This document shows, piece by piece, positions 1 to 64,000 of a DNA stretch of 64,000 bases (position 1 is its first letter; every line of letters begins with the position of its first letter). This DNA is from PVC group bacterium (GTDB taxonomy: Bacteria; Verrucomicrobiota; Kiritimatiellia; CAIKKV01; CAITUY01). The notes under the pieces were generated by a model. The model saw nothing but the letters and a program-made list of their open reading frames with translations. It did no database searches and had not been told where the DNA came from. The stretch lies in the NCBI GenBank assembly GCA_945890715.1, contig CAMDCX010000004.1, positions 6,157 through 70,156 on the forward strand. The letters run 5' to 3'. The position numbers were made by a program, and so were the translations under genes.

Positions 1-295
1 AGAGTCACCAACCCGCTCCCTACAAAAATCGCCAGACTTCCGAATTCCGGAGTGGCGGAAGAAGGATACCAATGCGCACTGGTGAAAAACTGCGTAAATC
101 CCTGCAACTGAAAAAAAGGAAGCGCATCACGCGCAATAAAAAAGAAAATGAATAAAACCGCGAACGTTGAAAGAGAGGTCACGGCAAGCAAAAACCCGGA
201 TCCCAAAAGACCCGTTATCCGCTGCACCCGCCGGGCACGATGGCTCAGCAGGAGTGATGAGCTAACGTGAGCTTTGCCTGTAGCGATCATACGTC

Positions 296-374
296 TAAAC
301 AAAAAATGGTTATTGGTTATCCGTTATTCGTTATTGGGACCCTCCCAATAACTTTTAACCAATAACCAATAACC
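296..374 (-). terminator. Rho-independent terminator downstream of the pstS-like gene
   Basis: Long imperfect hairpin. GGTTATTGGTTAT (308-320) pairs with ATAACCAATAACC (362-374), and GTTATTGGGA (330-339) pairs with TCCCAATAAC (343-352). On the minus strand it is followed by a T6 tract (plus-strand A6 at 301-306). It begins 18 nt after the stop at 392. Confidence 0.6.
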
Positions 375-391
375 GGCTTCTTCAAGGAGCC

Positions 392-1216
392 TTACTTCAC
401 CGGCACATAGCCCGTATCTTCGATGATCTTCCTGCCCTCTGCGGTATTGCACAGGTTCACGAAGTCATACAGGGCGGTTCCCGCTTTCGGCCGACCGTTT
501 GTGTACAGATACAGCGGACGCGCGATGGGATACGTCTTCGCGATCACGGTTTCAGGAGTAGGCACAATCCCATTCACCTGCATCACTTTGACCCCTTCTG
601 TGAAGGCGAGTCCGACATAGCCGATGGCCGCTTCGGTGCTCAACACCCGCTGGCGAATAGCGCCCCCGCTGCCAACATATTCCGCCCCGCCCTTAAGCTT
701 TTGCCCCTTCATCACGAGCTCATTGAAGCTCTCATAGGTGCCGCTGTTGGTATCACGGCTGATGACCACGATCTTCTGATCCCGGCCGCCAAGTTCGCGC
801 CAGTTGGTGATCTTGCCGGTGAAGATATCCCGAATCTGCTCAACCGTCAGATTGCCACGGGGATTCGACGGATGCACAATCACCGCCAGGCCATCCAATG
901 CCACGACATGCTCAATCGCCAGCACTCCTGCATCCTGGGCCGCTTTCTTCTCTGAGTTTTTCATCGGGCGCGACATGGTGGCCACGTCACAGGCCACGTT
1001 GATGAGGCTCTTGGCCCCGTTCCCGCTGCCGGATTCGCTCACCGTAATGTTCACGCTCTGGTGTTTGCCCATATAGTACTCGGCAAACGCCTTCGCCACC
1101 GGTCCCACCGTTGTCGACCCATCCACCACGATGGAATTGGCATCAGCAGCCACCGCCGCCCCGACACCCATTCCCGCCACCGCCATCATCGCCATTACTT
1201 TATTGATTTTGTTCAT
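392..1216 (-). CDS. pstS: Periplasmic phosphate-binding protein, PstS family
   Basis: 274 aa with a signal peptide (MNKINKVMAMMAVAGMGVGAAVAA). Motifs 'VDGSTTVGP', 'SGSGNG' and 'ISRDTNSGT' are typical of phosphate-binding PBPs. It sits beside a porin and a Pho-type two-component system. Confidence 0.85.
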   Translation of the reverse strand: MNKINKVMAMMAVAGMGVGAAVAADANSIVVDGSTTVGPVAKAFAEYYMGKHQSVNITVSESGSGNGAKSLINVACDVATMSRPMKNSEKKAAQDAGVLAIEHVVALDGLAVIVHPSNPRGNLTVEQIRDIFTGKITNWRELGGRDQKIVVISRDTNSGTYESFNELVMKGQKLKGGAEYVGSGGAIRQRVLSTEAAIGYVGLAFTEGVKVMQVNGIVPTPETVIAKTYPIARPLYLYTNGRPKAGTALYDFVNLCNTAEGRKIIEDTGYVPVK

Positions 1217-1263
1217 AATCTTTATCCTTTATTCATCATTCATCATTCAAACTTCATACTTTC

Positions 1264-2451
1264 TTAGAACGCCGCCACCAGATCCAACTGCAGACGGTCA
1301 TAATCCGTCGCCTTGCCCGAGGCGATACCCTTGTCATCCTTGAAATAGGCCGCGCCCAACTGGAGGTTCTTCATGACCTGGTACTTGGCATAGACCTTGT
1401 GGCCTTTGCCATCGGTCCCACCACCCCAACGATCGGAATCCGTCCACATCCCCACCGTGGCATCCTTCTGGAGCTCGGTGTAGCTGTAGCCAACTTCAAA
1501 CGTGCCTGGAATCTTGGCCTTGCCCAGCGAGACGCCGTACAGGTGGCCCTGATCAAGCGTCGAGGCATCAGTATTGGAGAGTTCCTGTCCAAAGATCGAG
1601 ACCGGCACGCCTGCAATCCACAGATCCAGCGAGGCGAAATACACCACCGGGGTGAATTCCGTGGCCCACGCTTTGTTCGTGGTCGACCCACTGACGGATC
1701 CTTTCTTCGTGGTATTGCCATACCCGTTGCTCTTACCTTCCCAATCGATCACGTCAGACCCCTGCAGGTTCTGAAAGCTGTAGTAGCTGGCACCAACGGT
1801 CAGCGAGATCTCGGGAATGAACTGAAACTTGGCCGCACCCTGCCCGGCATACAGCATTCCGGCATCCTTGCTGTCACGTTCCTGAAGCCAGATGTAACCC
1901 GCATTTCCATAGACAGTCACAACATCGCTCCCGAACTGACTCTTCAGAGCCAACCCTTCGGGGTTCAGGTCGCCATCCCACATCAGGTCATCGTTCATGG
2001 TGATGAAGGGATTCTTTATTTTGCCACCAATCACATGAACTTCATTCGCCGCTGTATCAGGGAAGAAGCTGTAGTCGAAATAGGCCAGATCCAGCTTCAT
2101 ATCCTTCTTAGACGCGCCATCCCCGATCGTCTGGTTTCCGGAAATGGGATCATTGCCGCCGGTGGACAGACCAATCCCCGCCTTCAGGTTATCGTTGCAC
2201 TTCGCTTCTGCGGCGAGACGGGCACGAACCCGGTCACGCTGACGCGTGTAGGTTTCCTTGGCGGCATTCTTTTTGGCATCGTCATTGATCGATTCGTAAC
2301 GATACCGGAAGTCGCCCTTGAGGGTGATCGAATCCACCCACGTTTTCGCCACTGGGGCCGGGGCCGGAGCCGCAGCGGTCGTTGTTTCCGCCGCCAAGCA
2401 CGTTCCACCCACACCCGCCATCACAATCAGTCCCGCCATCACTTTCTTCAT
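1264..2451 (-). CDS. Outer-membrane porin (Pho-linked putative porin family)
   Basis: Start chosen at ATG 2451, preceded by AGGAGG. It has a signal peptide (MKKVMAGLIVMAGVGGTCLAAE), alternating beta-strand-like sequence and a C-terminal '...LQLDLVAAF' ending in Phe. It is co-directional with pstS. Confidence 0.7.
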   Translation of the reverse strand: MKKVMAGLIVMAGVGGTCLAAETTTAAAPAPAPVAKTWVDSITLKGDFRYRYESINDDAKKNAAKETYTRQRDRVRARLAAEAKCNDNLKAGIGLSTGGNDPISGNQTIGDGASKKDMKLDLAYFDYSFFPDTAANEVHVIGGKIKNPFITMNDDLMWDGDLNPEGLALKSQFGSDVVTVYGNAGYIWLQERDSKDAGMLYAGQGAAKFQFIPEISLTVGASYYSFQNLQGSDVIDWEGKSNGYGNTTKKGSVSGSTTNKAWATEFTPVVYFASLDLWIAGVPVSIFGQELSNTDASTLDQGHLYGVSLGKAKIPGTFEVGYSYTELQKDATVGMWTDSDRWGGGTDGKGHKVYAKYQVMKNLQLGAAYFKDDKGIASGKATDYDRLQLDLVAAF

Positions 2452-2551
2452 ATCTTTGCTCCTCCTGTTTGGTTGTTGGTTCATGGGCGACATTCAACCG
2501 AAACCTTGTAAGGAGAAAATGAGCGGAAAGTTAGAATATGGTTAGGGGAAA

Positions 2552-3148
2552 TTGCCACTTGAGAAATCTCGTAAACCTGAGCAATATCATGACGTCATGA
2601 ATAGTTTGGAAACTGTATTCGCCATCGCCGCATCCCGTCTTCCGGCGGCGGGCGTGAATTGCCTTCTGATAGGCGGATTTGCCGTCAATTATTACGGATA
2701 TTCACGCAATACACTGGATGTGGATTTTATGTTTCTCGGAGATCAACTCGACCGGGTAAAGCAAATCATGGTGGAGGAGGGTTTCACCAATATCTCCATC
2801 CATGACAATGTGGTATTCTTTAACAAGCCAGGCAACCCTCTTCGCATCGACTTTCTTCGTGCCGATGCCAGAACCATGCAAGGTCTCCTGAGTCACTCCA
2901 TTACAATCAGGATGCATGGCAGTGATCTTAAGGTTCCAGGGCTCAAGGATCTGATCGCGATGAAAATCTTCGCATTGACCCAAAGCACAGACCGTCGGCT
3001 CGCCAAGGATCTTCCTGACATTTCCTACCTGACTGTGATCAACAATCTCGACCTGGAAAAAGACATCCATCCGATCTGTAACCGGTTTGGATCTGAGCAA
3101 ACTTACGAGCTTATCAGGAAGCAAGTCGGAATCTTGAAAACCTTATGA
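2552..3148 (+). CDS. Nucleotidyltransferase-fold protein (Pol-beta-like minimal NTase motif)
   Basis: 'LLIGGFAVNYYGYSRNTLDVDFMF' fits the hG[GS]-x9-13-DhD NTase signature. The ORF opens with TTG at 2552; the alternative ATG is at 2597. Confidence 0.55.
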   Translation: MPLEKSRKPEQYHDVMNSLETVFAIAASRLPAAGVNCLLIGGFAVNYYGYSRNTLDVDFMFLGDQLDRVKQIMVEEGFTNISIHDNVVFFNKPGNPLRIDFLRADARTMQGLLSHSITIRMHGSDLKVPGLKDLIAMKIFALTQSTDRRLAKDLPDISYLTVINNLDLEKDIHPICNRFGSEQTYELIRKQVGILKTL

Positions 3149-3354
3149 ATAGAACGACACCAAGCCTGATTGCCTTGCCGCCCACTCTTTCCATGGATGA
3201 ATACTCTGATTTTATTGAGTCTTCGCTCCGGCAGTCGAACCCCGCTTCGACTGCCCATCAGAAGGCCATTGAAGAGCGGATTCTGGCCCCATTTCGTCTC
3301 CCCGGGAGAACAGACTTCAGAAATTCGCTCAAGTTAAAGGTAAGCGCAACGTAA
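3145..3354 (+). CDS. Small hypothetical protein coupled to the NTase gene
   Basis: 69 aa. Its ATG overlaps the NTase stop (ATGA at 3145-3148). No recognisable motif. Its 3' end overlaps the convergent phoR-like gene by 26 nt. Confidence 0.3.
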   Translation: MNRTTPSLIALPPTLSMDEYSDFIESSLRQSNPASTAHQKAIEERILAPFRLPGRTDFRNSLKLKVSAT

Positions 3355-5146
3355 AAACGCTGCCCTGCCCCGGGGTGCTGGCGACCGTGACACTGCCACG
3401 GTGGGCGAGGGCGATGTGCTTGACGATCGCCAGACCGAGACCGGTGCCGCCCTGGGCCCGGCTTCGCGCGGGATCCACACGGTAAAATCGCTCGAAGATG
3501 CGGTCGAGATGCTTCTTCTCCATGCCCAATCCTTGATCGATGACCCGGATCATAACCGCATCCTCATCAGAAGATGCCGCCGACACGGCGGCTACTACAG
3601 CAGAAGACTCCTGACGGGCGGCGGAAACTGTGATCATCGTTTCCTCGGAGCTGTACTTGATGGCATTGTCCACCAGATTCCCTACCGCCTGCTCGAGCAA
3701 TGCCGCATTGATCGGTGCCTTGATGGAATCAGGACAATCCAGTACCAATTGAATCCCCTTTTTTGCCGCCCGGTCGAAAAAGGACTGCACGACGCGAGAG
3801 AGGACATCATTTACCGACCCTGGCACCAGCTCAACGCCGCCCCGATCGGATTCATGCTCCAATCGAGAGAGCACCAGCAAGTCATCCACCATCGCCTCCA
3901 AGCGGCCCACCTGCCGATCCATCATCCCAAGAAACCGGCGCGCTTCGTCGGGATTGGCGACGGCCCCGTCCGTAAGGGTTTCCACACAGCCCTTCAGCGT
4001 CGTGAGGGGCGTCTTCAATTCGTGCGACACATTGGCCACAAAATCCCGGCGCAAAGACTCAAGTCTTTTCAGGCGGGTAATGTCGTTCATTACCACAAGT
4101 CCACCAATAATGACTCCGGCCTCGTCCCTCAAGGCCGCGCCATGCAACTGAATAAACCGGTCTGCATCCTCCCGAAACACAACATCCCGCTCCACGGGCC
4201 CATCTGAATTCAAGGTGACCCCGATAAACTCCTGCAACGCAATATGCCGGATGACTTCCAGAATATGCCGACCGCGGCCCTCGTCGGGCTTCAATCCGAA
4301 GAGTCGGCAGGCCGCCGGGTTGATATGCAGGATGTGCTGCCCCATATCCACCGCCAACACGCCTTCGGTCATATTGGCGAGGACCGCCTTCTGTTCGTTA
4401 TGCTGAAGCCCCAGGCTGCGGATCCGCTCGCTGAGTTGCAGCGCCATCTGGTTCATCGTCCGGGCCAGCATGCCCAACTCCTCTGTATCCGGAACCGGAA
4501 TGCGGGCATTCAGGTCGCCGCGCGCAAACTGCTCAGCTGCCTGCCGCATATAGTCCAGCGGCCGGGTGATCCGTCGCGACAGAAAAAACGCCAGCAAGGC
4601 AAACAGCGCCGTCACGGCCAGGCCGCCCAACACCACATGCCGGTAAAAGGTCGCCAGGGCTTCATCCACAACCGCCAGTGGCAATGACGCACGCACCACC
4701 CCTGCCACGGTTCCGTCCTTCCCCCGGACGGGAACCGCCAAGTACAGCAAGTGACGGCGCGTTGTATCGCTGTACCGGACAGACTGCCCGGTTCCTTCAG
4801 CCAGTGCGGCGGCCATTTCCGGACGATTCCGGTGATTTTCCATCACCGCCGGATTCTCGGCGGAATCCCCCACAACCCGGCCATCCGGCAAAATCACTGT
4901 AATGCGGGTCAGGGTGATCCGGCCCACGTCCTTACATAGCCGATCGACCGCGCCAGAATCCTGAACGGAAAGCATCGGGATTTCACCCGCAATAATCCGG
5001 GCCCGAACCATGAGGTCAGACGTTACCTGATCCTGATGGAACTGTCGGAGTGATTTGGCGGCATACCACGCCGTGGCGGCTAGCGCACCGACGGTCACCA
5101 AAAGGAAATAGAGATAAAGTCGCCAGAACAGGCTTCTGCGTTGCAT
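3329..5146 (-). CDS. phoR: Sensor histidine kinase, PhoR-like (TM-HAMP-PAS-HisKA-HATPase)
   Basis: Two TM segments, an H-box 'VSHELKTPLTTL', an N-box 'NLVDNAIKY' and G-boxes 'DQGLGM' and 'GGTGLGLAIVKH'. It lies 6 nt downstream of an OmpR-type regulator in a Pho gene neighbourhood. Confidence 0.78.
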   Translation of the reverse strand: MQRRSLFWRLYLYFLLVTVGALAATAWYAAKSLRQFHQDQVTSDLMVRARIIAGEIPMLSVQDSGAVDRLCKDVGRITLTRITVILPDGRVVGDSAENPAVMENHRNRPEMAAALAEGTGQSVRYSDTTRRHLLYLAVPVRGKDGTVAGVVRASLPLAVVDEALATFYRHVVLGGLAVTALFALLAFFLSRRITRPLDYMRQAAEQFARGDLNARIPVPDTEELGMLARTMNQMALQLSERIRSLGLQHNEQKAVLANMTEGVLAVDMGQHILHINPAACRLFGLKPDEGRGRHILEVIRHIALQEFIGVTLNSDGPVERDVVFREDADRFIQLHGAALRDEAGVIIGGLVVMNDITRLKRLESLRRDFVANVSHELKTPLTTLKGCVETLTDGAVANPDEARRFLGMMDRQVGRLEAMVDDLLVLSRLEHESDRGGVELVPGSVNDVLSRVVQSFFDRAAKKGIQLVLDCPDSIKAPINAALLEQAVGNLVDNAIKYSSEETMITVSAARQESSAVVAAVSAASSDEDAVMIRVIDQGLGMEKKHLDRIFERFYRVDPARSRAQGGTGLGLAIVKHIALAHRGSVTVASTPGQGSVFTLRLPLT

Positions 5147-5152
5147 GAACTA

Positions 5153-5839
5153 TCACTCCTTGAAGCGGTAGCCCACGCCCCGCACTGTCTCGATATAATC
5201 GCCACGTTTCCCTAATTTACGCCGCAGTGAAACGACTTGGACATCCACGGCCCGATCCGTCACCGCATAGTCTTCGCCCTTCACCCCGTCCACGATCTGC
5301 TCGCGGGTAAACACCCAGCCGGGCCGTCGGGCTAAAAAATGCAGCAATCGGAACTCCGACGCGGTCAGCTCCACTGAAGTCTTCCCGCACACCACCTCGT
5401 GACGGCCAGGATTGATGGTGATGTCGAGGACCTTGAGAATTTCGTCCGCACTGACGGGCCCTTTTTCCTTACGTCTCAGTACGGCATGGACGCGCGCGAG
5501 CACGACCTTGATGCTGAACGGCTTGACGATGTAGTCGTCGGCACCCATCTCCAACCCGACCACCACATCCGATTCTTCACCCCGCGCCGTCACCATGATA
5601 ATGGGAGTCCCCGCCGTCTCAGGCTTGGCTTTCAAGAGGCGGCATATTTCCAAACCTCCAATGCCCGGCAACATCAGATCCAACAGAACCAGATTCGGCT
5701 TCTTCCGGGGAATATCCACCAACGCCTGGTCACCCCGGGTCGCCACACTGACCTCATACCCCTCACGGGTCAGGTTGTAGGAAAGCAGGTCGGCAATATC
5801 CGACTCATCCTCGACGATGAAGATATGTTTTTTAACCAT
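5153..5839 (-). CDS. phoB: OmpR-family response regulator, PhoB-like
   Basis: Start set at the internal ATG 5839 (MVKKHIFIVEDE...). Receiver motif '..LVLLDLMLPG..', and a winged-helix C-terminus 'LTASEFRLLHFLARRPGWVFTREQI...GVGYRF'. The upstream 36 codons of the ORF look non-coding. Confidence 0.85.
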   Translation of the reverse strand: MVKKHIFIVEDESDIADLLSYNLTREGYEVSVATRGDQALVDIPRKKPNLVLLDLMLPGIGGLEICRLLKAKPETAGTPIIMVTARGEESDVVVGLEMGADDYIVKPFSIKVVLARVHAVLRRKEKGPVSADEILKVLDITINPGRHEVVCGKTSVELTASEFRLLHFLARRPGWVFTREQIVDGVKGEDYAVTDRAVDVQVVSLRRKLGKRGDYIETVRGVGYRFKE

Positions 5840-5930
5840 TTCGAAATGGTAAGCAACCCGCACGGGAAAGGGAATGGATATTTTGTTAGAAATCGATGAG
5901 GCCAAAGCACCGTCATTCCCGTCCATTCGC

Positions 5931-6320
5931 CTAGGGAACGTCCACAATCAGACCCGGAATACTTTTGAAATGAGCATCATAGGTAATCAGGCGCGCACCG
6001 GACTCCAGTGCTGTAGCGGCAATCCAGATGTCGTTCGCGGGAATGGGAGTTCCCTTTCGCCTCAACTCGTTTATCAGGATCGCATACCGCCGGGCAATAT
6101 CCCAGGTAACGTCCTGAATCCGAACACCCGGGCTCTCTAAAAATGAAGTCAGGCGGGCTTCGTTTTCCTTCACCCGGCTACCCGCCTCAAATCCGGCATG
6201 AAGTTCACCGAGCACGACAACAGGCACAATCAAAAGATCCGCATTCTCCATGATGCTCTGAAGTCCGGCATCACCGAGCATGAGCCTGGAATAGGCACAT
6301 GTATCCAGGCAGCGCTTCAT
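5931..6320 (-). CDS. vapC: PIN-domain toxin VapC
   Basis: 'CLDTCAY...', 'VVVLGEL' and 'IPANDIWIAATALESGARLITYDAHF' are typical PIN acidic-residue blocks. ATG 6320 overlaps the vapB stop (ATGA at 6317-6320). The alternative start is 6329. Confidence 0.85.
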   Translation of the reverse strand: MKRCLDTCAYSRLMLGDAGLQSIMENADLLIVPVVVLGELHAGFEAGSRVKENEARLTSFLESPGVRIQDVTWDIARRYAILINELRRKGTPIPANDIWIAATALESGARLITYDAHFKSIPGLIVDVP

Positions 6321-6571
6321 TGGCGCCACAACTCCTCATCAATCTTCCTTGTGTCTTCCGTTGCCTTTTCGAATTCATCGAAATCCTGCTTCTGCCATGT
6401 CCCGGCGAAAGCGGAAAGATCACGCTTGCGCCGGGGATGCGCTTCAACCCCAAAATACCTCCGCAAGGCCTGCACGGCGGCGGCATTCATGCTCTGGTGG
6501 GTTTCCTTGGCAGCCGCAACGATATGCTCCACCACCCCATCCGGCACATTTCGCAAAGTCAGTGTCTTCAT
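6317..6571 (-). CDS. vapB: VapB-type antitoxin (N-terminal DNA-binding strand-helix module)
   Basis: Start at ATG 6571 with a GAGGA RBS. 'MKTLTLRNVPDGVVEHIVAAAKETHQSMNAAAVQAL' resembles FitA/Arc-like antitoxin N-termini. It sits immediately upstream of, and overlapping, vapC. Confidence 0.7.
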   Translation of the reverse strand: MKTLTLRNVPDGVVEHIVAAAKETHQSMNAAAVQALRRYFGVEAHPRRKRDLSAFAGTWQKQDFDEFEKATEDTRKIDEELWRQ

Positions 6572-6592
6572 GATTACCGATTCCTCAACGAT

Positions 6593-6623
6593 TGACATCA
6601 TAAGTGACATCATGACGACATCA
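6593..6623. promoter_or_regulatory. Three direct (T)GACATCA repeats in the vapB / DUF47-pit divergent intergenic region
   Basis: TGACATCA occurs at 6593-6600 and 6605-6612, and GACATCA at 6617-6623. The spacing of 12 and 11 bp is about one helical turn. The repeats lie 22-52 nt upstream of the vapB start. Confidence 0.35.
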
Positions 6624-6728
6624 CTAACAGCATCAACAAGCTATCAAACAGAGAAAGTCATTCAAGGATATTATTTCGCTTACGGAATTGGCGTGATTTT
6701 TCCCCGCGTTTATGAGATAGACACCCTC

Positions 6729-7361
6729 ATGATATCTGCCATCAGAAAACTACTTGGGTACGAGGACAAGTTTTTCAATCTCCTCGAGGCCAGTGCCGAT
6801 GAGGCCAAGGCCAGCGTTCAACTCCTCATGACCATGCTTAAGACGCCGGACGAGGTCGCCTCCATGGGGGACTTTATCCAGAGCCGCCGCAAAGATAAGC
6901 GAATCACTGAGGAAATCACGGAACAGTTGTGTAAAACGTTCGTGACCCCGCTGGAGCGCGAGGATATCGAGGCGCTCTCAATCGCCCTCTACAAGATTCC
7001 CAAGACCACCGAGAAATTCAGCGAAAAGTATATCCTCTGCAAGGACTACCTCAAGGGGGTCGACTTCCTGCAGCAGGCCGTCATCCTCGAGCAGACCACG
7101 GAAACCATCTCCCTGATGGTCAAAAGACTCCGGGTTCGGGCCAATCTGGAGCAGATCAAGCAGTACAACGATAATCTCCATTATCTCGAAGGCGAGGCCG
7201 ACAAGCTCATGCTGGATCTGGTCAAGGATCTCTACAGCGGAAAGCACGATCCCCTCAAGGTCATCATCATCCTCGACCTTCACGAAACCCTGGAGAAAAT
7301 CATCGACCGCTGCCGGGATGTCGGCAATGTCATCTTCCAGGTTGTGCTCAAGTATTCCTAA
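6729..7361 (+). CDS. DUF47 / PhoU-like phosphate-transport regulator (YkaA-type partner of PiT)
   Basis: Start at in-frame ATG 6729 (MISAIRKLLGYEDKFFNLLEASADEA...). About 210 aa, all-helical, and 10 nt upstream of the PiT gene. The longer 387-aa ORF overlaps vapBC and is rejected. Confidence 0.75.
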   Translation: MISAIRKLLGYEDKFFNLLEASADEAKASVQLLMTMLKTPDEVASMGDFIQSRRKDKRITEEITEQLCKTFVTPLEREDIEALSIALYKIPKTTEKFSEKYILCKDYLKGVDFLQQAVILEQTTETISLMVKRLRVRANLEQIKQYNDNLHYLEGEADKLMLDLVKDLYSGKHDPLKVIIILDLHETLEKIIDRCRDVGNVIFQVVLKYS

Positions 7362-7370
7362 AGGCTGCCC

Positions 7371-8447
7371 ATGCTGATTCTCATTCTGTTCGTTCTGCTG
7401 ATCGCGCTGGCCTTTGAATACATCAACGGCTTCCACGACACCGCCAACTCAATTGCCACTACGGTATCGACCAAGGTGCTGACCCCGCGCCAGGCGATTG
7501 CCATGGCAACTTTCTTCAACCTGGTGGGTGCATTGGCGGGCGTGTCGGTAGCCACCACAATTGGCAAAGGCCTGGTCGACACACATTTTGTGGGAATCGA
7601 CACCATTCTTTCTGCCCTGATCGGAGCCATCATCTGGAACCTGCTCACCTGGTGGCTGGGCCTTCCCTCCAGTTCCAGTCACGCTCTGATCGGCGCCCTG
7701 TGCGGCGCCACACTGGCCTCCGCCCACGGCAACTGGAGCGTAATCCGCTGGGCCGTCCCCAATCCCGCCACCGGCCATGCCGAGGGACTATGGCCCAAGG
7801 TGGTCTTCCCCATGTTCGCCTCGCCCGCGGTTGGTTTCATTGGCGGAGCGCTTCTGATGGGGTTACTGGTCGTGCTGCTCCACAAGCTCCGTCCCCAACT
7901 GATCAACAAGATCTTCTCCAAGGCGCAACTCCTCAGCGCAGCCTGGATTGGATTCAGTCATGGCACGAATGACGCCCAGAAGACCATGGGCATCATCGCG
8001 CTGATTCTCTTTACCGCGACCCGGGACGGCACCTTCGCCCAGCTTCCCTCCTGGCTCCATTTCCTGCACACCCCTGAATTTTCCGTGGCGCTCTGGGTCA
8101 AGGTGGCGTGCGCCCTGACCATGGCGGCCGGAACGGCAGCGGGCGGGTGGCGGATCATCCGAACCATGGGCCACAAGATTGTGCGAATGCAGCCCATCCA
8201 CGGGTTTGCCGCCCAAACCACGGCGGCGGCCGTCATTCAGATCGCCACCCACTGGGGTATCCCGCTCTCCACGACCCACGTCATTTCCACCTCCATCATG
8301 GGAGTCGGCACCATCAAGCGGATGAGCGCGGTCAAATGGGGAGTTGTTGGCCGAATCGTCTGGGCCTGGGTTCTGACCATTCCCGTCACCGCCATCCTGG
8401 CCTATTGGACCGAACGCGGCCTCCTGCATATCTGGCCCTGCCGGTAA
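7371..8447 (+). CDS. pit: Inorganic phosphate transporter, PiT (PHO4) family
   Basis: Contains the duplicated PiT signature 'GFHDTANSIATTVSTKVLT' and 'GFSHGTNDAQKTMGII', and is polytopic. Confidence 0.92.
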   Translation: MLILILFVLLIALAFEYINGFHDTANSIATTVSTKVLTPRQAIAMATFFNLVGALAGVSVATTIGKGLVDTHFVGIDTILSALIGAIIWNLLTWWLGLPSSSSHALIGALCGATLASAHGNWSVIRWAVPNPATGHAEGLWPKVVFPMFASPAVGFIGGALLMGLLVVLLHKLRPQLINKIFSKAQLLSAAWIGFSHGTNDAQKTMGIIALILFTATRDGTFAQLPSWLHFLHTPEFSVALWVKVACALTMAAGTAAGGWRIIRTMGHKIVRMQPIHGFAAQTTAAAVIQIATHWGIPLSTTHVISTSIMGVGTIKRMSAVKWGVVGRIVWAWVLTIPVTAILAYWTERGLLHIWPCR

Positions 8448-8503
8448 CCCACCCGAAACGTGATCTGAAACGTTTCAGATCACCATTTCGAATCCCTCAT
8501 CCT

Positions 8504-9856
8504 TCACACTTTCTTCTGCTTCCACCGCCCCGTAAGGAACCACCCGGCGACCATGAGGCCGTTCAGGGTGAGGGTGATGGCAATCGACCACCAGATGCCG
8601 TGGGTGGCCGGAACAACATGACGCGCCATGTAAATGGCGAGCGGGATCTGGACGCCCCATAAGCCGACGATGGTCGTCACCATGGGCCCCACCGTATCAC
8701 CCGCCCCTTGAAGTGCCCGGCCAAGAATGATGGACAGTGCCGCAAAGATATGGAAGATCGACGCGATCCGAAGATAATCGGCTCCAATGCGAACCACCTC
8801 GGGATTATCATCAAACACCCGGATAAGCGGTGCCGCAAAAACCGTGAGCACAATGGCACACAAAAATAAAATAAGGGCGCCCAGTCCGGTCGCCAGCCAG
8901 GCCACCCGCTCCGCCCGGTCAGTCCGCTTCGCCCCGAGGTTCTGCCCCACCATCGCCCCGGCCGCATTACCAAGAACAAACCCGGGCATCATGATCATCA
9001 TGTGAAACCGGGCCCCGATCCCGTAGGCCGCCACCGCAGCCGTCCCGGAATCGGCCACAATCCGCATCAGGGCCACGCTCATCAGGCTCCGCGACAACAT
9101 CTGACCGGAACTGGGAATCCCGATCTTCATCAGCCGCCAGGCCGGCTCGAACTGAAAACGCCAGTGAGCCAGCGTGACCTTGACTCCGCTCTTTCCCTGC
9201 GCCAAAGCCCGCACCACCACCACAACCGCCACCCCCTGCGCCAACACCATGGCCAGCGCCGCCCCCTCTACGCCCAACTTCGGCATTCCAAGCAGACCAA
9301 AAATAAAGATGGGATCAAACACCAGATTCAGCACCGTCGCCAAAATCATCGCCTTCATCGGGATGACCGTATTCCCCGAGGCCTGAAGAATACTGTTGCC
9401 AATAAACAGGAGAAAAACCGTGAAGCAACCGAGGAGCGAAATTCCCAGATACTCAGCACTCAGCCGCGCCACCTCGCCTGTCGCCCCCTGCCACCGGCAC
9501 AGATCTGGTGCCCAAACCCATCCTGCGACGCCAGCCACCACACCGCAGATCAGCGCCACCACCAGGGATTGCCCCCCCGCCTCGGCCGCCTGCCCGGGAA
9601 GTCCCTCGCCTACCCGGCGCGACACCACCGCCACCGTGCCGGTCGCCAGCCCCATGACCACGGGAAACAGCATCATCAGAATGGTTCCCCCCATCGCCAG
9701 CGCCGCCACCGCATCAGACCCCAGCCGCCCCACCCAGAACAGGCCGATCACACTCTGAAGATTCTGCAGGGTAGTGCTGATGAACATCGGCCCCGCCAAA
9801 CTCATCAGACCCTTCCAGACGGAGCCGGTGGTCAGGGGGGAGGAAGGAGGGTTCAC
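8504..9856 (-). CDS. MATE family efflux transporter
   Basis: About 450 aa and roughly 12 TM segments. The N-terminus '..LTTGSVWKGLMSLAGPMF' is typical of MatE proteins. Start placed at GTG 9856, overlapping the upstream stop (GTGA at 9853-9856). The 520-aa ORF extension is Arg/His/Pro-rich and runs into the trmJ-like gene. Confidence 0.85.
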   Translation of the reverse strand: MNPPSSPLTTGSVWKGLMSLAGPMFISTTLQNLQSVIGLFWVGRLGSDAVAALAMGGTILMMLFPVVMGLATGTVAVVSRRVGEGLPGQAAEAGGQSLVVALICGVVAGVAGWVWAPDLCRWQGATGEVARLSAEYLGISLLGCFTVFLLFIGNSILQASGNTVIPMKAMILATVLNLVFDPIFIFGLLGMPKLGVEGAALAMVLAQGVAVVVVVRALAQGKSGVKVTLAHWRFQFEPAWRLMKIGIPSSGQMLSRSLMSVALMRIVADSGTAAVAAYGIGARFHMMIMMPGFVLGNAAGAMVGQNLGAKRTDRAERVAWLATGLGALILFLCAIVLTVFAAPLIRVFDDNPEVVRIGADYLRIASIFHIFAALSIILGRALQGAGDTVGPMVTTIVGLWGVQIPLAIYMARHVVPATHGIWWSIAITLTLNGLMVAGWFLTGRWKQKKV

Positions 9857-10590
9857 TGGGTGTCGTCCTTTTGCCGACTCTTCCACGTCATCTGCCTGGC
9901 AATGCCCATGAGAATGTTGACGTCGTCCGTCGTCAGCGGCGCACGGGACAGGATGCGGCGGATGCCCAGCATCATGTGGTCGGACTTCTCGTCGTTCATG
10001 AATCCAATATCCAACAGCATCTCGCGCCACATCCTGAACATCTGCTCCCGGGTGGCGGTGAGGCATTCGGACGATTTTTCAACCGGCAACTCAAAGGTTC
10101 CCGACGCCACATACAGCTCGTAAATACACACCATAACCGCCTGAGCCAGATTCAGGGAGGCATAATCCGGCGAGGAGGGAATCTGAATGAGGTTGGTGCA
10201 GATGGCCAGCTCCTCGTTGGTCAGTCCGCTGTTTTCACGACCATAAACCAGAGCGACCGGATTCACGGCAGCGGAGGCCAGAATGGCCGGAGCCCAATCC
10301 CGCGGTGTTTTCACATGCTGGCGATACAGGCCGGGCCGAACAGTGGTGCCCATAACCAGCGCACAGTCGCCCACCGCCTCTTCCAGGGTAGCCACTACGC
10401 GACGTTTTTCAAAAATATCCCCCGCCGCCACGGCCATCATCCGCGCCTCGGCCAGATTCAGGTTTTCCGCAGGCGCCACCAATACCAGCTCCGACAACCC
10501 CATGTTGGCCATCGCCCGGCAGATGGAGCCCACATTCCCACCATAGAGCGGACCCACCAGCACTATTCTTATGTTCTCAAGATTGGCCAT
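9853..10590 (-). CDS. trmJ: SpoU/TrmH-class RNA 2'-O-methyltransferase, TrmJ-like
   Basis: Start at ATG 10590: 'MANLENIRIVLVGPLYGGNVGSICRAMANMGL', 'VYGRENSGLTNEEL' and 'IPSSPDYASLNLAQAVMVCIYE' (SPOUT knot motifs). Confidence 0.8.
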   Translation of the reverse strand: MANLENIRIVLVGPLYGGNVGSICRAMANMGLSELVLVAPAENLNLAEARMMAVAAGDIFEKRRVVATLEEAVGDCALVMGTTVRPGLYRQHVKTPRDWAPAILASAAVNPVALVYGRENSGLTNEELAICTNLIQIPSSPDYASLNLAQAVMVCIYELYVASGTFELPVEKSSECLTATREQMFRMWREMLLDIGFMNDEKSDHMMLGIRRILSRAPLTTDDVNILMGIARQMTWKSRQKDDTQ

Positions 10591-10666
10591 ATCCCCGTCA
10601 CTTCCCCCCGCCTTGACTTCCCGCCCCAAAATGTTACTCATATCGGGTTTTAATGGAGAATGCAAC

Positions 10667-11146
10667 ATGGACGAACTTCTTAAATTATTGAAACATAATG
10701 CGCTGGAAACGCCGAAAAATCTGGCGCGCATGCTGAACACCACCGAAGAGGCCGTCAAAGCCAAGATCGCCGGCTATGAAGGCGCCGGTATCATCCGTGG
10801 CTACCAGGCCGTCTTGAACACCGACCTGATGGATGTGGAACTCGTGCGGGCAGTGATCGAAATCAAGGTCACTCCCGAGCGAGAAGGTGGGTTTAACCGG
10901 ATCGCCGAGCGGGTCAGCAAATTCCCGGAGGTAGAGTCGGTCTACCTGATGTCGGGCACCTATGACCTGATGGCCGTGGTAGCGGGACGGAACCTGAAGG
11001 ATGTGGCTTTTTTTGTGAGCGAGAAACTGGCAACCATCCAGGGGATCATCTCCACCGGAACGCATTTCATGCTCAAAACCTACAAGAACAACGGCGTATT
11101 GATGGAAGCGGAGAAAACCGATGAGCGTCTCAAAGTCTCGCCCTAA
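10667..11146 (+). CDS. Lrp/AsnC family transcriptional regulator
   Basis: Start at ATG 10667 (MDELLKLLKHNALETPKNLARML..., the HTH). The C-terminal RAM-like domain contains 'VYLMSGTYDLMAVV'. Confidence 0.85.
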   Translation: MDELLKLLKHNALETPKNLARMLNTTEEAVKAKIAGYEGAGIIRGYQAVLNTDLMDVELVRAVIEIKVTPEREGGFNRIAERVSKFPEVESVYLMSGTYDLMAVVAGRNLKDVAFFVSEKLATIQGIISTGTHFMLKTYKNNGVLMEAEKTDERLKVSP

Positions 11147-12320
11147 GCCAAAACGGAACCCGGGCGATTTTATTGCCAAACACCTGCTGGATATTCCACG
11201 TTCCGGGATCCGGGATTTCTTCGATATCGTCAGCTCCCGCAAGGATATCATCAGCCTGGGCATTGGCGAACCGGACTTCGTCACCCCCTGGCATATCCGG
11301 GAACAGGCCATCTTTGCCCTCGATCGGGGCGCCACCACCTACACCTCCAACCGCGGCCTTCTTGAATTGCGGCAGGCCATTTCCGCGTATGTCGGGGAAG
11401 CGTTCGGAGTAACCTATGATCCCGAATCCGAAATCCTGATCACCGTCGGCGTCAGCGAAGCGCTCGATCTGGCCATCCGCGCCATTATTGAACCGGGCGA
11501 TGAAGTCATTTATCACGAGCCCTGCTTTGTGTCCTACGCTCCCGAGATCCGGTTTGCACACGGTGTGCCGGTGGCGGTCTCAACCACCCGCGACAATGGT
11601 TTCCGCCTCACCCGCGCCATGCTCGAGGATAAGGTCAGTCCGCGTACCAAGGCGATCCTGCTCAATTTTCCGACGAACCCCACCGGGGCCACGCTGACCC
11701 AGGCCGATGTCGAGGATATCTCCGCCTTCGCCATCGAGCACGACCTGATTGTCATCACCGACGAAATCTACTCCGAGCTTACCTATGAGGGAGGCCGCCC
11801 CAGTATCGCGGCCGTTCCCGGCATGAAGGAGCGCACCATTTTCCTGCATGGTTTCTCCAAAGGCTGGGCCATGACCGGCTTCCGGCTGGGTTACGCCTGC
11901 TCGCCCCCGGAGTTGAGCGAAGCCATGATGAAGATCCACCAGTATATCATGATGTGCGCCCCCATCGTCAGTCAGAAAGCCGCCATCGAAGCGCTCAAGA
12001 CCCGGACGGACACTGAGGATATGCGCCTCTCGTATCAGGAACGCCGGAATTTCCTGTGTGCCGCCCTGAACGAGATGGGCATTCCCTGCCATGTCCCGAA
12101 GGGTGCGTTTTACGTGTTCCCCTATATCGGCGACTACGGCCTGACCTCAAAGGAGTTCGCCTTGAGATTGCTCGACGAAGAAAACGTGGCCTGCGTCCCT
12201 GGCAGCGCTTTCGGCGAGTGCGGCGAAGGCTTCCTGCGCTGCTGCTATGCCACCGACATCGAGGAAATCAAACAGGCCACCGAAAGAATGGCCCGATTTG
12301 TGAAGAGACTGAAGTCTTAA
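11121..12320 (+). CDS. Class I/II PLP-dependent aminotransferase (aspartate/aromatic type)
   Basis: 'LGIGEPDF' and the PLP-lysine block 'HGFSKGWAMTGFRLGY'. It overlaps the Lrp gene end by 26 nt. Confidence 0.9.
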   Translation: MSVSKSRPKPKRNPGDFIAKHLLDIPRSGIRDFFDIVSSRKDIISLGIGEPDFVTPWHIREQAIFALDRGATTYTSNRGLLELRQAISAYVGEAFGVTYDPESEILITVGVSEALDLAIRAIIEPGDEVIYHEPCFVSYAPEIRFAHGVPVAVSTTRDNGFRLTRAMLEDKVSPRTKAILLNFPTNPTGATLTQADVEDISAFAIEHDLIVITDEIYSELTYEGGRPSIAAVPGMKERTIFLHGFSKGWAMTGFRLGYACSPPELSEAMMKIHQYIMMCAPIVSQKAAIEALKTRTDTEDMRLSYQERRNFLCAALNEMGIPCHVPKGAFYVFPYIGDYGLTSKEFALRLLDEENVACVPGSAFGECGEGFLRCCYATDIEEIKQATERMARFVKRLKS

Positions 12321-13180
12321 AGGATCGTCTTCTTCGTCAGTTTGATGAGGGTCTTCCACATCTTCTCGGGAGTTTCCTCTGCCGAGAGCGCCTTGCGCGC
12401 GTCGGCATCGGAGAAAGTCTCGGCCAGACCAGCCAGTAACTTAAGATAGAACGCGCTGGCCGCCGTCGGAATAACCATAAAGAACACGATTTTCGTCGGC
12501 CCCTTGTCATGTCCGTCAAACTTGATTCCCTTGGCGCTTATGCCAAGTCCGAGGGTGAGCCCGCCGCCCTCTACGCCACGAACGTGGGGGAAAGCCATAC
12601 CGTGATCCAACGCGGTGCTGACAATCGCCTCCCGCTTCAACGCGGAGTCAACCAGCTTCCCGGCATCATCCACAAAACCTTCCTCCTGCATTTTGGTCGC
12701 CAGTTCCCGAATCGCCTCATCACGGGTGGTGGCCTTGAGGCGGGGAATCATCAAGCCGGGGGACGAAAACCGGGCAATCCCCACCTTGCGCGGCTCGCTG
12801 CGCCGTTGCGCCTTGCCCACATTCCGGGGCAATCCCTCTTCGAAATAGAGAAGCCGGGTACAGATCGGACACACCTGGAGTTGATCCGACACCTTGACCT
12901 GCTGGGCATGGCTGGTGGGGAGCCGCATCCCGCACGCCGTGCAGGCACCATTGGTCATCGGCACAATGATGATCGAATCCCGCTTCTGCATGCGGATCAG
13001 AAGGGATTGAACATCGGAGGAAAGCTGGCTGGTCAAATCGGCAATCGAGGCATCCAGTTCATCCAACCGGTGCCCATGACGATGGGCTTTCTGTTCGGCG
13101 CGGATCAGGGACAATTCCTGTAATTGAATCAAATGATTAATCTTAGGGTGCATACCTTCACGAATTCCTTTCAAAGTCAT
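12317..13180 (-). CDS. Coiled-coil/C4 zinc-ribbon domain fused to a PTS EIIA(Ntr)-type domain
   Basis: The N-terminal half has 'CTAC...x21...CPIC' (a C4 ribbon, DUF164/COG1579-like). The C-terminal half, 'RDEAIRELATKM...HGMAFPHVRGVEGGGLTLGLGISAKGIKF', resembles PtsN/EIIA-2 including the active-site His. Confidence 0.75.
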   Translation of the reverse strand: MTLKGIREGMHPKINHLIQLQELSLIRAEQKAHRHGHRLDELDASIADLTSQLSSDVQSLLIRMQKRDSIIIVPMTNGACTACGMRLPTSHAQQVKVSDQLQVCPICTRLLYFEEGLPRNVGKAQRRSEPRKVGIARFSSPGLMIPRLKATTRDEAIRELATKMQEEGFVDDAGKLVDSALKREAIVSTALDHGMAFPHVRGVEGGGLTLGLGISAKGIKFDGHDKGPTKIVFFMVIPTAASAFYLKLLAGLAETFSDADARKALSAEETPEKMWKTLIKLTKKTIL

Positions 13181-13238
13181 CGCTCACAACGGGCTAGCAT
13201 TATGAACCTCATTGAACTCCATGTCAATGCACTGCGCA

Positions 13239-13265
13239 TATTACAACTCACCTATTACAACTCAC
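13239..13265. repeat. Tandem 13-mer TATTACAACTCAC x2 (period 14)
   Basis: Exact copies at 13239-13251 and 13253-13265. They span the hsdR stop codon and lie about 60-85 nt upstream of the EIIA-fusion gene start. Confidence 0.5.
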
Positions 13266-16200
13266 GCTACCCACTTCAGTCCTTGGCTAGCATACCCCAG
13301 CATCAAATCAAAAACCCCGTCACATTTGGTCTTGAACAAGACCTTGTCGTAACTCTCCGGCAGATGGATATGTAAAACCTGTTCTACCGCCGACAATACC
13401 TTGAGCTTGGTCTGAGAATCGCGATACCAGTCCTGGACCAAAACCTTTGGCGACTCCTCGAGCAGACGATGGTAAAGCGCCTTTGCGGCTAACTTCACTC
13501 TCCGAGTCTCATCGTTGGTCATCTTCGCTTTCTTCAAAAGGTCAAATAGTTCCAGCTCATCCTCGCTGAGGCCTTCGCGGATATGCCGTTCAGCCTCCTC
13601 TTTCAAGTCCCTGGTATAGTTTATGAGTTCCTCATGATATTTATCCGCCGACGAACTACCGGCATTGTACTCGTCTATAATGTTCTGGAATCGCTGACCA
13701 AAATCGGTCCGGGTCACGTTCTGTTTCAACATCTGATCAAGCTTGTGCTGGATAAAAGCACGCAAGTCGGCAATCTCGATGTTCTTGTAAGGACACTCCT
13801 TGAAATCGGCCCGAAGTTTCTCAAAATCCACTTTGCTCAAGTCCCATGTTTTGCCCGATTGGGTGATCCGCATCGTTGGACTTGGTTCCTTTGCGACAGG
13901 GGAGCGATCCACAACAATGCTCTCATCCAGAAGCTCACCCACACGAACCCCCACGGCACCAACGTCCGTTTGATCGATGATACTGTCGATTACTCCGCGA
14001 AGATACTGGAAGGCAGCTACGGCCCGGACAACCGGTTTTCCCACTATCTCAGGCTTGCAGGACTCATAGAGGGACGTGACGGTATTCTCGTAGACGGCAA
14101 ATCCCTTACGCCAGTCATCTTTGCTCAGGAGGATATCGGCATAGGCATTGAACTGGCTGACATTCTTGAAAACATCCCGACTGCCCAGCAATGCCTTGAA
14201 ATCAATGCCTTTCTCCTCACAGAAAGTCATCCCTTCCGCGATGGAATCATCCAGGAGTTTGAACAATTCCTTCTTTTCCTGGACAGGCGGCGTCTCTTTT
14301 CCTCCCTGCCCCTGGGCGTAATCCTTCAACGCCTTCCGCATGTTGCGGAACACATTGTAATAATCAATGATTTCGCCGTTCTTCTTCTCAACGCCATTGA
14401 TCTTCCATGACGTGACCCGGTTCGGGCGGGCAATAGCCTGCATCAAGGTATGATCCTTCATGGGCTTGTCGAGATACAACGTCGAGAGCGTCGGGGCATC
14501 GAACCCGGTCAGCCACATCGCACATACAAAAACCAATTGCAGGGGATCCTCGGGATCCTTGAAGTTGTATTCGATATCATGTCCCTGTTTATCCAATTTG
14601 TTCATCCGGTCGCGATGCGGCTTGATGTTGAGTTTCATGCCCGCGAACTTCTTCTCCTCGTCGGCTTCCTCGCTGATAACAACCGCCATCTGCACCGACC
14701 GCATGTAATCCACAATCTTCTGCAATTTCTTCTTCTCGTAGACTAAAGCGGCATTCCGGATCTGGCCACGAAGCTCTTTGAGTTGCTCCTTCCAGAGACG
14801 CTGGACTTTGTCGTACATCTTGACGGCCGTGAATTTATCCAGCGAGACCACCATTCCCTTGCCAAGATACCCGCGCCGGGGAAAGTGATAGACAATGTCT
14901 TTGGCGATCTCATCCAGGCGGTCATCACGCTTGATCACCTCGATTTCCGCCGCAAATTTGTTTTCCAATTTCGCCTGCTGGACGGAATCCAGGTTCTCAT
15001 CCTCCAGGATCTCATAGAACTCATCACTCAGGCTCTCGTTCTGGACAAGCACTTTCGGCACGCGCTTTTCATAGAACAGCGGCACGGTGGCGCCGTCATC
15101 CATGGATTGCTGGAAATTGTACTCGGAGACATAATCCCCGAACCAGGCGCTGGTCTTGCGTTCGCTCCCCAGGAGAGGCGTCCCTGTAAACGCCAGATAC
15201 TGAGCCTGCGGCAAACCCTGCCGCATGTTTTCCGCCAGCGACTTGTATTGCGTCCGGTGCGCCTCGTCCACCATCACCACAATATCCTTGCGATCCGACA
15301 GCAAGGGGTAATCCTGCCCCCTCTCCCACCGGAACTTATGGATCAACGTGAACACGAGGCGTTTGTTCTGGCCCAGGAACTTCCGCATCTCCCCGCTGTC
15401 CTTGGGCTGCGCGGCCTCGGCTTTGGTCACCGTGCCCGTGTGGAGGAAATTCCGATAAATCTGCCCATCCAGGTCATCGCGGTCGGTCACCACCACAAAG
15501 GTGAAGTTACCCGTCTCTTTCCGGAAGATCTTCCGGACATAGAAAATCATGGCAAAACTCTTGCCCGCGCCCTGCGTGTGCCAGAATACACCCAACTTAC
15601 CCTTGAGCTCATCACGCTGCCGGAACGCCTGATAGGCGCGGTTGACTCCGATGAACTGGTGGTTCTGCGCGATGATCTTCTGGGTTTCCTTGTAGTAGAG
15701 AGTGAAGTTCTCGACATAATCGAGCAGGCGCTTGCTGGGGAATAGGCCGGCTATAACGCCTTCCAGACTTGTGCCTTTTTTCCGGATTGTATCGCGGTCA
15801 ACCTTCTCCTTCTCATCCTCAGCCCGCAACCAGTTAAAGAAATGCTCCCATTCGGCTGTAATACTACCGACCTTTGTCTCGATGGCATTCGATAAAACAC
15901 AGAACGCATTGGTCAGGAATAACTGGGGAATATCCTTCTTATAGTTGGTCAGGTTGTCATCGAAGGCGGTCTTGAGCTTAACGTTGGAGTTTTTCAGCTC
16001 GATGAAGACCAGAGGGATGCCGTTGACGTAGAGCAGGACGTCCGGCCGGCGAAAGCCACGCTCCCCCTTGATCCAGAGTTGCGTCACCGCCAGATACCGG
16101 TTCTGGTCCGACTCATTGAAGTTGATCAGGCAAACGCGGCCCTTCTGGCGCCTGCCCTTGGCATCGTCGAATTCCACAGCAATTCCATCGCGCAAGAGGG

Positions 16201-16486
16201 TGTAGACCTCATGATTGGCCGCGACAAGCGACATGGCCCGGCGTTTATCCGACAGGGTTTCGAGCGCGCCATCAATCGCCGCTTCCGGGATGCCGGGATT
16301 GAGCCGGACAGCGGCTTCTTTCACCCGGTCAAGCAGGAGGACGTCGCTTTTCCCTGCCCGCCCGGACTCATCGTCCAAATCCTCCGGATCGTCCGTGTGG
16401 CAGTTGAGCACATCGAACCCATGCAGATGCTGGAGCTTCTGCAGGAGCGCCCTCTCAATCTGATCCTCGGAGATGAAATTAGGCAT
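13262..16486 (-). CDS. hsdR: Type I restriction enzyme R subunit
   Basis: 1074 aa. Helicase motif I 'HTQGAGKS', motif II 'VVMVDEAHRTQ', motif III 'AFTGTPL' and motif VI 'QAIARPNR'. The N-terminal nuclease region contains 'VFIELK'. Confidence 0.95.
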   Translation of the reverse strand: MPNFISEDQIERALLQKLQHLHGFDVLNCHTDDPEDLDDESGRAGKSDVLLLDRVKEAAVRLNPGIPEAAIDGALETLSDKRRAMSLVAANHEVYTLLRDGIAVEFDDAKGRRQKGRVCLINFNESDQNRYLAVTQLWIKGERGFRRPDVLLYVNGIPLVFIELKNSNVKLKTAFDDNLTNYKKDIPQLFLTNAFCVLSNAIETKVGSITAEWEHFFNWLRAEDEKEKVDRDTIRKKGTSLEGVIAGLFPSKRLLDYVENFTLYYKETQKIIAQNHQFIGVNRAYQAFRQRDELKGKLGVFWHTQGAGKSFAMIFYVRKIFRKETGNFTFVVVTDRDDLDGQIYRNFLHTGTVTKAEAAQPKDSGEMRKFLGQNKRLVFTLIHKFRWERGQDYPLLSDRKDIVVMVDEAHRTQYKSLAENMRQGLPQAQYLAFTGTPLLGSERKTSAWFGDYVSEYNFQQSMDDGATVPLFYEKRVPKVLVQNESLSDEFYEILEDENLDSVQQAKLENKFAAEIEVIKRDDRLDEIAKDIVYHFPRRGYLGKGMVVSLDKFTAVKMYDKVQRLWKEQLKELRGQIRNAALVYEKKKLQKIVDYMRSVQMAVVISEEADEEKKFAGMKLNIKPHRDRMNKLDKQGHDIEYNFKDPEDPLQLVFVCAMWLTGFDAPTLSTLYLDKPMKDHTLMQAIARPNRVTSWKINGVEKKNGEIIDYYNVFRNMRKALKDYAQGQGGKETPPVQEKKELFKLLDDSIAEGMTFCEEKGIDFKALLGSRDVFKNVSQFNAYADILLSKDDWRKGFAVYENTVTSLYESCKPEIVGKPVVRAVAAFQYLRGVIDSIIDQTDVGAVGVRVGELLDESIVVDRSPVAKEPSPTMRITQSGKTWDLSKVDFEKLRADFKECPYKNIEIADLRAFIQHKLDQMLKQNVTRTDFGQRFQNIIDEYNAGSSSADKYHEELINYTRDLKEEAERHIREGLSEDELELFDLLKKAKMTNDETRRVKLAAKALYHRLLEESPKVLVQDWYRDSQTKLKVLSAVEQVLHIHLPESYDKVLFKTKCDGVFDLMLGYASQGLKWVA

Positions 16487-16545
16487 TCGGTTTCAGAAAG
16501 TCGGCCTTTACACACTTAACGCATTGGCACGCAACCTTATATTCC

Positions 16546-16776
16546 CTATGCGTGACAACAAGCTTTGGCAGAACGACGCAGACTGTGATGTCGAAACGAG
16601 TCTTTAACCGCCTCTCTTTCGATGACGTGAACTGCGTGTAGTTTTTTTTCTGACGACAGCCCTTCCGTCTTGTGCGTTTGGGGCCTGATACCCGGCGGGA
16701 TTCCCGCGCCAATTTCAAGATCGCCTTCAGTGGCGATATGCATTTCATACCACTTCTTAGAGAATTTGAGTTTCAT
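16546..16776 (-). CDS. Small hypothetical ORF coupled to the GNAT gene (reading frame uncertain beyond an A8 tract)
   Basis: Its ATG overlaps the GNAT stop (ATGA at 16773-16776). A second frame (16479-16748) overlaps it and ends 8 nt inside hsdR. The two frames cross at a minus-strand A8 run (16642-16649, position derived from the two ORF-track translations). Confidence 0.35.
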   Translation of the reverse strand: MKLKFSKKWYEMHIATEGDLEIGAGIPPGIRPQTHKTEGLSSEKKLHAVHVIEREAVKDSFRHHSLRRSAKACCHA

Positions 16777-17387
16777 GATTTCCTCGGTTTCTGGCAGAAC
16801 GTTTCTGCCTGTTTTTCAGACATCTCGAAATACATAAGTTGCTGAAGAAATCCCGGATCACGCTGAACCGCCGTCATTCCGCAAGAATCTCGATAAAACC
16901 GTTCGGCTTCAGGCAGGGAGTGCAACCCGATTCTGCCACTGTACCCCATCTCGTTGCTCAATTGAACGGCCTTTGCCATAAAGGCTGACCCAACACCACG
17001 ATAACGAGGCGGTCGTTGCACTTCGGCACGATTCCAAGGTGCCGTCGCGACAAATTCAATGTACACCAACGGCTTCCCTGCCTGTTCCGGAAGTCGTGCC
17101 GTGGTTGTATCGTTGGCAAGCATCAATCCCTGCAACTCACCACGGCACATGATCGAATAGAAATGATATTTCAACAACGGACGCCAGGCATTCGCCTTCC
17201 ATTTCCAATCCCAATGATAATCTTCCGGACTGTCAACCAAAGCTCGTCCCTTACAGTGGATCTCCAGTGCTGGCTTCCAGGTCGCATTCCACATGGCGAG
17301 ATGCTTATCACTGACCTCGTCATACAGCTTAGCCAACACATAACTACCCGATGAGCTTTCCTGCAAATAGACATTGCTTGTCATCAT
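16773..17387 (-). CDS. GNAT family N-acetyltransferase (toxin-like context)
   Basis: Start at ATG 17387 or 17384, 4 nt after the RHH gene stop. Acetyl-CoA motif A 'RYRGVGSAFMAKAV', plus 'LVYIEFVATAPW'. 204 aa. Confidence 0.75.
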   Translation of the reverse strand: MMTSNVYLQESSSGSYVLAKLYDEVSDKHLAMWNATWKPALEIHCKGRALVDSPEDYHWDWKWKANAWRPLLKYHFYSIMCRGELQGLMLANDTTTARLPEQAGKPLVYIEFVATAPWNRAEVQRPPRYRGVGSAFMAKAVQLSNEMGYSGRIGLHSLPEAERFYRDSCGMTAVQRDPGFLQQLMYFEMSEKQAETFCQKPRKS

Positions 17388-17391
17388 AGCG

Positions 17392-17616
17392 CTACAAAAT
17401 GACCAGTTCGGTCTTCTCCTTCGTCTTTTCATCTTCCATCATCAGTTTATGGCCCAACTGGACTTTCGAGTCAGCCGCCTGCAATAACCGGAGCGCCAAT
17501 TTCATCACCCCGGTCTTGCTTAGGTCTTTCTTCGCCGCCAAGTCCTCCAACACGGCCATTTCACGCGCCGTCAAGTTCAGCGTCATCGTCCTTTTATCAG
17601 TCTCTTTCATGTCCAT
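17392..17616 (-). CDS. Ribbon-helix-helix (CopG/Arc-type) protein, antitoxin-like
   Basis: 74 aa. 'RTMTLNLTAREMAVLEDLAAKKDLSKTGVMKLALRLL' fits a beta-strand, helix, helix pattern. It sits directly upstream of the GNAT gene. Confidence 0.65.
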   Translation of the reverse strand: MDMKETDKRTMTLNLTAREMAVLEDLAAKKDLSKTGVMKLALRLLQAADSKVQLGHKLMMEDEKTKEKTELVIL

Positions 17617-17692
17617 AGACTACCACTCAACCAACAAGAAAACAGCAAATAATGTGTATTTTTTAGCTATTTCTTACATACCGATGAACGGC

Positions 17693-18928
17693 TCATTTCT
17701 TTACCTTCCGCGATGCCGTAGCGGGTGCGAACGCCTCGCCATTCATCTCCACCACCATGCCGGGCGGAAACTGGATGTCTAGATCCTCGACGGAGAGTTT
17801 GCCGGAGATGAGACGGGGAAGAAGTTTATCGCGTATCGCTATTAGCTTCTGGTTTGCACATAGGCTATGTTCGATGGCTTTTAAAAGGGGTGATTCCATC
17901 CGCACAAATTCCATCATAATGGGTTCTGGAGGTGTTAGAATCTCAATACGCTTAAATACACCTTTCGATAGTTCTGCAAATGTTGCACCAACAGCCAGCG
18001 ATTCAAAGTGCGGCTTCGCCAGTTTTATCCAATGATACAGATACGGTAGTGGATAATTTGTATTCGGGATACAGGTTATGAACCCTTGGTTCGTACAGGC
18101 AGGTGTAATATTGATTCCTACTGCTCCAATGGTAGCCCGACTCGTCAGCATCACTGAATATGGCGGAAACATTTTAGCGGAACTATTCTTGAAACCTTCC
18201 TCAGTACATTGCGCACCAGACCTCTCCAAGAAAATGCCTTCTGCACCCGTAATGTCCGAAGGAGTGAACCAGTTAACATCCCCTCCGGCCCAGTAACGCT
18301 CAACATCTTTTGCAGGGGTACCACCTCCGGTGTACTTGAATGCCTGCTCCAATTTCACCAATGTCCACCCCTGTGGCACACCCTTGACGACCTTGACTTT
18401 TTCATGGCCGGGGAAGCGGAGCCGGACGAACCATTCTCGGTAGATTTCCTCTGCCACCTTTTCCAACAACGCGATCCGCCGCTTGTTGTTCTCGATCAGT
18501 TCGTCATACGCGGAGAGGATGGCAGCGATCCGTCGTTGAGTATCCAGTGATTTCGGAAAAATAACTTTAATCTTGTGAAGATGATTCCTATTTAGAGTTG
18601 GATTTGACGACCCCACATCAAACGTCTCCAATTTCAACGTCTGGAGAAAGTAGCTAAGGAATCGCGGAATGTTTCCCTTGAAATCCTTAACCCACAGCGT
18701 CGTGTCGTGAGGCCAACAGTTGCCCCGTACGAAATGAACAGTACCGAGCGTACCTTTTCGTCCGATCACTACACTTGGACCTTTGACCTTCCATTTGTTG
18801 TGGAAACTCGCAATACCCGACGAAGAGACAATGGGCACATTGCCTTCAGATTGCTCACTCTTGGTAATATCGAAACCACGTTGAAACGTGAGCACGTCCC
18901 CGAGTCTAACTTTCTGATATTCGCTCAT
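17693..18928 (-). CDS. hsdS: Type I restriction enzyme S (specificity) subunit
   Basis: Start at ATG 18928, overlapping the hsdM stop (ATGA). It has two target-recognition halves, each followed by a conserved helix ('RRIAAILSAYDELIENNKRRIALLEKVAEEIYREWF' and 'QKLIAIRDKLLPRLISGKL'). It is the most AT-rich gene in the window by eye. Confidence 0.92.
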   Translation of the reverse strand: MSEYQKVRLGDVLTFQRGFDITKSEQSEGNVPIVSSSGIASFHNKWKVKGPSVVIGRKGTLGTVHFVRGNCWPHDTTLWVKDFKGNIPRFLSYFLQTLKLETFDVGSSNPTLNRNHLHKIKVIFPKSLDTQRRIAAILSAYDELIENNKRRIALLEKVAEEIYREWFVRLRFPGHEKVKVVKGVPQGWTLVKLEQAFKYTGGGTPAKDVERYWAGGDVNWFTPSDITGAEGIFLERSGAQCTEEGFKNSSAKMFPPYSVMLTSRATIGAVGINITPACTNQGFITCIPNTNYPLPYLYHWIKLAKPHFESLAVGATFAELSKGVFKRIEILTPPEPIMMEFVRMESPLLKAIEHSLCANQKLIAIRDKLLPRLISGKLSVEDLDIQFPPGMVVEMNGEAFAPATASRKVKK

Positions 18929-21012
18929 ATGTCGCCAACGAGCATATTCAGGTTTCCTAAAAGGACAGACTCTAGCTTCGAACATGCACACGTAAGAGCC
19001 GCCAGTTCATCGCGGATAGAGAGCACATCAGCGATGAACTCCTCCTCCGTTTTCCCGTCCTCCTCAATCACCACGCCCACATAACGGCCGGGATTCAGCG
19101 AATAGTCCTGCTCCTTCACATCCGCAGGGGTGGCAAGCTTGCACAGACCGATAACGTCTTCGTATTCGGCGCTGGGAAATCGTTCCTGCAGCCAGTGGAT
19201 GTGCTGGTAGAAGCTTTCAGCGTGCTTCACTTCCTTGTGTAAGGCCTCCAGCGCGGTCTTCAGCGCCTTGGTTTTGCGGTCTATCGTCGAACGTTTTCCC
19301 TCTGCCAGCGCCAACTCGGCCTCCGCCTTTTCATGCTGGCGGACGGTCTTGTCCAACTGCTTCACGCCTTCATGCAATGCGGCAAAGAAGGGATCGAACG
19401 CTTCGCGCAACTGGTGCTGGGCTTTGTTGACCTTGGCGACATCCATTTTAGGCGCCGACGGCGCGGCGCCCTCCACATATTTTTGGTAACGGGCCTGGAG
19501 CTTGTTGAGGCCAGCCCACTGCTTCACCAGATCGCCCACCGCCTGCTTGCCGGGGGCATCGTCCAACACCTCAAGCAGTTGGGCGGAAATGGGCTCGACG
19601 CTGGCCTTGCTCTCGGTGAGCCGCTGCATCCCGGCGGCAAAGTAGCGGTCAATCAGTTGCACGAACTTGTCGCGCCGTCCCTTATGGAGCTGGCTGATGA
19701 TGGCGATGTTCTGAAGCTGTTCATCCGAAAACTCGCGATGGGCGCGGTCAAGCTGGGTAAAGATGTTTCGGGCATCAATAAAGAGGATACGGTTATCCTT
19801 CTTGGCCTTGTCGAAAAACCACAGTGTGGCCGGGAGCGTAACGGTATAGAACATGTTCGAGGGCAGCGTCAGCATCGCATAGATGAGGTTCTTCTCGATC
19901 AGCGTTTGGCGGATATCAGCCTCGGAGTGGCGGGCATCGGACGCGGAATTGGCCATGACCAATGCGGCGCGGCCCTTGGCATTCAGGGATGTGGCAAACA
20001 GGTTGATCCACAGATAGTTGCCGTTGGGCACGGTCTCCTTACCCTGGTCGGCCTTCTTGGCCTTGGATTTCTTGCGAGGCAGGCCATAGGTGTTGAAGCG
20101 CCGATCCTTCTCGACACTGCTCAGGCTCACGTCATCCACGTTGAACGGCGGATTGGCGAGAACATAGTCGAAGGCGCCGAAACTGCCGTGGGGATCCTCG
20201 TAGTAGGTGTTGGCTTTCTTTACGTCGCCGCGCAATCCGTTCACGGCAAGGTTCATCTTGGCGAGATTGATGGTTTCCTGGGTCTTTTCCTGGCCATAGA
20301 CATACACATCGCTGTCCGCATCGCGAGACAGTTCCTTGCGGTGTTCAGCGATAAAATGGGCCGACTGCACAAACATGCCGCCCGATCCGCAGGCCGGGTC
20401 GAACACCTTGCCGCCATGCGGCTCGATGATCTCGACCATCAGCCGCACCACGGAACGCGGCGTGAAAAACTCGCCGCCCTTCTGTCCTTCGCTCCGGGCG
20501 AATTCCGAGAGAAAATACTCGTAAATTTGCCCGAACAGGTCACCGGTAGCATCCGCCGGGATGTTGGCAAAGTTCTTGAGCAAGTCGTTCGGGATGGTTC
20601 GGGTTTTCTCGTCACGGGTAAGGCGGAAATAATCATCCTTGGGCAGGACGCCTTCGAGTTCGGGCTTGTATTGCTCGACAGCCAGCATGGCCTCCTTAAG
20701 GGCCTTGGCAATATCCTTTTCCTCCGGCAGGTTCAGGAGGTAATCATAGCGGGCATGATCCGGCAGGAAGAACCCGCACTTTTCAATGGCGATATCGGAC
20801 AGCTTCTTTTCGCGCCGTGTCCCCTTGAGCTTCTGGTATTCCGCAATGATGTCGGCTTCGTGGCGGCGGTAATTGTTATCGGCGAACTTCAAGAAGATCA
20901 GTCCGAGCACCGGCGTTGAATACTCGCTCGCTTTGAGATCGGAATTGGCCCGGAGGTTATCTGCTGCTCTCCACAGGTCAGCCTCAAGTTGCTTAAATTG
21001 GATTATGGTCAT
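18925..21012 (-). CDS. hsdM: Type I restriction enzyme M subunit (N6-adenine methyltransferase)
   Basis: AdoMet motif I 'VFDPACGSGGMF', catalytic motif IV 'LANPPFNV' and an N-terminal HsdM_N-like 'LWRAADNLR'. A long coiled-coil insertion precedes the C-terminal 'SLNPGRYVG'. ATG 21012 is preferred over the TTG at 21033. Confidence 0.95.
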   Translation of the reverse strand: MTIIQFKQLEADLWRAADNLRANSDLKASEYSTPVLGLIFLKFADNNYRRHEADIIAEYQKLKGTRREKKLSDIAIEKCGFFLPDHARYDYLLNLPEEKDIAKALKEAMLAVEQYKPELEGVLPKDDYFRLTRDEKTRTIPNDLLKNFANIPADATGDLFGQIYEYFLSEFARSEGQKGGEFFTPRSVVRLMVEIIEPHGGKVFDPACGSGGMFVQSAHFIAEHRKELSRDADSDVYVYGQEKTQETINLAKMNLAVNGLRGDVKKANTYYEDPHGSFGAFDYVLANPPFNVDDVSLSSVEKDRRFNTYGLPRKKSKAKKADQGKETVPNGNYLWINLFATSLNAKGRAALVMANSASDARHSEADIRQTLIEKNLIYAMLTLPSNMFYTVTLPATLWFFDKAKKDNRILFIDARNIFTQLDRAHREFSDEQLQNIAIISQLHKGRRDKFVQLIDRYFAAGMQRLTESKASVEPISAQLLEVLDDAPGKQAVGDLVKQWAGLNKLQARYQKYVEGAAPSAPKMDVAKVNKAQHQLREAFDPFFAALHEGVKQLDKTVRQHEKAEAELALAEGKRSTIDRKTKALKTALEALHKEVKHAESFYQHIHWLQERFPSAEYEDVIGLCKLATPADVKEQDYSLNPGRYVGVVIEEDGKTEEEFIADVLSIRDELAALTCACSKLESVLLGNLNMLVGDI

Positions 21013-21129
21013 TGGCTCATCAACTCCATGCAAACGGCTGGCAGTATTACATGCCCATGAGAGAGAGACAAGAATTCAGGCACAGAGCCACAGTCATTAC
21101 AGCCCATGACCCCATGCGCCGAATTTATT

Positions 21130-23169
21130 TCATTTTGCGAATGGCCGAAATCGTAGGGCCACCAGGGTAAAATCGGGTGTGCCCGGTGCCTCCGGCTCGA
21201 ACATCAACACCACCTGCCGGAGTGAGGTCAGGGCCGGAGTGGCGGGAAGCGGAATGGTCAGCGTCTCCCTGCGGCCTGTCGGACGGAACCGAACCGCCAG
21301 CTCATTGCCGTAAGCACGGCCGGTAGCGGCCTGGCCTTCAAACCGAATCACCGCCCGCAATGCGGGCCCGCGGTTCCGATAGGCAATCGTTAGTTCCCCG
21401 TCGGCCAACGAAACTCCTGTCCCTCTCGCTGGAAAGGTCCATGTCACCGCCCCCTGCTTCCCCGCCTCGCCCCGGAGCCGGTACCCGCGCCAGCCGCGCT
21501 CGCCCCACACGACCGCACCCTGTGCCGACCAGGTTGCCGCCTGAGTCCCCGATCCGAGAAAACCCAGCCGATCCCCGACCGGCCTGAGCCGCGCCAGTTC
21601 CGCCTGGAGTCCTTTCGATTCCAGATAACGCTTCAGGCTTGCCGATCCCTGCCCCACTCCCCCGAGAATCAAGGACAACACATGCGCCGTTGTCTGGCAC
21701 TGGATCGGAGTCCCATCCTGCATTCGCATTCCCTCCCAAGGTCCGTGTTCGGTGAATAAAGCCGATATCCCGCCCCACTGTTCGTTCAGGAAGGATTCCA
21801 CCTCGCGCGGCAAAATCTCATGAGCCACTCCCAGCGTATAGAGTGATGGCGCATTGGTAATCCGGGGAGGCTCATTCACCACGGCCAATTCGGGGATTCC
21901 CACCCGGCCAGTATATTCGATTCCCTGTCCCGAGTAGGATTCCGAGAGAAACCCCGGCAGGTTCCCCCGCCTCGAGTAGTCCAGATTGATCCGTACCGCG
22001 TTTTCCAGCACCGCACGCCACCCCGGCGAGGAGCGCTCATCCATGAATAGCGACAATCCCAACGCCTGAAAGGCCGAGCCCTCCCACGGCGCGAGCGTGA
22101 ACAGTTCGCGTCCGTTGGCTAGAATCCGGCTCTTGATCCTGAAGCCCAGGTTCCGCACGGGATCCACGGGAAACCCGTAGCGGATCACCACGAATTCCGT
22201 CGGACCCCGGAATTCATTGACGAGATAATCCGCGTATCCAACCTGCCAGGCTCCACTGGCATCGCCCCACCCGATGAAGCGACGATCCGTGGCGTTCCAG
22301 CCAAAACGGAACAGTCCTCGCTGTGAATCATACAAAAACTCATAGCCCGCCCGTTGCGCCTCCAGAAACGCTTCCATTTTTTTCCGGATGCGTATCGCCG
22401 CAGGATTGTCGCGAATCTCCGGAGACAACAAAGCGCCTTCAGCTTTCGCCACCGAGGCGGCGAGATTAGCATTGTCGCCAAACACCAACTGCACCACACG
22501 CTGATCAAGGATGGCCAGAATCCGGTCACGAATTTCAGGAGAGGCATAAGGAGCCAGGGCGCCCTCAAAGCCCGCCTGACCATACCCCTGCTCCCGCCTG
22601 ATCTCGGCTCCGGCATCGTCCCGCCAGGCGTAAAGCCAGCCGCGTGCCTTGAGAGCCTGCCAGATGGCCTCGCCAACTTCGGCGCCAAAGACCTCTTGAA
22701 ACTCCTTCTTGTGCGCCGCCGAAGCCAGGGGTCCGACCCGCCGCTCCGGCTCGAACCCCATGAAATTGCAGAGGAGTCCGCGTTCAGCCAGGCGAGGGTC
22801 GCGCTGGTCTTCCAGCAGACACTCCATCAGCTGTTCAAGCCGTTCCAGCGCCTCCGCGCGTGACACATGGGGCGACACCACCGTTCCGGCGGCAAAATGG
22901 GAAAGCAACTCCAGCCACGACCCAATCGCGGTCAGCTGGGTGAAGTTCCGCAATCTCAGGCCTGTCGCCGGATCGTCATTCCACCCTTCGGCAGGATAGC
23001 CGGACTTCGGATCGAACACCCCCTGCCCGGGCCGGACATAGCCCAGCGCATTGTCAACCAGATCGCGCATCGCTCCCTTTGCCCAGACGGTCTCACACCA
23101 GAGGCCCGCCACCAACCCCAGCAGGGCAGCGCATCGCACACGGTTCCAGTTGACAGAAGAAACATTCAT
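21130..23169 (-). CDS. Secreted protein, possible (alpha/alpha)6-barrel glycosidase-like domain (DUF3131/glucoamylase-like) plus C-terminal beta domain
   Basis: 679 aa with a signal peptide. Blocks such as 'FGWNATDRRFIGWGDASGAWQVGYADYLVNEF' and 'APWEGSAFQALGLSLFMDE' resemble glucoamylase-like folds. The family assignment is from memory only. Confidence 0.45.
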   Translation of the reverse strand: MNVSSVNWNRVRCAALLGLVAGLWCETVWAKGAMRDLVDNALGYVRPGQGVFDPKSGYPAEGWNDDPATGLRLRNFTQLTAIGSWLELLSHFAAGTVVSPHVSRAEALERLEQLMECLLEDQRDPRLAERGLLCNFMGFEPERRVGPLASAAHKKEFQEVFGAEVGEAIWQALKARGWLYAWRDDAGAEIRREQGYGQAGFEGALAPYASPEIRDRILAILDQRVVQLVFGDNANLAASVAKAEGALLSPEIRDNPAAIRIRKKMEAFLEAQRAGYEFLYDSQRGLFRFGWNATDRRFIGWGDASGAWQVGYADYLVNEFRGPTEFVVIRYGFPVDPVRNLGFRIKSRILANGRELFTLAPWEGSAFQALGLSLFMDERSSPGWRAVLENAVRINLDYSRRGNLPGFLSESYSGQGIEYTGRVGIPELAVVNEPPRITNAPSLYTLGVAHEILPREVESFLNEQWGGISALFTEHGPWEGMRMQDGTPIQCQTTAHVLSLILGGVGQGSASLKRYLESKGLQAELARLRPVGDRLGFLGSGTQAATWSAQGAVVWGERGWRGYRLRGEAGKQGAVTWTFPARGTGVSLADGELTIAYRNRGPALRAVIRFEGQAATGRAYGNELAVRFRPTGRRETLTIPLPATPALTSLRQVVLMFEPEAPGTPDFTLVALRFRPFAK

Positions 23170-23294
23170 TGATGAACGGGCATCATAATCGTCAGCCTTT
23201 CGTTCTTCAAATCAATACAAACAAATTCAATAACTTTGTGTTGCAAAGTAGTTTGCGATATGCAACTCTAGGGTTATCTCAAGAAGGAGAAGCC

Positions 23295-23936
23295 ATGATT
23301 GCAAACCATATCCATGACGCGCTCGGGCAGGTTGATCGGATGCGGGATCTGATCCTCGACCGCCGACGCTTCCTCGGCTATTCAGGTACGGCACGGATGC
23401 TCGGCGGGGCAGTCGCCTTGGCCGTGGCCCTCGTACTTGACCGCGTGGAAGCCCTGCACACACCACTGCTCCAACTGGCGGGCTGGACTCTTGTGCTTGC
23501 CACCGCCCTGCTCCTTAATTACGGCGGACTGGCACTCTGGTTTTTCCGCCGCCGGGGAAGCCTGAGGCCTCTTGCTGAACTCCGTCCCGCTCTGGAGGTG
23601 CTCCCCGCCCTCGCCATCGGAGCCGCGCTCAGCCTCGCACTGGTGTTGCGCGGACACTACGACCTATTGTTCGGCGTCTGGATGGGCCTCTATGGGCTTG
23701 CCCATATGGGCTACCGACATTCTCTGCCCCGGGGAATTATTGCCGTGGGTCTGTTCTATCAGGCGGCGGGCATCGCCTGCCTCCTCACACCCAGCATCAG
23801 TTTCCTGAACCCCTGGCCCATGGGTCTTGTCTTTTTCGCCGGCGAAAGTATTGGAGGTTGGATCTTGCGGAGCGGCCCTGTCGAGGAGCCTCTGGAGAAT
23901 AGTGAGGAGGAGCCTAGCCATGAAGCACCCTGTTGA
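23295..23936 (+). CDS. Polytopic membrane protein, unknown function (first gene of a six-gene operon)
   Basis: ATG 23295 is preceded by AAGGAG. About 213 aa with 5-6 hydrophobic segments and an acidic C-terminal tail. Confidence 0.6.
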   Translation: MIANHIHDALGQVDRMRDLILDRRRFLGYSGTARMLGGAVALAVALVLDRVEALHTPLLQLAGWTLVLATALLLNYGGLALWFFRRRGSLRPLAELRPALEVLPALAIGAALSLALVLRGHYDLLFGVWMGLYGLAHMGYRHSLPRGIIAVGLFYQAAGIACLLTPSISFLNPWPMGLVFFAGESIGGWILRSGPVEEPLENSEEEPSHEAPC

Positions 23937-24306
23937 ACCTGATGTTACTACCCTGGAACGCATTTTCCATGAACCCAACCGGATGGCCATCCTGTCCGCG
24001 CTCTGCGCCTCAGGCGATCCGCTATCTTTTATTGAACTAAAAACACTCGCCGGGCTGACCGATGGCAATCTCAGCCGTCACCTCAAGGCGCTGGAAGAGG
24101 CTGGAGTGATCCGCATCAGCAAAACCTTTGTTGGAGTCAAACCCCGGACGACCGTGACACTTACGGAAAAGGGCCTGAAGCGGTTTGATGACTATTTGTC
24201 CGCTCTTTCAGATGTGTTGAAAAAAGCAAAGCTAGCCATGGCAACAGACAGAAGAATGGGGTGGGCGCCGACCTCCGGGCGGCGGCAGATAGTGAAAGGC
24301 ACATAA
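23920..24306 (+). CDS. Winged-helix transcriptional regulator (ArsR/HTH_34-like)
   Basis: ATG 23920 with a GAGGAGG RBS. 'FHEPNRMAILSALCASGDPLSFIELKTLAGLTDGNLSRHLKALEEAGVIRISK'. It overlaps the upstream gene by 17 nt. Confidence 0.7.
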   Translation: MKHPVEPDVTTLERIFHEPNRMAILSALCASGDPLSFIELKTLAGLTDGNLSRHLKALEEAGVIRISKTFVGVKPRTTVTLTEKGLKRFDDYLSALSDVLKKAKLAMATDRRMGWAPTSGRRQIVKGT

Positions 24307-25418
24307 TGACTCGTTGGCCAAAAATATTAGCCGGCTGGGTCGGAGGCATAGCCTTACTGATCGGGATGCCGCTGCTCGGCGTCTGGCTGTCGGGCGTCCC
24401 GGTGGCGCCCTATCTGGAAATGCCGCCCCGCACCGACTTTGTGACACACGCGGCATTCTCATGGCCACTCTTTTGTGGACTGGCCACTTTGATCATGGCG
24501 GTCATCAGCCCGTTTGTGTTCCGCATCATTCGCACTCATGGGGCGCGGACATCTTTCCCATGTCCGACGGATACGGGATGCTTTCCCTGGTGGGGCTGGC
24601 TGGGAGTGCTCACGGTACTCGTCGCTTGGGCTCTCGCCTGGACACGATTTCCCTGGTTCGTGCCCTTCCAGCCCTTCACCTTCACTCCACTCTGGCTGGC
24701 CTATATCGTGATCATGAACGCCCTGGCCTACCGGCGAACCGGCCGCTCGCCGCTCACCCACCGCACCCTGCCCTATCTCGCACTATTCCCCATGAGTGCC
24801 GTGTTCTGGTGGTTCTTCGAGTATCTGAACCGTTTCGTTCAGAACTGGCATTACATCGGTATCGTCCCCCTGACGGCGGAGGAATACGTCCTGCGCGCCA
24901 CCTTGCCCTTTGCCACCGTCCTGCCCGCCTTTGTCGCCACCCGTGCCTGGCTGGCCAGTTATCCCGGACTCACCGCAGGGCTGGTCAACTGCCGCCCCGT
25001 CGTCGTGCGGCAGCCGCACCGCCTCGCCTGGCTGACCCTGGGCGTGGCGGCTGCTGGCCTCGCTGGAATCGGCATCTGGCACGAGGTTCTGTTTCCCTTG
25101 CTCTGGATTTCCCCGCTGATCATCATGGGCTCCATCCGGTCATTAAATGAGAAAGCCACACTTCTCAACGATCCCGCCCGCGGCGATTGGCGCCGACTCG
25201 TTCTGGCGGCAACCGCTGCACTGGTATGCGGCTTCTTCTGGGAGATGTGGAACCTCCTCAGTCTGGAAAAGTGGATTTACACCGTGCCATTTGTGGACCG
25301 CTTTCATGTCTTTGAAATGCCCCTTCTCGGCTATGCCGGCTATCTCCCTTTCGGGATCGAATGCGCCTTGATCGCGGAATGGGTTGGACTGACAGGAAAG
25401 GAGCACGCTGATGAATAA
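24306..25418 (+). CDS. Polytopic membrane protein with two-fold internal repeat, unknown function
   Basis: Its ATG overlaps the upstream stop (TAATG). The repeated blocks are 'TPLWLAYIVIM...VFWWFFEYLNRFVQNWHYIGIVP' and 'PLLWISPLIIM...CGFFWEMWNLLSLEKWIYTVPF'. Confidence 0.7.
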   Translation: MTRWPKILAGWVGGIALLIGMPLLGVWLSGVPVAPYLEMPPRTDFVTHAAFSWPLFCGLATLIMAVISPFVFRIIRTHGARTSFPCPTDTGCFPWWGWLGVLTVLVAWALAWTRFPWFVPFQPFTFTPLWLAYIVIMNALAYRRTGRSPLTHRTLPYLALFPMSAVFWWFFEYLNRFVQNWHYIGIVPLTAEEYVLRATLPFATVLPAFVATRAWLASYPGLTAGLVNCRPVVVRQPHRLAWLTLGVAAAGLAGIGIWHEVLFPLLWISPLIIMGSIRSLNEKATLLNDPARGDWRRLVLAATAALVCGFFWEMWNLLSLEKWIYTVPFVDRFHVFEMPLLGYAGYLPFGIECALIAEWVGLTGKEHADE

Positions 25419-27450
25419 TCCCCTGTTTCGGGCAAAGCTGTTCGCCGCTTCCTGGTTCTTCGCTGTCGCCCCAATATTCTCATACGGCGAAAGTATTCAG
25501 GGGAGAGTCAGTGATGGCACACCAGACTATTCTGAGTGGCGCTTTCAGCGTCTTGAGCGTGTCATGGCGAGTTTCAATCCAGAAAAGGACAGGGCCGTCA
25601 AAGGGAACCAAGCTGTCATGGAAGCCTTGATGCCCTTTGTAGAGACACGCAAACCGATACCCAACGTCACTGTTATATTGCGTCAAAAATCCACCGTCCT
25701 TGGAGGCAAAGACTTTCTCCTCCAGACCGTCACCAACCCTCAAGGTAAATTCACCTTCTCAGACACGCCGCGGGGTGAGTATTGCGTCACGGCAGAAGTG
25801 AACCCAAGAGGGTGGACGCGACCCGTCCAGATACGAAAAGAGGTTGAACATTACCACTCTTCCGACTCCGTAGATCTTGTTTATTACTCAGACGCCGCCA
25901 TAGTAAGGGGAATAATCACAGACCGTGCGGGGCGTCCCATCGCATCCGCCCAAGTAACTGCCACTGACTACAGCCACAATCAGGAAACGTCTCAAGAGGG
26001 CGCCGTTCAGTCCCATGTCGTATCAACACGATCAGCCCGTGATGGATCCTATGAACTTGCGGGACTCATTCCCGGAAACGCCTATTCCGGGCCCGCGACT
26101 TACGATATTCACGCCGAAAAGGAAGGATTTGTAACAACAGAGATGAGGGTGCCAGTTGCCACGGAAGTCGTGTATTCGGCGCACACACGGTTAATACGGC
26201 TCCTGCTCGAGAGCCAGGGACATACCGGAAAGGCGCGGCTGGCGGAGTGGAAACGAGAGACACAGCTTCAGCCTTCCCGCAAAGGAAATAGTCTATCCGG
26301 AATTAACCTGAGCCTGGGTACACCCTCGGCTCTCTCGGGCCGTGTGTCGGATCCGCAAAACAGGCCTCTGTCGGGATGCGAGGTCTGGCTGGCTCCGGTC
26401 AAGGATCGATGGCGGCCCCTTGTCCAAGATGTCCCCGACCCGAAGCGCGTCTGCACCGACCCGGGGGGCGCCTTTGAGTGTCGCGGTATTCCCGCAGGGC
26501 AATACAAGATCCATGTCGGCAAGGATCACAGGTGGATTACTGCCGGTTCTACAAATTTCATCGTTGGAGAAGGGCAAGTGGTAACAGGGATGAACCTGCA
26601 AATCGATTTTCACCCGCTGGGTCGGATCGAGGCAACCGTAAGAAAGAGGGATGGCGGGGGCCCTATTACCAATTTCGCCGCTACTGTAGGGTCGGTGGCC
26701 AGCCCGAACGAGTACTGCACCACAACGGGCACCGTGAAATTAAACTCCGCAGGTTGCGGCACTTTTTCAGTCGAGAACATCTCGCCGGGCAAAGCCAAAC
26801 TGGAGATAACCGCACCGGGCTTCGCCCCCGAACATCTTCCTATGGACATCCACCCAGGCCAGACGGCTCCCCTGCATATTCAAATGACAAGGTCAGGCAC
26901 TGCCGTCGCGCGGGTGATCCGAGACAACGCACCACTTCAGCATTCAGAGAACCTGCAGGCGTTTTCCGAGGAGACGCACACCGTTACGTATGGACGGAAC
27001 GGCTTGCATGAAATCCCCAAGCTCAAGCCAGGCTGCTATATCATCAGAGCTCATGTTTTTGACGCGGAAAAATGTGTCCGTTACGAGACAGCTCCGATCA
27101 TCATCGAGGCTGATAAAACAAATTGTGTAACGCTGGATTTTAGTGGCAATAACACACTTGCCATCTCCCTCGCTATGCCCCCGGATCGTTCGGCGCAGAT
27201 TTGGGTTGAATCGTCAGGGGCTCCGATGGACCAGCCATTTGAAAAGAACTTGGGCATGGTTGCTTACCTATGGCCAGACTGGCCCGGAATATATGAGGTC
27301 AAGCATTTGCGCCCGGGCGCCTATCGTGTTTACGCCCAGCTGATTGATCCGGAAAAGGGCCATGCCGCCACTACCAAGTTACTCGCGAAACAATGCCAAA
27401 CAGTTACTTTAAAGGAAGGAAAGGCGGTTGCCGTGGACTTCCGCTTCTGA
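25411..27450 (+). CDS. Secreted protein with several carboxypeptidase-regulatory-like (Ig-like beta-sandwich) repeats
   Basis: Signal peptide. Recurrent 'G.V.D..G.P...A.V' units (for example 'IVRGIITDRAGRPIASAQVTA' and 'LSGRVSDPQNRPLSGCEVWLA'). The C-terminus is '..AVAVDFRF'. Confidence 0.7.
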   Translation: MNNPLFRAKLFAASWFFAVAPIFSYGESIQGRVSDGTPDYSEWRFQRLERVMASFNPEKDRAVKGNQAVMEALMPFVETRKPIPNVTVILRQKSTVLGGKDFLLQTVTNPQGKFTFSDTPRGEYCVTAEVNPRGWTRPVQIRKEVEHYHSSDSVDLVYYSDAAIVRGIITDRAGRPIASAQVTATDYSHNQETSQEGAVQSHVVSTRSARDGSYELAGLIPGNAYSGPATYDIHAEKEGFVTTEMRVPVATEVVYSAHTRLIRLLLESQGHTGKARLAEWKRETQLQPSRKGNSLSGINLSLGTPSALSGRVSDPQNRPLSGCEVWLAPVKDRWRPLVQDVPDPKRVCTDPGGAFECRGIPAGQYKIHVGKDHRWITAGSTNFIVGEGQVVTGMNLQIDFHPLGRIEATVRKRDGGGPITNFAATVGSVASPNEYCTTTGTVKLNSAGCGTFSVENISPGKAKLEITAPGFAPEHLPMDIHPGQTAPLHIQMTRSGTAVARVIRDNAPLQHSENLQAFSEETHTVTYGRNGLHEIPKLKPGCYIIRAHVFDAEKCVRYETAPIIIEADKTNCVTLDFSGNNTLAISLAMPPDRSAQIWVESSGAPMDQPFEKNLGMVAYLWPDWPGIYEVKHLRPGAYRVYAQLIDPEKGHAATTKLLAKQCQTVTLKEGKAVAVDFRF

Positions 27451-27452
27451 AC

Positions 27453-27728
27453 ATGAATTTCAAGTTAAGATGGCTTGCCGCTTTCCTTGTGGCAACGATG
27501 CTCATGGGCCTCAGTGCCTCGTTCTCCAGGCCCTCCATCATCCAGCAGATGGCCTTCTGTGCCCCGGCAGCGCATCTTGCCGGATTCCTGTCCGGTGCTC
27601 CCTGTGTAAAGGATGGCGACAACTACCGCCTGATCGGATCGAACCTTGATCTCACCGTAGTTCCCGCCTGCGCGGCAACGGACTATTTCTGCATGATGTC
27701 GGGCTTCCTGAGTCTGCTGGCAGCCTAG
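27453..27728 (+). CDS. Small signal-peptide/membrane protein with an exosortase-like segment
   Basis: 91 aa. The ATG is 2 nt after the upstream stop. 'AAHLAGFLSGAPCVKDGDNYRLIGSNLDLTVVPACAATDYFCMMSGFLSLL' resembles the segment leading into the exosortase catalytic Cys. Confidence 0.4.
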   Translation: MNFKLRWLAAFLVATMLMGLSASFSRPSIIQQMAFCAPAAHLAGFLSGAPCVKDGDNYRLIGSNLDLTVVPACAATDYFCMMSGFLSLLAA

Positions 27729-27733
27729 CCTGG

Positions 27734-28189
27734 TTGATCCAAACCGCACGAAGGAAACCCATCGGCATCAGCCTGGCTCTCGCCGCACTGGCCGCGCATA
27801 TCGGCTATCTCTGGTTCTTCCTGCAAAGCATCGACCGATTACTCCCGGCCACCGTCACCCTCTGGATGCTCCCCCAGACAGAACTGATTTTCTATCAATT
27901 CTCCCTCATGATGCCGGTGGTGTTCCTCATGCTCGTCCGGATGGCGAAAATCCGGCTGGGCCTCTCGACACGCCTGGATGTCGGACTTTCCCTAGCCGCC
28001 CTGGTTCTCATCCCTGCTGGCGCCTTCATTCTCGGATCTGTGTTGAGCCGCATCTCCCGCACGATTTCGTGGAACGACGGCGTTCAATACATCCTGATCG
28101 CCTCCATGGTGACGGGAACCGCCTTCATCCTGGTGGCGTTTCTCCGGCTATTGATCCGATTGCACGATCTGATTCAACGACAAAGCTAG
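27734..28189 (+). CDS. Membrane protein, unknown function (TTG start)
   Basis: 151 aa with about 4 TM segments. It begins 5 nt after the previous stop. No motif recognised. Confidence 0.45.
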   Translation: MIQTARRKPIGISLALAALAAHIGYLWFFLQSIDRLLPATVTLWMLPQTELIFYQFSLMMPVVFLMLVRMAKIRLGLSTRLDVGLSLAALVLIPAGAFILGSVLSRISRTISWNDGVQYILIASMVTGTAFILVAFLRLLIRLHDLIQRQS

Positions 28190-28313
28190 TGGTTTACGAG
28201 GATGACCAACATCTACGCCTCAGGGTCTTTCCTTTTGCGGCGGGCGAAAAGCGACGCTGTGGCCTCACGTTCCGATTCTCCTCCGGGCTACAACCATCAA
28301 TTATGTTCCTGCT

Positions 28314-29333
28314 ATGTTCGCGGACACCATGATCCCTCTTGACGGGCCGCCCGAGGTGGACGCCGACCTCCGGGCGGCGTCGGAGCCCAGGGCGAGCACC
28401 ACGGGCACTGACCGCGCCCGGAGGGCGCGGTCCACCTCCATCAGCGTAATCCTGGCAGATGGTCAGGCGGCCCTGGCGGTACCAGCATTCGTCATGACCA
28501 CCCTACCCTCCTTCCGGCGCGAGGTTGTGGCGCATCTGGTCCTGGACCAATCAGGCTGCGCCGCCACCAATCGAGCCGCCATGATCGCCCGGGCCAAAGC
28601 CGCGTTAGAGGCCTTGCCTCCCTCCATATCCAAGTTCCACCTGACCTGGGCGAACTATGAACAGGTAGACCTCCCCGGCGAACCCTTGTCGCGGGAAGAG
28701 GCTGTACGCGCCCTCAACCATGTCCCGACCCTGCCCCATCGAGGAGGCTTCTGTCCTGAGCGGGTCATCACCCGAGTCCTACTCTCTGGAAGCGGCATTC
28801 CTCACACTCCGCAACCAGCGGGCTTTGCGCCGCTCTTTGTCGCCATCCCAGCACCCGGATCAATCCCGATGCAGGGCGGCGGACTGGCTCCCTTTACTAG
28901 ACTGATCCCCGATCTTCCGGCCTATGTCCTCTTTGACACCAATGGCTTTAAGCGCGTCTCATTCCACTCAACCGCCCAATCCCCCTTCCTGGCCTCAGAC
29001 TTCATCCCGGCAGACAGCGTGGCGATCAGAAACGGAGCCACGACAACGCTGGTGGAGGCAAACCGGGACGCCCTCGTGTTTGCGCCGGCATCGAGTTCAT
29101 CCGGTTGGCAGGTCTGGAATCCGGCATCCTCTCAATTCGACCCACTCTCCGCACCCACGCCCTGTGTTGACCCCGCGTACGGTGCAGGCCTCTCCCTATG
29201 GTCACGTCATCGCTCCCTGGCCTGGACCCCAGGCAAGCTGGATGCGGCTCTGCCGGACTTGGTCAACGACACGCGCGCAACAGGTCTGCTCATCCCTGAA
29301 GCTGCCTTCATCGTGCTCGAAACCCAATCCTAG
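28314..29333 (+). CDS. Hypothetical Pro/Ala/Ser-rich protein
   Basis: 339 aa. The third-position GC bias looks coding. No signal peptide and no recognisable domain. Confidence 0.5.
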   Translation: MFADTMIPLDGPPEVDADLRAASEPRASTTGTDRARRARSTSISVILADGQAALAVPAFVMTTLPSFRREVVAHLVLDQSGCAATNRAAMIARAKAALEALPPSISKFHLTWANYEQVDLPGEPLSREEAVRALNHVPTLPHRGGFCPERVITRVLLSGSGIPHTPQPAGFAPLFVAIPAPGSIPMQGGGLAPFTRLIPDLPAYVLFDTNGFKRVSFHSTAQSPFLASDFIPADSVAIRNGATTTLVEANRDALVFAPASSSSGWQVWNPASSQFDPLSAPTPCVDPAYGAGLSLWSRHRSLAWTPGKLDAALPDLVNDTRATGLLIPEAAFIVLETQS

Positions 29334-29339
29334 GAAGTG

Positions 29340-29498
29340 ATGCTGGCACGCAAGGAACGCCAATCTCTGAAAACCAACCACGCGCTTGAATTCGATGAGG
29401 CCAAAACAGAAAAAGCCCCCGCTCCCTCCGTTCTGTGGCTCATCATTCCCGTCCTGTGGCTCCTGTGGAGGATGAAGAGGAATAGATGCATTTCGTAA
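29340..29498 (+). CDS. 52-aa tail-anchored mini-protein (not in the ORF track, below its cutoff)
   Basis: Hand translation gives MLARKERQSLKTNHALEFDEAKTEKAPAPSVLWLIIPVLWLLWRMKRNRCIS. An AGGAAG lies 5 nt upstream, and the ATG is 6 nt after the stop of the 339-aa gene. One TM segment followed by basic residues. Confidence 0.3.
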   Translation: MLARKERQSLKTNHALEFDEAKTEKAPAPSVLWLIIPVLWLLWRMKRNRCIS

Positions 29499-29505
29499 GC
29501 CGGGG

Positions 29506-29526
29506 CTGACTTTGCTTCGCGCGTCA
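29506..29526. repeat. Left copy of a 21-bp inverted repeat bracketing the HEAT-nuclease gene
   Basis: CTGACTTTGCTTCGCGCGTCA. The reverse complement of 30519-30539 is CTGACTTTGCTACGCGCGTCA, a 20/21 match. Confidence 0.6.
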
Positions 29527-29565
29527 GTGCTGCGCGGGCAGTTAAAATCGCCTGGACGTCAGCCT

Positions 29566-29604
29566 AAATTGGTTATATATATAATTATATACATACAACC
29601 ATTT
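29566..29604. promoter_or_regulatory. AT-rich imperfect palindrome upstream of the HEAT-nuclease gene (candidate promoter/operator)
   Basis: AAATTGGTTATATATATAA|TTATATACATACAACCATTT ends 17 nt before ATG 29622. It is strikingly AT-rich for this window. Confidence 0.4.
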
Positions 29605-29621
29605 AGAATAGAAACCCTCTC

Positions 29622-30521
29622 ATGAAGAACCCCATGGATCGTCAATTGGAGAAACGGCTTTCCGAACGGGCGGTGGCGATTGGCCGTGAAGGCGAAGTGG
29701 CGGCGTTCAGGGAACTGCTTGATTTGCTCGGCTCCTCCTCGGCCAACGCCAGGCGGCTGGCCGCGTCGGCCTTAGGCAAACTGGCCTGGATGGGGGTTGA
29801 ACAATCGAGGGCTGTAGCGGCACTTGCGCCCATGGCACGCCACGATCCTCATCCACAAACCCGTCAATATGTCATTAAAGCGCTCAAGGCTTACGGGATG
29901 GCAGCAGCGGGCTGCCTGCACGACCTGCGCGATATGGCGCAGAACCCTTCCGAGAAAGATTACATTCAGCGTGATGCCGCGAGTGCCGTGAAGTTTATTG
30001 AGGAGGCCATAAAAATCGCCGCCTCGCAAGCAGAGTCGTATTGCCAGCGTTGCAGCGCCCGGGTATCGGTAGATGAGTATGCCCGCTCAAACCAGGCCTT
30101 TCAGCGGGTGTTTTGCGACCGATGTTTCGACGAGGTCTTCCTGGAACGACGAAACTTCGAGATGCAGGTCGAAATCAACAAGACCATCGAGGCCCGTGAT
30201 GGCACGGTAGTACAGTCCGAGGGAGAACGAAGGATTGCGGAATGGCTGAGCGCGAAGGGGATGGCCTATCGCTACGATGCCAAGTTCCGCCTTATCGCCG
30301 AGTTTCAAATCCGCCCCGATTTCTATCTTCCGGAACTGGATGTCTATATCGAATATTGGGGCATGGACACCCCTCAATACAAAATGAGTATGTACAAAAA
30401 GCAGATGCTCTACCAGCAGGAGGGGAAGCGCTTGATCTCGGTGTACCCGAAGGATCTTCCCGCTCTGGATGGCTTGCTTCGGTCAAAACTTAATCTCTTC
30501 GGGTTCCTCCCCCAGCGTTGA
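29622..30521 (+). CDS. HEAT-repeat / zinc-ribbon / PD-(D/E)xK nuclease-fold protein
   Basis: The N-terminus has HEAT/PBS-lyase-like repeats ('NARRLAASALGKL', 'PQTRQYVIKALKAYG'). The middle has 'CQRC...x20...CDRC'. The C-terminus, 'SEGERRIAEWLSAKGMAYRYD...IRPDFYLPELDVYIEYWG', matches the nuclease-fold module seen at N-termini of helicase IV/UvrD-like proteins. Confidence 0.7.
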   Translation: MKNPMDRQLEKRLSERAVAIGREGEVAAFRELLDLLGSSSANARRLAASALGKLAWMGVEQSRAVAALAPMARHDPHPQTRQYVIKALKAYGMAAAGCLHDLRDMAQNPSEKDYIQRDAASAVKFIEEAIKIAASQAESYCQRCSARVSVDEYARSNQAFQRVFCDRCFDEVFLERRNFEMQVEINKTIEARDGTVVQSEGERRIAEWLSAKGMAYRYDAKFRLIAEFQIRPDFYLPELDVYIEYWGMDTPQYKMSMYKKQMLYQQEGKRLISVYPKDLPALDGLLRSKLNLFGFLPQR

Positions 30522-30539
30522 CGCGCGTAGCAAAGTCAG
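30519..30539. repeat. Right copy of the 21-bp inverted repeat
   Basis: TGACGCGCGTAGCAAAGTCAG. It overlaps the TGA stop of the HEAT-nuclease gene and lies 49 nt upstream of the nspC start. Confidence 0.6.
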
Positions 30540-30587
30540 AAAGCCGCGCTTGTTTTCCGGCCGCTGCTCTGGCACCTTCTTGCCGTC

Positions 30588-31691
30588 ATGAAACCAACGA
30601 CTCCCTATTATCTGATCGACGAGAAGAAATTGTTGCGAAACCTGAAGATCATTCAGCAGGTGCGCGAACTCTCGGGCGCCAAGTCGGTTTTGGCCTTGAA
30701 ATGCTTTTCGACCTGGTCCGTGTTCCCCCTGATGCGCAAGTACATGGATGGCACAACAAGCAGCTCCCTTCCCGAAGCCCGGCTGGGATACGAGAAGTTC
30801 GGGAAAGAAGTGCACGCCTATAGCGTCGGCTTCACCCGACAAGAGGTTCGGGAAGTCAGCACCTTTGCCGACATGGTAATTTTCAACTCCCTCTCGCAAC
30901 TGAAACGGTTTGCCCCCGAAACCCGCGGCCTGAAACTGGGCCTGCGAGTAAATCCCGGAATCAGTCACTCCCATTTCGACCTTGCCGATCCGGCCAGGCG
31001 TTTTTCGCGGCTCGGCGTGACGGATCAAGCCGCCCTCATAAAGGTATCCTCCCGGCTCAGCGGAGTGATGTTTCATTTCAACTGCGAAAATGACGAATTC
31101 AAGAGTTTTGCCTCGGCGCTCGACCATATCGGACAGCAATATAGTCCGCTCCTGAAAAAAATGGAATGGGTCAGCCTGGGTGGCGGGCTGTCTTTTACAA
31201 AAGCCGGATATCCCCTGCGTCAATTCTGCAACAAACTGAAGCAGTTCAGCGCGGAGTTCGGCGTCCAAATCTATCTGGAGCCTGGCGAAGCTGCAATCAC
31301 CGGATGTGCCGAACTCGTGACCACCGTTCTGGATGTCGTGCATAACGAGTCCGATGTCGCGATCCTGGATGCTTCCATGGAGGCGCACATGCTCGATCAC
31401 CTGATCTACAGGACCAGCCCGAAGGTCAATTCCCCCGCGCCGGGCCGACACCCTATCATGCTGGCCGGACGTTCCTGTCTCGCGGGCGATGTATTCGGAC
31501 ACTACTCGCTCAAAACGCAGTTAAAGCCCGGCTCGGTCGTTCATCTGGCCGATGCCGCGGGATACACCATGGTGAAAAAGAACTGGTTCAATGGTCTCCC
31601 CATGCCATCCATTTGCGTGCGACGACTGAACGGAAAGCTGGAAACGGTGCGGCGTTTCAGCTACAAGGATTATCTCGAAAGTCTTTCATAG
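30588..31691 (+). CDS. nspC: Carboxy(nor)spermidine decarboxylase
   Basis: N-terminus 'TPYYLIDEKKLLRNL', PLP-Lys block 'LALKCFS', plus 'GGGLSF', 'EPGEAAI' and 'SCLAGD' (alanine-racemase-fold decarboxylase, NspC type). It is followed by the CASDH gene. Confidence 0.88.
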   Translation: MKPTTPYYLIDEKKLLRNLKIIQQVRELSGAKSVLALKCFSTWSVFPLMRKYMDGTTSSSLPEARLGYEKFGKEVHAYSVGFTRQEVREVSTFADMVIFNSLSQLKRFAPETRGLKLGLRVNPGISHSHFDLADPARRFSRLGVTDQAALIKVSSRLSGVMFHFNCENDEFKSFASALDHIGQQYSPLLKKMEWVSLGGGLSFTKAGYPLRQFCNKLKQFSAEFGVQIYLEPGEAAITGCAELVTTVLDVVHNESDVAILDASMEAHMLDHLIYRTSPKVNSPAPGRHPIMLAGRSCLAGDVFGHYSLKTQLKPGSVVHLADAAGYTMVKKNWFNGLPMPSICVRRLNGKLETVRRFSYKDYLESLS

Positions 31692-31704
31692 GAAGGGAAT
31701 ATTA

Positions 31705-33063
31705 ATGAAGAAGAACATCCTGATTATCGGGGCCGGCGGAGTGGCCCATGTGACAGCCCATAAAGCGGCGATGAATAATGACGTACTTGGCGACATCTGT
31801 ATCGCCTCACGCACTCGCTCCAAGTGCGACGAGATCATTGAGAGCGTCCGCCGGATGAAACACCTCAAGGATCCGTCCAAAAAACTCTATTCACGACAAA
31901 TTGACGCCCTCGACATCCCGGCAACCGTGAAACTGATCCGTTCGACCAAGTCCGAAATCGTGATCAATCTCGGCAACGCCTTCATCAATATGTCCGTCCT
32001 GGAAGCCTGCCTGGAAACCGGCGCCGTCTATCTGGACACCGCCATCCACGAGGATCCGGACAAGGTTTGCGAAACGCCTCCGTGGTACGCCAACTACGAG
32101 TGGAAGCGAAAAGACCGCTGCGCGAAAAAAGGCCTGACGGCCATTCTGGGCGTGGGCTTCGATCCCGGCGTGGTGAATGCGTATTGCGCATTGGCCCAGA
32201 AGCGCTACTTCGACAAGATCGATACCATTGACATCATGGACGTCAATGCGGGCAGCCATGGCAAGTATTTCGCCACCAATTTTGATCCGGAGATCAACTT
32301 CCGCGAGTTCATCAAGGTCTGGACCTGGATTAACCGGAAATGGAAGGAATACCCGACCCATTCCGTCAAGCGTGTCTATGATTTCCCGGTGGCGGGACCC
32401 TGCCCCATCTATCTCAATGGACACGATGAACTGCACTCGCTATCGAAAAACATCAACGCCAACAGCATCCGGTTCTGGATGGGCTTCGGCAATCATTACA
32501 TCAATGTATTTACCGTCCTGCGAACCCTGGGCTTTTTGTCCCACCTGCCCGTAACCCTCACCACCGGCCAGGAGGTTGTCCCCCTGAAAGTCGTGAAGGC
32601 GCTCCTGCCCGACCCCAAGACCCTGGCGCCCGGCTATACGGGAAAGACCTGCATCGGAAATTTCGTTAAGGGCTGGAAAAACGGAAAGAAGCGCGAAGTC
32701 TTCATCTACCAGGTTTCCGATCACCACAAATGTTTTAAAGAAATCGAATCCCAGGGAATCAGCTACACCGCAGGCGTCCCTCCGGTTGCCGCCGCCATGC
32801 TGGTGGCTAAGGGCATCTGGGATCCCAAGACCATGGTCAACGTGGAGGAACTCGACCCCGAACCCTTCATCGCCATTCTCGACAAGATCGGCCTGCCCAC
32901 GGACGTCAAGGAGATCAAGCCGGGCAGCAAGGATTCCTTTGACGGCACGGTTCGGGATCTGAAGGTGGAACTTGCCGAGTCTACCGCAACCGTCACCGTC
33001 TCCGCCGCCAATCCTCTGATTGCGCTGAATCCCAAGGCGCAGCCCAAAACGGCGAAGAAGTAG
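31705..33063 (+). CDS. Carboxy(nor)spermidine dehydrogenase/synthase (saccharopine dehydrogenase family)
   Basis: Rossmann motif 'ILIIGAGGVAHV' and 'GFDPGVVNAY'. It has a C-terminal tail of about 45 aa beyond the usual length of roughly 400-415 aa. Confidence 0.85.
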   Translation: MKKNILIIGAGGVAHVTAHKAAMNNDVLGDICIASRTRSKCDEIIESVRRMKHLKDPSKKLYSRQIDALDIPATVKLIRSTKSEIVINLGNAFINMSVLEACLETGAVYLDTAIHEDPDKVCETPPWYANYEWKRKDRCAKKGLTAILGVGFDPGVVNAYCALAQKRYFDKIDTIDIMDVNAGSHGKYFATNFDPEINFREFIKVWTWINRKWKEYPTHSVKRVYDFPVAGPCPIYLNGHDELHSLSKNINANSIRFWMGFGNHYINVFTVLRTLGFLSHLPVTLTTGQEVVPLKVVKALLPDPKTLAPGYTGKTCIGNFVKGWKNGKKREVFIYQVSDHHKCFKEIESQGISYTAGVPPVAAAMLVAKGIWDPKTMVNVEELDPEPFIAILDKIGLPTDVKEIKPGSKDSFDGTVRDLKVELAESTATVTVSAANPLIALNPKAQPKTAKK

Positions 33064-33080
33064 ATCCGGCCCGGAATAAT

Positions 33081-33193
33081 ATATGGAGTGCGGCGGCTTG
33101 ACGCCGCTTTCACAAGGCCTGGCTTGACAGGCCGACACACGGCGCGTCAAGCCGCGCCTCAGAAAAGCGGCGTCAAGCCGCCGCACTCCATAT
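33081..33193. repeat. Composite palindromic (REP/BIME-like) element; probable bidirectional terminator
   Basis: A perfect 30-nt inverted repeat, ATATGGAGTGCGGCGGCTTGACGCCGCTTT (33081-33110) with its reverse complement at 33164-33193. Between the arms are two further GC hairpins, each carrying CTTGAC/GTCAAG. It sits between convergent genes. Confidence 0.7.
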
Positions 33194-34335
33194 TACTGAT
33201 TGATATGAATAATCTTGGCGGGCTCAAACCCGTTGAAGTGCGTGGCTGAGGCGACGCTGTAGGCGCCGATATTCCGGCTGTACACGAGATCGCCCCGCTC
33301 GAGATTGGTCGGCAATTCTTCCGACATGGAAATCACATCGAGCGCATCGCAGGTCGGGCCGAACACGGTGCAAATCTCCTTCGGACCCTTCTTGAACGCC
33401 TTCAGGTGATACTGACAATGGTCAAAGATGATGCCTGAGAAGGTGTTATAGACGCCGTCATCAATGTAGTAGCACAATTTTCCATTGCGCCGCGCCTTGC
33501 CAATCACCTGGGAGACCGCGGTGCCAGCCGTCGCCACCATGAACCGGCCCGGTTCGGCCAGGATCTGGATATCTTTCGGGAATAACCGGTTCAACTCGGC
33601 ATTGATCTTGCGGGCGAGTTCGCTAAACGGCTTCACGGTTTCATCATAGGGCGCCGGAAAGCCCCCACCAATATCCAGAAGGTTCATCTTGGTGTAGCCG
33701 CGCCCCTTGGCTTCCTCAAAAATACTGGCCGCCAGATTGATGGCCTGGACGAAATTCTCGAAATTGGTGGTCTGGCTGCCGACATGAAAACTCAGCCCTT
33801 CCACAACCAACCCGGCCTTGTCGGCCGCCAGAATCAGATCCACCGCTTCACCGGAGGCCGCGCCGCATTTCGAGGAGAGTTCGCACATCGCGCCGGTATT
33901 GGGAACACTTAGCCGCAGGGCAAGCCCCGAGTTGGGGGCGTATTTCCTGATCTTCCGGATTTCCTCATGGTTATCGTAGGTGACCAGAGCCTTGTATTGA
34001 TCCAACTCCCGAAGGGCATCATTCACCTTGATGGGATTGGCGTAAATGATTTTATCCCAGATCCAATCCTGCCGCTTCTTGGCCGACATATGCTTGATCA
34101 GATCATAGACGATGTTGAACTCAGGCATCGACGCGACATCAAAGCTCGAGCCCGCATCAAACAGGGTCTTCACAATGGCGGGATCCGGGTTGGCCTTTAC
34201 CGCGTAGTAGGCCTGGACGCGGGGTAGATATTTCTTGAATGTGGCATAGTTTTCCCGAAGAACAGTGTGATCGACCACAAAGAGGGGAGTCCCATGCTTT
34301 TCCGCAAGTTTCCGAAGCGTGTTCACTGTGTCCAT
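33193..34335 (-). CDS. Alanine-racemase-fold ornithine (or lysine/ornithine) decarboxylase
   Basis: 'HGTPLFVVD', PLP-Lys 'YAVKANPD', 'IGGGFP', 'EPGRFMVA' and 'GPTCDALD' match eukaryote-type ODC signatures. Confidence 0.85.
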   Translation of the reverse strand: MDTVNTLRKLAEKHGTPLFVVDHTVLRENYATFKKYLPRVQAYYAVKANPDPAIVKTLFDAGSSFDVASMPEFNIVYDLIKHMSAKKRQDWIWDKIIYANPIKVNDALRELDQYKALVTYDNHEEIRKIRKYAPNSGLALRLSVPNTGAMCELSSKCGAASGEAVDLILAADKAGLVVEGLSFHVGSQTTNFENFVQAINLAASIFEEAKGRGYTKMNLLDIGGGFPAPYDETVKPFSELARKINAELNRLFPKDIQILAEPGRFMVATAGTAVSQVIGKARRNGKLCYYIDDGVYNTFSGIIFDHCQYHLKAFKKGPKEICTVFGPTCDALDVISMSEELPTNLERGDLVYSRNIGAYSVASATHFNGFEPAKIIHINQ

Positions 34336-34492
34336 AGTTCTACAATCCCTTTGTCGTTCATCCGGTTGAATTGGCGGCGAGTATTACAAACCGCCTTTCT
34401 GGAAACAAGAAACAATGAATCCGCAGTTTTTGACATCCCCCACCCCTTTGTGGTAGCTATTCACGATCAAAAAACGGAACAGTAAGGACGTT

Positions 34493-35734
34493 ATGCAGGC
34501 ATTTACTTATCAGTCTGGAAAATTATTCGCGGAAGGCGTACCGGTCGAGGATCTGGCGCTTCGCTATGGCACGCCGCTTTATGTCTACAGCAAGAATCAT
34601 CTTAAAGACCGATATCGCGCCATCGCCTCCGCGATGGCCGAGGTGAAGCCCATGATCTGCTACTCGGTGAAGGCCAACAGCAATATCGCCATCATCAAGA
34701 CCCTGGTCCAGGAAGGCGCAGGGTTCGATATTGTTTCCGGCGGCGAACTTTTCCGGGTATTGCGGGCGGGGGCGGAAGCCAATCGCATCGTCTTCGCCGG
34801 CGTCGGAAAGACCCGCGAGGAAATTGAATACGCCCTGAAGGAACAAATCGCTTTCTTCACCTGTGAATCCGAGCCCGAAGCCGTCCGCATCTCCGAGTGC
34901 GCCAAACATCTCGGCGTCAAAGGACGGATCGCCTTCCGCATGAACCCGGATGTGGATCCGAAAACGCACAAGTACATCAGCACCGGAAAAAAAGAAAACA
35001 AGTTCGGACTCGACCTCGCCCGCACCCTGCAGGCCTATGAACTGGCCGCCAGTCTGCCGAACATCGAGATCGCCGGGCTCCATATGCACATCGGCTCTCA
35101 AATTCTCAGCGCTGAACCCTTCGGTGAGGCGCTTGAAAAAGTGAAGGACTTCTGCAAAACCCTGAAGGCCAAATACCCCACCTTTCGCCACCTTGACATT
35201 GGCGGCGGGCTCGGCATCAACTACAAGCCCGATCAGGAAGCCCTCGACCCGAAGGCTTACGCCGCCGTTCTGCTGCCCTCCCTCAAGGAACTGGGCCTGC
35301 AGGTGTGGATGGAGCCCGGCCGCAGCATCGTTGGCAATGCCGGGATCCTCGTCAGCCGGGTGCAGTATGTGAAGGACAGCCATTTCAAAAAGTTCATCGT
35401 CGTGGATGCCGCCATGAATGACCTGATCCGGCCGGCTCTTTATCAGGCTCACCACGAGATCCTTCCGGTCGTCGCCACGGAGAAGACCGTCACCGGCGAC
35501 CTGGTTGGCCCGATCTGTGAGTCAGGCGACTTCCTGGCGCAGGATCGGGAACTGCCGGATGTGAAGCAGGGCGACCTCGTGGTCGCCTTGAGTGCGGGAG
35601 CCTATGGATTCTCGATGTCGTCCAACTACAATAGCCGTCCGCGCGCCGCCGAGGTCATGGTGGACGGTACCCGTGCCACGCCCATCCGCCAGCGCGAAAC
35701 ATGGGAAGATATTGTACGCGGCGAGAGCTTATGA
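34493..35734 (+). CDS. lysA: Diaminopimelate decarboxylase
   Basis: 'YGTPLYVYS', 'YSVKANSN', 'IGGGLGI', 'EPGRSIVG' and 'GPICESGD'. Confidence 0.92.
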   Translation: MQAFTYQSGKLFAEGVPVEDLALRYGTPLYVYSKNHLKDRYRAIASAMAEVKPMICYSVKANSNIAIIKTLVQEGAGFDIVSGGELFRVLRAGAEANRIVFAGVGKTREEIEYALKEQIAFFTCESEPEAVRISECAKHLGVKGRIAFRMNPDVDPKTHKYISTGKKENKFGLDLARTLQAYELAASLPNIEIAGLHMHIGSQILSAEPFGEALEKVKDFCKTLKAKYPTFRHLDIGGGLGINYKPDQEALDPKAYAAVLLPSLKELGLQVWMEPGRSIVGNAGILVSRVQYVKDSHFKKFIVVDAAMNDLIRPALYQAHHEILPVVATEKTVTGDLVGPICESGDFLAQDRELPDVKQGDLVVALSAGAYGFSMSSNYNSRPRAAEVMVDGTRATPIRQRETWEDIVRGESL

Positions 35735-35787
35735 TATCAGAAATCTGAACGTTAGGTGGTGGGGATTATCCCGCCAGGGAGAGCATC

Positions 35788-36657
35788 ATGTTTACAGGCG
35801 CCTATACAGCAATTGTCACCCCCTTCAACCGGGATGGCCGTGTGGATTACGGGAAACTCCGGGAACTGATCGCCCTGCAGATTGCGGCAGGGATCGACGG
35901 AATTGTCCCTGTGGGCACCACCGGCGAATCCCCCACGGTCGATTTCGATGAACACGAAAAAATTGTGGAAGTCACCATCGCGGCCTGCAAGGGCAAAATC
36001 AAGGTCATCGCCGGAACCGGCGCCAATTCGACCGCCGAGGCCATTCAACTGACGAAGCACGCCCTTTCAGCGGGGGCGGATGGCACACTCCAGGTGACGC
36101 CTTACTACAACAAGCCGAATCAGGAGGGGCTCTACCGCCACTTCTCCGCTGTGGCCGATCTCGGTCTGCCGGTTGTGCTGTACAATGTACCCGGCCGCTC
36201 GGCCCGGGAAATAGATGTGGCGACCATCGCCCGCCTATCGAAACACCCGAAAATCGTTTGCGTGAAGGAGGCGGGTGGCAGCGTGGATCGCGTCAGCCAG
36301 ATCCTGCGAGCCTGCCCCATCACCGTGCTGTCGGGCGACGACTCCCTGACGCTCCCCATGATGTCATTAGGCGCCAAGGGAATCGTCAGCGTCGCCTCCA
36401 ACATCGCCCCTAAGGCCGTTGCCGACATGGTTCATGCCGCTGCGGCAGGACGGTGGAACGAGGCGCTCGCTCTTCACATGAAGTATTACCGGCTCTTTAC
36501 AGACATTTTCATCGACACCAATCCCATCCCGATCAAGGCCGCCATGGCCATGACCGGCCTGATTGAGGAAACCTACCGGCTTCCGCTCTGCGAGACCACG
36601 GACGCCAATAAGGCGAAACTGGCGGAATGTTTAAGAGAAGTCGGGCTCCTCAAGTAA
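35788..36657 (+). CDS. dapA: 4-hydroxy-tetrahydrodipicolinate synthase
   Basis: 'AIVTPF', 'GTTGESPT', 'TPYYNKP' and 'VCVKEA' (Schiff-base Lys). 289 aa. Confidence 0.93.
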   Translation: MFTGAYTAIVTPFNRDGRVDYGKLRELIALQIAAGIDGIVPVGTTGESPTVDFDEHEKIVEVTIAACKGKIKVIAGTGANSTAEAIQLTKHALSAGADGTLQVTPYYNKPNQEGLYRHFSAVADLGLPVVLYNVPGRSAREIDVATIARLSKHPKIVCVKEAGGSVDRVSQILRACPITVLSGDDSLTLPMMSLGAKGIVSVASNIAPKAVADMVHAAAAGRWNEALALHMKYYRLFTDIFIDTNPIPIKAAMAMTGLIEETYRLPLCETTDANKAKLAECLREVGLLK

Positions 36658-37621
36658 CCAGTATGGCGGCCATATCAGGGGGCAATGGCGCTTCGAAATG
36701 CATGAGCTGATCCGTACCGGGATGCCGGAATTCCAATTCCATGGCGTGAAGGGCCTGGCGATCCATCCTGAGTCGCCGCCGATCCTCCGGCGTCAGGGAG
36801 TCGGTACAGAACCGGAGAAACATCATCGGGTCGGGCCCGTAAAGTTTATCGCCCACAACCGGAAATCCAAGTGAATGCAGCGTCGCCCGAATCTGATGGA
36901 GCCGCCCTGTGTGTAGAATGGCCTCCACTTCGCTCACCCCATTCACCTCATTCAACCGCCTGAAATCCGTTTCCGCCCACTCCGCCCCGAGAGGGGCGTC
37001 GGGGGACAGGAGTCGGGGTTCAGGGGGCAGGGTTGAGGGATCAAATCGCCGCCGTTTATGAACCCCGGATTCCGGGTCAGGCCTCATCCAACCCCGCGCC
37101 TGGAGTGAGTCGGGGAACTTTCCCACCACCAGAACGATATAACGTTTCACCACTTGCCTCCGGGCGAACTGGGCGCGGCACTTGGCTTCCACCCCGGCAT
37201 GTTTCGCCACGACAAGCAGTCCCGAGGTTTCCCGATCCAGCCGGTTGATCAGGATCGGGGACTCCAAACAGTGACGTGTCTTAAGGAGTGCCCAGAGCGT
37301 ATGATTGAAATAGCGCCCGGCGGGGTGGCAGGGCAGGTTAGCAGGCTTGTTGATAACCATCAGGTCATAATCTTCAAACACAATCGCAATATCAAAACAC
37401 ACCGGAGGCTCGGTGACATCCTGTGCAATAAACTCCACCGTTTCGCCAGCCAGTAAAAGCCTATCTGCCGCCGCAGGCGTATCATTAACCAAAACCCTTC
37501 TTTCCCCAATCCGCTCGTTCCATTGATCCCGGGTGTGGTAGGTGAACCGGCTCGTCAGAAATTCCAGCAGGGCGACCTCTTTCTGGCCCGGGGGCAGGGT
37601 AAGTTTGATGCGTCTTTTCAT
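36650..37621 (-). CDS. RluA-family pseudouridine synthase
   Basis: 'HRLDRETSGLLVVAK' carries the catalytic Asp, plus 'GRLHQIRATLHSLGFPVVGDKLYG'. It overlaps the convergent dapA end by 8 nt. Confidence 0.88.
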   Translation of the reverse strand: MKRRIKLTLPPGQKEVALLEFLTSRFTYHTRDQWNERIGERRVLVNDTPAAADRLLLAGETVEFIAQDVTEPPVCFDIAIVFEDYDLMVINKPANLPCHPAGRYFNHTLWALLKTRHCLESPILINRLDRETSGLLVVAKHAGVEAKCRAQFARRQVVKRYIVLVVGKFPDSLQARGWMRPDPESGVHKRRRFDPSTLPPEPRLLSPDAPLGAEWAETDFRRLNEVNGVSEVEAILHTGRLHQIRATLHSLGFPVVGDKLYGPDPMMFLRFCTDSLTPEDRRRLRMDRQALHAMELEFRHPGTDQLMHFEAPLPPDMAAILVT

Positions 37622-37632
37622 AACCCCACTGC

Positions 37633-38949
37633 CTAGAAACTACAGCTGCCATCTGAACTGAGCATTTTCTTTCTGGAATTCAGATTCAACAACAAGGGAA
37701 TCAGCTTCATGCGGTGACGACGGGTGTAACGCCGCACAATAGAGCCTATCGAATAGAATCGCTTATTAGCCTGTTTGACCAGTGCATCCGAAATACACGG
37801 TTTGTCGGAATATTTGACCAGCGACCGGATTCCTGTTCCGAGGTGGAGCCACCACTGATTATCAACAAGTTGATTCCGCTCCTTCATTCGCCCGAACAAG
37901 GCGGTTCCCGGAAAGGGCGTCAGGCGGAAAAAAGCGGCCAGATCCACTTTATTCTGAATCAGAAAATTCACCGTTGAGTCCACGGTGCGGGAATCGTCGT
38001 GCTCCAGTCCGAACATGATGCTGGCATACACTCCGATCGAGTGCTTGCGGAGCATCCGGATCAGATTGGCGTATTCATCCGGCTTGTTGAATTGCTTATT
38101 GAATTCAGCGAGACTGCGGGGATCAAGACTCTCCACCCCGATAAACGCCATGAAACATCCCGCCCGGGCGGTTGCCCGGACCAATTCATCCCTCTGGCGG
38201 GCCGTGGTATCGATCTGGCACATGAACCGGATTTTCAGCGGCTCCAGAGCTTCGCAAAGCTCCTGAGTTCTTTTGGGATTGGCAAAAAAATTGTCATCCG
38301 TGAAGAAAATAGCCCGCCCTTTGCTGGCCTTGATTTCGGCAACCACCTCCGGAATCGGACGGAACCGGATCCGTTTCCCCCAGAACCGGGTCACACTGCA
38401 GAAATCACAATTATGGGGACACCCGCGCGTCGTCTGAACCGGCAGCATGGGAAGATCGCTGAACGGAAGTTTGACATAGCGATCCGCCGCGATCAGATCG
38501 TAACGGGGAAAAGGCAGTCCTTCCAGAGACTCACGCGCCGGGCGATTGTACGATTTCTGGAGCGTTCCGCGTTCGACATCCGCCAGCAACTCAGGCCAGG
38601 AATCCTCGGCCTCCCCCAGCACCAGCGCATCCACGTGCTCCATGGCCTCTTCGGGAAGTGTTGAGGCATGGATTCCGCCCATGACAACCTTCACTCCGCG
38701 GCGACGGTACTCGTCCGCAATTTCATAGGCGCGCCGGATATTGATACTGGTGGACGTGATGCCGACCAAATCCACAGGGTCATCAAAATTGAGCGTCTGG
38801 ATCGCCTCATCCACAACGGACACCCCATGGTGCGGCGGCACAAGGCCAGCCAGAAAAAGCGGTGTTAACGGCGGCATCATCGCTTTCGCCGGTCGAAACA
38901 GGTCTCCGTCGGGGGTATAGAACGTCGGACAAATTAATTTGATCTTCAT
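37633..38949 (-). CDS. B12-binding-domain (class B) radical SAM protein
   Basis: N-terminal B12-like Rossmann region ('DLVGITSTS..', 'VVMGGIHAS'), the cluster motif 'TTRGCPHNCDFCS', 'FIGVES', and a C-terminal DUF4070-like tail. Confidence 0.85.
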   Translation of the reverse strand: MKIKLICPTFYTPDGDLFRPAKAMMPPLTPLFLAGLVPPHHGVSVVDEAIQTLNFDDPVDLVGITSTSINIRRAYEIADEYRRRGVKVVMGGIHASTLPEEAMEHVDALVLGEAEDSWPELLADVERGTLQKSYNRPARESLEGLPFPRYDLIAADRYVKLPFSDLPMLPVQTTRGCPHNCDFCSVTRFWGKRIRFRPIPEVVAEIKASKGRAIFFTDDNFFANPKRTQELCEALEPLKIRFMCQIDTTARQRDELVRATARAGCFMAFIGVESLDPRSLAEFNKQFNKPDEYANLIRMLRKHSIGVYASIMFGLEHDDSRTVDSTVNFLIQNKVDLAAFFRLTPFPGTALFGRMKERNQLVDNQWWLHLGTGIRSLVKYSDKPCISDALVKQANKRFYSIGSIVRRYTRRHRMKLIPLLLNLNSRKKMLSSDGSCSF

Positions 38950-39083
38950 GAACCGCTCCTCCGCTAGTCATTCACTCCGGAACTTATTGTTTTACGATCC
39001 CAGTTGCAAGCCGGAGGAATGCGTGTTTCTTGACTTTCCCGCTCAGTTTGTCTTCACTGGGCACTTGCAACGGAGAGAACACC

Positions 39084-40097
39084 ATGCCCCATACTTCATA
39101 CGGGACCTTGTTACAGGGAGAGGCGAATCTGATGGATCGCCAGTTCGAGGCGTTTCAAGCCCAGCCGGTGGATCAGGAATGGATTCCTGAACTCAAGGAG
39201 GCCGATCGTTTTCAGACCACGATCAACCGCCCCATTTCCGTTACCGGCCCCGGCACCTTTTTCGGACGCGCCCAGCGCACCCTCCACCTTGAACCCTCAA
39301 CCACGGGGGGCTGGTGGTTCGATCGCACGGACCTTCGCGACGCCATGCCCATCAAGGTAGCAGCCAACAACGTCTGGACCACCCAGCGCAATATCGTTCT
39401 CTGCAGTGGCTCGCCCCACAACTATATGCGCATGGTAGAACATATCGTCGCCCTGCGCCTCGCCTTGAACGTGGATAACCTGATGATCCGCATGGATTCA
39501 GGCGATCCGCCGCTGTTTAACCGGGGCAGCCTGGATCTCGTGGAGGCCATCGAACAGGCAGGCATCAAAAAAACAAGTCAGCCCACCCATTACGTAACCG
39601 TCAAAAAACCCGTCTCCATGATCGCACCCAACGGGAGTTTTCTCGTGTTCAAACCCTGTACGGACACGGTTCCCGCGCTGAACCTGGATGTCGCTGTTAA
39701 TTTCAAGACCGCGATCGGCAAGCAACGCCTGCGCCTCCGGCTTACCCCGGAAACCGGCCGCTATGGCTCACTGGCGCGCACCAACTGTTCTTTCACGCAG
39801 ATGCTGTTTGCTAAAACCATCGGCAAGCTTTTCGCGGATGTCCGGAACCTCGGCTACACCAACAAGAACATCCTGGTCGCCGGCCGCCGGAGCTATTACA
39901 ACACCCCCACGATGATCCACAACGGAAAGGCGCTGGAAGCCGTCTGGCATCGCGCCATTCTGGATCTGGTGGCGGCCATTGCCCTGATCGACACCGGGCG
40001 GTTCGTCGGCGATGTGTATTCCTATAAAGCCGGCCACACCCTGGATGTGGTGATGGTGCGGAAATTATTTGAAGACAATCTTTTATGCCCTTTATAA
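39084..40097 (+). CDS. LpxC-like zinc deacetylase paralogue (divergent)
   Basis: ATG 39084 with a GGAGAG RBS. It aligns by eye to E. coli LpxC across 'VTGPGTFFGR..L.L.P', 'FDRTDL', 'MVEHIVAL', 'LARTNCSF', 'WHRAILD' and 'YKAGHTL'. Confidence 0.75.
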   Translation: MPHTSYGTLLQGEANLMDRQFEAFQAQPVDQEWIPELKEADRFQTTINRPISVTGPGTFFGRAQRTLHLEPSTTGGWWFDRTDLRDAMPIKVAANNVWTTQRNIVLCSGSPHNYMRMVEHIVALRLALNVDNLMIRMDSGDPPLFNRGSLDLVEAIEQAGIKKTSQPTHYVTVKKPVSMIAPNGSFLVFKPCTDTVPALNLDVAVNFKTAIGKQRLRLRLTPETGRYGSLARTNCSFTQMLFAKTIGKLFADVRNLGYTNKNILVAGRRSYYNTPTMIHNGKALEAVWHRAILDLVAAIALIDTGRFVGDVYSYKAGHTLDVVMVRKLFEDNLLCPL

Positions 40098-40117
40098 TTA
40101 AGGGAAAGGGGTGAGGC

Positions 40118-41791
40118 ATGGCGGCGGGGGAACTGAAACGCTGGCTTCTGGTTAATTATGCGGGGTATCCCTATGCCCCTAATAGTCTGATGCCCGATAA
40201 CGGCCTTGCCAACTTGGCTGGAGCTCTTTTGGCACAGGGATGCGAGGTCGAGATTCTCGACTATTGTACCGTAAGCACGATTCAACGGATGACATCCCCC
40301 GAATTACGCGCGCGTCTTTCGCGCGCCTGGAATACATTACGTGGATCCGACCGGGGCATGACTGCGTCTGTCAGGAAGTTTGCCGCCATCGCATCACTCC
40401 CCGGGGCTGAAAAGGAACGTCGCCGCCTTCAGGATCTGGCGGTAACAGTCATAGGCAATGAACTGGTCAGCCATATCCGGGGAAAAAGCATTGACGCTGT
40501 GGGGTTCAAACTCTGGAACGGCGATGGATTGTCCGAATCAGGGCGGTTGGCCTCCATTCTTCGTAGACAGTTCCCCCGCTTAAAGCTTTTTGGAGGAGGA
40601 CCCCATGTGGATGTGTTTCAGGACCGTATTCTCCGCCACTATCCGGACTTTGATGCCCTCGTCTATGGCGAGGGTGAAGAAACCATCCGTCATCTCGCCC
40701 TCAATGGCGGGGAGAGTTTGTCCTACGGCACAATTCCGAATCTAATCTTCACGACCAACGGCACAATTCAGATTACCGAGGAACGAATGATCGAGGATCT
40801 CGATCAACTCCCCATGCCGGTTTATGACCCGGCCATCTATCCTGCAATGGAGGGACATGACAAGGTCAAGGTCATCGTTATTGATGAAAGTCGGGGATGC
40901 CGAAACGAGTGTGCCTTCTGCATTCATCCGATTAAAAGTCATCGTCGTATCCGGCTTAAGAGCATTCCTCGCCTGCTTCTAGAGGTGAAGGAACTCGACC
41001 GGCGCCATGGTTTCCGTTCCTTCCGCTTCGCCGGCTCCTGTACTCCATATTCTTTACTGAACGAGTTTGCCGCCGGAATCATCCGGGAGAGACTCCCGGT
41101 TCGCTATGCTTCGTTCGCCCACATCCGGGATGCCGAAGAAGCGGATTTCGCGCTGATCAGACAATCCGGAGGGGTGGCGCTTTTCTTCGGCATCGAGTCG
41201 TGTAGTCAAACGCTTCTTGACGGCATGCGAAAACACATCACGATTGCCGCCATTCAGGAAACCCTGAGGCGGTCACACGACGCGGGAATCTTCACGGTTG
41301 GCAGTCTCATTTTTCCAGCACCCGGCGAAACCACCGCAACCGAAGCGGAGACTTTGACCCTGTTGCCCAAGTTGTCCTTAAACGCCTTGATGCTTCAGGC
41401 ACCCATCGTGACGCCACGGACATCATGGTTCGAGGAGCCTGAGCAATACGGGATCGGTATTCCCGACAAGGAGCTTTATCTCGAGATGGGCATGAAGTGG
41501 AAAGTCAAACTGCAACTGCCGCCCCGTTTTTGGGATTCCATTCCACTCTCGATTGGAGGGCGTTCCTTCAAACAGGTATTGGCCAAGGCCGGTGAAATGG
41601 GGCGAAAAATTAGCGGCATGAGCATCCCGACCTCCATTTCAGATGAAACCTACCTCATGAGCCTCAATGCCGGAATGGATCCCGTAAAATTCCGCGACAA
41701 TGCGCTGGCGGCCTTCTATTCCGGCGACACAACGGCCATTCAGGATTTGGTGATAGCCATCAACGGTTCTGGTGCAGAATCTTCCAGATGA
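40118..41791 (+). CDS. B12-binding-domain (class B) radical SAM protein
   Basis: 557 aa. 'ESRGCRNECAFCIHP' is the CxxxCxxC motif, plus 'FFGIESCSQTLLDGMRK'. The N-terminal domain is B12-like. It starts 20 nt after the LpxC-like gene. Confidence 0.85.
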   Translation: MAAGELKRWLLVNYAGYPYAPNSLMPDNGLANLAGALLAQGCEVEILDYCTVSTIQRMTSPELRARLSRAWNTLRGSDRGMTASVRKFAAIASLPGAEKERRRLQDLAVTVIGNELVSHIRGKSIDAVGFKLWNGDGLSESGRLASILRRQFPRLKLFGGGPHVDVFQDRILRHYPDFDALVYGEGEETIRHLALNGGESLSYGTIPNLIFTTNGTIQITEERMIEDLDQLPMPVYDPAIYPAMEGHDKVKVIVIDESRGCRNECAFCIHPIKSHRRIRLKSIPRLLLEVKELDRRHGFRSFRFAGSCTPYSLLNEFAAGIIRERLPVRYASFAHIRDAEEADFALIRQSGGVALFFGIESCSQTLLDGMRKHITIAAIQETLRRSHDAGIFTVGSLIFPAPGETTATEAETLTLLPKLSLNALMLQAPIVTPRTSWFEEPEQYGIGIPDKELYLEMGMKWKVKLQLPPRFWDSIPLSIGGRSFKQVLAKAGEMGRKISGMSIPTSISDETYLMSLNAGMDPVKFRDNALAAFYSGDTTAIQDLVIAINGSGAESSR

Positions 41792-41806
41792 CCCGGGTTC
41801 GCCCTT

Positions 41807-42892
41807 TTATTTTATTCCAACAATGACCCCATGATCCCGGATAAGTTTCTGAACGACTATCTTGCGGAAGCCGACTTCCTTCATCCATGACTCATACTCA
41901 GACCACGTGTAAAGCATGCCTTCACCCGTCGCCAATGTCAGAAAATAGGGAGAGCCCATGGCCGCACTCAGCGGCCCAGTTTCAGTGTCATCCTGCATCA
42001 TATTGAAAATCATGGCGGCTCCTCCCGAAGGGAGCGACTCATAGGCTTTTCGAAGCAGAGCCCTATTCTTGACTTCCGACCAGATGGTCATGAAATGGCA
42101 GAACAAAATGCAGTCCATCCCCGCTGGGAACGGATCTGAGAAACAGTTTCCGGACACGGCATTAAGACGATCCTCAAGCCCGGCTTTCATGATATTGTCA
42201 GTCGCGAGCGCACACACACTGGGCCAATCAAAAACAGACGCCCTGAGCCCGGGATTTCGACTGGCCAGATTGATGATATTGGTCGCATTTCCTCCTCCCA
42301 CATCCAGCACATGTGAAAACCTTGAAAAATCCACCGATTCAACGAGCAAGTGATTCGCCTGTACAGAGATGGTCTGCATCGCATCCTGGAAGATTTTTTC
42401 AAGTTCTGGATTGGCCGACAACCGTTCGTAAAGAGTCGCCCCCTGTCCTGATATTTCATCCAGTCCGACATTCCGATTCCCCCTTAGGGCTTCTCCAAAG
42501 TGGAACATAGCCCGATAGTTAATGAAATGTTGCCACCGGATGACGGCCAGGAAATTCCTGGGATGGTCTGCGTTCAACAGCATATCAGCAAGCCGCGTAT
42601 TCCCATATCGCCCGTCGCGGTGTCGGCGCACCAGCCCTAATGCTGAGCATCCCAGCAAAAGAATTCTAACCGGCTTTTCTGCAATCCCAAGCATGGAGGC
42701 AATCGCCTCCCGACTCAACGGTCCTTTGCGGGCAAGCTGCGTGAACAAGTCCAATTGTACAGCGGCGCTCAAGGTTTGAAAATAGATATGCCCACCCATC
42801 ACCAGGCACACCTGACGAAGTGTGGAGCCAAGGAAAATCCGTTCCCCCGCCCGCGCCATCCAGTTCTTGATCGTATTTTTAAATAGACTCAT
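41807..42892 (-). CDS. Class I SAM-dependent methyltransferase, O-methyltransferase family 2 (CrtF/BchU-like architecture)
   Basis: An N-terminal winged-helix dimerisation region and the SAM motif 'VLDVGGGNATNIINLA'. ATG 42892 is preferred over the GTG at 42910. Confidence 0.85.
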   Translation of the reverse strand: MSLFKNTIKNWMARAGERIFLGSTLRQVCLVMGGHIYFQTLSAAVQLDLFTQLARKGPLSREAIASMLGIAEKPVRILLLGCSALGLVRRHRDGRYGNTRLADMLLNADHPRNFLAVIRWQHFINYRAMFHFGEALRGNRNVGLDEISGQGATLYERLSANPELEKIFQDAMQTISVQANHLLVESVDFSRFSHVLDVGGGNATNIINLASRNPGLRASVFDWPSVCALATDNIMKAGLEDRLNAVSGNCFSDPFPAGMDCILFCHFMTIWSEVKNRALLRKAYESLPSGGAAMIFNMMQDDTETGPLSAAMGSPYFLTLATGEGMLYTWSEYESWMKEVGFRKIVVQKLIRDHGVIVGIK

Positions 42893-42931
42893 CCCATCCC
42901 TCTTCAACACTCTTATGATTTGACAACGAGA

Positions 42932-44104
42932 TCAACCGGCTTGGTGCGGAAGGGCCAGTATTATCCGAGTCCCTTGTCCGGGCTGACTCTCGATTCGGAG
43001 CGTTCCGCCATGCGCTTCTGCCACCTGCCGGGCAATAAACATCCCCAATCCCGTCCCCCCGTGTTTATTTTTCGTGGTGTAAAAAGGCTCACACACTTTC
43101 CGGATCTGATCCTCAGTCATCCCGTGGCCATTATCCTCCACGACAATTTCAACACCCTGTCCACTCTCCCGGCATGCAATTCGAACCCATCCCTTTTTTG
43201 AGTAAACCGCATGAATGGCGTTGGTGACCAGATTTTGGAGCGCGCGGGTCAGTTGAACCTGATCGGCTTCAATCACAGGCTCAGGCGTCCCGATATCCGC
43301 CGACACTTCCACCCCATGTTCCCCCGCCACCACCCGGCCGTCTTTCATAACGAATTGAAGCAAACTCCCCAGTTTCACAGGCGTCCGATGCAGGGAGCCC
43401 CGACTGACATTCAACCACATCTCGGACAGGTTTTTGCACAGCATGGCGTTTTCTTCGATAATCCCGATATAATCCGAGGGATTCTCCTGATTTTGCCCCG
43501 GAGCCCCAGCGGGATTCTTAACCCATTCCGAAAGCAATCCGAGATACCCCATGATTGACGTCAGCGGATTCCTGAGATCATGAACCAATTCCGCCGACTT
43601 CTGTCCCAGCGTGGCCAGCCGCTCATTGCGGACGAGTTCATTTTTAAGGACTTCGTTCATCCGTCCCAAGTCCGTCTCCACATGCTGCCGCCGCCGCTCC
43701 TGCTGGGTGCGCCCAACACGATTCCGGATGATTTCCCGAATTTCGAAGGCATCAAACGGTTTCTTGATGTATTCATTGGCGCCAAGCCGGATCGCCTCCT
43801 GGGCCGTCTCCAAAGCACCAAAGCCGGTAAACATGATGATGGAGACCACTCCGTCAATCTCCCGGATTGCCTTCAGCCCCTCGATCCCATTTTTGCCCGG
43901 CATACGGATATCCATGATCACCGTATCCGGGTGGTGCTCCTTGAGCAGGGCAACGCCCTCGTCCACCGATTCCGCACACAAGACCTGGTACTCCGGCTTC
44001 AGAAGAATCCGGAGGCTTTCCCGCGGCCCGCGCTCATCATCAATGACCAGCACCTTGGGCAGGGCTGCGGGAGCAGCGCCATCAGCCTTAGAAAGTGCGG
44101 ACAT
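42932..44104 (-). CDS. Hybrid receiver-histidine kinase (REC-HisKA-HATPase, no TM)
   Basis: REC motifs 'KVLVIDDE..' and 'VIMDIRMPG', an H-box 'LVHDLRNPLTS', and G-boxes 'DNGHGM' and 'GGTGLGMFIA'. Confidence 0.88.
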   Translation of the reverse strand: MSALSKADGAAPAALPKVLVIDDERGPRESLRILLKPEYQVLCAESVDEGVALLKEHHPDTVIMDIRMPGKNGIEGLKAIREIDGVVSIIMFTGFGALETAQEAIRLGANEYIKKPFDAFEIREIIRNRVGRTQQERRRQHVETDLGRMNEVLKNELVRNERLATLGQKSAELVHDLRNPLTSIMGYLGLLSEWVKNPAGAPGQNQENPSDYIGIIEENAMLCKNLSEMWLNVSRGSLHRTPVKLGSLLQFVMKDGRVVAGEHGVEVSADIGTPEPVIEADQVQLTRALQNLVTNAIHAVYSKKGWVRIACRESGQGVEIVVEDNGHGMTEDQIRKVCEPFYTTKNKHGGTGLGMFIARQVAEAHGGTLRIESQPGQGTRIILALPHQAG

Positions 44105-45353
44105 AGGATACGCTCATGAGATGCGAGGTGGTTTCGTAAGTCCCGTTATACGCGGGATTCTGATCCTTCATCACGTCGCGATCTCCGATGAAGCTATAGC
44201 CGTAGGCAAGATCAATCCGATCCGGACCACGATGCCAGCCGGTTCCCAGCGTGACAACATGCCGGTCTGCATCGGGAAGTGTGGGAGCCAAAGTTTCTTC
44301 AGGCACCGGGCTCTGAAGGAAGATATAACCGGCGCGCAACGTTATCGCCTCGGCAACTTTCCAATCCGCCCCCAATCCAAACGTCCACGTATCCTTCCAA
44401 TTCTGACGCACCACCAGAGGCGCGCGGGGATTCGGGGAGGTCGGGCCATTTAACAGCGGATTGCTGTTGCCCGCATCAAGAGTCAGGGAGTCATACCGCG
44501 AGAACTCAATCCACTCCACATTCGCCTCGACCCTGACCGTATCGGACAACTCAATGCCATAACCAAGTCCCACGATGGTCGGAAACTCGATGGAGGATTC
44601 AAAATCACTCGAGGAACTCATTCCCATCGCCTGCGCCCCACTGAACTCACCGTCGCCCTCAAAGTCCACTTTGACCGGCGACCGGTACGTCAGGGCCAGA
44701 GACTGGGTCTTGGTCGGGCGAACCGTCACGGCGGCATTTCCGCCCACACCCGTTCCATCCCCCTGAAGATGCGCGGTCCCATCCGGCATGGCACCGCCTG
44801 TGAGCAGGGACCATGGCAGAACCTGCTTCATATCCAGCCGCGACAGATACACATCCAAACCGGCGGCAACCGAAACTTTTTCACCCAGCTTGGTCGCCAG
44901 AGTGGGATTGACATTGATTACCGTCAATTCCGCCGAGTAGGGCGCGGTGTAGCGAAACGCACCGGTTTTGTCCCAAACCGTAGACTGTCCGAACGGGCTC
45001 GTAATCCCCAAGCCGGCGGTAACGTTATGGTCCGATGAGGGCAATGCCATAAAAAGATTCGGAAGAAACTTCCAGGAATCTTCGGTTGAGGCCGTTCCCA
45101 TCGGCGAATGAAACTTGGTGCTCGTGTTAATGATCGTGACCGAGCCCATTGCCTGAGCTTCCTTGATTTCTGTCAGGTTGGCCGGATTGTGCTCCACCGC
45201 CGAAGCATCATCCACCTGGGCAATTTTTCCACCCACCCGTCCCAGGGCTTCCGCCCCGGCTGGTGGATTCCGAAATCCATTCGCCAATCCCAACGACCCC
45301 GCACACACTATAGACAGCCCAGTCATCACACCACTGTATCTTGTCATCTTCAT
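44088..45353 (-). CDS. FadL/TodX-family outer-membrane channel for hydrophobic compounds
   Basis: ATG 45353 with an AAAGGAG RBS and a signal peptide. 'GFRNPPAGAEALGRVGGKIAQVDDASAVEHNPANL' resembles the FadL N-terminal hatch. C-terminal '..SVSYVRTF'. It overlaps the next gene by 17 nt. Confidence 0.78.
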   Translation of the reverse strand: MKMTRYSGVMTGLSIVCAGSLGLANGFRNPPAGAEALGRVGGKIAQVDDASAVEHNPANLTEIKEAQAMGSVTIINTSTKFHSPMGTASTEDSWKFLPNLFMALPSSDHNVTAGLGITSPFGQSTVWDKTGAFRYTAPYSAELTVINVNPTLATKLGEKVSVAAGLDVYLSRLDMKQVLPWSLLTGGAMPDGTAHLQGDGTGVGGNAAVTVRPTKTQSLALTYRSPVKVDFEGDGEFSGAQAMGMSSSSDFESSIEFPTIVGLGYGIELSDTVRVEANVEWIEFSRYDSLTLDAGNSNPLLNGPTSPNPRAPLVVRQNWKDTWTFGLGADWKVAEAITLRAGYIFLQSPVPEETLAPTLPDADRHVVTLGTGWHRGPDRIDLAYGYSFIGDRDVMKDQNPAYNGTYETTSHLMSVSYVRTF

Positions 45354-45399
45354 AGCTATTTCTCCTTTGTTTAGTGTCCCCCAATGGCCAATTTTGATT

Positions 45400-45415
45400 A
45401 GCATCGAGAGTGCCA
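45400..45415 (-). promoter_or_regulatory. Sigma-54 (-24/-12) promoter for the FadL-like/REC-HK/OMT operon
   Basis: The minus strand reads TTGGCACTCTCGATGCTA, against the consensus TGGCAC-N5-TTGCW, with GG and GC at the correct spacing. It is about 47 nt upstream of ATG 45353. An NtrC-type activator is encoded 6 kb away. Confidence 0.6.
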
Positions 45416-45591
45416 AGTCATTTTAATCAATATATTGTGGATAAACTAACCCTGACACCACGTATATAGCGTGCCGCACAATTATGTACAGATCAATTCC
45501 GAACAGTTGTCCATTAATGTACATTTCCTGTTAATAATTATTGCGTTTTTTCGAGACTTATGCACAATTCCGTTAAGTTCAATTTTTCACT

Positions 45592-46851
45592 ATGGAGACA
45601 ACCCGAATAGTGAGCCGGAATAGAGTGGTGGTGACCGGCCTTGGTGTGGTAGCGCCCAATGGAATCGGGAAGGAGGCCTTTTGGTCTTCCCTGCTTGAAT
45701 GCCGAAGCGGTATTAAAAACATCACCCTTTTTGATGCCAGCAAACACTCCTGCCGAATTGCGGGGGAAGTGAGCGACTTTGATGCGGCACGTCATGTGGG
45801 TCCCGGAATTAACCCGAAACGCCTCGCCCGCCAGACCCAAATGGCGCTCGCCGCTACCGCCCAAGCTTTTCAGGACGCCAATTTATCCCGCGAAACCTTG
45901 ATCTCAGACAAGGCGGTGCCCCTAGTCCTGGGCGTCAGTTCCAGTGCCATCGAAATCATCGAGCACGGAATGGAAAGGATGGCCGGGCTGGGGCCCACCC
46001 GGGTTCCCGCACACATCGTCAATGCCTGTCAACCTCATCAAGCCGCCAGCACCATCGCCCTGCACTTTCCGCTACTCACCCGTGCCACAACCATGGCCTC
46101 GGCGTGTGCGGCAGGCCTCGACGCAATCGGGGCGGCCGCAGACCTGATCCGAAGTGGCCGCGCCGATGTCGTGGTCTGCGGAGGGACTGACGCGCCCATC
46201 AACCCCCTGACGTTTGCATGTCTGGCAAAGGCAGGCCTGGTTTCATTGCGCAATGAAACCCCTGAAAAAGCCAGCCGCCCCTTCGATGCAGATAGCGACT
46301 CGGGCGTCATTTCCGAAGGCGCGGGAATCGTAATTCTTGAAAGCCTCGCCCATGCCACCGCCCGAAACGTCAAACCCTATCTCGAAATTACCGGGTTCGC
46401 CACGCGTTATGACACAGATCCTGCAGTCTCGGGATCAGGTTTCGGTGCCACCATGACCGAAGCACTGGCCAATGCGGGCCGACGCCCCTCGACGGTGGAC
46501 TACATCTGTGCGCATGGCCCCGGCCATCCGGTTATGGATCGTAATGAAACCCGCATGATCAAGACCGTGTTCGGGGCGCTTGCCTACACAATCCCCATCA
46601 GTTCCATCAAGGGCGTCACCGGCAATCCCCTCGCCGCCGCAGGCCCCTTTCAGCTCATCGCCTGCTCCCTCGCCATTCGCAACGGAATGATCCCTCCCAC
46701 TGCAAATCTCGAAAAGGCGGATCCTGACTGTGACCTTCATTACACCCCCAAAACTCCATGCGCCTCACGCCTGAACTGTATTCTGGTGAATTCACACGGG
46801 TTGGGAGGCGGAAATAGCTGCCTTATCCTGGAAAGGGTTCCCCCCTCATGA
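45592..46851 (+). CDS. FabF-like beta-ketoacyl synthase with a Cys-His-Asn active-site pattern
   Basis: 'VVVTGLGVVAPNG', active-site 'ASACAAG' and 'CAHGPG'. The block equivalent to FabF 'KSMTGH' reads 'KGVTGN'. C-terminal 'NSHGLGGGN'. Confidence 0.88.
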   Translation: METTRIVSRNRVVVTGLGVVAPNGIGKEAFWSSLLECRSGIKNITLFDASKHSCRIAGEVSDFDAARHVGPGINPKRLARQTQMALAATAQAFQDANLSRETLISDKAVPLVLGVSSSAIEIIEHGMERMAGLGPTRVPAHIVNACQPHQAASTIALHFPLLTRATTMASACAAGLDAIGAAADLIRSGRADVVVCGGTDAPINPLTFACLAKAGLVSLRNETPEKASRPFDADSDSGVISEGAGIVILESLAHATARNVKPYLEITGFATRYDTDPAVSGSGFGATMTEALANAGRRPSTVDYICAHGPGHPVMDRNETRMIKTVFGALAYTIPISSIKGVTGNPLAAAGPFQLIACSLAIRNGMIPPTANLEKADPDCDLHYTPKTPCASRLNCILVNSHGLGGGNSCLILERVPPS

Positions 46852-49343
46852 CTCTGATTTCCATCGCCCATTTCCTGGGCATTGCGATCAGCTTTTTCAT
46901 AGGGGTCTTCGTCTTCTTTACCAATCCGCGCCGAAGGACAAACCAGTTCTTCCTCATGTTGTCTACCCTGCTGACGACCTGGCTGATCTTCATGGCCATA
47001 GGGTTCCTCTTCCCGGACGTCAAAACCGTCGCCATGTGTGTACGCGGCTGCATGATGGCCGGGGCCATGATTCCCCTCTCGTTCGACTGGCTCCGGGTCT
47101 CCATTATACACCCCGAAAAATCCCGGTGGTGGATTCTCACCCAGTCTCCTCTCTGGTTGATGGCCTCGTTGATGTTCGGCGCGGTTTCGCTAACCCATGT
47201 CTTCGTCCTGGGCGCGACCCCCTCCCTCACGGGAGTGGATCTGCACGTCATCCCCGATCCCGTTTATAGTCAAGCTTTCCCGCTTTACAGTGCCTTCCAG
47301 ATCATCAACATGGGACTGCTGATCCACCGGTTTATCGGCGACCTCAGAACGACACGCGGCATCCAGAAAACCGAACTTCAATTCATTCTTCTGGGAAGCG
47401 CCTCCAGTGTCTTCATTGGTATTTTCACCGCACTGGTCATTCCAGTGATTACCGATAACTCCCAATCCGTCCAATTCACCCCCCTGTCCGTCATCTGCCT
47501 GTATGTGGTCATCGCCTATGGAATTGCCACCCGCCGCATCATGGATGTGGCCTATATCATGCGCAGGCTGACCGCCTATGCGCTACTCCTCGTCTATTTG
47601 ATGGCCCTGTATGCAGGCGTCTGGACGCTCCTGAACCGGCTGCTCGAGGCGCTGTGGGTGCCATTCCCATCCGTCTCCTATTTCATCGCCTCTCTGGCGG
47701 TGGCGATTTCCCTGGCGCCTGCCAATGGATTGATGCAGCGGCTTGCCAGCCGCCTGTTTGTACACATCGCCCCCCTCGACATGAATCAGCTCGCGCATTC
47801 CGCCAATACCCTTCTGCGCTCCATCAACAGGATTGACACTTTGCTCGCGGAATTCTCAACCCTGCTCATGTCCACGGTAGGAACGGATCGCGTCTGCATC
47901 CTGATTAATGTCTCCGGAAACCACGAACAATGGTTCCCCATCCCGGAGCGCCCGCCGGGACTCTCCTTCCCTGTGGATAGCCCCCTTCCCGCAATCCTTT
48001 TCCAGACCGAAGGGCCCCTCGTTCCGGAACTCCAGTACCGGGTGAAACCTGAAGCTCACATTAAAAGGGCGTGTCGTCTGCTGGAAGAAAAGGGATTCGC
48101 GGCGGCGATCGGCCTGCGCTCCCAGGAGGGACTGGAGGGTCTCGTCCTTCTCGGCCCACGGCTTTCGGGCACGATCTACGGCACTCCCGAGCAACAGGCC
48201 GTCCAACTTCTCTGCAACCACCTTGCCGTGGCGCTCAATAATGCCCGGCTCTACACCCAGCTTCAGGATGGCAAGATCTACAACGATATTCTGGTCGACA
48301 GCCTGGTCAGCGGGATCATCGCCGCCAATCAGGACGGAAAAATCACCGTCTTCAACCGCGAGGCTCAACGCATCACCCAACTGCCTCTGGACAAGACCGT
48401 AAATCACTCCCTGTTTATCCTCCCCCCCGCCTTGGCGACGCTCCTCACCGACACCATTGCCCACAGCGAAGGATTACGTGATCAGGATATTTCCCTGTCT
48501 CTTCCCTCGGACGCGTCCATTCCCATCCGGGTAAGCAGTGCCGTTTTTTACGGACATTCCGGAAAAATGCTCGGCGCCTTCCTGGTCATCACCGATCTGT
48601 CCACGGTTCGTCAATTGGAACTTCAGGTTCGCCGGACTGATCGCCTGGCCAGCCTGGGAACCCTGGCCGCCGGCATGGCGCATGAAATCAAAAACCCCCT
48701 TGTGTCCATTAAAACCTTCACCCAGCTCCTGCCCGAGCGTTACGACGATGCCGATTTCCGGGATACCTTCTCCTCGCTGGTGGGTGGCGAAGTCAAACGC
48801 ATCGACTCCATCGTCAACCAGCTCCTCCGGTTTTCCCGTCCCTCCAAACCGGTACTGGCACCCTCCTTACTCCACGAAATCCTGAGCAACAGCCTCAAAC
48901 TCATTCAGCAACAGTTACATTCGAAAAACATTCAACTTGTTACGTCATTCACCCTGAACTCTGACCGGATTAACGCCGATGGAGACCAGCTCGGCCAGGC
49001 CCTCATCAACTTCCTTCTGAACGCCATCGAGTCGATGCCGGATGGCGGCACCTTGACGGTCACCACCCAGCACCCCCCCCGCAACGGGGACACGGGAGCC
49101 CGGCACACCCCGACCCTTCAAGTCTCCATCCAGGACACCGGTTCCGGAATTTCTCCTGAAAACCTGTCCCATGTTTTCGACCCGTTCTTCACGACCAAGA
49201 GTCAGGGAACCGGATTGGGTCTTTCGGTGGCTCATGGCATCATTCAGGAGCACAGTGGATGCATTGATATTCAGAGCGAGGTCGGACAGGGCACCACATT
49301 TATCCTGACATTCCCCGTGATCGAGGAGGCAAAACAGTTATGA
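46848..49343 (+). CDS. Sensor histidine kinase (N-terminal 7TM-type domain, GAF, PAS, HisKA, HATPase)
   Basis: About 8 TM segments in the first 300 aa, then a GAF ending '..LAVALNNARLY', a PAS 'SGIIAANQDGKITVFN', an H-box 'AHEIKNPL' and G-boxes 'DTGSGI' and 'GTGLGLSVA'. Its ATG overlaps the KS stop (ATGA). Confidence 0.88.
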   Translation: MTLISIAHFLGIAISFFIGVFVFFTNPRRRTNQFFLMLSTLLTTWLIFMAIGFLFPDVKTVAMCVRGCMMAGAMIPLSFDWLRVSIIHPEKSRWWILTQSPLWLMASLMFGAVSLTHVFVLGATPSLTGVDLHVIPDPVYSQAFPLYSAFQIINMGLLIHRFIGDLRTTRGIQKTELQFILLGSASSVFIGIFTALVIPVITDNSQSVQFTPLSVICLYVVIAYGIATRRIMDVAYIMRRLTAYALLLVYLMALYAGVWTLLNRLLEALWVPFPSVSYFIASLAVAISLAPANGLMQRLASRLFVHIAPLDMNQLAHSANTLLRSINRIDTLLAEFSTLLMSTVGTDRVCILINVSGNHEQWFPIPERPPGLSFPVDSPLPAILFQTEGPLVPELQYRVKPEAHIKRACRLLEEKGFAAAIGLRSQEGLEGLVLLGPRLSGTIYGTPEQQAVQLLCNHLAVALNNARLYTQLQDGKIYNDILVDSLVSGIIAANQDGKITVFNREAQRITQLPLDKTVNHSLFILPPALATLLTDTIAHSEGLRDQDISLSLPSDASIPIRVSSAVFYGHSGKMLGAFLVITDLSTVRQLELQVRRTDRLASLGTLAAGMAHEIKNPLVSIKTFTQLLPERYDDADFRDTFSSLVGGEVKRIDSIVNQLLRFSRPSKPVLAPSLLHEILSNSLKLIQQQLHSKNIQLVTSFTLNSDRINADGDQLGQALINFLLNAIESMPDGGTLTVTTQHPPRNGDTGARHTPTLQVSIQDTGSGISPENLSHVFDPFFTTKSQGTGLGLSVAHGIIQEHSGCIDIQSEVGQGTTFILTFPVIEEAKQL

Positions 49344-51349
49344 CCACTCATGCGTCCTGTTTGCTCTACACCTCAGACACCCCTTGGGCAACCCGCATCG
49401 GCGCCTTCCTATCCCCCCTGATCATGCTTCATCCGCTCGAAACCTCGGCTTCAGTTCAAGGGTTTCTGGAGCAACACCCCACCAGTCTTGTATTGCTCGA
49501 TCTTCAAACAACGGGCGCTCTGGATCTGTTGAGCCTCCTCAACCATCGCTATCCCCATACCTTGGTCATCGTCTTCGGAACCGCCACCTCAGATCCCATG
49601 CTCGAGGCGGAGCGACTTGGCGTTTATGCCCTGGAAACAAGCGATGTAAGTTGCCCCCGATTGACCCATCTTATTCAGCAGGCTCTGGCCCACCTTGCAC
49701 TGGCGGGCGAAAACCGACTCCTCAGGCAGGAAACCCTCAGGCTTAACGCCATGACCGAGGCGACCCAGCGCCTCCCTCTGCCGGACACGGATTCCTCCCT
49801 CGATATCCGGGATTTTTCGGCCGCTTTACGTCATTTTACCCATGTGGAAACCCTTCTGCACCGCCTGGTTGACGAAGTTGCCGGATCGCTTCGGGTTTCC
49901 CGCGTGGGTATTTTTTGCCGCACCCGGGATGTGGCGTCTTACCGGCTTCGGGCAAGCTTGCGTTGCCTTGAATCCTCGTCCACACTGGAGTATTCGGAAA
50001 CCGATCCGCAAGTTCTGTGGCTGGCGATCCATCCCCACGCTGTCACTCGTGCCAATCTTACCCATGTGCGAAATCCCACAACCCGGTTGATGTTGCAGAA
50101 TCTTCTGGATCAAATGGGGGCTGAAATACTGATTCCTCTCCAATCCCGGGATCGGCTTCAAGGCTGGCTCTTTGTGGGAAATCTGGCAACAGGCTTGCCG
50201 TTTGATGACCGGCACCTCCACAAACTCATCACCCTGACCGATTGCGTTTCCACAACACTGGAAAACGCTTTGCTCTATGAGGAAATTACCATTCAAAAGA
50301 CCCTGGCGGAAACGCTCCTGCATTCCATTCCCAACGGGATCATCGCCGTGGATGATGACGGCATTGTCCGGTGGTATAACGACACCGCCCAGAGTCTTCT
50401 CGGCATTCAGGCCGCCGTTGCCATTGGGCGCCCCATTGAGGGACTGGGTAGACGCCTGGCCGACCTGCTTCGACGTACCCTGGGGGAAAGCGGCTCACCC
50501 CAATCGGACGAATGGAGGGAATCCACCACTCAACGCACCTTCACGGCCCGCACCCGCAGATTGTCCTCTCCGGCCCGTTGCCTCGGCGCCGTAGGAGTGA
50601 TTCAGGACATCACGGATCAAAAAAACATGAAGGAAAAGGAGGAGCGCCTGGATCGTGCCACCTTCTGGGCCGAACTCGCGGCCAGCATGTCACACGAGGT
50701 TCGCAATCCCCTCGTCGCCATAAAAACCTTTGCCCAGCTTCTCCCGGAACGCTACCAGGACACGGAATTCCAGCATGAATTCAAGGATCTCGTTTCATCC
50801 GAGGTCGAGCGGTTGAATAGCATCGTGGATCAGATCCATGCCTTCGCCCATCCCCCTGCTCTCACGTTCAAAACCATCCAGCTTCAAGCCTGCATTGCCT
50901 CTGCCTGTGCCCGTGTTTTCCCTTCAGAGCCTCCCTCTAACATCCGTGTCACCGTTTCCGCCCCGGACGCCCTGCCCACCCTCCAGGGCGATGACCGAGC
51001 CCTCATTGAAGCGTTCACCCACATCCTGACAAACTCAAAAGAGGCTCTGACCACCACACCCCATCCGGAAATCACCCTTACCCTGCGTCTTGTTGAGGAT
51101 CCGGAACACTCCCCCGCCATAACCGTCATGTTCAAGGATAATGGACCCGGGATCGCGCCCGACATGCTTGATAAATTGTTTTCGCCGTTCTCCACAACCA
51201 AGGCCCGGGGTCTTGGTCTGGGACTTCCCATCGCTCGCCGAACCATTCTTGACCATAATGGAATCATCACCGTTCACTCCAATGAATTTGGAGTCCTGAT
51301 CACCATTCGGATCCCTCTTGTCTTCCCCCAGTCCGAAGTCCCATCATGA
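49340..51349 (+). CDS. Cytoplasmic histidine kinase (degenerate receiver-like N-terminus, GAF, PAS, HisKA, HATPase)
   Basis: N-terminal 'SLVLLDLQTTGALDLL' is receiver-like but lacks the usual acidic pair. H-box 'SHEVRNPL', G-boxes 'DNGPGI' and 'GLGLGLPIA'. ATGA overlaps at both ends. Confidence 0.85.
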   Translation: MTTHASCLLYTSDTPWATRIGAFLSPLIMLHPLETSASVQGFLEQHPTSLVLLDLQTTGALDLLSLLNHRYPHTLVIVFGTATSDPMLEAERLGVYALETSDVSCPRLTHLIQQALAHLALAGENRLLRQETLRLNAMTEATQRLPLPDTDSSLDIRDFSAALRHFTHVETLLHRLVDEVAGSLRVSRVGIFCRTRDVASYRLRASLRCLESSSTLEYSETDPQVLWLAIHPHAVTRANLTHVRNPTTRLMLQNLLDQMGAEILIPLQSRDRLQGWLFVGNLATGLPFDDRHLHKLITLTDCVSTTLENALLYEEITIQKTLAETLLHSIPNGIIAVDDDGIVRWYNDTAQSLLGIQAAVAIGRPIEGLGRRLADLLRRTLGESGSPQSDEWRESTTQRTFTARTRRLSSPARCLGAVGVIQDITDQKNMKEKEERLDRATFWAELAASMSHEVRNPLVAIKTFAQLLPERYQDTEFQHEFKDLVSSEVERLNSIVDQIHAFAHPPALTFKTIQLQACIASACARVFPSEPPSNIRVTVSAPDALPTLQGDDRALIEAFTHILTNSKEALTTTPHPEITLTLRLVEDPEHSPAITVMFKDNGPGIAPDMLDKLFSPFSTTKARGLGLGLPIARRTILDHNGIITVHSNEFGVLITIRIPLVFPQSEVPS

Positions 51350-52710
51350 AAACCATGCTCATTGTTGACGACGATCGGGGCAGTCGCGAATCCCTTCGAC
51401 AAACATTTTCACGCCTTTACCATACCCGGCTTGCCGAAAATGCCGCCGAGGCTCTCCGGGACTTGAACGCGCATCCCGTGGATATCGTGATGCTGGACGT
51501 GATGATGCCGGGAAAGGACGGGGTTACTTTATTAAAGGAACTGAACGAGCTTTATCCAGGCCTTCCCTGCGTGATGGTTAGTGCCTCACCGGCGGTACGG
51601 CCGGTGGTGGAGGCCATGAAGGCAGGTGCGGGCGACTTTGTCATCAAACCCTTTGACGTGGAGGAAATCCGGCGCATCGTGGCCCGGGTTATTGAGACCA
51701 GCGCCCTACGCCGCCGGGTCGTTATTCTTCAGGACGAAGTGTCCCGGGAACACCCCACCGATGAACTCGTCGGCCAGGCACCGGCCTTCCTTGAAACCCT
51801 CACATCTGTCAAACAGGCTTCAACCAGCAATGCCACCATTTTGATTCAGGGGGAAAGCGGCACCGGAAAAGAACTGATTGCCCGGCGCCTGCATCGGCTC
51901 AGTCCGCGGGCCGATGAACCGTTTATTCCCATCCATTGCTCCGCTCTGCCGGAAACCCTCATGGAGAGTGAATTGTTTGGTCATGAAAAGGGCGCTTTTA
52001 CGGGCGCCGACACCCGCAAGATGGGGCGGTTCGACCTGGCCGGATCCGGAACCCTTTTTTTCGATGAAGTCGGCGAGATGTCGCTGGCCATGCAGGTTAA
52101 ACTGTTGCGAGTACTCCAGGAACGCGAGTATATGCGGCTGGGAGGAACCCAGGTCATCAAGACCCATGCCCGTATTATCACCGCTACGTCGCGGATTCTG
52201 GAAGACGAGGTACGCCTGCACCGGTTCCGGGATGATCTGTATTACCGGCTAAACGTTATTCCCATCACACTCCCGCCTCTCCGTAAAAGGATGCAGGATA
52301 TCCCCCTGCTCGCCCGGCATTTCCTCCGGTTATTCCAGCAAAGCATGAATCATAACGTGCGTGATTTTTCAGCTGAATCTCTGGAAAAACTGGCCGCCTA
52401 TTCCTGGCCGGGCAATATCCGGGAACTCCGCAACATCGTCGAACGAACTCTCGTGCTGCACAGTCGCCAGGAAGTGATCCTTCCTGATCATCTTCCTGAA
52501 TTCATCCAGATAAAATCGATCAGTCTTTCACCCGTTAGACGAGAGGGACTTGATTTGGAAAGCGCCATATCGGCCTGTGAGCGGGAACTGATCCAGGGGG
52601 CACTCCGGGAATCCAAAGGAAACCAAACCCAAGCCGCCCGACAGCTGGGAACCACCCGGCGAATTTTGCGCTACAAAATGGACAAACTGTCACTCAGTGC
52701 CGCATCCTGA
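51346..52710 (+). CDS. Sigma-54-dependent response regulator (NtrC family: REC-AAA+-Fis HTH)
   Basis: REC 'MLIVDDD...VMLDVMMPG', Walker A 'GESGTGKE', the sigma-54 contact loop 'GAFTGA', Walker B 'LFFDEVGE' and HTH 'NQTQAARQLGTTRRILRYKM'. Confidence 0.93.
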   Translation: MKTMLIVDDDRGSRESLRQTFSRLYHTRLAENAAEALRDLNAHPVDIVMLDVMMPGKDGVTLLKELNELYPGLPCVMVSASPAVRPVVEAMKAGAGDFVIKPFDVEEIRRIVARVIETSALRRRVVILQDEVSREHPTDELVGQAPAFLETLTSVKQASTSNATILIQGESGTGKELIARRLHRLSPRADEPFIPIHCSALPETLMESELFGHEKGAFTGADTRKMGRFDLAGSGTLFFDEVGEMSLAMQVKLLRVLQEREYMRLGGTQVIKTHARIITATSRILEDEVRLHRFRDDLYYRLNVIPITLPPLRKRMQDIPLLARHFLRLFQQSMNHNVRDFSAESLEKLAAYSWPGNIRELRNIVERTLVLHSRQEVILPDHLPEFIQIKSISLSPVRREGLDLESAISACERELIQGALRESKGNQTQAARQLGTTRRILRYKMDKLSLSAAS

Positions 52711-55242
52711 CCAACCGCCCACTGCTTCCATTTGATTCTGATTCCGAAGAAAAGCATCTACCACGGCGGGATCAAAATGCGTACCCTGCCCAAACCGGAG
52801 TTCAGCCGCTGCCTTATCGGGGGCCATCGACTTTCGATAGGGCCGATTCGACCGCATGGCATCATAGGCGTCGATCACGCCGAATATCCGGGCGCTCAAA
52901 CAGATCTCGTCCCCTTTCAGTCCGCGGGGATAGCCCTTCCCGTCATACCGCTCCTGATGGGATCGAACCACCTCCGCGACATCCTTGAGATACGGGCTTG
53001 AGGACAGGATGTTATACCCGACTTCCGGATGGGTCTTCATCACCTTCCATTCATCCTCGGTTAAGGGTCCTTCCTTAAGCAAAATACAATCCGGAACTGA
53101 AATTTTTCCAATATCGTGCAACTGGGCGCCTCGCGCCAGAATATCGAGTTCTTTTCGGGAAAGGCTCATCAACTTGCCCAGCGCGTGGGACAGCGCCCGA
53201 ACCCGGTTGCTGTGCTGTCCCGTGTTGTGCTCCCGCACGTCCAACAATCCGACAAAGGCCTGCAAGGTGAAGTCGTACGAACTTTTCAACGCCTCCATCG
53301 TCTCCAGCAGCACCGCACTCTTCTGGCGGATCATGTCCTCCAGATGCAGCCGGTATCGCTCGTTCTCAATCCGCAACCGGCGGTGTTCAAGCACCTTCTC
53401 CATCACCGCCAACAGTTGCGAGGGGGTCACCGGTTTCTCAATGAAATCAAAAGCCCCCTCCCGGAGACACGCCACCGCGTTTTCCTTGGTCGCATACCCC
53501 GTCATCACCACCGTCATCACAAAACTGTCCGTTTGTCGCAGCGCCGCCAGCAAATTCAGACCGCTGAGTCCGGGCATGGTTAAATCCGTGATGGCCACAT
53601 CATAAAGCCCGGGATGCTGTCGGACTTTTTCAATCGCCTCATGGGACCCCCCGGCCGTATCAACGCGGTATCCGGCACCCTCCAGGATCCTTTTCAGAAC
53701 CTTGAGAATCATCTCATCATCGTCAACCACCAGAAGAAAAGGCGTATGAGAAGTCCCCTCCTTTTGCTCATCCTGGTTCCGGTTCTCACGGACCTGCACC
53801 CCCGCCTCCCTGTCCTGCGGCGCGGTCCACAAGCAACACCGGTTCCGCCCTTCCCGTTTTGCCGTATACAGCGCGACATCAGCAAGACGCAACATTTCGG
53901 ACGCATGATCAGAGGACGTAATATCACGACTGGTCGCGAGTCCAACCGAGGCCGTCAGTTTCAGGCAAAGCGTATCGGCACAAAACACATGCTCATCCAC
54001 CGCCTTGCGAATGCGGTTTCCCAGGGTGAGGCCTGAAGGAAGATCCGTCTGGGGAAGCAGAACGACAAACTCATCCCCGCCATATCGGGCGACCACATCC
54101 GACGTCCGGGCCACCTGGGTGAGAATCCCGGCAAACTCCTGAAGAATCCGATCCCCCACCAAATGCCCATGGGTATCGTTGACGGACTTAAAATGATCGA
54201 GATCGGTGATGGCGACAGCCATATTATGATTGTACCGCCGAGCCAGTTGCCAGGCCTGTTCCGTCTGTTCCTCAAAGTAGGCGCGATTGTAAAGCCTCGT
54301 CAGGGAATCATGGGCCGCCATCTCCCGAATGCGGGTAACGGCGGAAAGAATGGAAGAAAGCACATTGGCAACGTGATACACAAATGCCACATCCACCACG
54401 GCCATTTGTTCCGCCTTCGCAGCGGCCAACAGCAGAATCCCCTGAACCTCGCTGTGAACAAGAAGCGGAATGGTCAGCAACCTCCCGGGAACCGAAGGCC
54501 CGTCAGAAGCCTGGGGCACCCCCTCAACCTGAAGTCTTAAATGACTCCGATCAATGGTCTTGCCGCTCAGGGCTTCATACCGCGCCACAATTTCATCGCC
54601 CGCGGTTTTCAGGAAAGCGTCGGACACGCAACTCTGGGCGCTCAACACAATGATGGCCTCGTCTTCCGAAAACCCGAACAATCCGGCAACATCGCAGGAG
54701 GTCAGCTCGCCTAACCCCTCACTCAATTCCTGAAGGGCTTCAACAAATGTTCCGGATGCGAGGGCGGTCTCACCGAGTTGGCCGAGCATGCGCAATTGGC
54801 GCTGATGCTGCTCAAGGCCGGGTCCCGCCGCCCCCATTCCGGCCCGCCGTTCGCGATATTCGTCAAGGACACTCTGCGCCAAATAAAGGGGACGAATCGG
54901 CTTCTCGAGAATATGATGAATGTTCAGCCGCGAGGAAAGTTCCTCGGAAACATCATCCAGGTAACCGGTCAAAATGATGAACCCGAGCCAGGGCCAGATA
55001 TTCCGGGCCTCCTGAATAAAGGTGATTCCGTCCATCTCCTGCATTCGCAGGTCAACCAGAACCACATCAAAATCCTGACGCAGAAGGATCTGCAGGGCCA
55101 CGCGGCCATTTTCAGCAACCTCCACCGCACCGCCATAGGAACTCAGGACGCGCTCGACCAAAAGACGAATGGCCTCATCGTCATCCACCACGAGCACCCG
55201 GATCCCCACCAGACTGATTGTTTCCTTTGTATCGGATGTCAT
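52690..55242 (-). CDS. REC-GAF-GGDEF-REC-HD-GYP multidomain c-di-GMP turnover protein
   Basis: Two receivers ('VLVVDDDEA..VLVDLRMQ' and 'LLVVDDDEM..AITDLTMPG'), an intact 'RYGGDEFVVLL', and an HD-GYP domain with 'LHDIGK' and 'DGKGYPRGL'. Its 3' end overlaps the convergent NtrC-type gene by 21 nt. Confidence 0.9.
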   Translation of the reverse strand: MTSDTKETISLVGIRVLVVDDDEAIRLLVERVLSSYGGAVEVAENGRVALQILLRQDFDVVLVDLRMQEMDGITFIQEARNIWPWLGFIILTGYLDDVSEELSSRLNIHHILEKPIRPLYLAQSVLDEYRERRAGMGAAGPGLEQHQRQLRMLGQLGETALASGTFVEALQELSEGLGELTSCDVAGLFGFSEDEAIIVLSAQSCVSDAFLKTAGDEIVARYEALSGKTIDRSHLRLQVEGVPQASDGPSVPGRLLTIPLLVHSEVQGILLLAAAKAEQMAVVDVAFVYHVANVLSSILSAVTRIREMAAHDSLTRLYNRAYFEEQTEQAWQLARRYNHNMAVAITDLDHFKSVNDTHGHLVGDRILQEFAGILTQVARTSDVVARYGGDEFVVLLPQTDLPSGLTLGNRIRKAVDEHVFCADTLCLKLTASVGLATSRDITSSDHASEMLRLADVALYTAKREGRNRCCLWTAPQDREAGVQVRENRNQDEQKEGTSHTPFLLVVDDDEMILKVLKRILEGAGYRVDTAGGSHEAIEKVRQHPGLYDVAITDLTMPGLSGLNLLAALRQTDSFVMTVVMTGYATKENAVACLREGAFDFIEKPVTPSQLLAVMEKVLEHRRLRIENERYRLHLEDMIRQKSAVLLETMEALKSSYDFTLQAFVGLLDVREHNTGQHSNRVRALSHALGKLMSLSRKELDILARGAQLHDIGKISVPDCILLKEGPLTEDEWKVMKTHPEVGYNILSSSPYLKDVAEVVRSHQERYDGKGYPRGLKGDEICLSARIFGVIDAYDAMRSNRPYRKSMAPDKAAAELRFGQGTHFDPAVVDAFLRNQNQMEAVGGWSGCGTE

Positions 55243-55407
55243 CTTGCCCCCATGAAAAAGAACAGTTTCACACTTCCCCCCTTGGCCGCAAGGGGTTTTT
55301 CATGAAAAATCAGCAAATTCAGTGTTTCCGGTTGTCAGAAAAACCCTGATTCAAAATCAGGGTTTCCCCGATTGTTTCCCTTTCCTTAATCCAGCATCCT
55401 TTCCACC

Positions 55408-55635
55408 ATGAAAAAGAGAGATGCCATAGGACTTCTGCTAACCGGTTTCAGCGTGAGCGCCTTTCGCGCAGCGGAAGCCGCACAGTCCCTTGGTGAAAAA
55501 TCCGGAGCCCTCTCGGCCTTCCAGGAAGCTCATCCGCTACTGACAATCCTGACTCATATTGGCACCATTCTCCTGTTAGTTGGATTTTTCACCCTTTTGT
55601 TCGCAGGCTCAAATCGGGAATCGAATAAATTTTAA
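55408..55635 (+). CDS. Small hypothetical protein (signal-like N-terminus, C-terminal TM)
   Basis: 75 aa, '[24 protein letters not shown]...[14 protein letters not shown]'. No homology recognised. Its stop overlaps the convergent clpB stop. Confidence 0.3.
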
Positions 55636-58250
55636 CCCGACAAGTTCGCCTGAATCAGTAAGTCCCCCTTCTTGACCTCCACGTTCACGGCCTCGCCTTC
55701 TTTAACGCTCCCAGTGACCAGAAGTCGGGCGATCGGGGTCTCAACCCGATTCTGGATCAATCGTTTCAAGGGGCGTGCCCCATAGACCGGACTATACCCC
55801 TCCCGGGCCAGCAACTCTCGCGCAGCATCACTGACCTTCAACGACACCCTTTGTTCCGCCAAGCGATTCCGCAGATCACCGGTCTGAAGATCCACAATCC
55901 GTCCAATCTCCTCCAGCGTCAGAGGCTTAAACAGAATCACATCATCCACCCGGTTCAGGAACTCGGGACGGAATCGCCGCCTCAATTCCTCCATCACCTC
56001 GCGCCGAGCTTCCTCCGTGATCGTGCCCTCCGCCCCGAGGCCTTCCAGAAGAACGGGCGATCCGATATTGCTGGTCATGATGATAATCGTGTTCTTGAAA
56101 TTCACCGTCCGTCCATGCGAATCGGTCAGGCGTCCATCATCCAGAATCTGGAGCAGGATGTTGAAAACGTCATGATGGGCTTTTTCAATCTCATCAAGCA
56201 GGATGACGGAATAGGGCTTCCGCCGGACCGCCTCCGTCAATTGGCCCCCTTCCTCGTAGCCGATATACCCTGGAGGGGCGCCGACCAGGCGCGACACAGT
56301 GTGCTTCTCCATGTATTCGGTCATATCAATACGAATGAGGTGATCCTCTGAATCAAAAAGGGTTGCCGCCAGTATTTTCGCCAACTCCGTTTTCCCCACT
56401 CCCGTGGGGCCAAGAAAAATAAAAGCCCCAACCGGCCGCTTCGGGTTCCTGATCCCCGCCCGTGCCCTGAGAACGGCATCGGCAACAACCTGCACCGCCT
56501 CGTCCTGCCCAATCACCTTTTCGTGAAGCACATCTCCCAATTTCAGGAGCTTCTCCCGATCCCCTTGAAGAAGCCGGGTCAGAGGAATTCCGGACCATCT
56601 CGACACCACGCTGGCAATTTCCTCTTCCGTCACCTCTTCGCGAAGTAACTGCCGACCCGCTCCCTTCACCGGACCCGTTTTTTGAAATGCCGCCAACTTT
56701 TTTTCGAGATCCGGAATGACCCCGTGCCGCAGTTTGGCCAGCCTGTCCAGATCATACTTTCGCTCTGCGTCATCGCCTTCCCGTCTCGCCTTCTCAAGCT
56801 CCTCCCGGATCGACTGTACCCCGGCAATGGCCTGTTTCTCGTTTTCCCATTGAGCCCGCATGGCCGTGGAGTGCGCCTTGTCATCGGCCAGCTCCTTCCG
56901 AAGCGCCTTCAGCCTTGCCTGACTGGCCTGATCCTTTTCCCTTTTCAAGGCGGTTTCCTCAATTTCCAACCGCATCACTCGCCGGGTGATTTCATCCAGC
57001 TCCGACGGCATGGAGTCAATTTCCGTACGGATGGAGGCACAGGCCTCGTCCATCAAATCAATCGCCTTGTCGGGCAGAAACCGATCACTGATATACCGAT
57101 CTGAAAGCACTGCCGACGCCACCAGCGCGGAATCCTTGATTTCAACCCCATGATGGACTTCAAAACGCTCTTTTAATCCGCGAAGAATGGAAATGGTGTC
57201 CTCTACGGAAGGCGCTTCCACCAGAACCGGCTGGAAACGACGCTCGAGTGCGGCATCCTTTTCAATGTGCTTGCGGTACTCATCCAGCGTGGTTGCCCCA
57301 ATGCAATGAAGCTCGCCTCGAGCCAGCATGGGCTTGAGCATGTTCCCGGCATCCGTGGATCCTTCGGTCCTGCCAGCCCCCACAATGGTGTGAACTTCGT
57401 CAATGAACAGAATGATCCGTCCTTCCGCCGCCTTGATCTCCGTCAACACCGCCTTGAGTCGCTCCTCAAATTCACCCCGGAACTTGGCTCCCGCCATCAG
57501 GGACGTCATATCGAGGGAAAAAATGGTTCGATCCTTAAGCCCTTCAGGAACATCGCCCCTGAGAATCCGATGTGCCAATCCTTCCACGATGGCCGTCTTT
57601 CCCACACCCGGTTCCCCGATCAACACCGGATTGTTTTTTGTCTTGCGGGACAAAATGCGGATCACGCTCCGTATTTCCATATCGCGACCAATAACCGGAT
57701 CCAGTTTCCCCTGCCGGGCCATTGCCACCAGATCGGTTCCGTATTTCTGAAGAGCCTCATAAGCCCCCTCCGGCGTGGCGTTGGTAACACGCTGATTCCC
57801 CCGCACGGACATCAACTCCTTCAGAAATCGCCCCCGCTCCACACCCAATTGAGCCAGAATCCGACCGGCCGGAGTGGCCTTTCCTTCATCTAAAAATGCG
57901 AGCAACAGATGCTCAATCGAAACATACTCATCCTTTAACCGCTTAGCCTCATCCCCCGCCTTGACGAGAAGCTGATTCAGGCGTTGGGTAACATAGACTT
58001 TCCCGGCCTCCGAAACGGCACCCCGGATTTTGGGTCGGCGTTCAAGTTCTTCTTCCAGTCGGGTACGTAACTCCTCCGGCCGAACCCCGAGCCGCTCGAT
58101 CAGTTTCGAAGCCAGTCCATCTACCTGCTCCATCAGACATAATAACAGATGCTCTCCATCCAGTTCCTGATGGCTGTAGCGTACGACAGTCTCTTGAGCC
58201 ATCTGCATGGCTTCCTGCGTCTTCTGTGTCATTTTATTCGGGTCAAACAT
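55632..58250 (-). CDS. clpB: ATP-dependent chaperone/disaggregase ClpB
   Basis: ATG 58250 with a GGAGG RBS. Clp_N repeats, Walker A motifs 'GEPGVGKT' and 'GPTGVGKT', a long M-domain coiled coil and 'GARPLKR'. Confidence 0.97.
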
Positions 58251-58473
58251 ATCGAGGCCTCCCCTGCTTGTATCTTGCCTATAACAACTAGCAACGATCG
58301 TTCCAATTCCAGAACACAAAAGAGCTAGATGCTTAACAATCTGATCAACAAGAAGTTAAGAAATCTCAACCGAGGAAAATAAAAGCGACAAGGGAGACAT
58401 TATGACACAGCCAGGGACATTATTTCCCATTCCCTCGGATAATCAATCGGACAAAACGCATCAGTCCTGCGTT

Positions 58474-58878
58474 TTAATAGTCCGGAGCGCTCTTCGTCAC
58501 AGGATTGGCAATCCTTTTGAGCAGCGTCTTGAATTCCGAGTCGTTTCGGAGCGAATTCAAATCCTGATCCCGGCTCATCCACTCGTGATCAGAATATCCG
58601 AGTTTAATGGCGCGCCGAAGCGCCTGAAGCGCGGGATCACGTCGATTCAACACGGCGAGACTACAGGCCAAGTTATACCAGATCGTCATATCATCGGGCT
58701 CGAGCTGGGTCAGTTTTTGATCCACGTCCAAACCATCCTCGTACCGCCCGACCCGGGTATAGAGATCACCCAGTGCTTCCAGAACATCCACATCCCGGGG
58801 AAGACGAACCATCACCTTCTCAAGAAAATCCATCTCAACAAGGTCAGCAGGCGCTATCTCTTTGTTCTCTTCCTTCAT
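58474..58878 (-). CDS. TPR-repeat protein
   Basis: 134 aa. 'LEALGDLYTRVGRYEDGLDVDQKLTQLEPDDMTIWYNLACSLAVLNRRDPALQALRRAIKLGY' fits 34-residue TPR helices. Confidence 0.6.
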   Translation of the reverse strand: MKEENKEIAPADLVEMDFLEKVMVRLPRDVDVLEALGDLYTRVGRYEDGLDVDQKLTQLEPDDMTIWYNLACSLAVLNRRDPALQALRRAIKLGYSDHEWMSRDQDLNSLRNDSEFKTLLKRIANPVTKSAPDY

Positions 58879-58899
58879 GGTTTGAATTCTAGCATAATT

Positions 58900-59856
58900 T
58901 TACGGGTTGAGCGCTTTTTGAATGAACTTTGTTGTGCTGAAGCCGTCCACCAGGGGAGTACACACCAACCGCCCGCCCCAGCTCTCAACCAACTCACGCT
59001 CCTGCCGAACCCGTTCGGGCTCATAGGAGCCGCCCTTGACATGGATCGCCGGACGCAACTGCCGGATTTCGTCCAGAGGATTGTCTCCGGGAAAGGCCAT
59101 CACCTCATCCACTGAAACCAGTCCCCGAAGCGCCGCCGCCCTGAACTGCTCCGGAAAAACAGGCCGTGTTGAGCCTTTGTATCGGGCAACCGAGGCGTCA
59201 TCATTAATCAGGACAGTCAAAAAATCACCCATGCGCCTGGCCTCCGCCAGAAATCGAAGATGCCCGATATGAAGAACATCGAAACACCCGTTCACGGTAA
59301 CACGCGTCACCCCCTTCGCCAGGGGTTTCGTTTTTCTGGACGCTGATGCCGCATCCCACCCCGGGGGCAGAACAAGGGGGGTCCGGTTGGAGTCTATCGC
59401 CCGAATGATATCCCCGCTGAAACACCCCGCCAGCGGCATGAGTTCCTCAACCCGGGAAGCCTTTGTCGTCAGCATCACGCCGACAAAGTCCTTTTCAGAA
59501 TGATCCTGACCCGTAATGCAAACATACGGCGCCAAGTCGGCCAGTCCCTTCTCAACCTCATCCGAGGCCAGAGAGGCAACCGCCGAAACCTCTCGCAAGT
59601 GGGACACCATCTCGACTCTGGTTTCAGAAAAATTCTGGGGATATCCGGGCTGACCCCGCCCGATCGCCACCTCATCCGAATCAACCAACACGATCAGAGG
59701 CAGGGAAAGTTCACGGGCTTTCCGAATCGCATAGAGATTCCCGGGATGAAAAAAATCGAACGTCCCCCTGACCACGGCCACCCGTTTGTCACCCGCCACC
59801 TCGCGACGCCAGGTCTTCAGAGTGTCTAAACTCATGATTCGTGCCAAGGTGTTCAT
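58900..59856 (-). CDS. Tandem cytidylyltransferase-fold protein (RfaE domain II / HldC-like C-terminal half)
   Basis: The C-terminal half has 'VNGCFDVLHIGHLRFLAEAR' (canonical HxGH) and 'IHVKGGSY'. The N-terminal half has 'VRGTFDFFHPGNLYAIRKAR' (HxGN). Confidence 0.7.
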   Translation of the reverse strand: MNTLARIMSLDTLKTWRREVAGDKRVAVVRGTFDFFHPGNLYAIRKARELSLPLIVLVDSDEVAIGRGQPGYPQNFSETRVEMVSHLREVSAVASLASDEVEKGLADLAPYVCITGQDHSEKDFVGVMLTTKASRVEELMPLAGCFSGDIIRAIDSNRTPLVLPPGWDAASASRKTKPLAKGVTRVTVNGCFDVLHIGHLRFLAEARRMGDFLTVLINDDASVARYKGSTRPVFPEQFRAAALRGLVSVDEVMAFPGDNPLDEIRQLRPAIHVKGGSYEPERVRQERELVESWGGRLVCTPLVDGFSTTKFIQKALNP

Positions 59857-59874
59857 GACGGGACCGGATTCCTT

Positions 59875-60606
59875 TTAGTCTGCTTTTTTGACCGGAGGAG
59901 GCGTGCGACCCAAATGCTTTAACACAGCCTGAAGATCGGCCCAGACCTCTTTCTTACAGGGCGGATTTCGCAGCATAAAGGCGGGATGAAAGGTGGGCAT
60001 CAGGGAAATTCCCTCATACTCAAACCAATTTCCGCGCAACTTGGAAATTCCCGTCTGGTTAATAAGACCCATCACGGCCGTAGCGCCCAAGGCAACAATG
60101 ACTTTAGGTTGGATCAGGGAGATTTGCTGCTTCAGATAAGGAATGCAGGTCGCCATTTCCTCCGGGGTCGGCGCACGATTGTCCGGAGGTCGGCATTTGG
60201 CAATATTGGCGATGAAAACCTCTTCACGCGTGTAGCCCATGGCCTCAATCATCTTGGCCAAGAGTTGCCCGGAGCGACCCACAAACGCGAGGCCCTGCTC
60301 ATCTTCGTCGGCACCCGGCGCCTCCCCGATGAACATGATTTCTGGCCGTTTTCCATTCCCCTGTCCCGGCACCGTGTTAGTTCGCGCCTTGTGCAAGACG
60401 CACTTTTTGCAACCAGAAATGACCTTGGCCAATTGTGTGAGCTCAGTCTCCACGGCGGTTCCTTTCAACGAGGTTGGCGGCCTGTTTGATTTGCCTCTCC
60501 CCACTTCAATCCGTGAAACCCCATCCGCCTTTAACCAGGCCAGATACTCAGCCGTCTGGCCAAGAAGTTCGAAAAATTCCTGTCGGGAATCAGGACACAC
60601 GGCCAC
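59875..60606 (-). CDS. Uracil-DNA glycosylase, family 4
   Basis: Motif A 'GEAPGADEDEQGLAFVGRSGQLL' and motif B 'HPAFMLRN', with N-terminal Cys residues ('CKKC') consistent with the family-4 Fe-S cluster. Confidence 0.88.
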   Translation of the reverse strand: MAVCPDSRQEFFELLGQTAEYLAWLKADGVSRIEVGRGKSNRPPTSLKGTAVETELTQLAKVISGCKKCVLHKARTNTVPGQGNGKRPEIMFIGEAPGADEDEQGLAFVGRSGQLLAKMIEAMGYTREEVFIANIAKCRPPDNRAPTPEEMATCIPYLKQQISLIQPKVIVALGATAVMGLINQTGISKLRGNWFEYEGISLMPTFHPAFMLRNPPCKKEVWADLQAVLKHLGRTPPPVKKAD

Positions 60607-61398
60607 TCAGCCCTCTTCCTGAGTTGCCCGATGCTCAACATGCTTCATGTAAAGCGGACCCAGGCCGATGTAGCCCAGAACCATGAGAATCATAAAAACC
60701 GCCGCAGGCAAAGCGATTTTCTGGGGACCAAACAGTACGGCCACCATGATGACCATCGGAATAAACAAGGCGGGGTGCTTGGTGGGTTTTGGATAGCGCA
60801 CATTGGAGACCTGGAGACTGATAAAAGCGAGAACCCCGGCAATGAATACCGCCGCCACCCACCCGCTGTTCAGGGAGTAATTTTCGAATGGCTCGCTCTG
60901 GCTGATAAACACCAACATGGCCACCCATCCCGCACAGGCGGTGATCGGAAGCCCCGTGTAGCCGCCCTGCCCACGAGACGGATCCTTCGCTTTGAACCGG
61001 GCCAACCTGACCACGCCGGAAAGCACCACCACCGCCGTCATCGCCACCCGCCAAAAAATCCGGGCACTGTCCTGGGGCAGTGATCCGGTTAACATCACGG
61101 TGTAGATCAACACCGCAGGCGCAATGCCGAAGGCCGTCATATCGACATAGGTATCCAACTCGGCACCCATCTCGGTACACCCCTTGAGCTTCCGGGCGAC
61201 ATTCCCATCAATTCCGTCTAAAATCATTGCCAACATGATCAACAAGGCCGCCCACCGATGCATTTCTCCCGCCCGGGCCAGCGTCTCATTCATGCTCTCC
61301 ACGGTCACCAGGATGCTGAAAAAGCCGCAGAGCATCGCCATCAGGGTGATGGAAATGGGAATCAGTTGTCGCCAGGTCAGTTCGGATTTCATCATCAA
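60607..61398 (-). CDS. pssA: CDP-diacylglycerol--serine O-phosphatidyltransferase
   Basis: The complete CDP-alcohol phosphatidyltransferase motif, 'DGNVARKLKGCTEMGAELDTYVD' (DGxxARx8Gx3Dx3D). It is polytopic. ATGA overlap with psd. Confidence 0.88.
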   Translation of the reverse strand: MMMKSELTWRQLIPISITLMAMLCGFFSILVTVESMNETLARAGEMHRWAALLIMLAMILDGIDGNVARKLKGCTEMGAELDTYVDMTAFGIAPAVLIYTVMLTGSLPQDSARIFWRVAMTAVVVLSGVVRLARFKAKDPSRGQGGYTGLPITACAGWVAMLVFISQSEPFENYSLNSGWVAAVFIAGVLAFISLQVSNVRYPKPTKHPALFIPMVIMVAVLFGPQKIALPAAVFMILMVLGYIGLGPLYMKHVEHRATQEEG

Positions 61399-62057
61399 TT
61401 CCTCAGGCGGGCCACGACGGTTTCCCCGGCGCGAACCTTGTCACCCTTCTTCACGAGCACCTCCACGTCAGTCCGTGGAAAAATCATGTCGAGGCGGGAC
61501 CCGAACTTCATCATGCCAATGGAATCCCCCTTCTTAATTTCCTGGCCAGGCTCCACCCAATATACCACCCGGCGCGCCACCGGACCAACGATCTGTTTCA
61601 CCAGGCAGGTCGTCTTTTCCCCCCGGATCACAATCGAGCTGTGCTGGTTCAATTCCGAGGACTTCTCCTCAAACGTGAAATAGCGGGCGCCTTCATAATA
61701 TTGGGCATGTTCCACTTTCCCGGAAATCGGAGCCCTGTTCACATGGACATCAATCAGGCTTAGAAAAATACTGATCTTAACGGCCTTGGTTTTTAAAAAC
61801 TCAGGCTCATCCACCTCCATAACCGACATGATCTTCCCCTCGGCACCCGCCATGATATCCGCCGGATCCGGAGAGGGAATTCGAACGGGATCCCGGAAAA
61901 AGACCAGCAGGTACCCAATGAGGATCACCGTCAGAATTCCACTGAAGACCAAGGCCTTTCGCCAGGAAACACGGGTAAGGCGCAACACGCCAACCAGGAG
62001 GGCTCCTAAGGCGATCACGATCATGAGAAAGGGGATAATTTCTTGTCTAAATGCCAT
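61395..62057 (-). CDS. psd: Phosphatidylserine decarboxylase (short form)
   Basis: An N-terminal TM segment and the self-cleavage region 'GMMKFGSRLDMIFP' (G-S motif). 220 aa. It is immediately upstream of pssA. Confidence 0.82.
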   Translation of the reverse strand: MAFRQEIIPFLMIVIALGALLVGVLRLTRVSWRKALVFSGILTVILIGYLLVFFRDPVRIPSPDPADIMAGAEGKIMSVMEVDEPEFLKTKAVKISIFLSLIDVHVNRAPISGKVEHAQYYEGARYFTFEEKSSELNQHSSIVIRGEKTTCLVKQIVGPVARRVVYWVEPGQEIKKGDSIGMMKFGSRLDMIFPRTDVEVLVKKGDKVRAGETVVARLRN

Positions 62058-62155
62058 GGTTTTGATCCTTTTAAAGAATGCGGATACTACTTTAAGGGAG
62101 GAAAAGAAGTCAATCCTGTTCCAAAATCGATACCCATGATAGGATTAACGCCCTT

Positions 62156-63478
62156 ATGAAAAGCCTCCTCCAGACTTGTGCCGTGCTGACAGGACTTACC
62201 CTCTTCAGTGGACTTTCCCGCTGCGAGGCCCAATCCAACTTTTTTGTCCGTCCCGGAGTAATCGCTGATCGAACCGGGCGGGTCGTTCGCATCACCGCAG
62301 AAACCACATCCCTGAAATTGAATGATCCTGTGGAGTTCCCCCTGGTCACCCGGGAAAGCGGAAAGGATTACGAAGCGCTCGCGGTTTCACATGCCTCCGC
62401 GCTCGATATCCATGAATCACTCCGATTCATCGGCTTGGAGCCTGGTCAAGGCGTCGATCCGTCCCAACTCCGGTTCTGGCCTAAAGGCGATCGTGTTAAA
62501 ATGGTTTTCCATGTCGCCGACGCCCTATCCCCAACCAGACCACTCCTTCGCCTTCCCTTCGAACACCTGATTCAAGACACTCGAACCGGGAAAACCCTGC
62601 CTGAGACCGGCCTGGTCTTCACCGGTTCAGAATGGGTTTCCGAAGGAGATCCACCCACCGGCAAGGTCTATGCCGCCGACGCCTACGGGCCTGGCAGCAT
62701 CGCTTCGGTTTATAATGAGGGCTACTCCGTCCTGGATGTCCCCCGTACCGCTCCGAAGCAGGATGTCTATACCTTTTTGATCCCCAACCCGGATCATAGA
62801 CTTCCCACCAACCAGCTTATCGAAATTACCCTTGAGCCCTTCTACCGGGACACTCTTCCCCACCGCTTTGATCTCTCCCTGCGGGTCACACCCGATGGCA
62901 CCTCCCTGACCTATACCCTTCTGAACAGCCAGGAACATGCCCTCAACACCAATCGATCCCGAAACGGAATGCTGGCGGCGCTATCCCGTTATTCAACCGC
63001 AGACCGGGATGCTTTTGTGACGCTGATCCCCGACGATGCCATCGCCCTCCAGGACGTTCAGGCTCTGGCCAATCTCCTGGATTCCCTGGATAATGAACGC
63101 GGCATTCGTGTCGAGCCGCCTCCTCCCGGACACCCTTATTTCAGGGCTTTCCTGCCTAACGAAAAATTCAGGAAGCGGGAAGATCGCTTCGACAAAGTCG
63201 CCGAACTTCATCTGGGCACTGGGGCAGGCGTCACGACCGGGGAACTGATCCTGGTGCAATCCGAATGGAAAGGCGACGACTCAGCCCCGGTATTTCATGA
63301 AACCCGCATCCCAATCCCTGCGCCAGCCGCCCTGGAGCCCGCCTTGAAAAAAAGGGACGATCCGCCCACTGTCCTCTTGATTTTTGCGCCCACCAAGCTG
63401 AGCTACGGAACGCTTCGGGACTTCATCGGGCCCGCTCTCAGACAGAAGATGATCCTGTATGTATTCGTTGAAGGGTAG
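62156..63478 (+). CDS. Secreted hypothetical protein
   Basis: 440 aa with a signal peptide (MKSLLQTCAVLTGLTLFSGLSRCEA). No catalytic motif recognised. Confidence 0.55.
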   Translation: MKSLLQTCAVLTGLTLFSGLSRCEAQSNFFVRPGVIADRTGRVVRITAETTSLKLNDPVEFPLVTRESGKDYEALAVSHASALDIHESLRFIGLEPGQGVDPSQLRFWPKGDRVKMVFHVADALSPTRPLLRLPFEHLIQDTRTGKTLPETGLVFTGSEWVSEGDPPTGKVYAADAYGPGSIASVYNEGYSVLDVPRTAPKQDVYTFLIPNPDHRLPTNQLIEITLEPFYRDTLPHRFDLSLRVTPDGTSLTYTLLNSQEHALNTNRSRNGMLAALSRYSTADRDAFVTLIPDDAIALQDVQALANLLDSLDNERGIRVEPPPPGHPYFRAFLPNEKFRKREDRFDKVAELHLGTGAGVTTGELILVQSEWKGDDSAPVFHETRIPIPAPAALEPALKKRDDPPTVLLIFAPTKLSYGTLRDFIGPALRQKMILYVFVEG

Positions 63479-63904
63479 CTATTTCGAGCCTTGCTTCTTG
63501 ACGCAGACGGCCAGCTTTGTTGCCCCGATCCGTTTTGCGGTATCCATCACAGTCACCACATGCTGGAACGGCACATCTTTGTCGGCCTCCACAATAACGG
63601 GCTGATGCTCTGGATCGGTCAGTAGCTGACGAAGCCGGCCTTCCAGCAAATCAGGCGCCACGGGCATCCCGCTCAGATAGGCTGTTCCCATCCGGTCCAC
63701 TTGCACCGTGAGCGTCTGCTTCCGGGGTTGGTCAGGCTCGACTTTTTTAATCGCGGGCAAATTGATCTTGAGTTGCGACTGCACCAGAAGGGGAGTCATG
63801 ATCATGAAAATCAGCAACAACACCAGCACCACATCAATGAACGGGATCATGTTGATCTCGGCCATGATGCGGTGTTTTCCAAGCACCTTGGCGGGGGCCT
63901 TCAT
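63479..63904 (-). CDS. exbD: Biopolymer transport protein ExbD/TolR
   Basis: ATG 63904. 'INMIPFIDVVLVLLLIFMIMTP' followed by a periplasmic domain 'VIVEADKDVPFQHVVTVMDTAKRIG'. Confidence 0.82.
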   Translation of the reverse strand: MKAPAKVLGKHRIMAEINMIPFIDVVLVLLLIFMIMTPLLVQSQLKINLPAIKKVEPDQPRKQTLTVQVDRMGTAYLSGMPVAPDLLEGRLRQLLTDPEHQPVIVEADKDVPFQHVVTVMDTAKRIGATKLAVCVKKQGSK

Positions 63905-64000
63905 GCCGCAGCGCCCTCGTCCTTGCACACCGTCTCAACCAGATCATAGACCGAAAGCTCGACATCGGTCATGAGCACCTCGGACATATGAATGCAATAG
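63901..64000 (-). CDS. 3' end of a probable ExbB/TolQ/MotA-family gene (partial, runs off the window)
   Basis: The minus-strand frame reads '..IHMSEVLMTDVELSVYDLVETVCKDEGAAA*'. Its TGA overlaps the exbD ATG (ATGA at 63901-63904). The call rests on position and a weak resemblance to ExbB C-termini. Confidence 0.35.
   Translation of the reverse strand, partial: YCIHMSEVLMTDVELSVYDLVETVCKDEGAAA

Follow-up and report, generated by a model that had tools for sequence, protein, structure and literature searches.

Three small genes of no evident restriction function lie between hsdS and hsdR of a type I restriction-modification (R-M) operon, and the question is what they are doing there. The analysis covered a 64,000-nucleotide stretch of a contig from a PVC group bacterium (the window). 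The original prediction was that two of the three genes form a ribbon-helix-helix (RHH)/GNAT toxin-antitoxin (TA) pair, wired into the R-M enzyme as a second-line effector. On the minus strand the genes run in the order hsdM, hsdS, RHH gene, GNAT-fold gene, small open reading frame (ORF) and hsdR, as follows:

18925 to 21033, minus strand: hsdM, type I methyltransferase subunit (Pfam N6_Mtase, 2.5e-79, and HsdM_N; PADLOC MTase_I, 3e-205)
17693 to 18928, minus strand: hsdS, specificity subunit (Methylase_S, 4.3e-42; PADLOC Specificity_I, 4e-102)
17617 to 17692, minus strand: A+T-rich spacer of 76 nt, 5' of the RHH gene (sequence inspection)
17392 to 17616, minus strand: RHH gene, 74 aa (family profile, AlphaFold2 model)
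16773 to 17387, minus strand: gene for a divergent GNAT-fold acyltransferase, 204 aa (AlphaFold2, Foldseek, family alignment)
16546 to 16776, minus strand: small ORF, 76 aa, short form of the third gene of the module described below (tblastn, alignment)
16487 to 16545, minus strand: spacer of 59 nt between the small ORF and hsdR (sequence inspection)
13262 to 16486, minus strand: hsdR, restriction subunit, 1074 aa (TIGR00348, 3.5e-143; HSDR_N, SWI2_SNF2 and T1RH-like_C domains)

When the sequence was re-read, the predicted gene order and coordinates were found to hold, as were the two ATGA overlaps: the hsdM TGA stop overlaps the hsdS ATG at 18928 (ATATGA), and the ATG of the small ORF overlaps the GNAT stop. 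The RHH and GNAT genes are separated by 4 nt, and hsdM begins at either TTG 21033 or ATG 21012. The profile matches place HsdM, HsdS and HsdR together in one operon, confirming the type I assignment. All three cassette ORFs are intact, and cassette and R-M genes alike are located in a low-GC R-M island, in line with the earlier view that the cassette is not a housekeeping locus.

The cassette is probably transcribed after hsdS and before hsdR, and thus would be expressed together with, and just ahead of, hsdR. Inspection of the 76-nt spacer suggests a possible internal promoter or operator region; a sigma-70 scan gave no consensus match on the spacer strand, and a promoter/terminator scan identified no promoter or operator within the window. 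The stop codon of the small ORF is enclosed by a 10-bp inverted repeat (16524-16533 / 16549-16558). Lacking a T-tract, the repeat does not qualify as a classical terminator, and since it is only weakly conserved in one related locus (L163), it is given no role here. An Rfam scan of the 12-22 kb region was uninformative, and no tRNA genes were found in the window.

The three cassette proteins

The GNAT assignment is valid, although it rests on a predicted structure rather than on Pfam, where only sub-threshold matches were obtained (E about 0.01). The AlphaFold2 model (pLDDT 89.4) is a single-domain fold that matches 250 PDB chains in Foldseek at E<=1e-3, with E-values down to 1.8e-6, and all 50 of the matches listed are GNAT-type acetyltransferases. 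The best neighbours among these are uncharacterised or metabolic acetyltransferases, while the TA toxins 7byy and 9ils appear amid generic GNATs, at ranks 29 and 39. In the family alignment, motif A (R128-Y-R-G-V-G133) and motif B (A161-x-x-F-Y165-x-x-x-G) show little or no variation, and the invariant features of the family comprise TAPWNR (115-120), RYRGVG (128-133), GRIGLHSL (151-158) and AERFY (161-165). No NCBIfam or Pfam family could be assigned, no PADLOC model matched, and phmmer against PDB sequences gave nothing below E=0.8. The family is nonetheless large (1,871 clusters at 50% identity). It is a distinct, uncurated family, as had been suspected, and TacT/AtaT stand no nearer to it than generic GNATs do.

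The upstream 74-aa protein had no Pfam, NCBIfam, PADLOC or PDB sequence match above threshold, and it lacks DUF1778 in the sense that Pfam finds no family in it. Its family profile does match CopG (2cpg, E=0.006) and ParD antitoxins, within a range of E=0.006-0.06, and RefSeq labels one homologue 'ribbon-helix-helix protein, CopG family'. The AlphaFold2 model, built from an alignment of database homologues, consists of an extended N-terminal segment (to which no strand is assigned in the monomer), helices at 17-29 and 34-53, and a C-terminal beta-hairpin; the C-terminal tail is conserved (G55..K57..E61..E70). Foldseek matches of the monomer were non-significant, with HU/IHF first and CopG, AtaR, TacA2, Arc and NikA scattered below, and the RHH call therefore leans on the CopG and ParD profile matches.

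The small ORF found nothing above threshold in Pfam, NCBIfam, PADLOC or the PDB, and a word-indexed protein-database search recovered only the ORF itself; the short-form family was recovered through related loci instead. Its residues 1 to 25-38 match by tblastn the third gene of those loci, which starts at, or overlaps, the GNAT stop and opens with a conserved peptide, MKxxxxKxW...E..EIGAG, of about 25 residues. The remainder of the third gene varies, and the family HMM matches only the first ~39 residues of the window protein. In the window the conserved peptide reads MKLKFSKKWYEMHIATEGDLEIGAG and is followed by a basic tail (...AKACCHA) in place of a helix-turn-helix (HTH) domain. The 76-aa length is kept gap-free in L001/L170 (57% identity) and in L163 (42%), which has a different genomic context, and the ORF is annotated as a gene in the source data. 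Judged by this conservation, the small ORF is a real gene. The predicted succession of an RHH gene, a GNAT gene and a genuine small ORF is thus upheld by the CopG/ParD profile, by AlphaFold2 and Foldseek, and by conservation of length.

A module beside and inside defence operons

An RHH homologue lies directly upstream of the GNAT gene in 80 of 80 genome loci, and in essentially all of 160 related loci where upstream DNA exists. The window shares with these 160 loci every feature of what appears as a module: an RHH gene, a GNAT of ~200 aa with TAPWNR and GRIGLHS, and a gene beginning with the peptide. The third gene usually encodes a 160-aa XRE repressor and is then followed by a gene for an ImmA/IrrE peptidase. 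Among loci with >=1.6 kb of downstream sequence, 86 have the full four-gene module and 25 more have RHH, GNAT and HTH genes. HTH_19/HTH_3 and Peptidase_M78 domains are present in the full-module relatives, whose fourth gene has PADLOC capP as its best match (1e-11 to 1e-13) and whose third gene matches capH weakly. The module also exists in cultured organisms (Nitrobacter hamburgensis X14, on plasmid 2; Roseibacillus persicicus KCTC 12988; Leptospira interrogans; Methylomonas methanica), and on the Nitrobacter plasmid RefSeq annotates CopG RHH, GNAT, HTH regulator and ImmA-IrrE genes in succession beside a CBASS operon. In one widespread lineage, the RHH gene only is retained.

The peptide is found fused to an XRE HTH domain at most loci, to a HicB-type RHH domain in L029, and to an M78 peptidase resembling PD-Lambda-2_B in L014/L016; in the window, L163, L001, L093, L002 and L004 it is joined to a short basic tail.

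The genomic contexts of 121 informative loci were Bub/E1 operons (41), CBASS (24), type I R-M (13), mixed (3) and other or unidentified (40). The module is divergent to the CBASS/Bub operons in the relatives examined and in line in the R-M loci. At least four arrangements place the module inside R-M operons (window/L171/L099; L163; L006/L007/L010/L115; L105). The hsdS-hsdR position is shared by L171 and L099, and gene order differs in L163, L006/L007 and L105, with a fixed position in line after hsdS in unrelated R-M families. The expectation that the cassette would recur in type I loci is therefore borne out in several unrelated R-M families. The proposal that it is wired into the R-M enzyme fares less evenly: the cassette does recur inside R-M operons, but the GNAT family is attached to CBASS and Bub operons more often. 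In addition, many copies of the Verrucomicrobia type are solitary and flanked by housekeeping genes, so it may be that the module acts autonomously and does not regulate the genes beside it.

The orthologous R-M operons indicate how the window arrangement relates to the full module. The hsdM of L171 is 79% identical to that of the window and precedes a full module; the hsdR of L099 is likewise 79% identical, and its ATG overlaps the stop of the module peptidase gene. Going by these comparisons, the window cassette is a derived short form without the HTH domain and the peptidase. Searches by blastn and tblastn against L099 found no HTH or M78 remnants in window positions 16400-16800. The two loci align only over the N-terminal peptide and then from ~5 nt upstream of the hsdR ATG, and because nothing else aligned, a simple deletion scar is not demonstrable.

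At loci where the R-M genes were also comparable, the GNAT is the fastest-evolving component, at 52-71% identity compared with 83-86% for the RHH protein and 79-84% for hsdR/hsdM. The GNAT gene is disrupted in about 8-10 independent lineages, a small count that may include some metagenome assembly errors, while the RHH gene is disrupted in 0 of 151 loci; this one-sided pattern fits toxicity. In the nearest lineage (L001, L167-L170) the GNAT gene is interrupted by a nonsense codon, hsdS is cut short and hsdM is gone. That lineage is decaying, and the arrangement is thus dispensable there.

What the cassette might do

The explanation that we favour, while holding it tentatively, is that the three genes represent a shortened derivative of a conserved, mobile, defence-attached and TA-like acetyltransferase switch module. 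Given its place beside or inside many anti-phage systems, the module probably serves to control or back up immunity rather than being an ordinary TA pair. The RHH protein would repress the operon, and its C-terminal tail would keep the GNAT inactive in the manner of an antitoxin. Gene linkage suggests that the N-terminal peptide of the third protein would dock on the GNAT or be acetylated by it, and this contact would couple the enzyme to the protein that regulates the adjacent defence genes. Control would be lost upon phage shut-off, DNA damage or proteolysis, and the released GNAT would acetylate a cellular target, leading to growth arrest, or would reset the regulator. In the window form, the RHH-controlled acetyltransferase and the docking peptide would be what remains.

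One might go further, on a distinctly more speculative footing, and suppose that the GNAT and the peptide constitute an acetylation switch within CapH/CapP-type control of immune operons (CBASS, Bub, PD-Lambda-2-like and type I R-M). The R-M short form might then be a sensor-effector that gates hsdR or arrests growth when restriction is subverted.

A possible but doubtful alternative is that the GNAT is a non-toxic regulatory enzyme. It would acetylate the peptide N-terminus or a lysine on the CapH-like repressor (on the 76-aa protein in the window) and so tune repression or cleavage, and hence defence-gene expression, with the RHH protein as a second repressor. The gene directly after the GNAT gene invariably has the peptide at its extreme N-terminus, and the pairing persists through domain swaps. 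N-alpha-acetyltransferases (NatD, Naa60, NatC, RimI, RimJ) account for 11 of the 50 structural matches listed, but the matches do not separate these enzymes from other GNATs. Like CapH/CapP (10.1101/2022.04.27.489752), the module keeps strictly to a divergent position next to CBASS/Bub operons. Short forms with no DNA-binding domain besides the RHH are stably kept, however, which is hard to understand if the repressor is the only target, and pseudogenisation specific to the GNAT suggests a fitness cost.

It is unlikely that the cassette is a classical TA system of the TacAT/AtaRT type, in which the GNAT would acetylate charged tRNA, the RHH protein would neutralise it, and the pair would be a PrrC-like second-line effector of abortive infection. 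Antitoxin-then-toxin gene order with 4-nt spacing, the conserved RHH tail, and GNAT-biased pseudogenisation in several lineages, with the RHH gene never affected, are all consistent with this idea, as are TacA2 and AtaR among the weak, non-significant structural neighbours of the RHH protein and the recurrence of the cassette in R-M loci, here in the slot of prrC. Yet the RHH protein has no Pfam family and hence no DUF1778, the GNAT has no sequence match to any solved TA toxin, and such toxins rank behind both generic GNATs and N-terminal acetyltransferases. Moreover, the pair is nearly always succeeded by a peptide-bearing third gene and, in most cases, by a fourth encoding a CapP-like peptidase, and the family accompanies CBASS/Bub operons more often than R-M. 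Membership in the TacAT/AtaRT/KacAT group is accordingly not supported, and the two-gene TA pair gives way to a conserved unit of three or four genes, of which the last two are CapH/CapP-like.

The cassette could also be a selfish addiction element or a decaying remnant with no defence role; a mobile TA-like element would have entered the R-M operon, an event common for such elements in defence islands, and would have lost half its genes in the window lineage. This is quite unlikely. Orphan copies do lie between housekeeping genes or beside serine recombinases, and 55 plasmids carry the GNAT family (no homologues were found in phage genomes). The sister lineage is decaying, and the HTH and peptidase genes are absent from the window with no trace detected. 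Against this, all three window ORFs are intact, both the length and the sequence of the short third gene are conserved from one context to another, orthologous R-M operons at 79% hsdM/hsdR identity still hold the module, and its in-line position after hsdS is fixed in unrelated R-M families. Finally, a housekeeping or antibiotic-type acetyltransferase that is in the operon by chance is most improbable, because the generic fold and the metabolic or uncharacterised top PDB neighbours that would suit it are set against obligate RHH and peptide partners, a patchy distribution in defence, plasmid and island contexts, and the lack of any NCBIfam or Pfam assignment.

If the GNAT is an effector, it would be an acetyltransferase toxin of a new kind, one linked to immunity. 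Should it modify the repressor, a layer of acetylation would be added to immune-operon control. In either case the module would explain what occupies the hsdS-hsdR slot in R-M operons of the window type.

Relationship to known systems

The gene prrC of the EcoprrI type I R-M locus sits between hsdS and hsdR. The window cassette is likewise an accessory, non-R-M insert in that slot and co-oriented with the operon, but its GNAT is unrelated to PrrC (profile searches and AlphaFold2 found no ABC-ATPase or anticodon-nuclease domain), and the RHH-GNAT cassette also accompanies systems other than R-M.

RosmerTA (the toxin RmrT with its HTH-ImmA peptidase antitoxin RmrA) and PD-Lambda-2 resemble the module in having a variable effector gene followed by HTH and ImmA-type peptidase functions, and the third and fourth genes of L014/L016/L125-L127 match PD-Lambda-2_B and _C (in L014, E=2.8e-86 and 2e-49). 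In contrast to RosmerTA, the HTH and peptidase of the module are separate genes, and capP is by far the better match (1e-13, versus 1e-4 for RmrA); the RHH and GNAT proteins match no PADLOC model.

The GNAT/DUF1778 systems (TacAT, AtaRT, KacAT, ItaRT, GmvAT) share with the cassette an RHH-type gene directly upstream of a GNAT with intact acetyl-CoA motifs, a C-terminal RHH extension that could neutralise the enzyme, and a GNAT gene that decays more often than its partner. The window RHH protein differs in being only 74 aa long and without DUF1778. In the window GNAT (~200 aa), there is an additional strand at the N-terminus, the alpha1-alpha2 region is long and Trp-rich, and motif A is preceded by a 12-residue invariant insert (TAPWNR...); no sequence relationship to the toxins is detectable. 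Furthermore, those operons have two genes, whereas a peptide-bearing third gene is present in nearly all module loci and a fourth in 86.

A further parallel is with CapH/CapP, which, like IrrE/DdrO and ImmA/ImmR, are DNA-damage-responsive regulators; those of the CapH/CapP type control CBASS, Bub, DISARM and other immune operons. Genes 3 and 4 of the full module are likewise an XRE HTH gene and an M78 peptidase gene with capP as best PADLOC match, and full modules lie upstream of and divergent from CBASS/Bub operons. CapH/CapP regulators are reported to adjoin some 31% of Bub operons as well as CBASS operons in the hundreds (PMC11601596; 10.1101/2022.04.27.489752), to which they are adjacent and divergent (Lau et al., 10.1101/2022.04.27.489752). 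The module differs in that RHH and GNAT genes separate the HTH gene from the shared promoter region, and in that its HTH protein has an N-terminal extension of ~45 residues, missing from canonical CapH as described. The modules of R-M loci are in line, not divergent, and the window copy has neither HTH domain nor peptidase. No description of an RHH-GNAT module was found in the searchable literature on GNAT/RHH proteins with CapH/CapP, ImmA, CBASS or type I R-M, and CapH/CapP are described as two-protein systems in the literature searched. Across the loci surveyed, a large subset of CapH/CapP pairs carries two more conserved genes, one encoding an RHH protein and one a dedicated GNAT, and the repressor has an N-terminal extension to match; this RHH-GNAT-repressor-peptidase unit also sits in line within type I R-M operons.

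The gene cassette and its proteins

The cassette is real, intact and not a housekeeping unit. It is a short-form member of a widespread module, consisting of genes for a ribbon-helix-helix (RHH) protein, a GNAT acetyltransferase, a protein with a characteristic N-terminal peptide and a peptidase, the last two in variable form, that is found with anti-phage systems and on several occasions has entered type I restriction-modification (R-M) operons. No description of this module was found in the searchable literature. When coordinates were re-read on the window sequence, the gene order and overlaps of the original prediction proved accurate:

Genes of the R-M operon in the window
ends 18925, minus strand: hsdM, TGA stop overlapped by the hsdS ATG
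18928..17693, minus strand: hsdS, followed by a 76-nt gap
17616..17392, minus strand: 74-aa ORF (RHH), 4 nt before the 204-aa ORF
17387..16773, minus strand: 204-aa ORF (GNAT), ending in an ATGA common to the next ORF's start
16776..16546, minus strand: 76-aa ORF, followed by a 59-nt gap
16486..13262, minus strand: hsdR

Pfam, NCBIfam and PADLOC searches identify hsdM, hsdS and hsdR unambiguously. The G+C content of the R-M and cassette block (window 13000-19500) is 48-55%, versus 58-62% in the flanks, and the neighbors encode housekeeping functions (Lrp/AsnC regulator, aminotransferase, PTS EIIA-like protein, MatE transporter), which suggests that the block is an islet gained by horizontal acquisition. 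Neither a tRNA gene nor an integrase was found near it. The island is flanked by ORFs of 679 aa (21130-23169, minus strand) and 385 aa (24261-25418, plus strand) with no Pfam match.

The 74-, 204- and 76-aa proteins have no above-threshold match in Pfam, NCBIfam, PADLOC or a PDB sequence search. The AlphaFold2 model of the 204-aa protein (22 homologues, pLDDT 89.4) has the GNAT strand-helix order, to which it adds an N-terminal strand and a C-terminal helix. Foldseek finds 250 PDB matches at E<=1e-3; the 50 that were listed are without exception GNAT-type acetyltransferases. Judged by its predicted fold, the protein is a GNAT despite the absent family match. The family alignment shows little or no variation in motif A RYRGVG (128-133) or motif B AxxFYxxxG (161-169), and the same holds for a family-specific TAPWNR insert (115-120), GRIGLHSL (151-158) and the Trp-rich HWDW (58-61).

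The original prediction compared the cassette with the TacAT/AtaRT toxin-antitoxin pairs and allowed that it may be a distinct family. It does not belong to the TacAT/AtaRT family: among the matches listed, the closest structural neighbors of the GNAT are generic or N-terminal acetyltransferases, and the toxins 7byy and GmvT rank only 29th and 39th, with scores similar to those of better-placed matches, so that no specific tie to the TacT/AtaT group emerges. For the GNAT family, a word-indexed search gives 968 clusters at 90% identity, and an exhaustive profile search gives 1,871 clusters at 50% identity, in which nearly every protein has a single domain and a length of about 200 aa. In one database protein (P0114, 255 aa), the GNAT continues in frame beyond GRIGLHSL into the HTH domain encoded by the module's third gene (..FVALWRRNRGWNAEKLAA..), apparently by a deletion uniting genes 2 and 3.

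The 74-aa protein is an RHH protein. Its profile (27 homologues) matches CopG (E=0.006) and ParD antitoxins across the strand-helix-helix region, its model shows an extended N-terminal segment, two helices and a C-terminal beta-hairpin, and one homologue is labeled a CopG-family RHH protein in RefSeq. An RHH homologue lies directly upstream of the GNAT gene in 80 of 80 genome loci, and the RHH family numbers 671 clusters, a size similar to that of the GNAT family.

The third and fourth genes

Loci from species-representative genomes (80) and metagenomes (80) were annotated with purpose-built HMMs. The gene directly after the GNAT stop nearly always encodes a product opening MKxxxxKxW...E..EIGAG, in which W9 is invariant and M1, K2, K7, E17, A24 and G25 are nearly so. 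In most loci this is a protein of about 160 aa with an XRE HTH domain (Pfam HTH_19/HTH_3), followed by a Peptidase_M78 (ImmA/IrrE) protein of about 309 aa bearing a HEIGH motif. Among loci with enough downstream sequence, 86 carry all four genes and 25 more carry RHH, GNAT and HTH. In PADLOC the peptidase best matches capP (1e-11 to 1e-13), and the HTH protein matches capH weakly.

The N-terminal peptide is also fused to a HicB-type RHH (locus L029), to other domains on cyanobacterial plasmids and to short basic tails. In another group (L014 7215-9246, L016, L125-L127) it is joined directly to a PD-Lambda-2_B-like M78 peptidase (PADLOC E=2.8e-86, profile positions 106-396), with a Beta/PD-Lambda-2_C protein next, and thus RHH-GNAT also precedes a PD-Lambda-2-like system. 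Because the downstream partners differ among loci, the peptide travels with the GNAT and not with any single downstream domain.

Plasmids with the GNAT family include 15 from Nostoc and 7 from Calothrix. On Nostoc sp. PCC 7120 plasmid pCC7120alpha (L162, 5715-7470), an 87-aa protein, a 188-aa GNAT homologue, a 174-aa protein containing ...AEDAVGGNIGAG (start probably Met18) and a 124-aa protein are all annotated as hypothetical; this locus has neither an HTH nor an M78 gene.

Recurrence in type I R-M operons and the short form

A survey of type I loci for the same insertion, as proposed at the outset, was positive, with several R-M arrangements carrying the module. Locus L171 has hsdM, hsdS, RHH and GNAT genes 79%, 57%, 83% and 52% identical to the window's, then a long HTH-form gene 3 at the contig end. 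L099 has RHH, GNAT, HTH and peptidase genes, the peptidase stop overlapping by 8 nt the ATG of an hsdR that has 79% identity to the window's. Taken together, these loci show that the orthologous operon has the complete module at the corresponding position. In an unrelated R-M family (L163/L164), the order is hsdR-hsdM-hsdS, a 274-aa gene of unassigned function, RHH (86%), GNAT (59%), a 76-aa short ORF (42%) and a 3069-aa protein. The last, in L163 (8313-14219, the gene running past the locus), lies directly 3' of the short cassette and has no Pfam domain beyond a weak GYF_2 match. Roseibacillus L006/L007, together with loci L010 and L115, carry an EcoEI-type hsdR, hsdS, the full module and then hsdM, and L105 carries the full module and then an hsdR of a third type. 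In L006 (Roseibacillus persicicus), a PDC-S27-type STAND/AAA ATPase (10394-11809; PADLOC E=1.7e-183) separates the module peptidase from hsdM, and a fragment at 10039-10250 duplicates the hsdM 5' end. The module is in line in all of these cases, and downstream of hsdS wherever the contig includes hsdS.

In the GNAT tree, a single clade, sister to full-length forms including L099, unites the short-gene-3 loci L002 and L093 with the window and the L001 group; gene 3 of L004 was shortened independently. The tree and alignments show the window's cassette to be a derived short form. This form is a maintained three-gene unit rather than a fresh scar, because the 76-aa ORF of the window and its short counterparts in L001 and L163 give a gap-free alignment and have a common basic tail ending AK(A/V)C(C/R)HA, and no peptidase-gene remnant was detectable in the window in a search against L099. 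In the L001 ORF, a vestige of the first HTH helix remains. A 10-bp inverted repeat (16524-16533/16549-16558; 90% complementary, 15-nt loop, no T-tract) spans the 76-aa ORF stop just upstream of hsdR and overlaps the conserved ...CCHA codons; in L163 it is not clearly conserved.

Decay is evident in the lineage nearest to the window (L001, L167-L170): hsdM is lost, hsdS is a 110-aa C-terminal piece, and HsdR is 929 or 1074 aa. The GNAT nonsense allele is polymorphic among these closest relatives, since the Tyr109 codon is TAA at L001 8325-8327, L081 3220-3222 and L082 3382-3384, and TAT/TAC in the sister sample L083.

Genomic company and possible function

The 121 informative loci adjoin Bub/6E-type ubiquitin-like operons (Multi_ubiq, ThiF-JAB, DUF6527, DUF6791; 41 loci), CBASS operons (SMODS with HORMA/AAA/SAVED, or with patatin; 24), type I R-M genes (13), mixed systems (3), or other or unidentified neighbors (40). 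The GNAT family occurs on 55 plasmids, and no member was found in phage genomes.

Lesions typically fall on a costly or toxic enzyme and spare its protective partner. GNAT, the fastest-evolving member of the set, carries nonsense, frameshift or truncation lesions in about 8-10 independent lineages, whereas the RHH gene is undamaged at each of the 151 loci in which it was seen; the counts are small, and the asymmetry fits such a pair. In one widespread lineage (L017 7781-8539, L172-L174 7001-7740), the RHH gene is intact, GNAT is in fragments and genes 3 and 4 are absent, which looks like an orphan-antitoxin pattern; its identical RHH protein (P0159), with index entries in 43 blocks of the collection, was seen on all 23 contigs read.

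The reading tentatively favored is that the RHH protein restrains a toxin-antitoxin-like acetyltransferase, which the N-terminal peptide would couple to control of neighboring defense genes; we infer the steps past gene linkage. A purely regulatory acetylation switch is a distinctly less probable account. A tRNA-targeting toxin of the TacT kind with a PrrC-like role, the original proposal, would be improbable: gene 3 is nearly always present, and the module's position is coupled to CapH/CapP-type regulators and specific immune operons, both of which argue against a simple toxin-antitoxin pair. Many copies in the Verrucomicrobia-type clade, which includes the window, are orphans, with housekeeping genes on either side or a serine recombinase as neighbor. 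That the cassette is a selfish or decaying element is likewise improbable.

CapH and CapP are the HTH repressor and peptidase known to regulate CBASS and Bub operons. GNAT and RHH are unmentioned in Lau et al. (10.1101/2022.04.27.489752), PMC11601596 and a 2026 CapP preprint. The module/defense pattern appears cleanly in the existing annotation of Nitrobacter hamburgensis plasmid 2. CapH and CapP are present together at 31% of Bub operons (PMC11601596). Beside CBASS and Bub operons the module lies immediately upstream and divergent, just as CapH/CapP are placed in the published account (Lau et al.).

Follow-up and report, generated by a model that had tools for sequence, protein, structure and literature searches.

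Quorum sensing by alpha-hydroxyketones in Vibrio ends at an NtrC-type sigma-54 activator, LuxO, and sigma-54/NtrC-family control is common for FadL-type channels. In the HpnK/HpnJ pair of bacteriohopanepolyol cyclitol-ether synthesis, a deacetylase gene adjoins a B12-radical-SAM gene, HpnK being a deacetylase of a family other than LpxC. Autoinducer-synthase genes adjoin sensor-kinase genes in loci of the CqsA/CqsS type (PMC3566124), and FadL channels take up both long-chain AHL signals (PMC9938287) and hydrophobic aromatics (PMC7728783). Here, we compare with these systems a locus of ten genes (A to J; about 15 kb, positions 37633-52710) in a PVC group bacterium (GTDB lineage Bacteria; Verrucomicrobiota; Kiritimatiellia; CAIKKV01; CAITUY01). 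The window, the whole stretch of DNA that was analysed, comprises 64,000 nt (GCA_945890715.1, contig CAMDCX010000004.1, positions 6,157-70,156, forward). A preliminary description had read the ten genes as one regulated pathway for a lipid or glycolipid; we find that this "15-kb lipid pathway" is a presumed signalling cassette, optional and widely conserved among Verrucomicrobiota-type bacteria, that lies beside an unrelated LpxC-like gene. The ten genes and their domain calls were themselves borne out by Pfam (domains) and by NCBIfam (equivalog scores against cut-offs). The literature searched yielded neither a pathway with such a gene set, as had been said, nor a description of a ketosynthase-kinase module. 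The loci used for comparison (L-numbers) are all derived from metagenomes or MAGs and are phylogenetically non-independent.

The conserved unit is a divergent pair of gene strings. One arm runs from a sigma-54 promoter through a gene for a FadL channel (F, in some versions only) and one for a REC-kinase (E) to a variable enzyme; the other runs from a ketosynthase (G) through a 7TM kinase (H) and a soluble kinase (I) to an NtrC-type activator (J, again in some versions only). The ketosynthase and three kinases are kept in ~95% of ~100 loci that range from Kiritimatiellia of lakes to Chthoniobacterales of soil, and their order persists down to 46% ketosynthase identity, with differing flanking genes. 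In a ketosynthase-centred sample of metagenome loci, counted over those with enough sequence, the 7TM kinase directly follows the ketosynthase in 42/44, a divergent REC-kinase or FadL gene is present in 43/44, and a second kinase in 24 of 25; with at least 3 kb upstream, 33 of 34 metagenome loci have the divergent REC-kinase. In samples beyond this one, the REC-kinase is present in every module locus that has a divergent upstream arm, L088 being the one without. The soil-type ketosynthases carry the NCBI names Chthoniobacterales/Spartobacteria, and the same core of soil type was seen on a 4-Mb contig. FadL is present in all aquatic-type module loci examined except L088, and the activator is likewise present in aquatic-type loci. 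Neither gene was found near the core in the Chthoniobacterales version (for the NtrC-type gene, within ~6 kb downstream of the ketosynthase), and uptake hence appears dispensable for core function. The two genes go together: 12 loci have both, 7 have neither and 2 are discordant (hand-computed Fisher p ~5e-4, uncorrected for phylogeny). Thus, we are confident that the ketosynthase and three kinases form a core across Verrucomicrobiota sensu lato, to which FadL and the activator were added together in aquatic lineages.

Two of the three kinases are soluble. E (42932..44104, minus strand), the second gene of the sigma-54 operon, encodes a REC-HisKA-HATPase protein with the H-box HDLRNP and no TM segments by hydropathy; its 17-nt overlap with F and the 39-nt gap to D (given a D start at ATG 42892) are as originally reported. 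H (46848..49343, plus strand) encodes a membrane sensor kinase with an N-terminus of ~7-8 TM segments followed by GAF-like, PAS, HisKA and HATPase domains, and its L087 orthologue matches HisKA_7TM at 48.9 bits (cut-off 28.6). I (49340..51349, plus strand) combines a degenerate REC-like region, a weak GAF, PAS, HisKA and HATPase, again with no TM segments by hydropathy. ATGA overlaps, confirmed at 46848 (G/H), 49340 (H/I) and 51346 (I/J), translationally couple ketosynthase, kinase, kinase and activator.

The ketosynthase that heads the regulator operon (G; 45592..46851, plus strand; ketoacyl-synt N- and C-terminal domains) has a FabF fold with a Cys-His-Asn site, and its closest solved structures are KAS II enzymes. 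It shares fold and length with FabF/KAS II (TIGR03150) and keeps Cys163, His303, Lys335, Asp311 and Glu314, but scores 362 bits against an equivalog cut-off of 493.75, lies outside any fab cluster, and is accessory, being absent from close relatives without the module. Among its 120 nearest family members, Cys163 is kept in 119, His303 in 113 and Lys335 in all 120, whereas His340 is replaced by Asn (104/120) or Ser (16/120), Thr305 by Pro, Thr307 by His or Asp, and Phe400 mostly by Leu (89/120). Together with a dN/dS of ~0.1, this family-wide pattern points to a catalytic site that is conserved yet altered, and the enzyme had rightly been called atypical. The core does not supply the ketosynthase with an ACP, thioesterase or acyl-activating partner of its own, so no product can be proposed for it.

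The first gene of the sigma-54 operon, F (44088..45353, minus strand), encodes a FadL/TodX-family outer-membrane channel of 421 aa (Toluene_X 6e-57, full length), its true start being ATG 45353, with an RBS (AAAGGAGA) and a signal peptide. E. coli FadL (64 bits) is a closer match to it than are TodX/TbuX/CymD (22-26 bits). The -24/-12 promoter TGGCACTCTCGATGCT (45400..45415, minus strand) lies between genes, 46 nt ahead of the ATG of FadL, and matches 10/11 consensus positions with GG-N10-GC spacing. Sigma-54-like matches with at most 2 mismatches occur across the window at chance level (32 observed vs 31.4 expected); a site of at least 9/11 stands at the same position in 40/41 FadL-type loci, and TTGGCA and TGCTA blocks are invariant in an alignment of six related loci. 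This element is therefore real by virtue of its conserved position, as proposed, but, contrary to the same proposal, it has a rival of equal quality, TGGAACGATCGTTGCT at 58290-58305 (minus strand), which stands ~40 nt before the true start of clpB and is conserved in the relatives L009 and L014. Soil-type loci have a related GGCACG-N4-YTAGCT element upstream of the REC-kinase. A candidate UAS of repeated TGTnCA half-sites in direct and inverted orientation (45476..45584, ~60-170 nt upstream of the -24 element) includes the palindrome TGTCCATTAATGTACA at 45508-45523, and conservation of its blocks extends to L005-L008 and, in part, L001; these repeats may be binding sites for J. The latter (51346..52710, plus strand) has REC, AAA+ and HTH_8 domains, a Walker A motif, the receiver Asp and GAFTGA at residue 216, scores 455 bits for AtoC (cut-off 714) and 420 for NtrC (cut-off 559), and is, in agreement with the earlier reading, the sole sigma-54 activator among the window ORFs scanned.

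At the edge of this unit are small-molecule tailoring enzymes, which bears out the preliminary description in part, and these vary. A (37633..38949, minus strand), a B12-binding radical SAM enzyme of 438 aa (Pfam B12-binding and Radical_SAM; CPHNCDFC), reaches no NCBIfam equivalog (best ladderane-type, 97 bits vs 360; BchE, 97 vs 481); it occurs at 85-96% identity in L005, L007, L094 and L161, has a 37%-identical relative just upstream of C in L022, and is absent from most module loci. C (40118..41791, plus strand; 557 aa; Pfam, with the motif CRNECAFC) is a clade-specific enzyme of the same kind whose closest solved structures (9ccb, CysS, TokK) are B12-rSAM C-methyltransferases; it is in all Kiritimatiellia-type module loci and absent from L085-L090 and the soil loci. 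C converges with the FadL operon and lacks its own sigma-54 site, so that its control by the system is conjectural; a sigma-70-like match (consensus match only) at 40069-40098 overlaps the B stop codon. D (41807..42910, minus strand; probable start ATG 42892) is a family-2 SAM methyltransferase (Methyltransf_2 and Dimerisation) and, in the window, the last gene of the sigma-54 operon. Among solved proteins, SibL, a 3-hydroxykynurenine C-methyltransferase, comes closest (237 bits, E 3.5e-69), and D scores 79 bits against the BchU/CrtF cut-off of 276. Outside the window, only L006 (91%), L091, L003, L089, L103/104 and L110 have it. Three of these (L003, L089 and L091) carry it outside the sigma-54 transcription unit, since it sits there upstream of the sigma-54 site, with FadL on one side and the ketosynthase on the other. 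The 3' end of the sigma-54 operon holds the SibL-like methyltransferase in the window and L006, a flavoprotein whose nearest characterised relatives are p-cresol methylhydroxylase/vanillyl-alcohol oxidase (PCMH/VAO) in L085-87, L089, L092, L110, L112 and L113, and no variable enzyme in L001 and L005. Overall, the variable positions hold B12-rSAM(s), the SibL-like methyltransferase, the PCMH-like flavoprotein, a class-I methyltransferase or an ~800-aa protein.

Rather than core parts, the rSAMs and O-methyltransferase are thus interchangeable accessories. Genomes otherwise ~88% identical have had a cassette of C and D swapped: against L007, the nucleotide identity of 86-92% falls to 63-68% exactly across 40101-41600, and the pS of C is 0.72 vs 0.32-0.41 for neighbouring genes. 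Identity in H stays at 85-92% where that in C falls; that the cassette changes without the 7TM sensor domain argues against the swapped enzymes setting the specificity for the sensed ligand. SibL and PCMH/VAO act on aromatic or phenolic compounds, not on lipid A-like glycolipids. Of the lipid-like or glycolipid system first envisaged, the sensing or import of a hydrophobic molecule stays plausible, and glycolipid tailoring is without support.

In light of this architecture, what might the module do? We tentatively infer a circuit for signalling by a hydrophobic small molecule, which may be a product of the ketosynthase. The ketosynthase would take housekeeping acyl-ACP and make, or be acylated by, an acyl-derived compound, to be sensed in the membrane by the 7TM kinase; this kinase and the soluble kinase would phosphorylate the NtrC-type activator, which would bind the TGTnCA repeats and open the sigma-54 promoter. 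The FadL channel would then be induced, letting the hydrophobic ligand cross the outer membrane in a positive feedback, along with the REC-kinase (as relay or feedback) and a ligand-modifying enzyme. Taken as a whole, the composite explanation of a resident B, a module and a signalling circuit has, in our judgement, slightly less than an even chance of being correct.

By analogy, the design resembles that of quorum-sensing loci in which a synthase and a membrane kinase feed a sigma-54 activator (CqsA/CqsS-LuxO). As there, the signal is proposed to end at an NtrC-type activator; J matches the LuxO model at 317 bits but is far under its cut-off of 800. CqsA/CqsS and its counterparts LqsA/LqsS and JqsA/JqsS likewise set the gene for an acyl-using, C-C-bond-forming enzyme beside that for a polytopic membrane histidine kinase for a hydrophobic ligand (PMC3566124). 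The differences are that CqsA is PLP-dependent whereas the module's synthase is a FabF-fold ketosynthase, that its kinases are not hybrid kinases with LuxU, and that it adds two soluble kinases, a sigma-54-driven FadL channel and variable tailoring enzymes.

The reading as a single ten-gene pathway, which would import and tailor a lipid or glycolipid with the LpxC-like enzyme deacetylating an acylated sugar and the adjacent B12-rSAM then rearranging or methylating it, turns on gene B, and is not borne out. B (39084..40097, plus strand; 337 aa; true start ATG 39084, the mechanical ORF beginning at TTG 39030) is an LpxC-like zinc deacetylase that covers the Pfam LpxC domain over its full length (1.3e-35). 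Its invariant E119-H120, H289, D294 and H318 align with the Zn ligands and catalytic residues of LpxC, all of which are kept, but it scores 86 bits against the TIGR00325 cut-off of 187, has ~43 additional N-terminal residues and GPGTFFGRA instead of the GxGLHSG motif, and has no lipid A neighbours. Relatives of B are encoded by 496 species genomes of Kiritimatiellia/Lentisphaeria/Victivallales (dN/dS ~0.08), and the module is missing in 49/56 species loci with at least 6 kb downstream of B. In L009, L012, L014 and L036, the order RluD-B-GGDEF-ClpB repeats the window's exact flanks without C to J, and B directly abuts the GGDEF gene, so that the missing 40118-52710 is a presence/absence island. 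Modules also occur without B: no LpxC-like gene was found in the ~10 kb flanks of L085-L091 and L161 or near the L103 module (~4 kb upstream of C examined; L103/104 are also counted among the loci without B), A and C are directly adjacent and divergent in L161 with no B between them, and in MAG CAZHRU01 B (L024) and module (L091) are on separate contigs. We thus hold it as well established that B is a resident, strongly conserved Kiritimatiellia/Lentisphaeria gene and no member of the system, and that 40118-52710 plus A form an optional module. With B removed as a component, the HpnK/HpnJ logic falls; in addition, the rSAMs score 82 and 76 bits against the HpnJ cut-off of 577.6, scans of the window ORFs found no hopanoid or lipid A genes, and B is of the LpxC family, unlike HpnK. 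The single pathway is therefore most improbable, even with B and C on the same strand 20 nt apart, an adjacency kept in 12 loci and three upstream contexts (MreB in L001, SurA in L003, RluD in the window), and with two module rSAMs flanking B in the window. This adjacency is limited to one sub-clade of the B tree, where, given its persistence in three contexts and the module genes on both sides of B, a functional link is conceivable. What stands of the one regulated system is the sigma-54/NtrC-wired unit of FadL, REC-kinase, ketosynthase, two kinases and activator; synteny keeps the core order in ~100 loci and leaves the LpxC-like gene outside. Chance juxtaposition of unrelated genes, to which the background of sigma-54-like matches and the variability of the peripheral A and D might lend colour, is scarcely credible and, for the core, is refuted by this synteny across differing flanks and distant ketosynthases; the promoter position is conserved as well.

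Two further explanations accept the module and differ over its purpose. It may, though this is rather unlikely, serve inducible uptake and transformation (catabolic or detoxifying) of a hydrophobic compound from outside the cell, for example an alkylphenol or other phenolic, or a long-chain fatty acid: sensing would fall to the 7TM kinase, NtrC and sigma-54 would induce FadL with the methyltransferase or a 4-alkylphenol oxidoreductase, and the ketosynthase would be a metabolic helper. The common sigma-54/NtrC-family control of such channels counts in favour, as does an induced operon pairing channel with 3' methyltransferase, flavoprotein or neither; a sensor domain that does not follow the cassette fits enzymes that are outputs, not signal makers. 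FadL channels do import aromatics (PMC7728783), and TodX/TodST and TbuX/TbuT also place a channel of this family under a dedicated sensor and activator, the module having its sigma-54 promoter directly upstream of the channel gene. However, unlike these systems, the module has no catabolic operon, a downstream catabolic pathway being present in no locus; its core is a ketosynthase with three kinases, the channel is nearer FadL than TodX/TbuX and is lacking in the soil version, the kinases' invariant partner is the ketosynthase and not the channel or modifying enzymes, and a ketosynthase has no obvious catabolic role. Improbable, in turn, is that a non-biosynthetic ketosynthase acts as a trigger enzyme, reporting the acyl-ACP/malonyl-ACP pool through acylation of its Cys and modulating the co-translated kinases, so as to tune the scavenging of fatty acids through FadL along with envelope or biofilm functions. 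It would fit a ketosynthase strictly co-operonic and mostly translationally coupled with kinases, having neither an ACP nor any other biosynthetic partner among the core genes, with the decarboxylation-linked His340, Thr305/307 and the Phe400 gate changed and the acyl-accepting Cys and Lys kept, and a channel nearest to a long-chain fatty-acid transporter. Against it, the variable methyltransferase, flavoprotein and rSAM genes are left unexplained, we know of no precedent for a ketosynthase as kinase co-sensor, and an Asn in place of His340 does not preclude catalysis, the triads of KAS III and type III PKS being examples.

The downstream border of the island is formed by a gene for a REC-GAF-GGDEF-REC-HD-GYP protein (Pfam; 52690..55242, minus strand), which follows the NtrC-type gene in L091, L093, L100 and L105. 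Speculatively, this protein could be a phosphorylation target.

Here, we propose that the centre of this locus is a two-component/sigma-54 signalling system, possibly quorum-sensing-like, assembled from ordinary protein families, and we infer that the circuit handles a small hydrophobic molecule. The module is a divergent gene pair in which a FadL-type channel (44088-45353(-)), a REC-kinase (42932-44104(-)) and a variable enzyme, here a family-2 methyltransferase (41807-42910(-)), face a ketosynthase (45592-46851(+)), a 7TM kinase (46848-49343(+)), a soluble kinase (49340-51349(+)) and an NtrC-type activator (51346-52710(+)). Next to it lie two B12-binding radical SAM genes (37633-38949(-) and 40118-41791(+)) and an LpxC-like gene (39084-40097(+)). 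All ten genes, with the domains named in the preliminary description, were recovered (Pfam, NCBIfam), and the spacings of -17 and +39 nt and the three ATGA overlaps were borne out. Two starts were corrected: the LpxC-like gene begins at ATG 39084 (giving 337 aa, the length of its homologues) and the FadL gene at ATG 45353, preceded by the ribosome-binding site AAAGGAGA.

The activator combines a receiver domain carrying the receiver Asp, an AAA+ domain with Walker A at 169 and GAFTGA at 216, and a Fis-type HTH (HTH_8) (Pfam and motifs), the features of an NtrC-type bacterial enhancer-binding protein; it scores below the equivalog cut-offs of AtoC, NtrC and LuxO and is, as first described, the sole sigma-54 activator among the window ORFs scanned. 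An H-box was found in each of the three kinases, and the orthologue of the 7TM kinase in locus L087 matches HisKA_7TM. The channel belongs to the FadL/TodX family (PF03349; Toluene_X 6.1e-57, profile positions 2-421 of 421) and carries the signal peptide MKMTRYSGVMTGLSIVCAGSLGLANG, but is far from the FadL equivalog (79.5 bits against a cut-off of 585); its 90-93% identity to the close relatives L005-L008 is ordinary divergence.

The case for a conserved unit comes from ketosynthase-centred samples, namely seven look-ups at 53-60% identity and a metagenome scan that returned 221 contigs with ketosynthase relatives, from which 80 loci with 46-96% identity to the query were kept. For the counts, gene presence was called by tblastn (E <= 1e-8 to 1e-10, coverage >= 35-40%; the first pass was stricter) in loci that all derive from MAGs or metagenomes, are related to one another and have flanks of at most 10 kb. 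The 7TM kinase directly follows the ketosynthase in 42/44 loci and the soluble kinase comes next in 24/25, while a divergent REC-kinase, whether or not preceded by FadL, is found in 43/44; the same core picture was seen at every identity distance sampled. FadL and the NtrC-type activator occur together in 12 loci, are both missing from 7 and are discordant in 2 (Fisher p calculated by hand, kinship ignored). Co-occurrence across other genomes holds for the ketosynthase-kinase core and for the pairing of FadL with the activator.

Loci lacking both FadL and the activator are soil contigs whose ketosynthases NCBI names Chthoniobacterales or Spartobacteria. Their gene order (L120, L125, L127, L130, L144, L155, L160, L163, L165, L172) is ParA, an ~800-aa protein and the REC-kinase, divergent from ketosynthase, kinase and kinase. 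The ~800-aa protein is conserved after the soil-type REC-kinase, with a weak Lant_dehydr_N match, and is followed by the ParA-like ATPase. These loci contain no FadL and no NtrC-type gene within ~6 kb downstream of the ketosynthase, so that any soil-type activator is not nearby. Upstream of their REC-kinase is a conserved GGCACG-N4-YTAGCT element related to the sigma-54 element.

Several distant modules adjoin exopolysaccharide export genes (Poly_export/SLBB, BBP2 porin, Wzz/GNVR and a sugar transferase; L090 1-6000, L130 17101-19113, L172 17538-21245). A REC-GGDEF-HD-GYP gene adjoins the module in the window (52690-55242(-)), L091, L093, L100 and L105. Such neighbours hint at a tie to surface polysaccharide or c-di-GMP control. 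A recurrent 314-aa SDR near distant modules was rejected as a component, being a UDP-glucuronate-4-epimerase-type sugar enzyme and probably just a neighbour, as was the L003/L022 esterase, which is a generic tributyrin-type enzyme.

The LpxC-like gene, by comparison, is a neighbour of the module and not a member. In all, 496 species-level genomes (labels Kiritimatiellia, Lentisphaerae, Victivallales, Verrucomicrobiota or PVC) encode homologues with at least 52% identity, and the other genes are wholly absent from 49 of the 56 species loci that extend at least 6 kb downstream of it. In four relatives with 82-86% identity (L009, L012, L014, L036) the order is RluD, LpxC-like, GGDEF-HD-GYP and ClpB with nothing between, which are the exact flanks found in the window; 40118-52710 is therefore a 12.6-kb presence/absence island. 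Conversely, modules that lack the LpxC-like gene are found in L085-L091, L103/L104 and L161 (where both radical SAM genes are directly adjacent), and gene and module lie on separate contigs (L024 and L091, respectively) of MAG CAZHRU01. In the LpxC-like protein tree, adjacency to the module is limited to one sub-clade. Within that sub-clade it persists with three different upstream neighbours (MreB, SurA and RluD), and on that account we allow a slight chance that the two are functionally linked in this lineage.

The LpxC-like protein itself belongs to a distinct and highly conserved subfamily (~340 aa with an extended N terminus, a GPGTFFGRA motif and all catalytic residues intact; dN/dS ~0.08). 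The Zn ligands and catalytic Glu/His (E119-H120, H289, D294, H318) do not vary among 16 family members and correspond in alignment to P. aeruginosa E77/H78, H237, D241 and H264. It reaches 86 bits against the 187.25 of the LpxC equivalog TIGR00325, and no second LpxC-like gene was found in any comparison locus (flanks of at most 10 kb). We read it as a housekeeping LpxC that has diverged strongly or as a paralogue that has escaped recognition.

Around the core, the genes for the radical SAM enzymes and the methyltransferase can be exchanged. The slot after the REC-kinase holds a methyltransferase in the window and L006, a flavoprotein in L085-87, L089 and others (nearest solved relatives p-cresol methylhydroxylase and vanillyl-alcohol/eugenol oxidases), a class-I methyltransferase in L090 and L142 and the ~800-aa protein in the soil type; in some loci it is empty. 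The 557-aa radical SAM enzyme encoded at 40118-41791 is confined to Kiritimatiellia-type loci, convergent on the REC-kinase, and is accompanied in some of them by a second radical SAM gene, which may be that at 37633-38949, a 37% relative of it or an unrelated one. Compared with L005/L007/L008, the window keeps 86-92% nucleotide identity on both flanks but only 63-68% exactly over the gene of the 557-aa enzyme, and the methyltransferase gene is missing from those loci. The replaced stretch (window 40101-42930) is sharp-edged, and L006 has the same type of both genes as the window. The difference is a cassette replacement by recombination.

Each radical SAM protein has an N-terminal B12-binding domain and a CxxxCxxC core, as expected of class B, and no enzyme of the locus, these two included, reaches an NCBIfam equivalog cut-off; an exact look-up of the sequence encoded at 37633-38949 returned no record. 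The methyltransferase is nearest among solved structures to SibL, an aromatic C-methyltransferase (237 bits), and scores 79 bits against 276 for the CrtF/BchU equivalog TIGR02716. The preliminary description had seen in these genes a lipid or glycolipid tailoring pathway with LpxC/HpnK-like logic, which is unsupported: the LpxC-like gene is separable, and the radical SAM proteins (37633-38949, 82 bits; 40118-41791, 76 bits) lie far below the 577.6 of HpnJ (TIGR03471). Profile scans found no hopanoid genes in the window, and the HpnK/HpnJ, BchE, ladderane and GDGT analogies were rejected, no equivalog model being near its cut-off. A RiPP reading, in which the 557-aa enzyme weakly resembles ApyD and the methyltransferase ApyS, was also rejected; the intergenic gaps (20, 15 and 21 nt) are too small for a precursor peptide, and no conserved one was found there. 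An Rfam scan of the window gave no match and no cobalamin riboswitch. The view of all ten genes as one system must likewise be given up, since the LpxC-like gene merely sits alongside and the genes for the radical SAM enzymes and the methyltransferase can be swapped. As a sigma-54/NtrC-wired unit, the locus stands by synteny for FadL, the kinases, the ketosynthase and the activator, and not for the remaining four genes. An attractive "biosynthetic cluster" thus dissolves under synteny analysis.

Sigma-54 promoters were sought as GG-N10-GC with a TGGCAC-N5-TTGCW-like sequence at a proper distance from a gene. The element TGGCACTCTCGATGCT (45400-45415(-)), 46 nt upstream of the FadL ATG, has this form and matches 10/11 positions, a score reached by just three sites in the window, where 32 matches with up to two mismatches stand against 31.4 expected by chance. 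Its position upstream of FadL is kept in 40/41 loci. It had been taken as the only good -24/-12 promoter, a claim that fails, since TGGAACGATCGTTGCT (58290-58305(-)), another of the three 10/11 sites, is equally good and lies ~40 nt upstream of the true clpB start (ATG 58249), and the same TGGAACG-N4-TTGCT element recurs upstream of clpB in the relatives L009 (10469) and L014 (16314). This recurrence suggests sigma-54 dependence of clpB in the clade. In L003 the FadL promoter separates the methyltransferase gene from FadL, and the methyltransferase is therefore outside that transcription unit. Some 60-170 nt upstream of the -24 element, TGTnCA half-sites recur and include a palindrome of 16 bp; they are kept in close relatives and are candidate activator sites. 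Scans for sigma-70 promoters and terminators were at chance level. The best sigma-70-like match of the region, TTGAAG-18-TATAAT (40069-40098(+)), overlaps the LpxC-like stop codon 20 nt before the start of the 557-aa radical SAM gene, which, judged by this consensus match alone, may have its own promoter.

The ketosynthase is the sole non-signalling protein of the invariant core. It has a FabF fold by its nearest solved structures and falls short of the FabF equivalog TIGR03150 (362 bits against 493.75). The Cys-His-His triad of FabF/KAS II is altered, His340 being Asn in the window protein; of the 120 closest members of the family, 104 have Asn and 16 have Ser at this position. Cys163, His303 (113/120) and Lys335 are kept in the family, while Thr305 is replaced by Pro, Thr307 by His or Asp, and the Phe400 gate mostly by Leu. 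The gene is under purifying selection. It counts as accessory, since close relatives without the island lack it.

In light of this architecture, how might the module work? On our reading, the 7TM membrane kinase and the soluble kinase would control the activator, which would fire the sigma-54 promoter and so induce the REC-kinase and the FadL channel together with an enzyme that modifies the ligand. The ketosynthase would either make the ligand or report acyl-ACP state. We prefer ligand-making, by analogy with loci that pair a synthase with a membrane kinase, such as CqsA/CqsS (PMC3566124), and in view of the FadL-mediated uptake of long-chain signals (PMC9938287). The likeness to autoinducer synthase/receptor (quorum-sensing) systems is one of gene architecture alone. 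Changes in the tailoring cassette are not matched by changes in the 7TM sensor region. The best-supported rival is an inducible system for the uptake and transformation of exogenous phenolics or fatty compounds; FadL channels have been connected with aromatics (PMC7728783). Such a system would explain the variable enzymes well but leaves the invariant ketosynthase unexplained. Carrying the ligand-making reading to its full extent, the Cys-His-Asn FabF-fold ketosynthase would be a new class of autoinducer synthase, and with the module Verrucomicrobiota/PVC bacteria would have their first described system of cell-cell or lipid-derived signalling, the ketosynthase product being sensed in the membrane by the HisKA_7TM kinase, relayed through two further kinases to sigma-54, imported by FadL and diversified by swappable radical SAM, methyltransferase or flavoprotein cassettes; we regard this complete scheme as rather unlikely.

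In the literature searched, we found no description of a Cys-His-Asn FabF-fold enzyme combined with three kinases, a sigma-54-driven FadL operon and swappable tailoring enzymes. On the comparative sequence evidence, the architecture is robust, widespread and undescribed there, and the enzyme is unusual. If our reading is true, Kiritimatiellia, Lentisphaeria and Chthoniobacterales, a large group that is little studied and for the most part uncultured, would share a conserved regulatory device that hard-wires a condensing enzyme, its active site altered, to three histidine kinases. PVC bacteria would then have a testable candidate for small-molecule signalling, the HisKA_7TM sensor domain would gain its first functional context, and the ketosynthase would stand for a new subfamily.

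Elsewhere in the window, a complete type I restriction-modification system occupies 13262-21033(-) (HsdR 13262-16486, HsdS 17693-18991, HsdM 18925-21033), and an AbiEii-like toxin fragment lies at 2552-3148(+). Three PLP-dependent Orn/DAP/Arg-type decarboxylase genes and a saccharopine-dehydrogenase-like gene adjoin dapA at 30588-35734, which looks like a lysine and (carboxy)spermidine-type polyamine set. Finally, a phosphate-acquisition cluster at 392-8447 comprises a PstS-like binding protein, a porin, a PhoR/PhoB-like two-component pair, a PhoU-like protein and a PitA-type transporter.

What the first reader, a model, noticed from the sequence alone, without database searches (positions are those of the whole stretch)
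45592..46851. FabF-scaffold ketosynthase with Cys-His-Asn instead of Cys-His-His, translationally coupled to a sensor kinase
The protein aligns along its full length with KAS II. The active-site Cys ('ASACAAG'), the first His ('CAHGPG') and the Lys ('SIKGVTG') are present. The second catalytic His of FabF ('KSMTGH') is replaced by Asn ('KGVTGN'). In KAS I/II both His residues take part in malonyl-ACP decarboxylation, and a C-H-N triad is normally the hallmark of the KAS III/chalcone synthase branch, not of FabF-like enzymes. No ACP, KR, DH or AT gene is adjacent. Instead, the stop codon overlaps the ATG of a 7TM histidine kinase. A ketosynthase as the first gene of a two-component/sigma-54 operon is unusual. 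It suggests either signal-molecule synthesis or a lipid-sensing accessory role.
Basis: partly seen in the sequence, partly recalled or inferred. Interest (0 to 1): 0.65.

Follow-up and report, generated by a model that had tools for sequence, protein, structure and literature searches.

The report
Remodelled ketosynthase wired to sensor kinases
A protein built like a fatty-acid chain-extending enzyme, but with a rebuilt active site, is always encoded directly in front of a membrane sensor kinase in many uncultured bacteria, so it most likely makes, processes or reports a lipid-like signal rather than building membrane fatty acids.

Summary
ORF 45592-46851 is a full-length FabF-fold protein (AF2 pLDDT 92, TM 0.9 to FabF). 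It keeps Cys172, His308 and Lys340 and has Asn345 (AAT, 46624-46626) where FabF has His340.

This is a family trait. In 121 homologues the position is Asn in 105, Ser in 16 and His in none. The whole malonyl and gating site is rebuilt: T305P, T307H, E349Q, F398H, F400L, R206G and a 4-residue deletion of Y267-T270.

The kinase link is close to absolute. In 99 of 99 metagenome loci with enough sequence, the next gene is the 7TM-GAF-PAS kinase, usually with overlapping stop and start codons. A second kinase follows in 42 of 43, and a divergent REC-kinase is present in 55 of 58.

FadL and the sigma-54 regulator occur only in this window's clade. There a sigma-54 promoter precedes FadL in 8 of 8 loci.

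Two results are new here. The near-invariant His402 aligns with the acid/base Cys378 of thiolases. The "triad" positions vary (His/Tyr/Trp at 308; Asn/Ser/Gln/Cys at 345), while Cys, Lys and His402 stay.

The function is unproven. My best reading (about 0.45) is an acyl-enzyme that makes or processes a hydrophobic ligand read by the partner kinase. The main rival (about 0.3) is an acyl-thioester sensor subunit. I found no published description.

The parts
45592..46851 (+). FabF-fold ketosynthase-like protein (419 aa) with Cys172, His308, His312, Lys340, Asn345, Gln354 and His402. First gene of the kinase operon.
46624..46626 (+). Codon AAT = Asn345, at the position of FabF His340
   Evidence: In the family: Asn 105, Ser 16, His 0.
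46795..46797 (+). Codon CAC = His402, at the position of FabF Phe398. It aligns with thiolase Cys378. In the family it is His in 114 and Arg in 7; Arg occurs only together with Tyr308.
46848..49343 (+). HK1: membrane histidine kinase. About 8 TM helices (1-~300), GAF (~327-471), PAS (482-583), HisKA, HATPase. Its start overlaps the KS stop (ATGA).
   Evidence: Orthologues hit PF16927 HisKA_7TM.
49340..51349 (+). HK2: soluble kinase with a receiver-like N-terminus, a weak GAF match, PAS, HisKA and HATPase. ATGA overlap with HK1.
   Evidence: Present in 42 of 43 loci.
51346..52710 (+). NtrC-type response regulator (REC, sigma-54 AAA+, HTH_8). ATGA overlap with HK2. Specific to this clade.
45400..45415 (-). 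Sigma-54 promoter-like element TGGCACTCTCGATGCT (GG-N10-GC), 47 nt upstream of the FadL ATG
   Evidence: An equivalent element lies upstream of FadL in 8 of 8 FadL-bearing loci.
44088..45353 (-). FadL/TodX-family outer-membrane channel (PF03349). The start is set at the conserved ATG at 45353.
42932..44104 (-). REC-HisKA-HATPase protein (receiver fused to a kinase). Part of the universal core, divergent from the KS.
   Evidence: 55 of 58 loci
41807..42910 (-). O-methyltransferase (Methyltransf_2 plus dimerisation domain), last gene of the FadL operon. Strain-specific: absent from the 91% and 83% relatives.
52690..55242 (-). GAF-GGDEF-REC-HD-GYP protein with two receiver stretches, convergent with the regulator gene. 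Syntenic in L090, L092, L083 and L155.

Best explanation
The gene encodes a FabF-derived acyl-enzyme. It is a dedicated subunit of a multi-kinase signalling module, not a fatty-acid elongation enzyme.

Proposed mechanism:
1. It still loads an acyl group on Cys172. The oxyanion-hole loop, Lys340, Asp316, Glu319, Asp274 and Asn408 are all retained.
2. It no longer binds and decarboxylates malonyl-ACP as FabF does.
3. A rebuilt second-substrate site (His312, Asn345-Pro346, Gln354, and His402 at the thiolase acid/base position) turns the acyl-thioester into a hydrophobic product, or releases one.
4. The co-translated 7TM-GAF-PAS kinase HK1 reads that product in the membrane or on its GAF/PAS domains.
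5. HK1, HK2 and the REC-kinase form a phosphorelay.
6. In this organism the relay ends at an NtrC-type activator. That activator switches on the sigma-54 promoter of the divergent operon (FadL channel, REC-kinase, O-methyltransferase).
7. The FadL-type channel would let the hydrophobic compound cross the outer membrane, giving feedback.

Shown: the fold, the residue pattern, the obligate KS-HK1-HK2/REC-HK linkage and the conserved sigma-54 promoter.
Inferred: acylation of Cys172, loss of elongation, the existence and nature of the product, which kinase domain reads it, and the order of the relay.
For: Not housekeeping:
- Below every NCBIfam KAS cutoff.
- Forms a clade apart from 40 FabFs, support 0.99.

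Active site under selection, not decaying:
- Cys172 in 120 of 121, Lys340 in 121 of 121, Asp316 and Glu319 in 121 of 121, His402 in 114 of 121.
- The KS is among the best conserved proteins of the module: 52-91% identity, against 31-89% for the HK1 TM part.

Malonyl, ACP and gate elements replaced in concert:
- T305P, T307H, H340N, E349Q, F398H, F400L, R206G, G310 to Leu/Met/Ile.
- Deletion of Y267-T270. H268 and T270 contact AcpP and matter for FabF activity, and G310M is a pocket-block mutant.

Thiolase-like signature: GNP versus thiolase GHP, and His402 aligned with thiolase Cys378. Tyr308 occurs only together with Arg402, 7 of 7.

Linkage:
- HK1 is the next gene in 99 of 99 loci, HK2 in 42 of 43, REC-HK in 55 of 58. 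The 87 full-length KS ORFs among these loci fall into 57 clusters at 90% identity.
- The stop and start overlap in 69 of 85 junctions.

Hydrophobic-compound context:
- HK1 has a multi-TM sensor with only a small extracytoplasmic hairpin.
- A FadL/TodX channel sits under a conserved sigma-54 promoter.
- Small-molecule enzymes recur in or beside the module: O- or C-methyltransferases (window, L087, L088); a VAO/PCMH-type flavoprotein (L081, L085, L087, L097 and the Cys-Trp-Asn subclade L124/L197, which adds a desaturase-like enzyme); an SDR.
Against: - No enzyme assay, product or expression data exist.
- No thioesterase, ACP, exporter or other biosynthetic gene is part of the universal core, so it is unclear how a product would be released.
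- The KS operon has no recognisable sigma-54 promoter of its own, so the synthase shows no obvious autoinduction.
- The KS and the HK1 sensor are not hypervariable between relatives, unlike pherotype-type signal/receptor pairs.
- The second-substrate positions vary (308: His/Tyr/Trp; 345: Asn/Ser/Gln/Cys; 312: His/Asp). This could mean relaxed constraint on a second half-reaction, which would favour the sensor reading.
- The thiolase alignment has low overall HHalign probability (23%). It rests on motif blocks and on textbook structural equivalences, not on coordinates.
Confidence: 0.45

Rival explanations
1. Acyl-thioester sensor ('trigger enzyme'). The protein makes no product. It becomes acylated on Cys172 by acyl-ACP or acyl-CoA, for example from fatty acids or hydrophobic compounds taken up through FadL. 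The acylated or gate-open form binds the cytoplasmic GAF/PAS part of HK1 and sets kinase activity.
For: - The residues needed for the transacylation half-reaction are strictly kept (Cys, oxyanion loop, Asp274-Asn408 network, Lys340). Those of the condensation half-reaction are lost or variable. This is the logic of non-elongating KS0 domains (own knowledge).
- The stop and start overlap with HK1 in most lineages.
- There are no product-release or export genes in the core.
- The regulated operon encodes an uptake channel, as in substrate-induced uptake systems.
- HK1 has cytoplasmic GAF and PAS domains that could dock a partner.
Against: - New residues are nearly invariant in the former malonyl site (His312/Asp, Pro346, Gln354, His402). 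This argues for a functional second site rather than a dead one.
- R206G and the loss of H268/T270 weaken the canonical ACP docking surface.
- Small-molecule tailoring enzymes recur next to the module.
Confidence: 0.3
2. Membrane-lipid remodelling effector in a DesK-like homeostasis circuit. HK1 senses a physical or chemical state of the membrane. The KS-like enzyme alters acyl chains of a membrane or outer-membrane lipid and is encoded with its sensor.
For: - HK1 is a multi-TM kinase without a large periplasmic domain.
- In the window's closest relatives an LpxC-like deacetylase and class-B radical SAM genes are syntenic.
- In the soil clade LpxD follows the module.
- A desaturase-like gene accompanies the Cys-Trp-Asn subclade.
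Against: - The KS is not in the regulated (sigma-54) operon. It sits with the sensors.
- Elongation-type residues are lost.
- LpxD and FBP aldolase are probably just housekeeping neighbours.
- No ACP, reductase or dehydratase is present to complete an elongation cycle.
Confidence: 0.1
3. Catabolic or processing enzyme for an imported hydrophobic or phenolic compound. The FadL/TodX channel imports an alkyl-phenol-like or fatty substrate. The KS-like protein performs a thiolase-like cleavage or condensation on its CoA ester. The kinases sense substrate availability.
For: - Thiolase-like motif features (GNP, His402 at the Cys378 position).
- The VAO / p-cresol-methylhydroxylase-type flavoprotein (1wve, E 8e-58) recurs with the module and keeps the Tyr-Arg pair.
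- O-methyltransferases are present, and the channel is of the TodX/FadL family.
Against: - No CoA ligase, hydratase or dehydrogenase genes are conserved with the module.
- FadL and the flavoprotein are absent from most lineages that keep KS-HK1-HK2.
- Tyr95 of PCMH is Leu or Phe in the module's flavoproteins.
Confidence: 0.1
4. An ordinary spare fabF copy that happens to lie next to kinase genes.
For: Full-length FabF fold. Database annotations call it 3-oxoacyl-ACP synthase II.
Against: - Below all curated FabF cutoffs.
- His340 is absent in 121 of 121 homologues.
- A separate clade from FabFs.
- 99 of 99 linkage to the same kinase across 57 clusters at 90% identity.
Confidence: 0.02

Closest known systems
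FabF / KAS II (beta-ketoacyl-ACP synthase II; TIGR03150; E. coli FabF, PDB 2GFW/6OKG; Synechocystis 1E5M; B. subtilis 4LS5)
   Same: - Same fold over the full length: TM 0.90-0.94, 33-39% identity.
- Retained residues: nucleophilic Cys, first His (mostly), Lys335, Asp311, Glu314, Asp265, Asn404, the GxGG loop, and part of the basic ACP patch (K65/R68/K69/K128 equivalents).
   Different: - H340N, E349Q, T305P, T307H, F398H, F400L, F229G, I108 to Ser/Thr/Cys, R206G, and a 4-residue deletion removing Y267-T270.
- 362 bits against a cutoff of 493.75.
- Never next to fab or acp genes, always next to kinases.
KAS III (FabH) and type III PKS (chalcone synthase): the Cys-His-Asn condensing enzymes
   Same: The composition of the triad, Cys-His-Asn, which is a proven solution for decarboxylative Claisen condensation (for the FabH triad; the rest is own knowledge).
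   Different: - A different branch of the thiolase superfamily. There is no hit to ACP_syn_III-type models, and all sequence and structure matches are to KAS I/II.
- In this family the His and the Asn are themselves variable.
Biosynthetic and degradative thiolases (E. coli AtoB, Zoogloea PhaA): Cys-Asn-His-Cys
   Same: - The motif G-N-P-L-A-A-A-G resembles thiolase G-H-P-x-G-A-S-G.
- The near-invariant His402 aligns with the acid/base Cys378, two residues before the oxyanion-hole residue.
- This suggests non-decarboxylative chemistry.
   Different: - Overall sequence and fold subclass are KAS II, not thiolase.
- The Asn/His order is swapped relative to thiolase.
- The alignment probability is low, and no coordinates were available to check the geometry.
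Non-elongating KS0 domains of trans-AT PKS and chain-length factors (KS-beta)
   Same: KS-fold proteins that have lost part of the Cys-His-His machinery and no longer elongate, yet keep a defined role (own knowledge).
   Different: - KS0 lose the first His, and CLF lose the Cys. Here the second His is lost and a new His appears at position 402.
- This is a stand-alone protein with no PKS, ACP or partner KS nearby.
Lipid-signal synthase / membrane-kinase pairs: RpfF-RpfC-RpfG (DSF), CqsA-CqsS (CAI-1), PhcB-PhcS-PhcR
   Same: - A lipid-metabolism-fold enzyme is encoded beside a multi-TM histidine kinase.
- A REC-kinase protein recalls PhcR.
- A REC-HD-GYP / GGDEF protein is syntenic, as RpfG is in Rpf.
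- FadL homologues are known to admit hydrophobic signals (own knowledge).
   Different: - The enzyme folds differ: crotonase, PLP enzyme and methyltransferase, against a KS here.
- No product is known.
- Three kinases sit in one module.
- This is an analogy only. Nothing was tested.

Membership tests
FabF / KAS II (TIGR03150 equivalog) | Score at or above the curated cutoff of the family model | tested here: not met
   362.0 bits against a cutoff of 493.75. NF005589 gives 344.3 against 387.
FabF / KAS II | Cys-His-His catalytic triad (C163, H303, H340) | tested here: not met
   Cys and the first His are present. H340 is Asn345 here, and no member of the family has His there.
FabF / KAS II | Thiolase-type KAS I/II fold over the full length | tested here: met
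   AF2 pLDDT 92. Foldseek TM 0.90-0.94 to FabF structures.
FabF / KAS II | Gating loops: GFGG with Phe400, and loop 2 with Tyr267, His268 and Thr270 | tested here: not met
   Loop 1 reads GLGG. Loop 2 is 4 residues shorter, although D265 and N404 are kept.
FabF / KAS II | Decarboxylative condensation of acyl-ACP with malonyl-ACP | not testable with these tools
   Needs an enzyme assay or complementation.
KAS III / type III PKS | Cys-His-Asn triad | tested here: met
   C172, H308 and N345 in this protein. The triad is not conserved in relatives.
KAS III / type III PKS | Membership of the FabH/CHS sequence families | tested here: not met
   The only hits are ketoacyl-synt N and C and a weak Thiolase_N match. 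The NCBIfam hits shown are KAS I/II, PKS KS and thiolase models, with none of the FabH type.
HisKA_7TM-type sensor kinases (partner gene) | N-terminal 7TM domain PF16927 followed by a kinase core | tested here: inconclusive
   Orthologues at 38-54% identity hit PF16927. The window's own N-terminus gives no Pfam hit even at E<=5. About 8 TM helices are predicted.
Sigma-54 dependent two-component regulator (NtrC family) | REC + Sigma54_activat AAA+ + HTH_8, and a GG-N10-GC promoter at a target | tested here: met
   Domains. The promoter TGGCAC-N5-ATGC lies upstream of FadL and is conserved in 8 of 8 loci. Actual activation was not tested.
Autoinducer synthase / receptor-kinase systems | The enzyme makes a diffusible product that activates the adjacent kinase | not testable with these tools
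   Only the gene linkage is shown.

The most novel reading that the evidence does not exclude
KS-like proteins of this family would be the signal-generating enzymes of a widespread, undescribed class of lipid-type signalling systems in PVC-group and other uncultured bacteria.
- A FabF scaffold has been converted to thiolase-like, non-decarboxylative chemistry, with a Cys172/His402 pair.
- It makes a hydrophobic acyl-derived molecule.
- That molecule is read inside the membrane by the co-translated 7TM-GAF-PAS kinase.
- In this clade it is let through the outer membrane by a sigma-54-induced FadL channel.
- Variable tailoring enzymes (methyltransferases, VAO/PCMH-type oxidase, desaturase-like enzyme) would diversify the signal.
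Probability: 0.3. Interest if true: 0.85.

Novelty: new variant of a known kind. Interest (0 to 1): 0.7.

Why it matters
Condensing enzymes of the KAS I/II type are textbook Cys-His-His elongation enzymes. Here a large, purifying-selected branch has dropped that chemistry and become an obligate part of a histidine-kinase module.

If the protein makes a signal, this would be a new family of bacterial signal synthases and would suggest a ligand class for the orphan HisKA_7TM kinases. If it is an acyl-thioester sensor, it would be a new kind of kinase input device, one that couples lipid metabolism directly to two-component signalling.

Either way it gives a concrete, testable entry point into signalling in poorly studied PVC-group bacteria: a small soluble protein, one Cys and one His. 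It would also correct the widespread 'FabF' annotation of these genes.

Tried and rejected
I could not check whether the same genome has a normal fabF, acpP or other copies of the module.
2. The genome-contig scan with the family alignment was swamped by ordinary FabFs through one unspecific pattern. Only L001 (a Verrucomicrobiae MAG) was a true member. A family-specific DNA pattern on metagenome contigs worked instead.
3. Pherotype-like hypervariability of the KS plus sensor half was a lead from earlier notes. It is not seen among this window's relatives: the KS is one of the better conserved proteins.
4. Sensor-fused KS proteins exist (PilZ-KS, PocR-KS). Three of the four keep the canonical HGTSTP / GH / NSFGFG-type motifs, and the fourth (P0246) keeps His at the second-His position, so none is a member of this family. 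I do not use them as evidence that this KS is a regulated output.
5. Bit score against the family profile does not separate the family from canonical KSs in the 1.84-billion library. Giant PKSs and canonical FabF-likes score above 420 bits. Residue signatures had to be used.
6. The fold search of the HK1 sensor region matched only its GAF domain. The TM bundle has no solved relative.
7. AF2 coordinates are not exposed, so the His402-Cys172 distance could not be measured.
8. The VAO/PCMH-type flavoprotein keeps the Tyr-Arg pair but not Tyr95, so a phenolic substrate is only a lead.
9. Three of the four full-text searches looked for a description of a Cys-His-Asn KAS II-type protein or a KS-kinase operon and found none. 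The fourth looked for the thiolase/KAS structural equivalence and also found nothing useful. The library lacks most subscription journals.
Full report
**1.

The ORF at 45592-46851 (+) encodes 419 aa. It carries both Pfam ketoacyl-synthase domains. It aligns from residue 8 to 415 with solved FabF structures: 1e5m at E 1.8e-82, and 4ls5. An AlphaFold2 model built on 56 family sequences has pLDDT 92.1 and superposes on FabF structures at TM 0.90-0.94.

- In the HMMER alignments 'SSIKGVTGNPLAAAG' lies over 'SSTKSMTGHLLGGSG'.
- A MAFFT alignment with E. coli FabF (taken from NC_000913) and 80 ordinary FabFs puts Asn345 on His340, Cys172 on Cys163, His308 on His303 and Lys340 on Lys335.
- The codons were read from the window: TGT 46105-46107, CAT 46513-46515, AAG 46609-46611 and AAT 46624-46626.

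**2. The whole active site is remodelled, and the change is a family trait**

A search of 5.8 billion proteins returned more than 120 relatives of 53-100% identity. Residues at the key positions:

| Position | Residues in 121 relatives |
|---|---|
| 345 | Asn 105, Ser 16, His 0 |
| 172 | Cys 120 |
| 340 | Lys 121 |
| 308 | His 114, Tyr 7 |

Positions where at least 80% of the family differs from at least 80% of FabFs (E. coli numbering):
- G101P, G110A, E191D, A207L, F229G
- loss of His268 within a 4-residue deletion (Y267-T270)
- T305P, T307H, S336G, M337V, H340N, E349Q, I366A

Further changes at functionally named positions:
- F398 becomes His (114 of 121).
- The gate residue F400 becomes Leu, Ile or Met.
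- R206 becomes Gly.
- I108 becomes Ser, Thr or Cys.
- G310 becomes Leu, Met or Ile.

According to Mindrebo et al., F400 and the GFGG loop form gate loop 1. Y267, H268 and T270 lie in gate loop 2 and contact AcpP and its pantetheine arm. G310M is a pocket-block mutant. D265 and N404 hold the gate network.

The family keeps D265, N404, the glycines, D311, E314 and K335. It has changed every residue that in FabF handles the malonyl group, together with part of the ACP contact. The basic patch K65/R68/K69/K128 is mostly retained.

**3. The 'triad' is not the conserved feature**

- Within the 121 relatives, Tyr308 occurs only together with Arg402 (7 of 7).
- A subclade recovered from metagenomes has Trp308 ('AWGPGHP').
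- Among 50%-identity representatives of 1.84 billion proteins, single-domain relatives show these patterns, almost always with Pro346, Gln354 and His402:

| Pattern | Count |
|---|---|
| Cys-His-Asn | 24 |
| Cys-Trp-Asn | 3 |
| Cys-His-Gln | 3 |
| Cys-His-Cys | 2 |
| Cys-His-Ser | 1 |
| Cys-Asn-x | 2 |

The constant elements are therefore Cys172, Lys340, Pro346, Gln354 and His402.

An HHalign comparison of the family profile with E. coli AtoB has low overall probability (23%), but all catalytic blocks are in register:

| This family | Thiolase (AtoB) |
|---|---|
| Cys172 | nucleophilic Cys |
| His308 | Asn of NEAF |
| Asn345-Pro346 | His-Pro of GHP |
| His402 | second catalytic Cys (Cys378, 'CIGGG') |
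| Leu404 | oxyanion-hole Gly380 |

This agrees with the textbook equivalence of FabF Phe400 and thiolase Gly380 (own knowledge). I infer a FabF scaffold that has acquired a potential acid/base residue where thiolases have theirs. That would suit non-decarboxylative chemistry (condensation, thiolysis, hydrolysis or acyl transfer). The geometry could not be checked because model coordinates are not exposed.

**4. The link to kinases is nearly absolute**

Eight loci fetched through exact protein look-ups (KS identity 53-91%) all read REC-HisKA-HATPase <- FadL <-|-> KS -> 7TM kinase -> PAS kinase -> sigma-54 regulator.

A family-specific DNA pattern (S-I-K-G-[VI]-x-G-N-P-L-A) then retrieved 120 metagenome loci. 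I scored these with HMMs built from the module proteins:

| Feature | Loci with the feature / loci with room for it |
|---|---|
| Family-grade KS genes | 109 |
| HK1 sensor domain is the next gene, same strand | 99 / 99 |
| HK2 follows | 42 / 43 |
| Divergent REC-kinase (or FadL) upstream | 55 / 58 |
| FadL adjacent | 7 / 58 |
| Sigma-54 regulator follows | 4 / 24 |

- The 87 full-length KS ORFs form 57 clusters at 90% identity, 40 at 80% and 16 at 70%.
- The junction shows overlapping stop and start codons (ATGA, GTGA, TTGA or TAATG/TGATG) in 69 of 85 cases.
- The universal core is REC-kinase <-|-> KS-HK1-HK2. FadL and the NtrC-type regulator belong to this window's clade.
- In the large soil clade, to which the Verrucomicrobiae MAG L001 appears to belong by its matching neighbours, HK2 is followed by FBP aldolase, LpxD and a stand-alone receiver.
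- A FastTree phylogeny puts all family members, including the Cys-Trp-Asn group, in one clade apart from 40 FabFs (support 0.99).

**5. The partner proteins in the window**

- HK1 (46848-49343) has about 8 TM helices with only a short extracytoplasmic hairpin, then GAF (profile match to 3o5y, E 2e-5), PAS, HisKA and HATPase. The TM bundle has no solved structural relative.
- HK2 (49340-51349) has a receiver-like N-terminus, a weak GAF match, PAS and an apparently intact kinase core.
- The regulator (51346-52710) has REC, a sigma-54 AAA+ domain and HTH_8.
- All three junctions are ATGA overlaps.

**6. Regulatory logic in this clade**

On the minus strand, 47 nt upstream of the conserved FadL ATG (45353), lies TGGCACTCTCGATGCT. 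This is a GG-N10-GC sigma-54 promoter. An equivalent element precedes FadL in all 8 FadL-bearing loci examined. None precedes the KS.

The likely circuit is that the KS/HK1/HK2/regulator operon is expressed from another promoter, and the regulator induces the FadL / REC-kinase / extra-enzyme operon.

The extra enzyme varies between loci:
- an O-methyltransferase in the window. It is absent from the 91% and 83% relatives, and blastn shows that 41329-42930 is a replacement or insertion.
- a UbiE-type methyltransferase in L088.
- a VAO / p-cresol-methylhydroxylase-type flavoprotein in L081, L085 and L087.

The same flavoprotein type lies head-to-head with the KS in L097. In the Cys-Trp-Asn subclade (L124, L197) it sits in one operon with a desaturase-like enzyme and the KS. 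This recurrent company of small-molecule tailoring enzymes and a hydrophobic-compound channel is the main reason I favour a small hydrophobic ligand. Whether that ligand is phenolic is only a lead: the Tyr-Arg pair of PCMH is kept but Tyr95 is not.

**7. What it most likely does**

Shown:
- the FabF fold
- a selected, remodelled active site
- an obligate operon partnership with three kinases
- a conserved sigma-54 target encoding a FadL channel

Inferred: the protein forms an acyl-Cys172 intermediate, cannot run the FabF condensation, and uses the new site (His312, Asn345, Gln354, His402) to produce or release a hydrophobic acyl-derived molecule that HK1 reads. I give this 0.45.

The main rival, at 0.3, is that it is a non-turnover acyl-thioester sensor that docks on HK1. 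The pattern 'transacylation residues strict, second-half-reaction residues variable' fits that reading well. So does the absence of release or export genes in the core.

Lower-ranked rivals are a DesK-like lipid-homeostasis effector and a catabolic thiolase-like enzyme. An ordinary spare fabF is excluded for practical purposes.

**8. Comparison with what is known, and novelty**

- The closest family by sequence and structure is FabF, but three of its defining features fail: the model cutoff, the triad and the gating loops.
- The triad composition matches KAS III and type III PKS, but the protein is not a member of those families.
- The closest functional analogies are RpfF/RpfC/RpfG, CqsA/CqsS and PhcB/PhcS/PhcR (own knowledge). 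They were not tested.
- Three full-text searches found no description of such a protein or operon. A fourth sought the thiolase/KAS residue equivalence and also found nothing useful.
- Database names are only '3-oxoacyl-ACP synthase II'.
- Earlier notes of this scan describe the same KS-kinase pairing in other genomes. I treated them as leads:
  - I confirmed the pairing and the Cys-Tyr-Asn variant independently.
  - I did not see the reported hypervariability in this clade.
  - The PilZ- and PocR-fused KSs I found are not members of this family: three of the four have canonical FabF-type motifs and the fourth keeps His at position 345.

**9. Organism**

The ClpB encoded at 55632-58319 has its nearest named relatives (74-76% identity) in Kiritimatiellae/Kiritimatiellia and Verrucomicrobiota MAGs. 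Closer relatives (80-95%) are labelled only 'bacterium'. The window therefore comes from an uncultured PVC-group lineage.

**10. Limits**

- There are no expression or biochemical data.
- The thiolase equivalence rests on a low-probability profile alignment plus established structural correspondences.

Noticed in passing
window 41329-42930: The window is collinear with its 91%-KS relative L090 at 85-87% nucleotide identity, except here. The 3' end of the class-B radical SAM gene and the whole O-methyltransferase gene have no close counterpart in L090 or L092. GC dips to about 51%. This looks like a local replacement or insertion at the tail of the sigma-54 operon.
   Followed up: partly
window 37633-41791: Two B12-binding radical SAM genes and an LpxC-like deacetylase gene lie next to the module. 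They are syntenic in L090, L092 and L083, and a related radical SAM gene is in L193. They are absent from more distant members, so the link to the KS module is clade-specific and its meaning is unknown.
   Followed up: partly
window 45420-45560: The FadL/KS intergenic region has conserved blocks across the window, L090 and L092. These include three TG(T/A)ACA-type hexamers and CAATAT(A/G)TTGTGG, 30-150 bp upstream of the sigma-54 promoter. They are candidate enhancer sites for the NtrC-type regulator.
   Followed up: partly
window 52690-55242 (-): A GAF-GGDEF-REC-HD-GYP protein with two receiver stretches is convergent with the regulator gene, with a 21-nt tail overlap. It is syntenic in L090, L092, L083 and L155. 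It is a plausible second phosphorylation target linking the module to c-di-GMP.
   Followed up: partly
L124:1125-5000, L197:229-4117, L102: A subclade of the family has Cys-Trp-Asn ('AWGPGHP'). It sits in an operon of a desaturase-like di-iron enzyme, a VAO/PCMH-type flavoprotein and the KS, followed by a soluble protein with GAF/PAS-like sequence features (judged by eye; no Pfam or NCBIfam hit) instead of the 7TM kinase.
   Followed up: partly
P0246, P0277, P0281, P0282 (representative library): KS proteins with an N-terminal PilZ or PocR sensor domain exist. Three have canonical FabF-type motifs; P0246 keeps Cys-His-His but has some family-like residues (GHP, Gln354). They form a separate, also unusual, group of sensor-fused ketosynthases and are not members of the family studied here.
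   Followed up: partly
L081:3447-5048, L085:3243-4853, L087:4138-5751, L097:2-1117: The flavoprotein that recurs with the module belongs to the 4-alkylphenol oxidase group (p-cresol methylhydroxylase 1wve, E 8e-58; vanillyl-alcohol and eugenol oxidases). It keeps the Tyr-Arg pair but has Leu or Phe at PCMH Tyr95.
   Followed up: partly
window 55632-58319 (-): The nearest named relatives of this ClpB are Kiritimatiellae and Verrucomicrobiota MAGs, at 74-76% identity. This places the window in an uncultured PVC-group lineage.
   Followed up: yes
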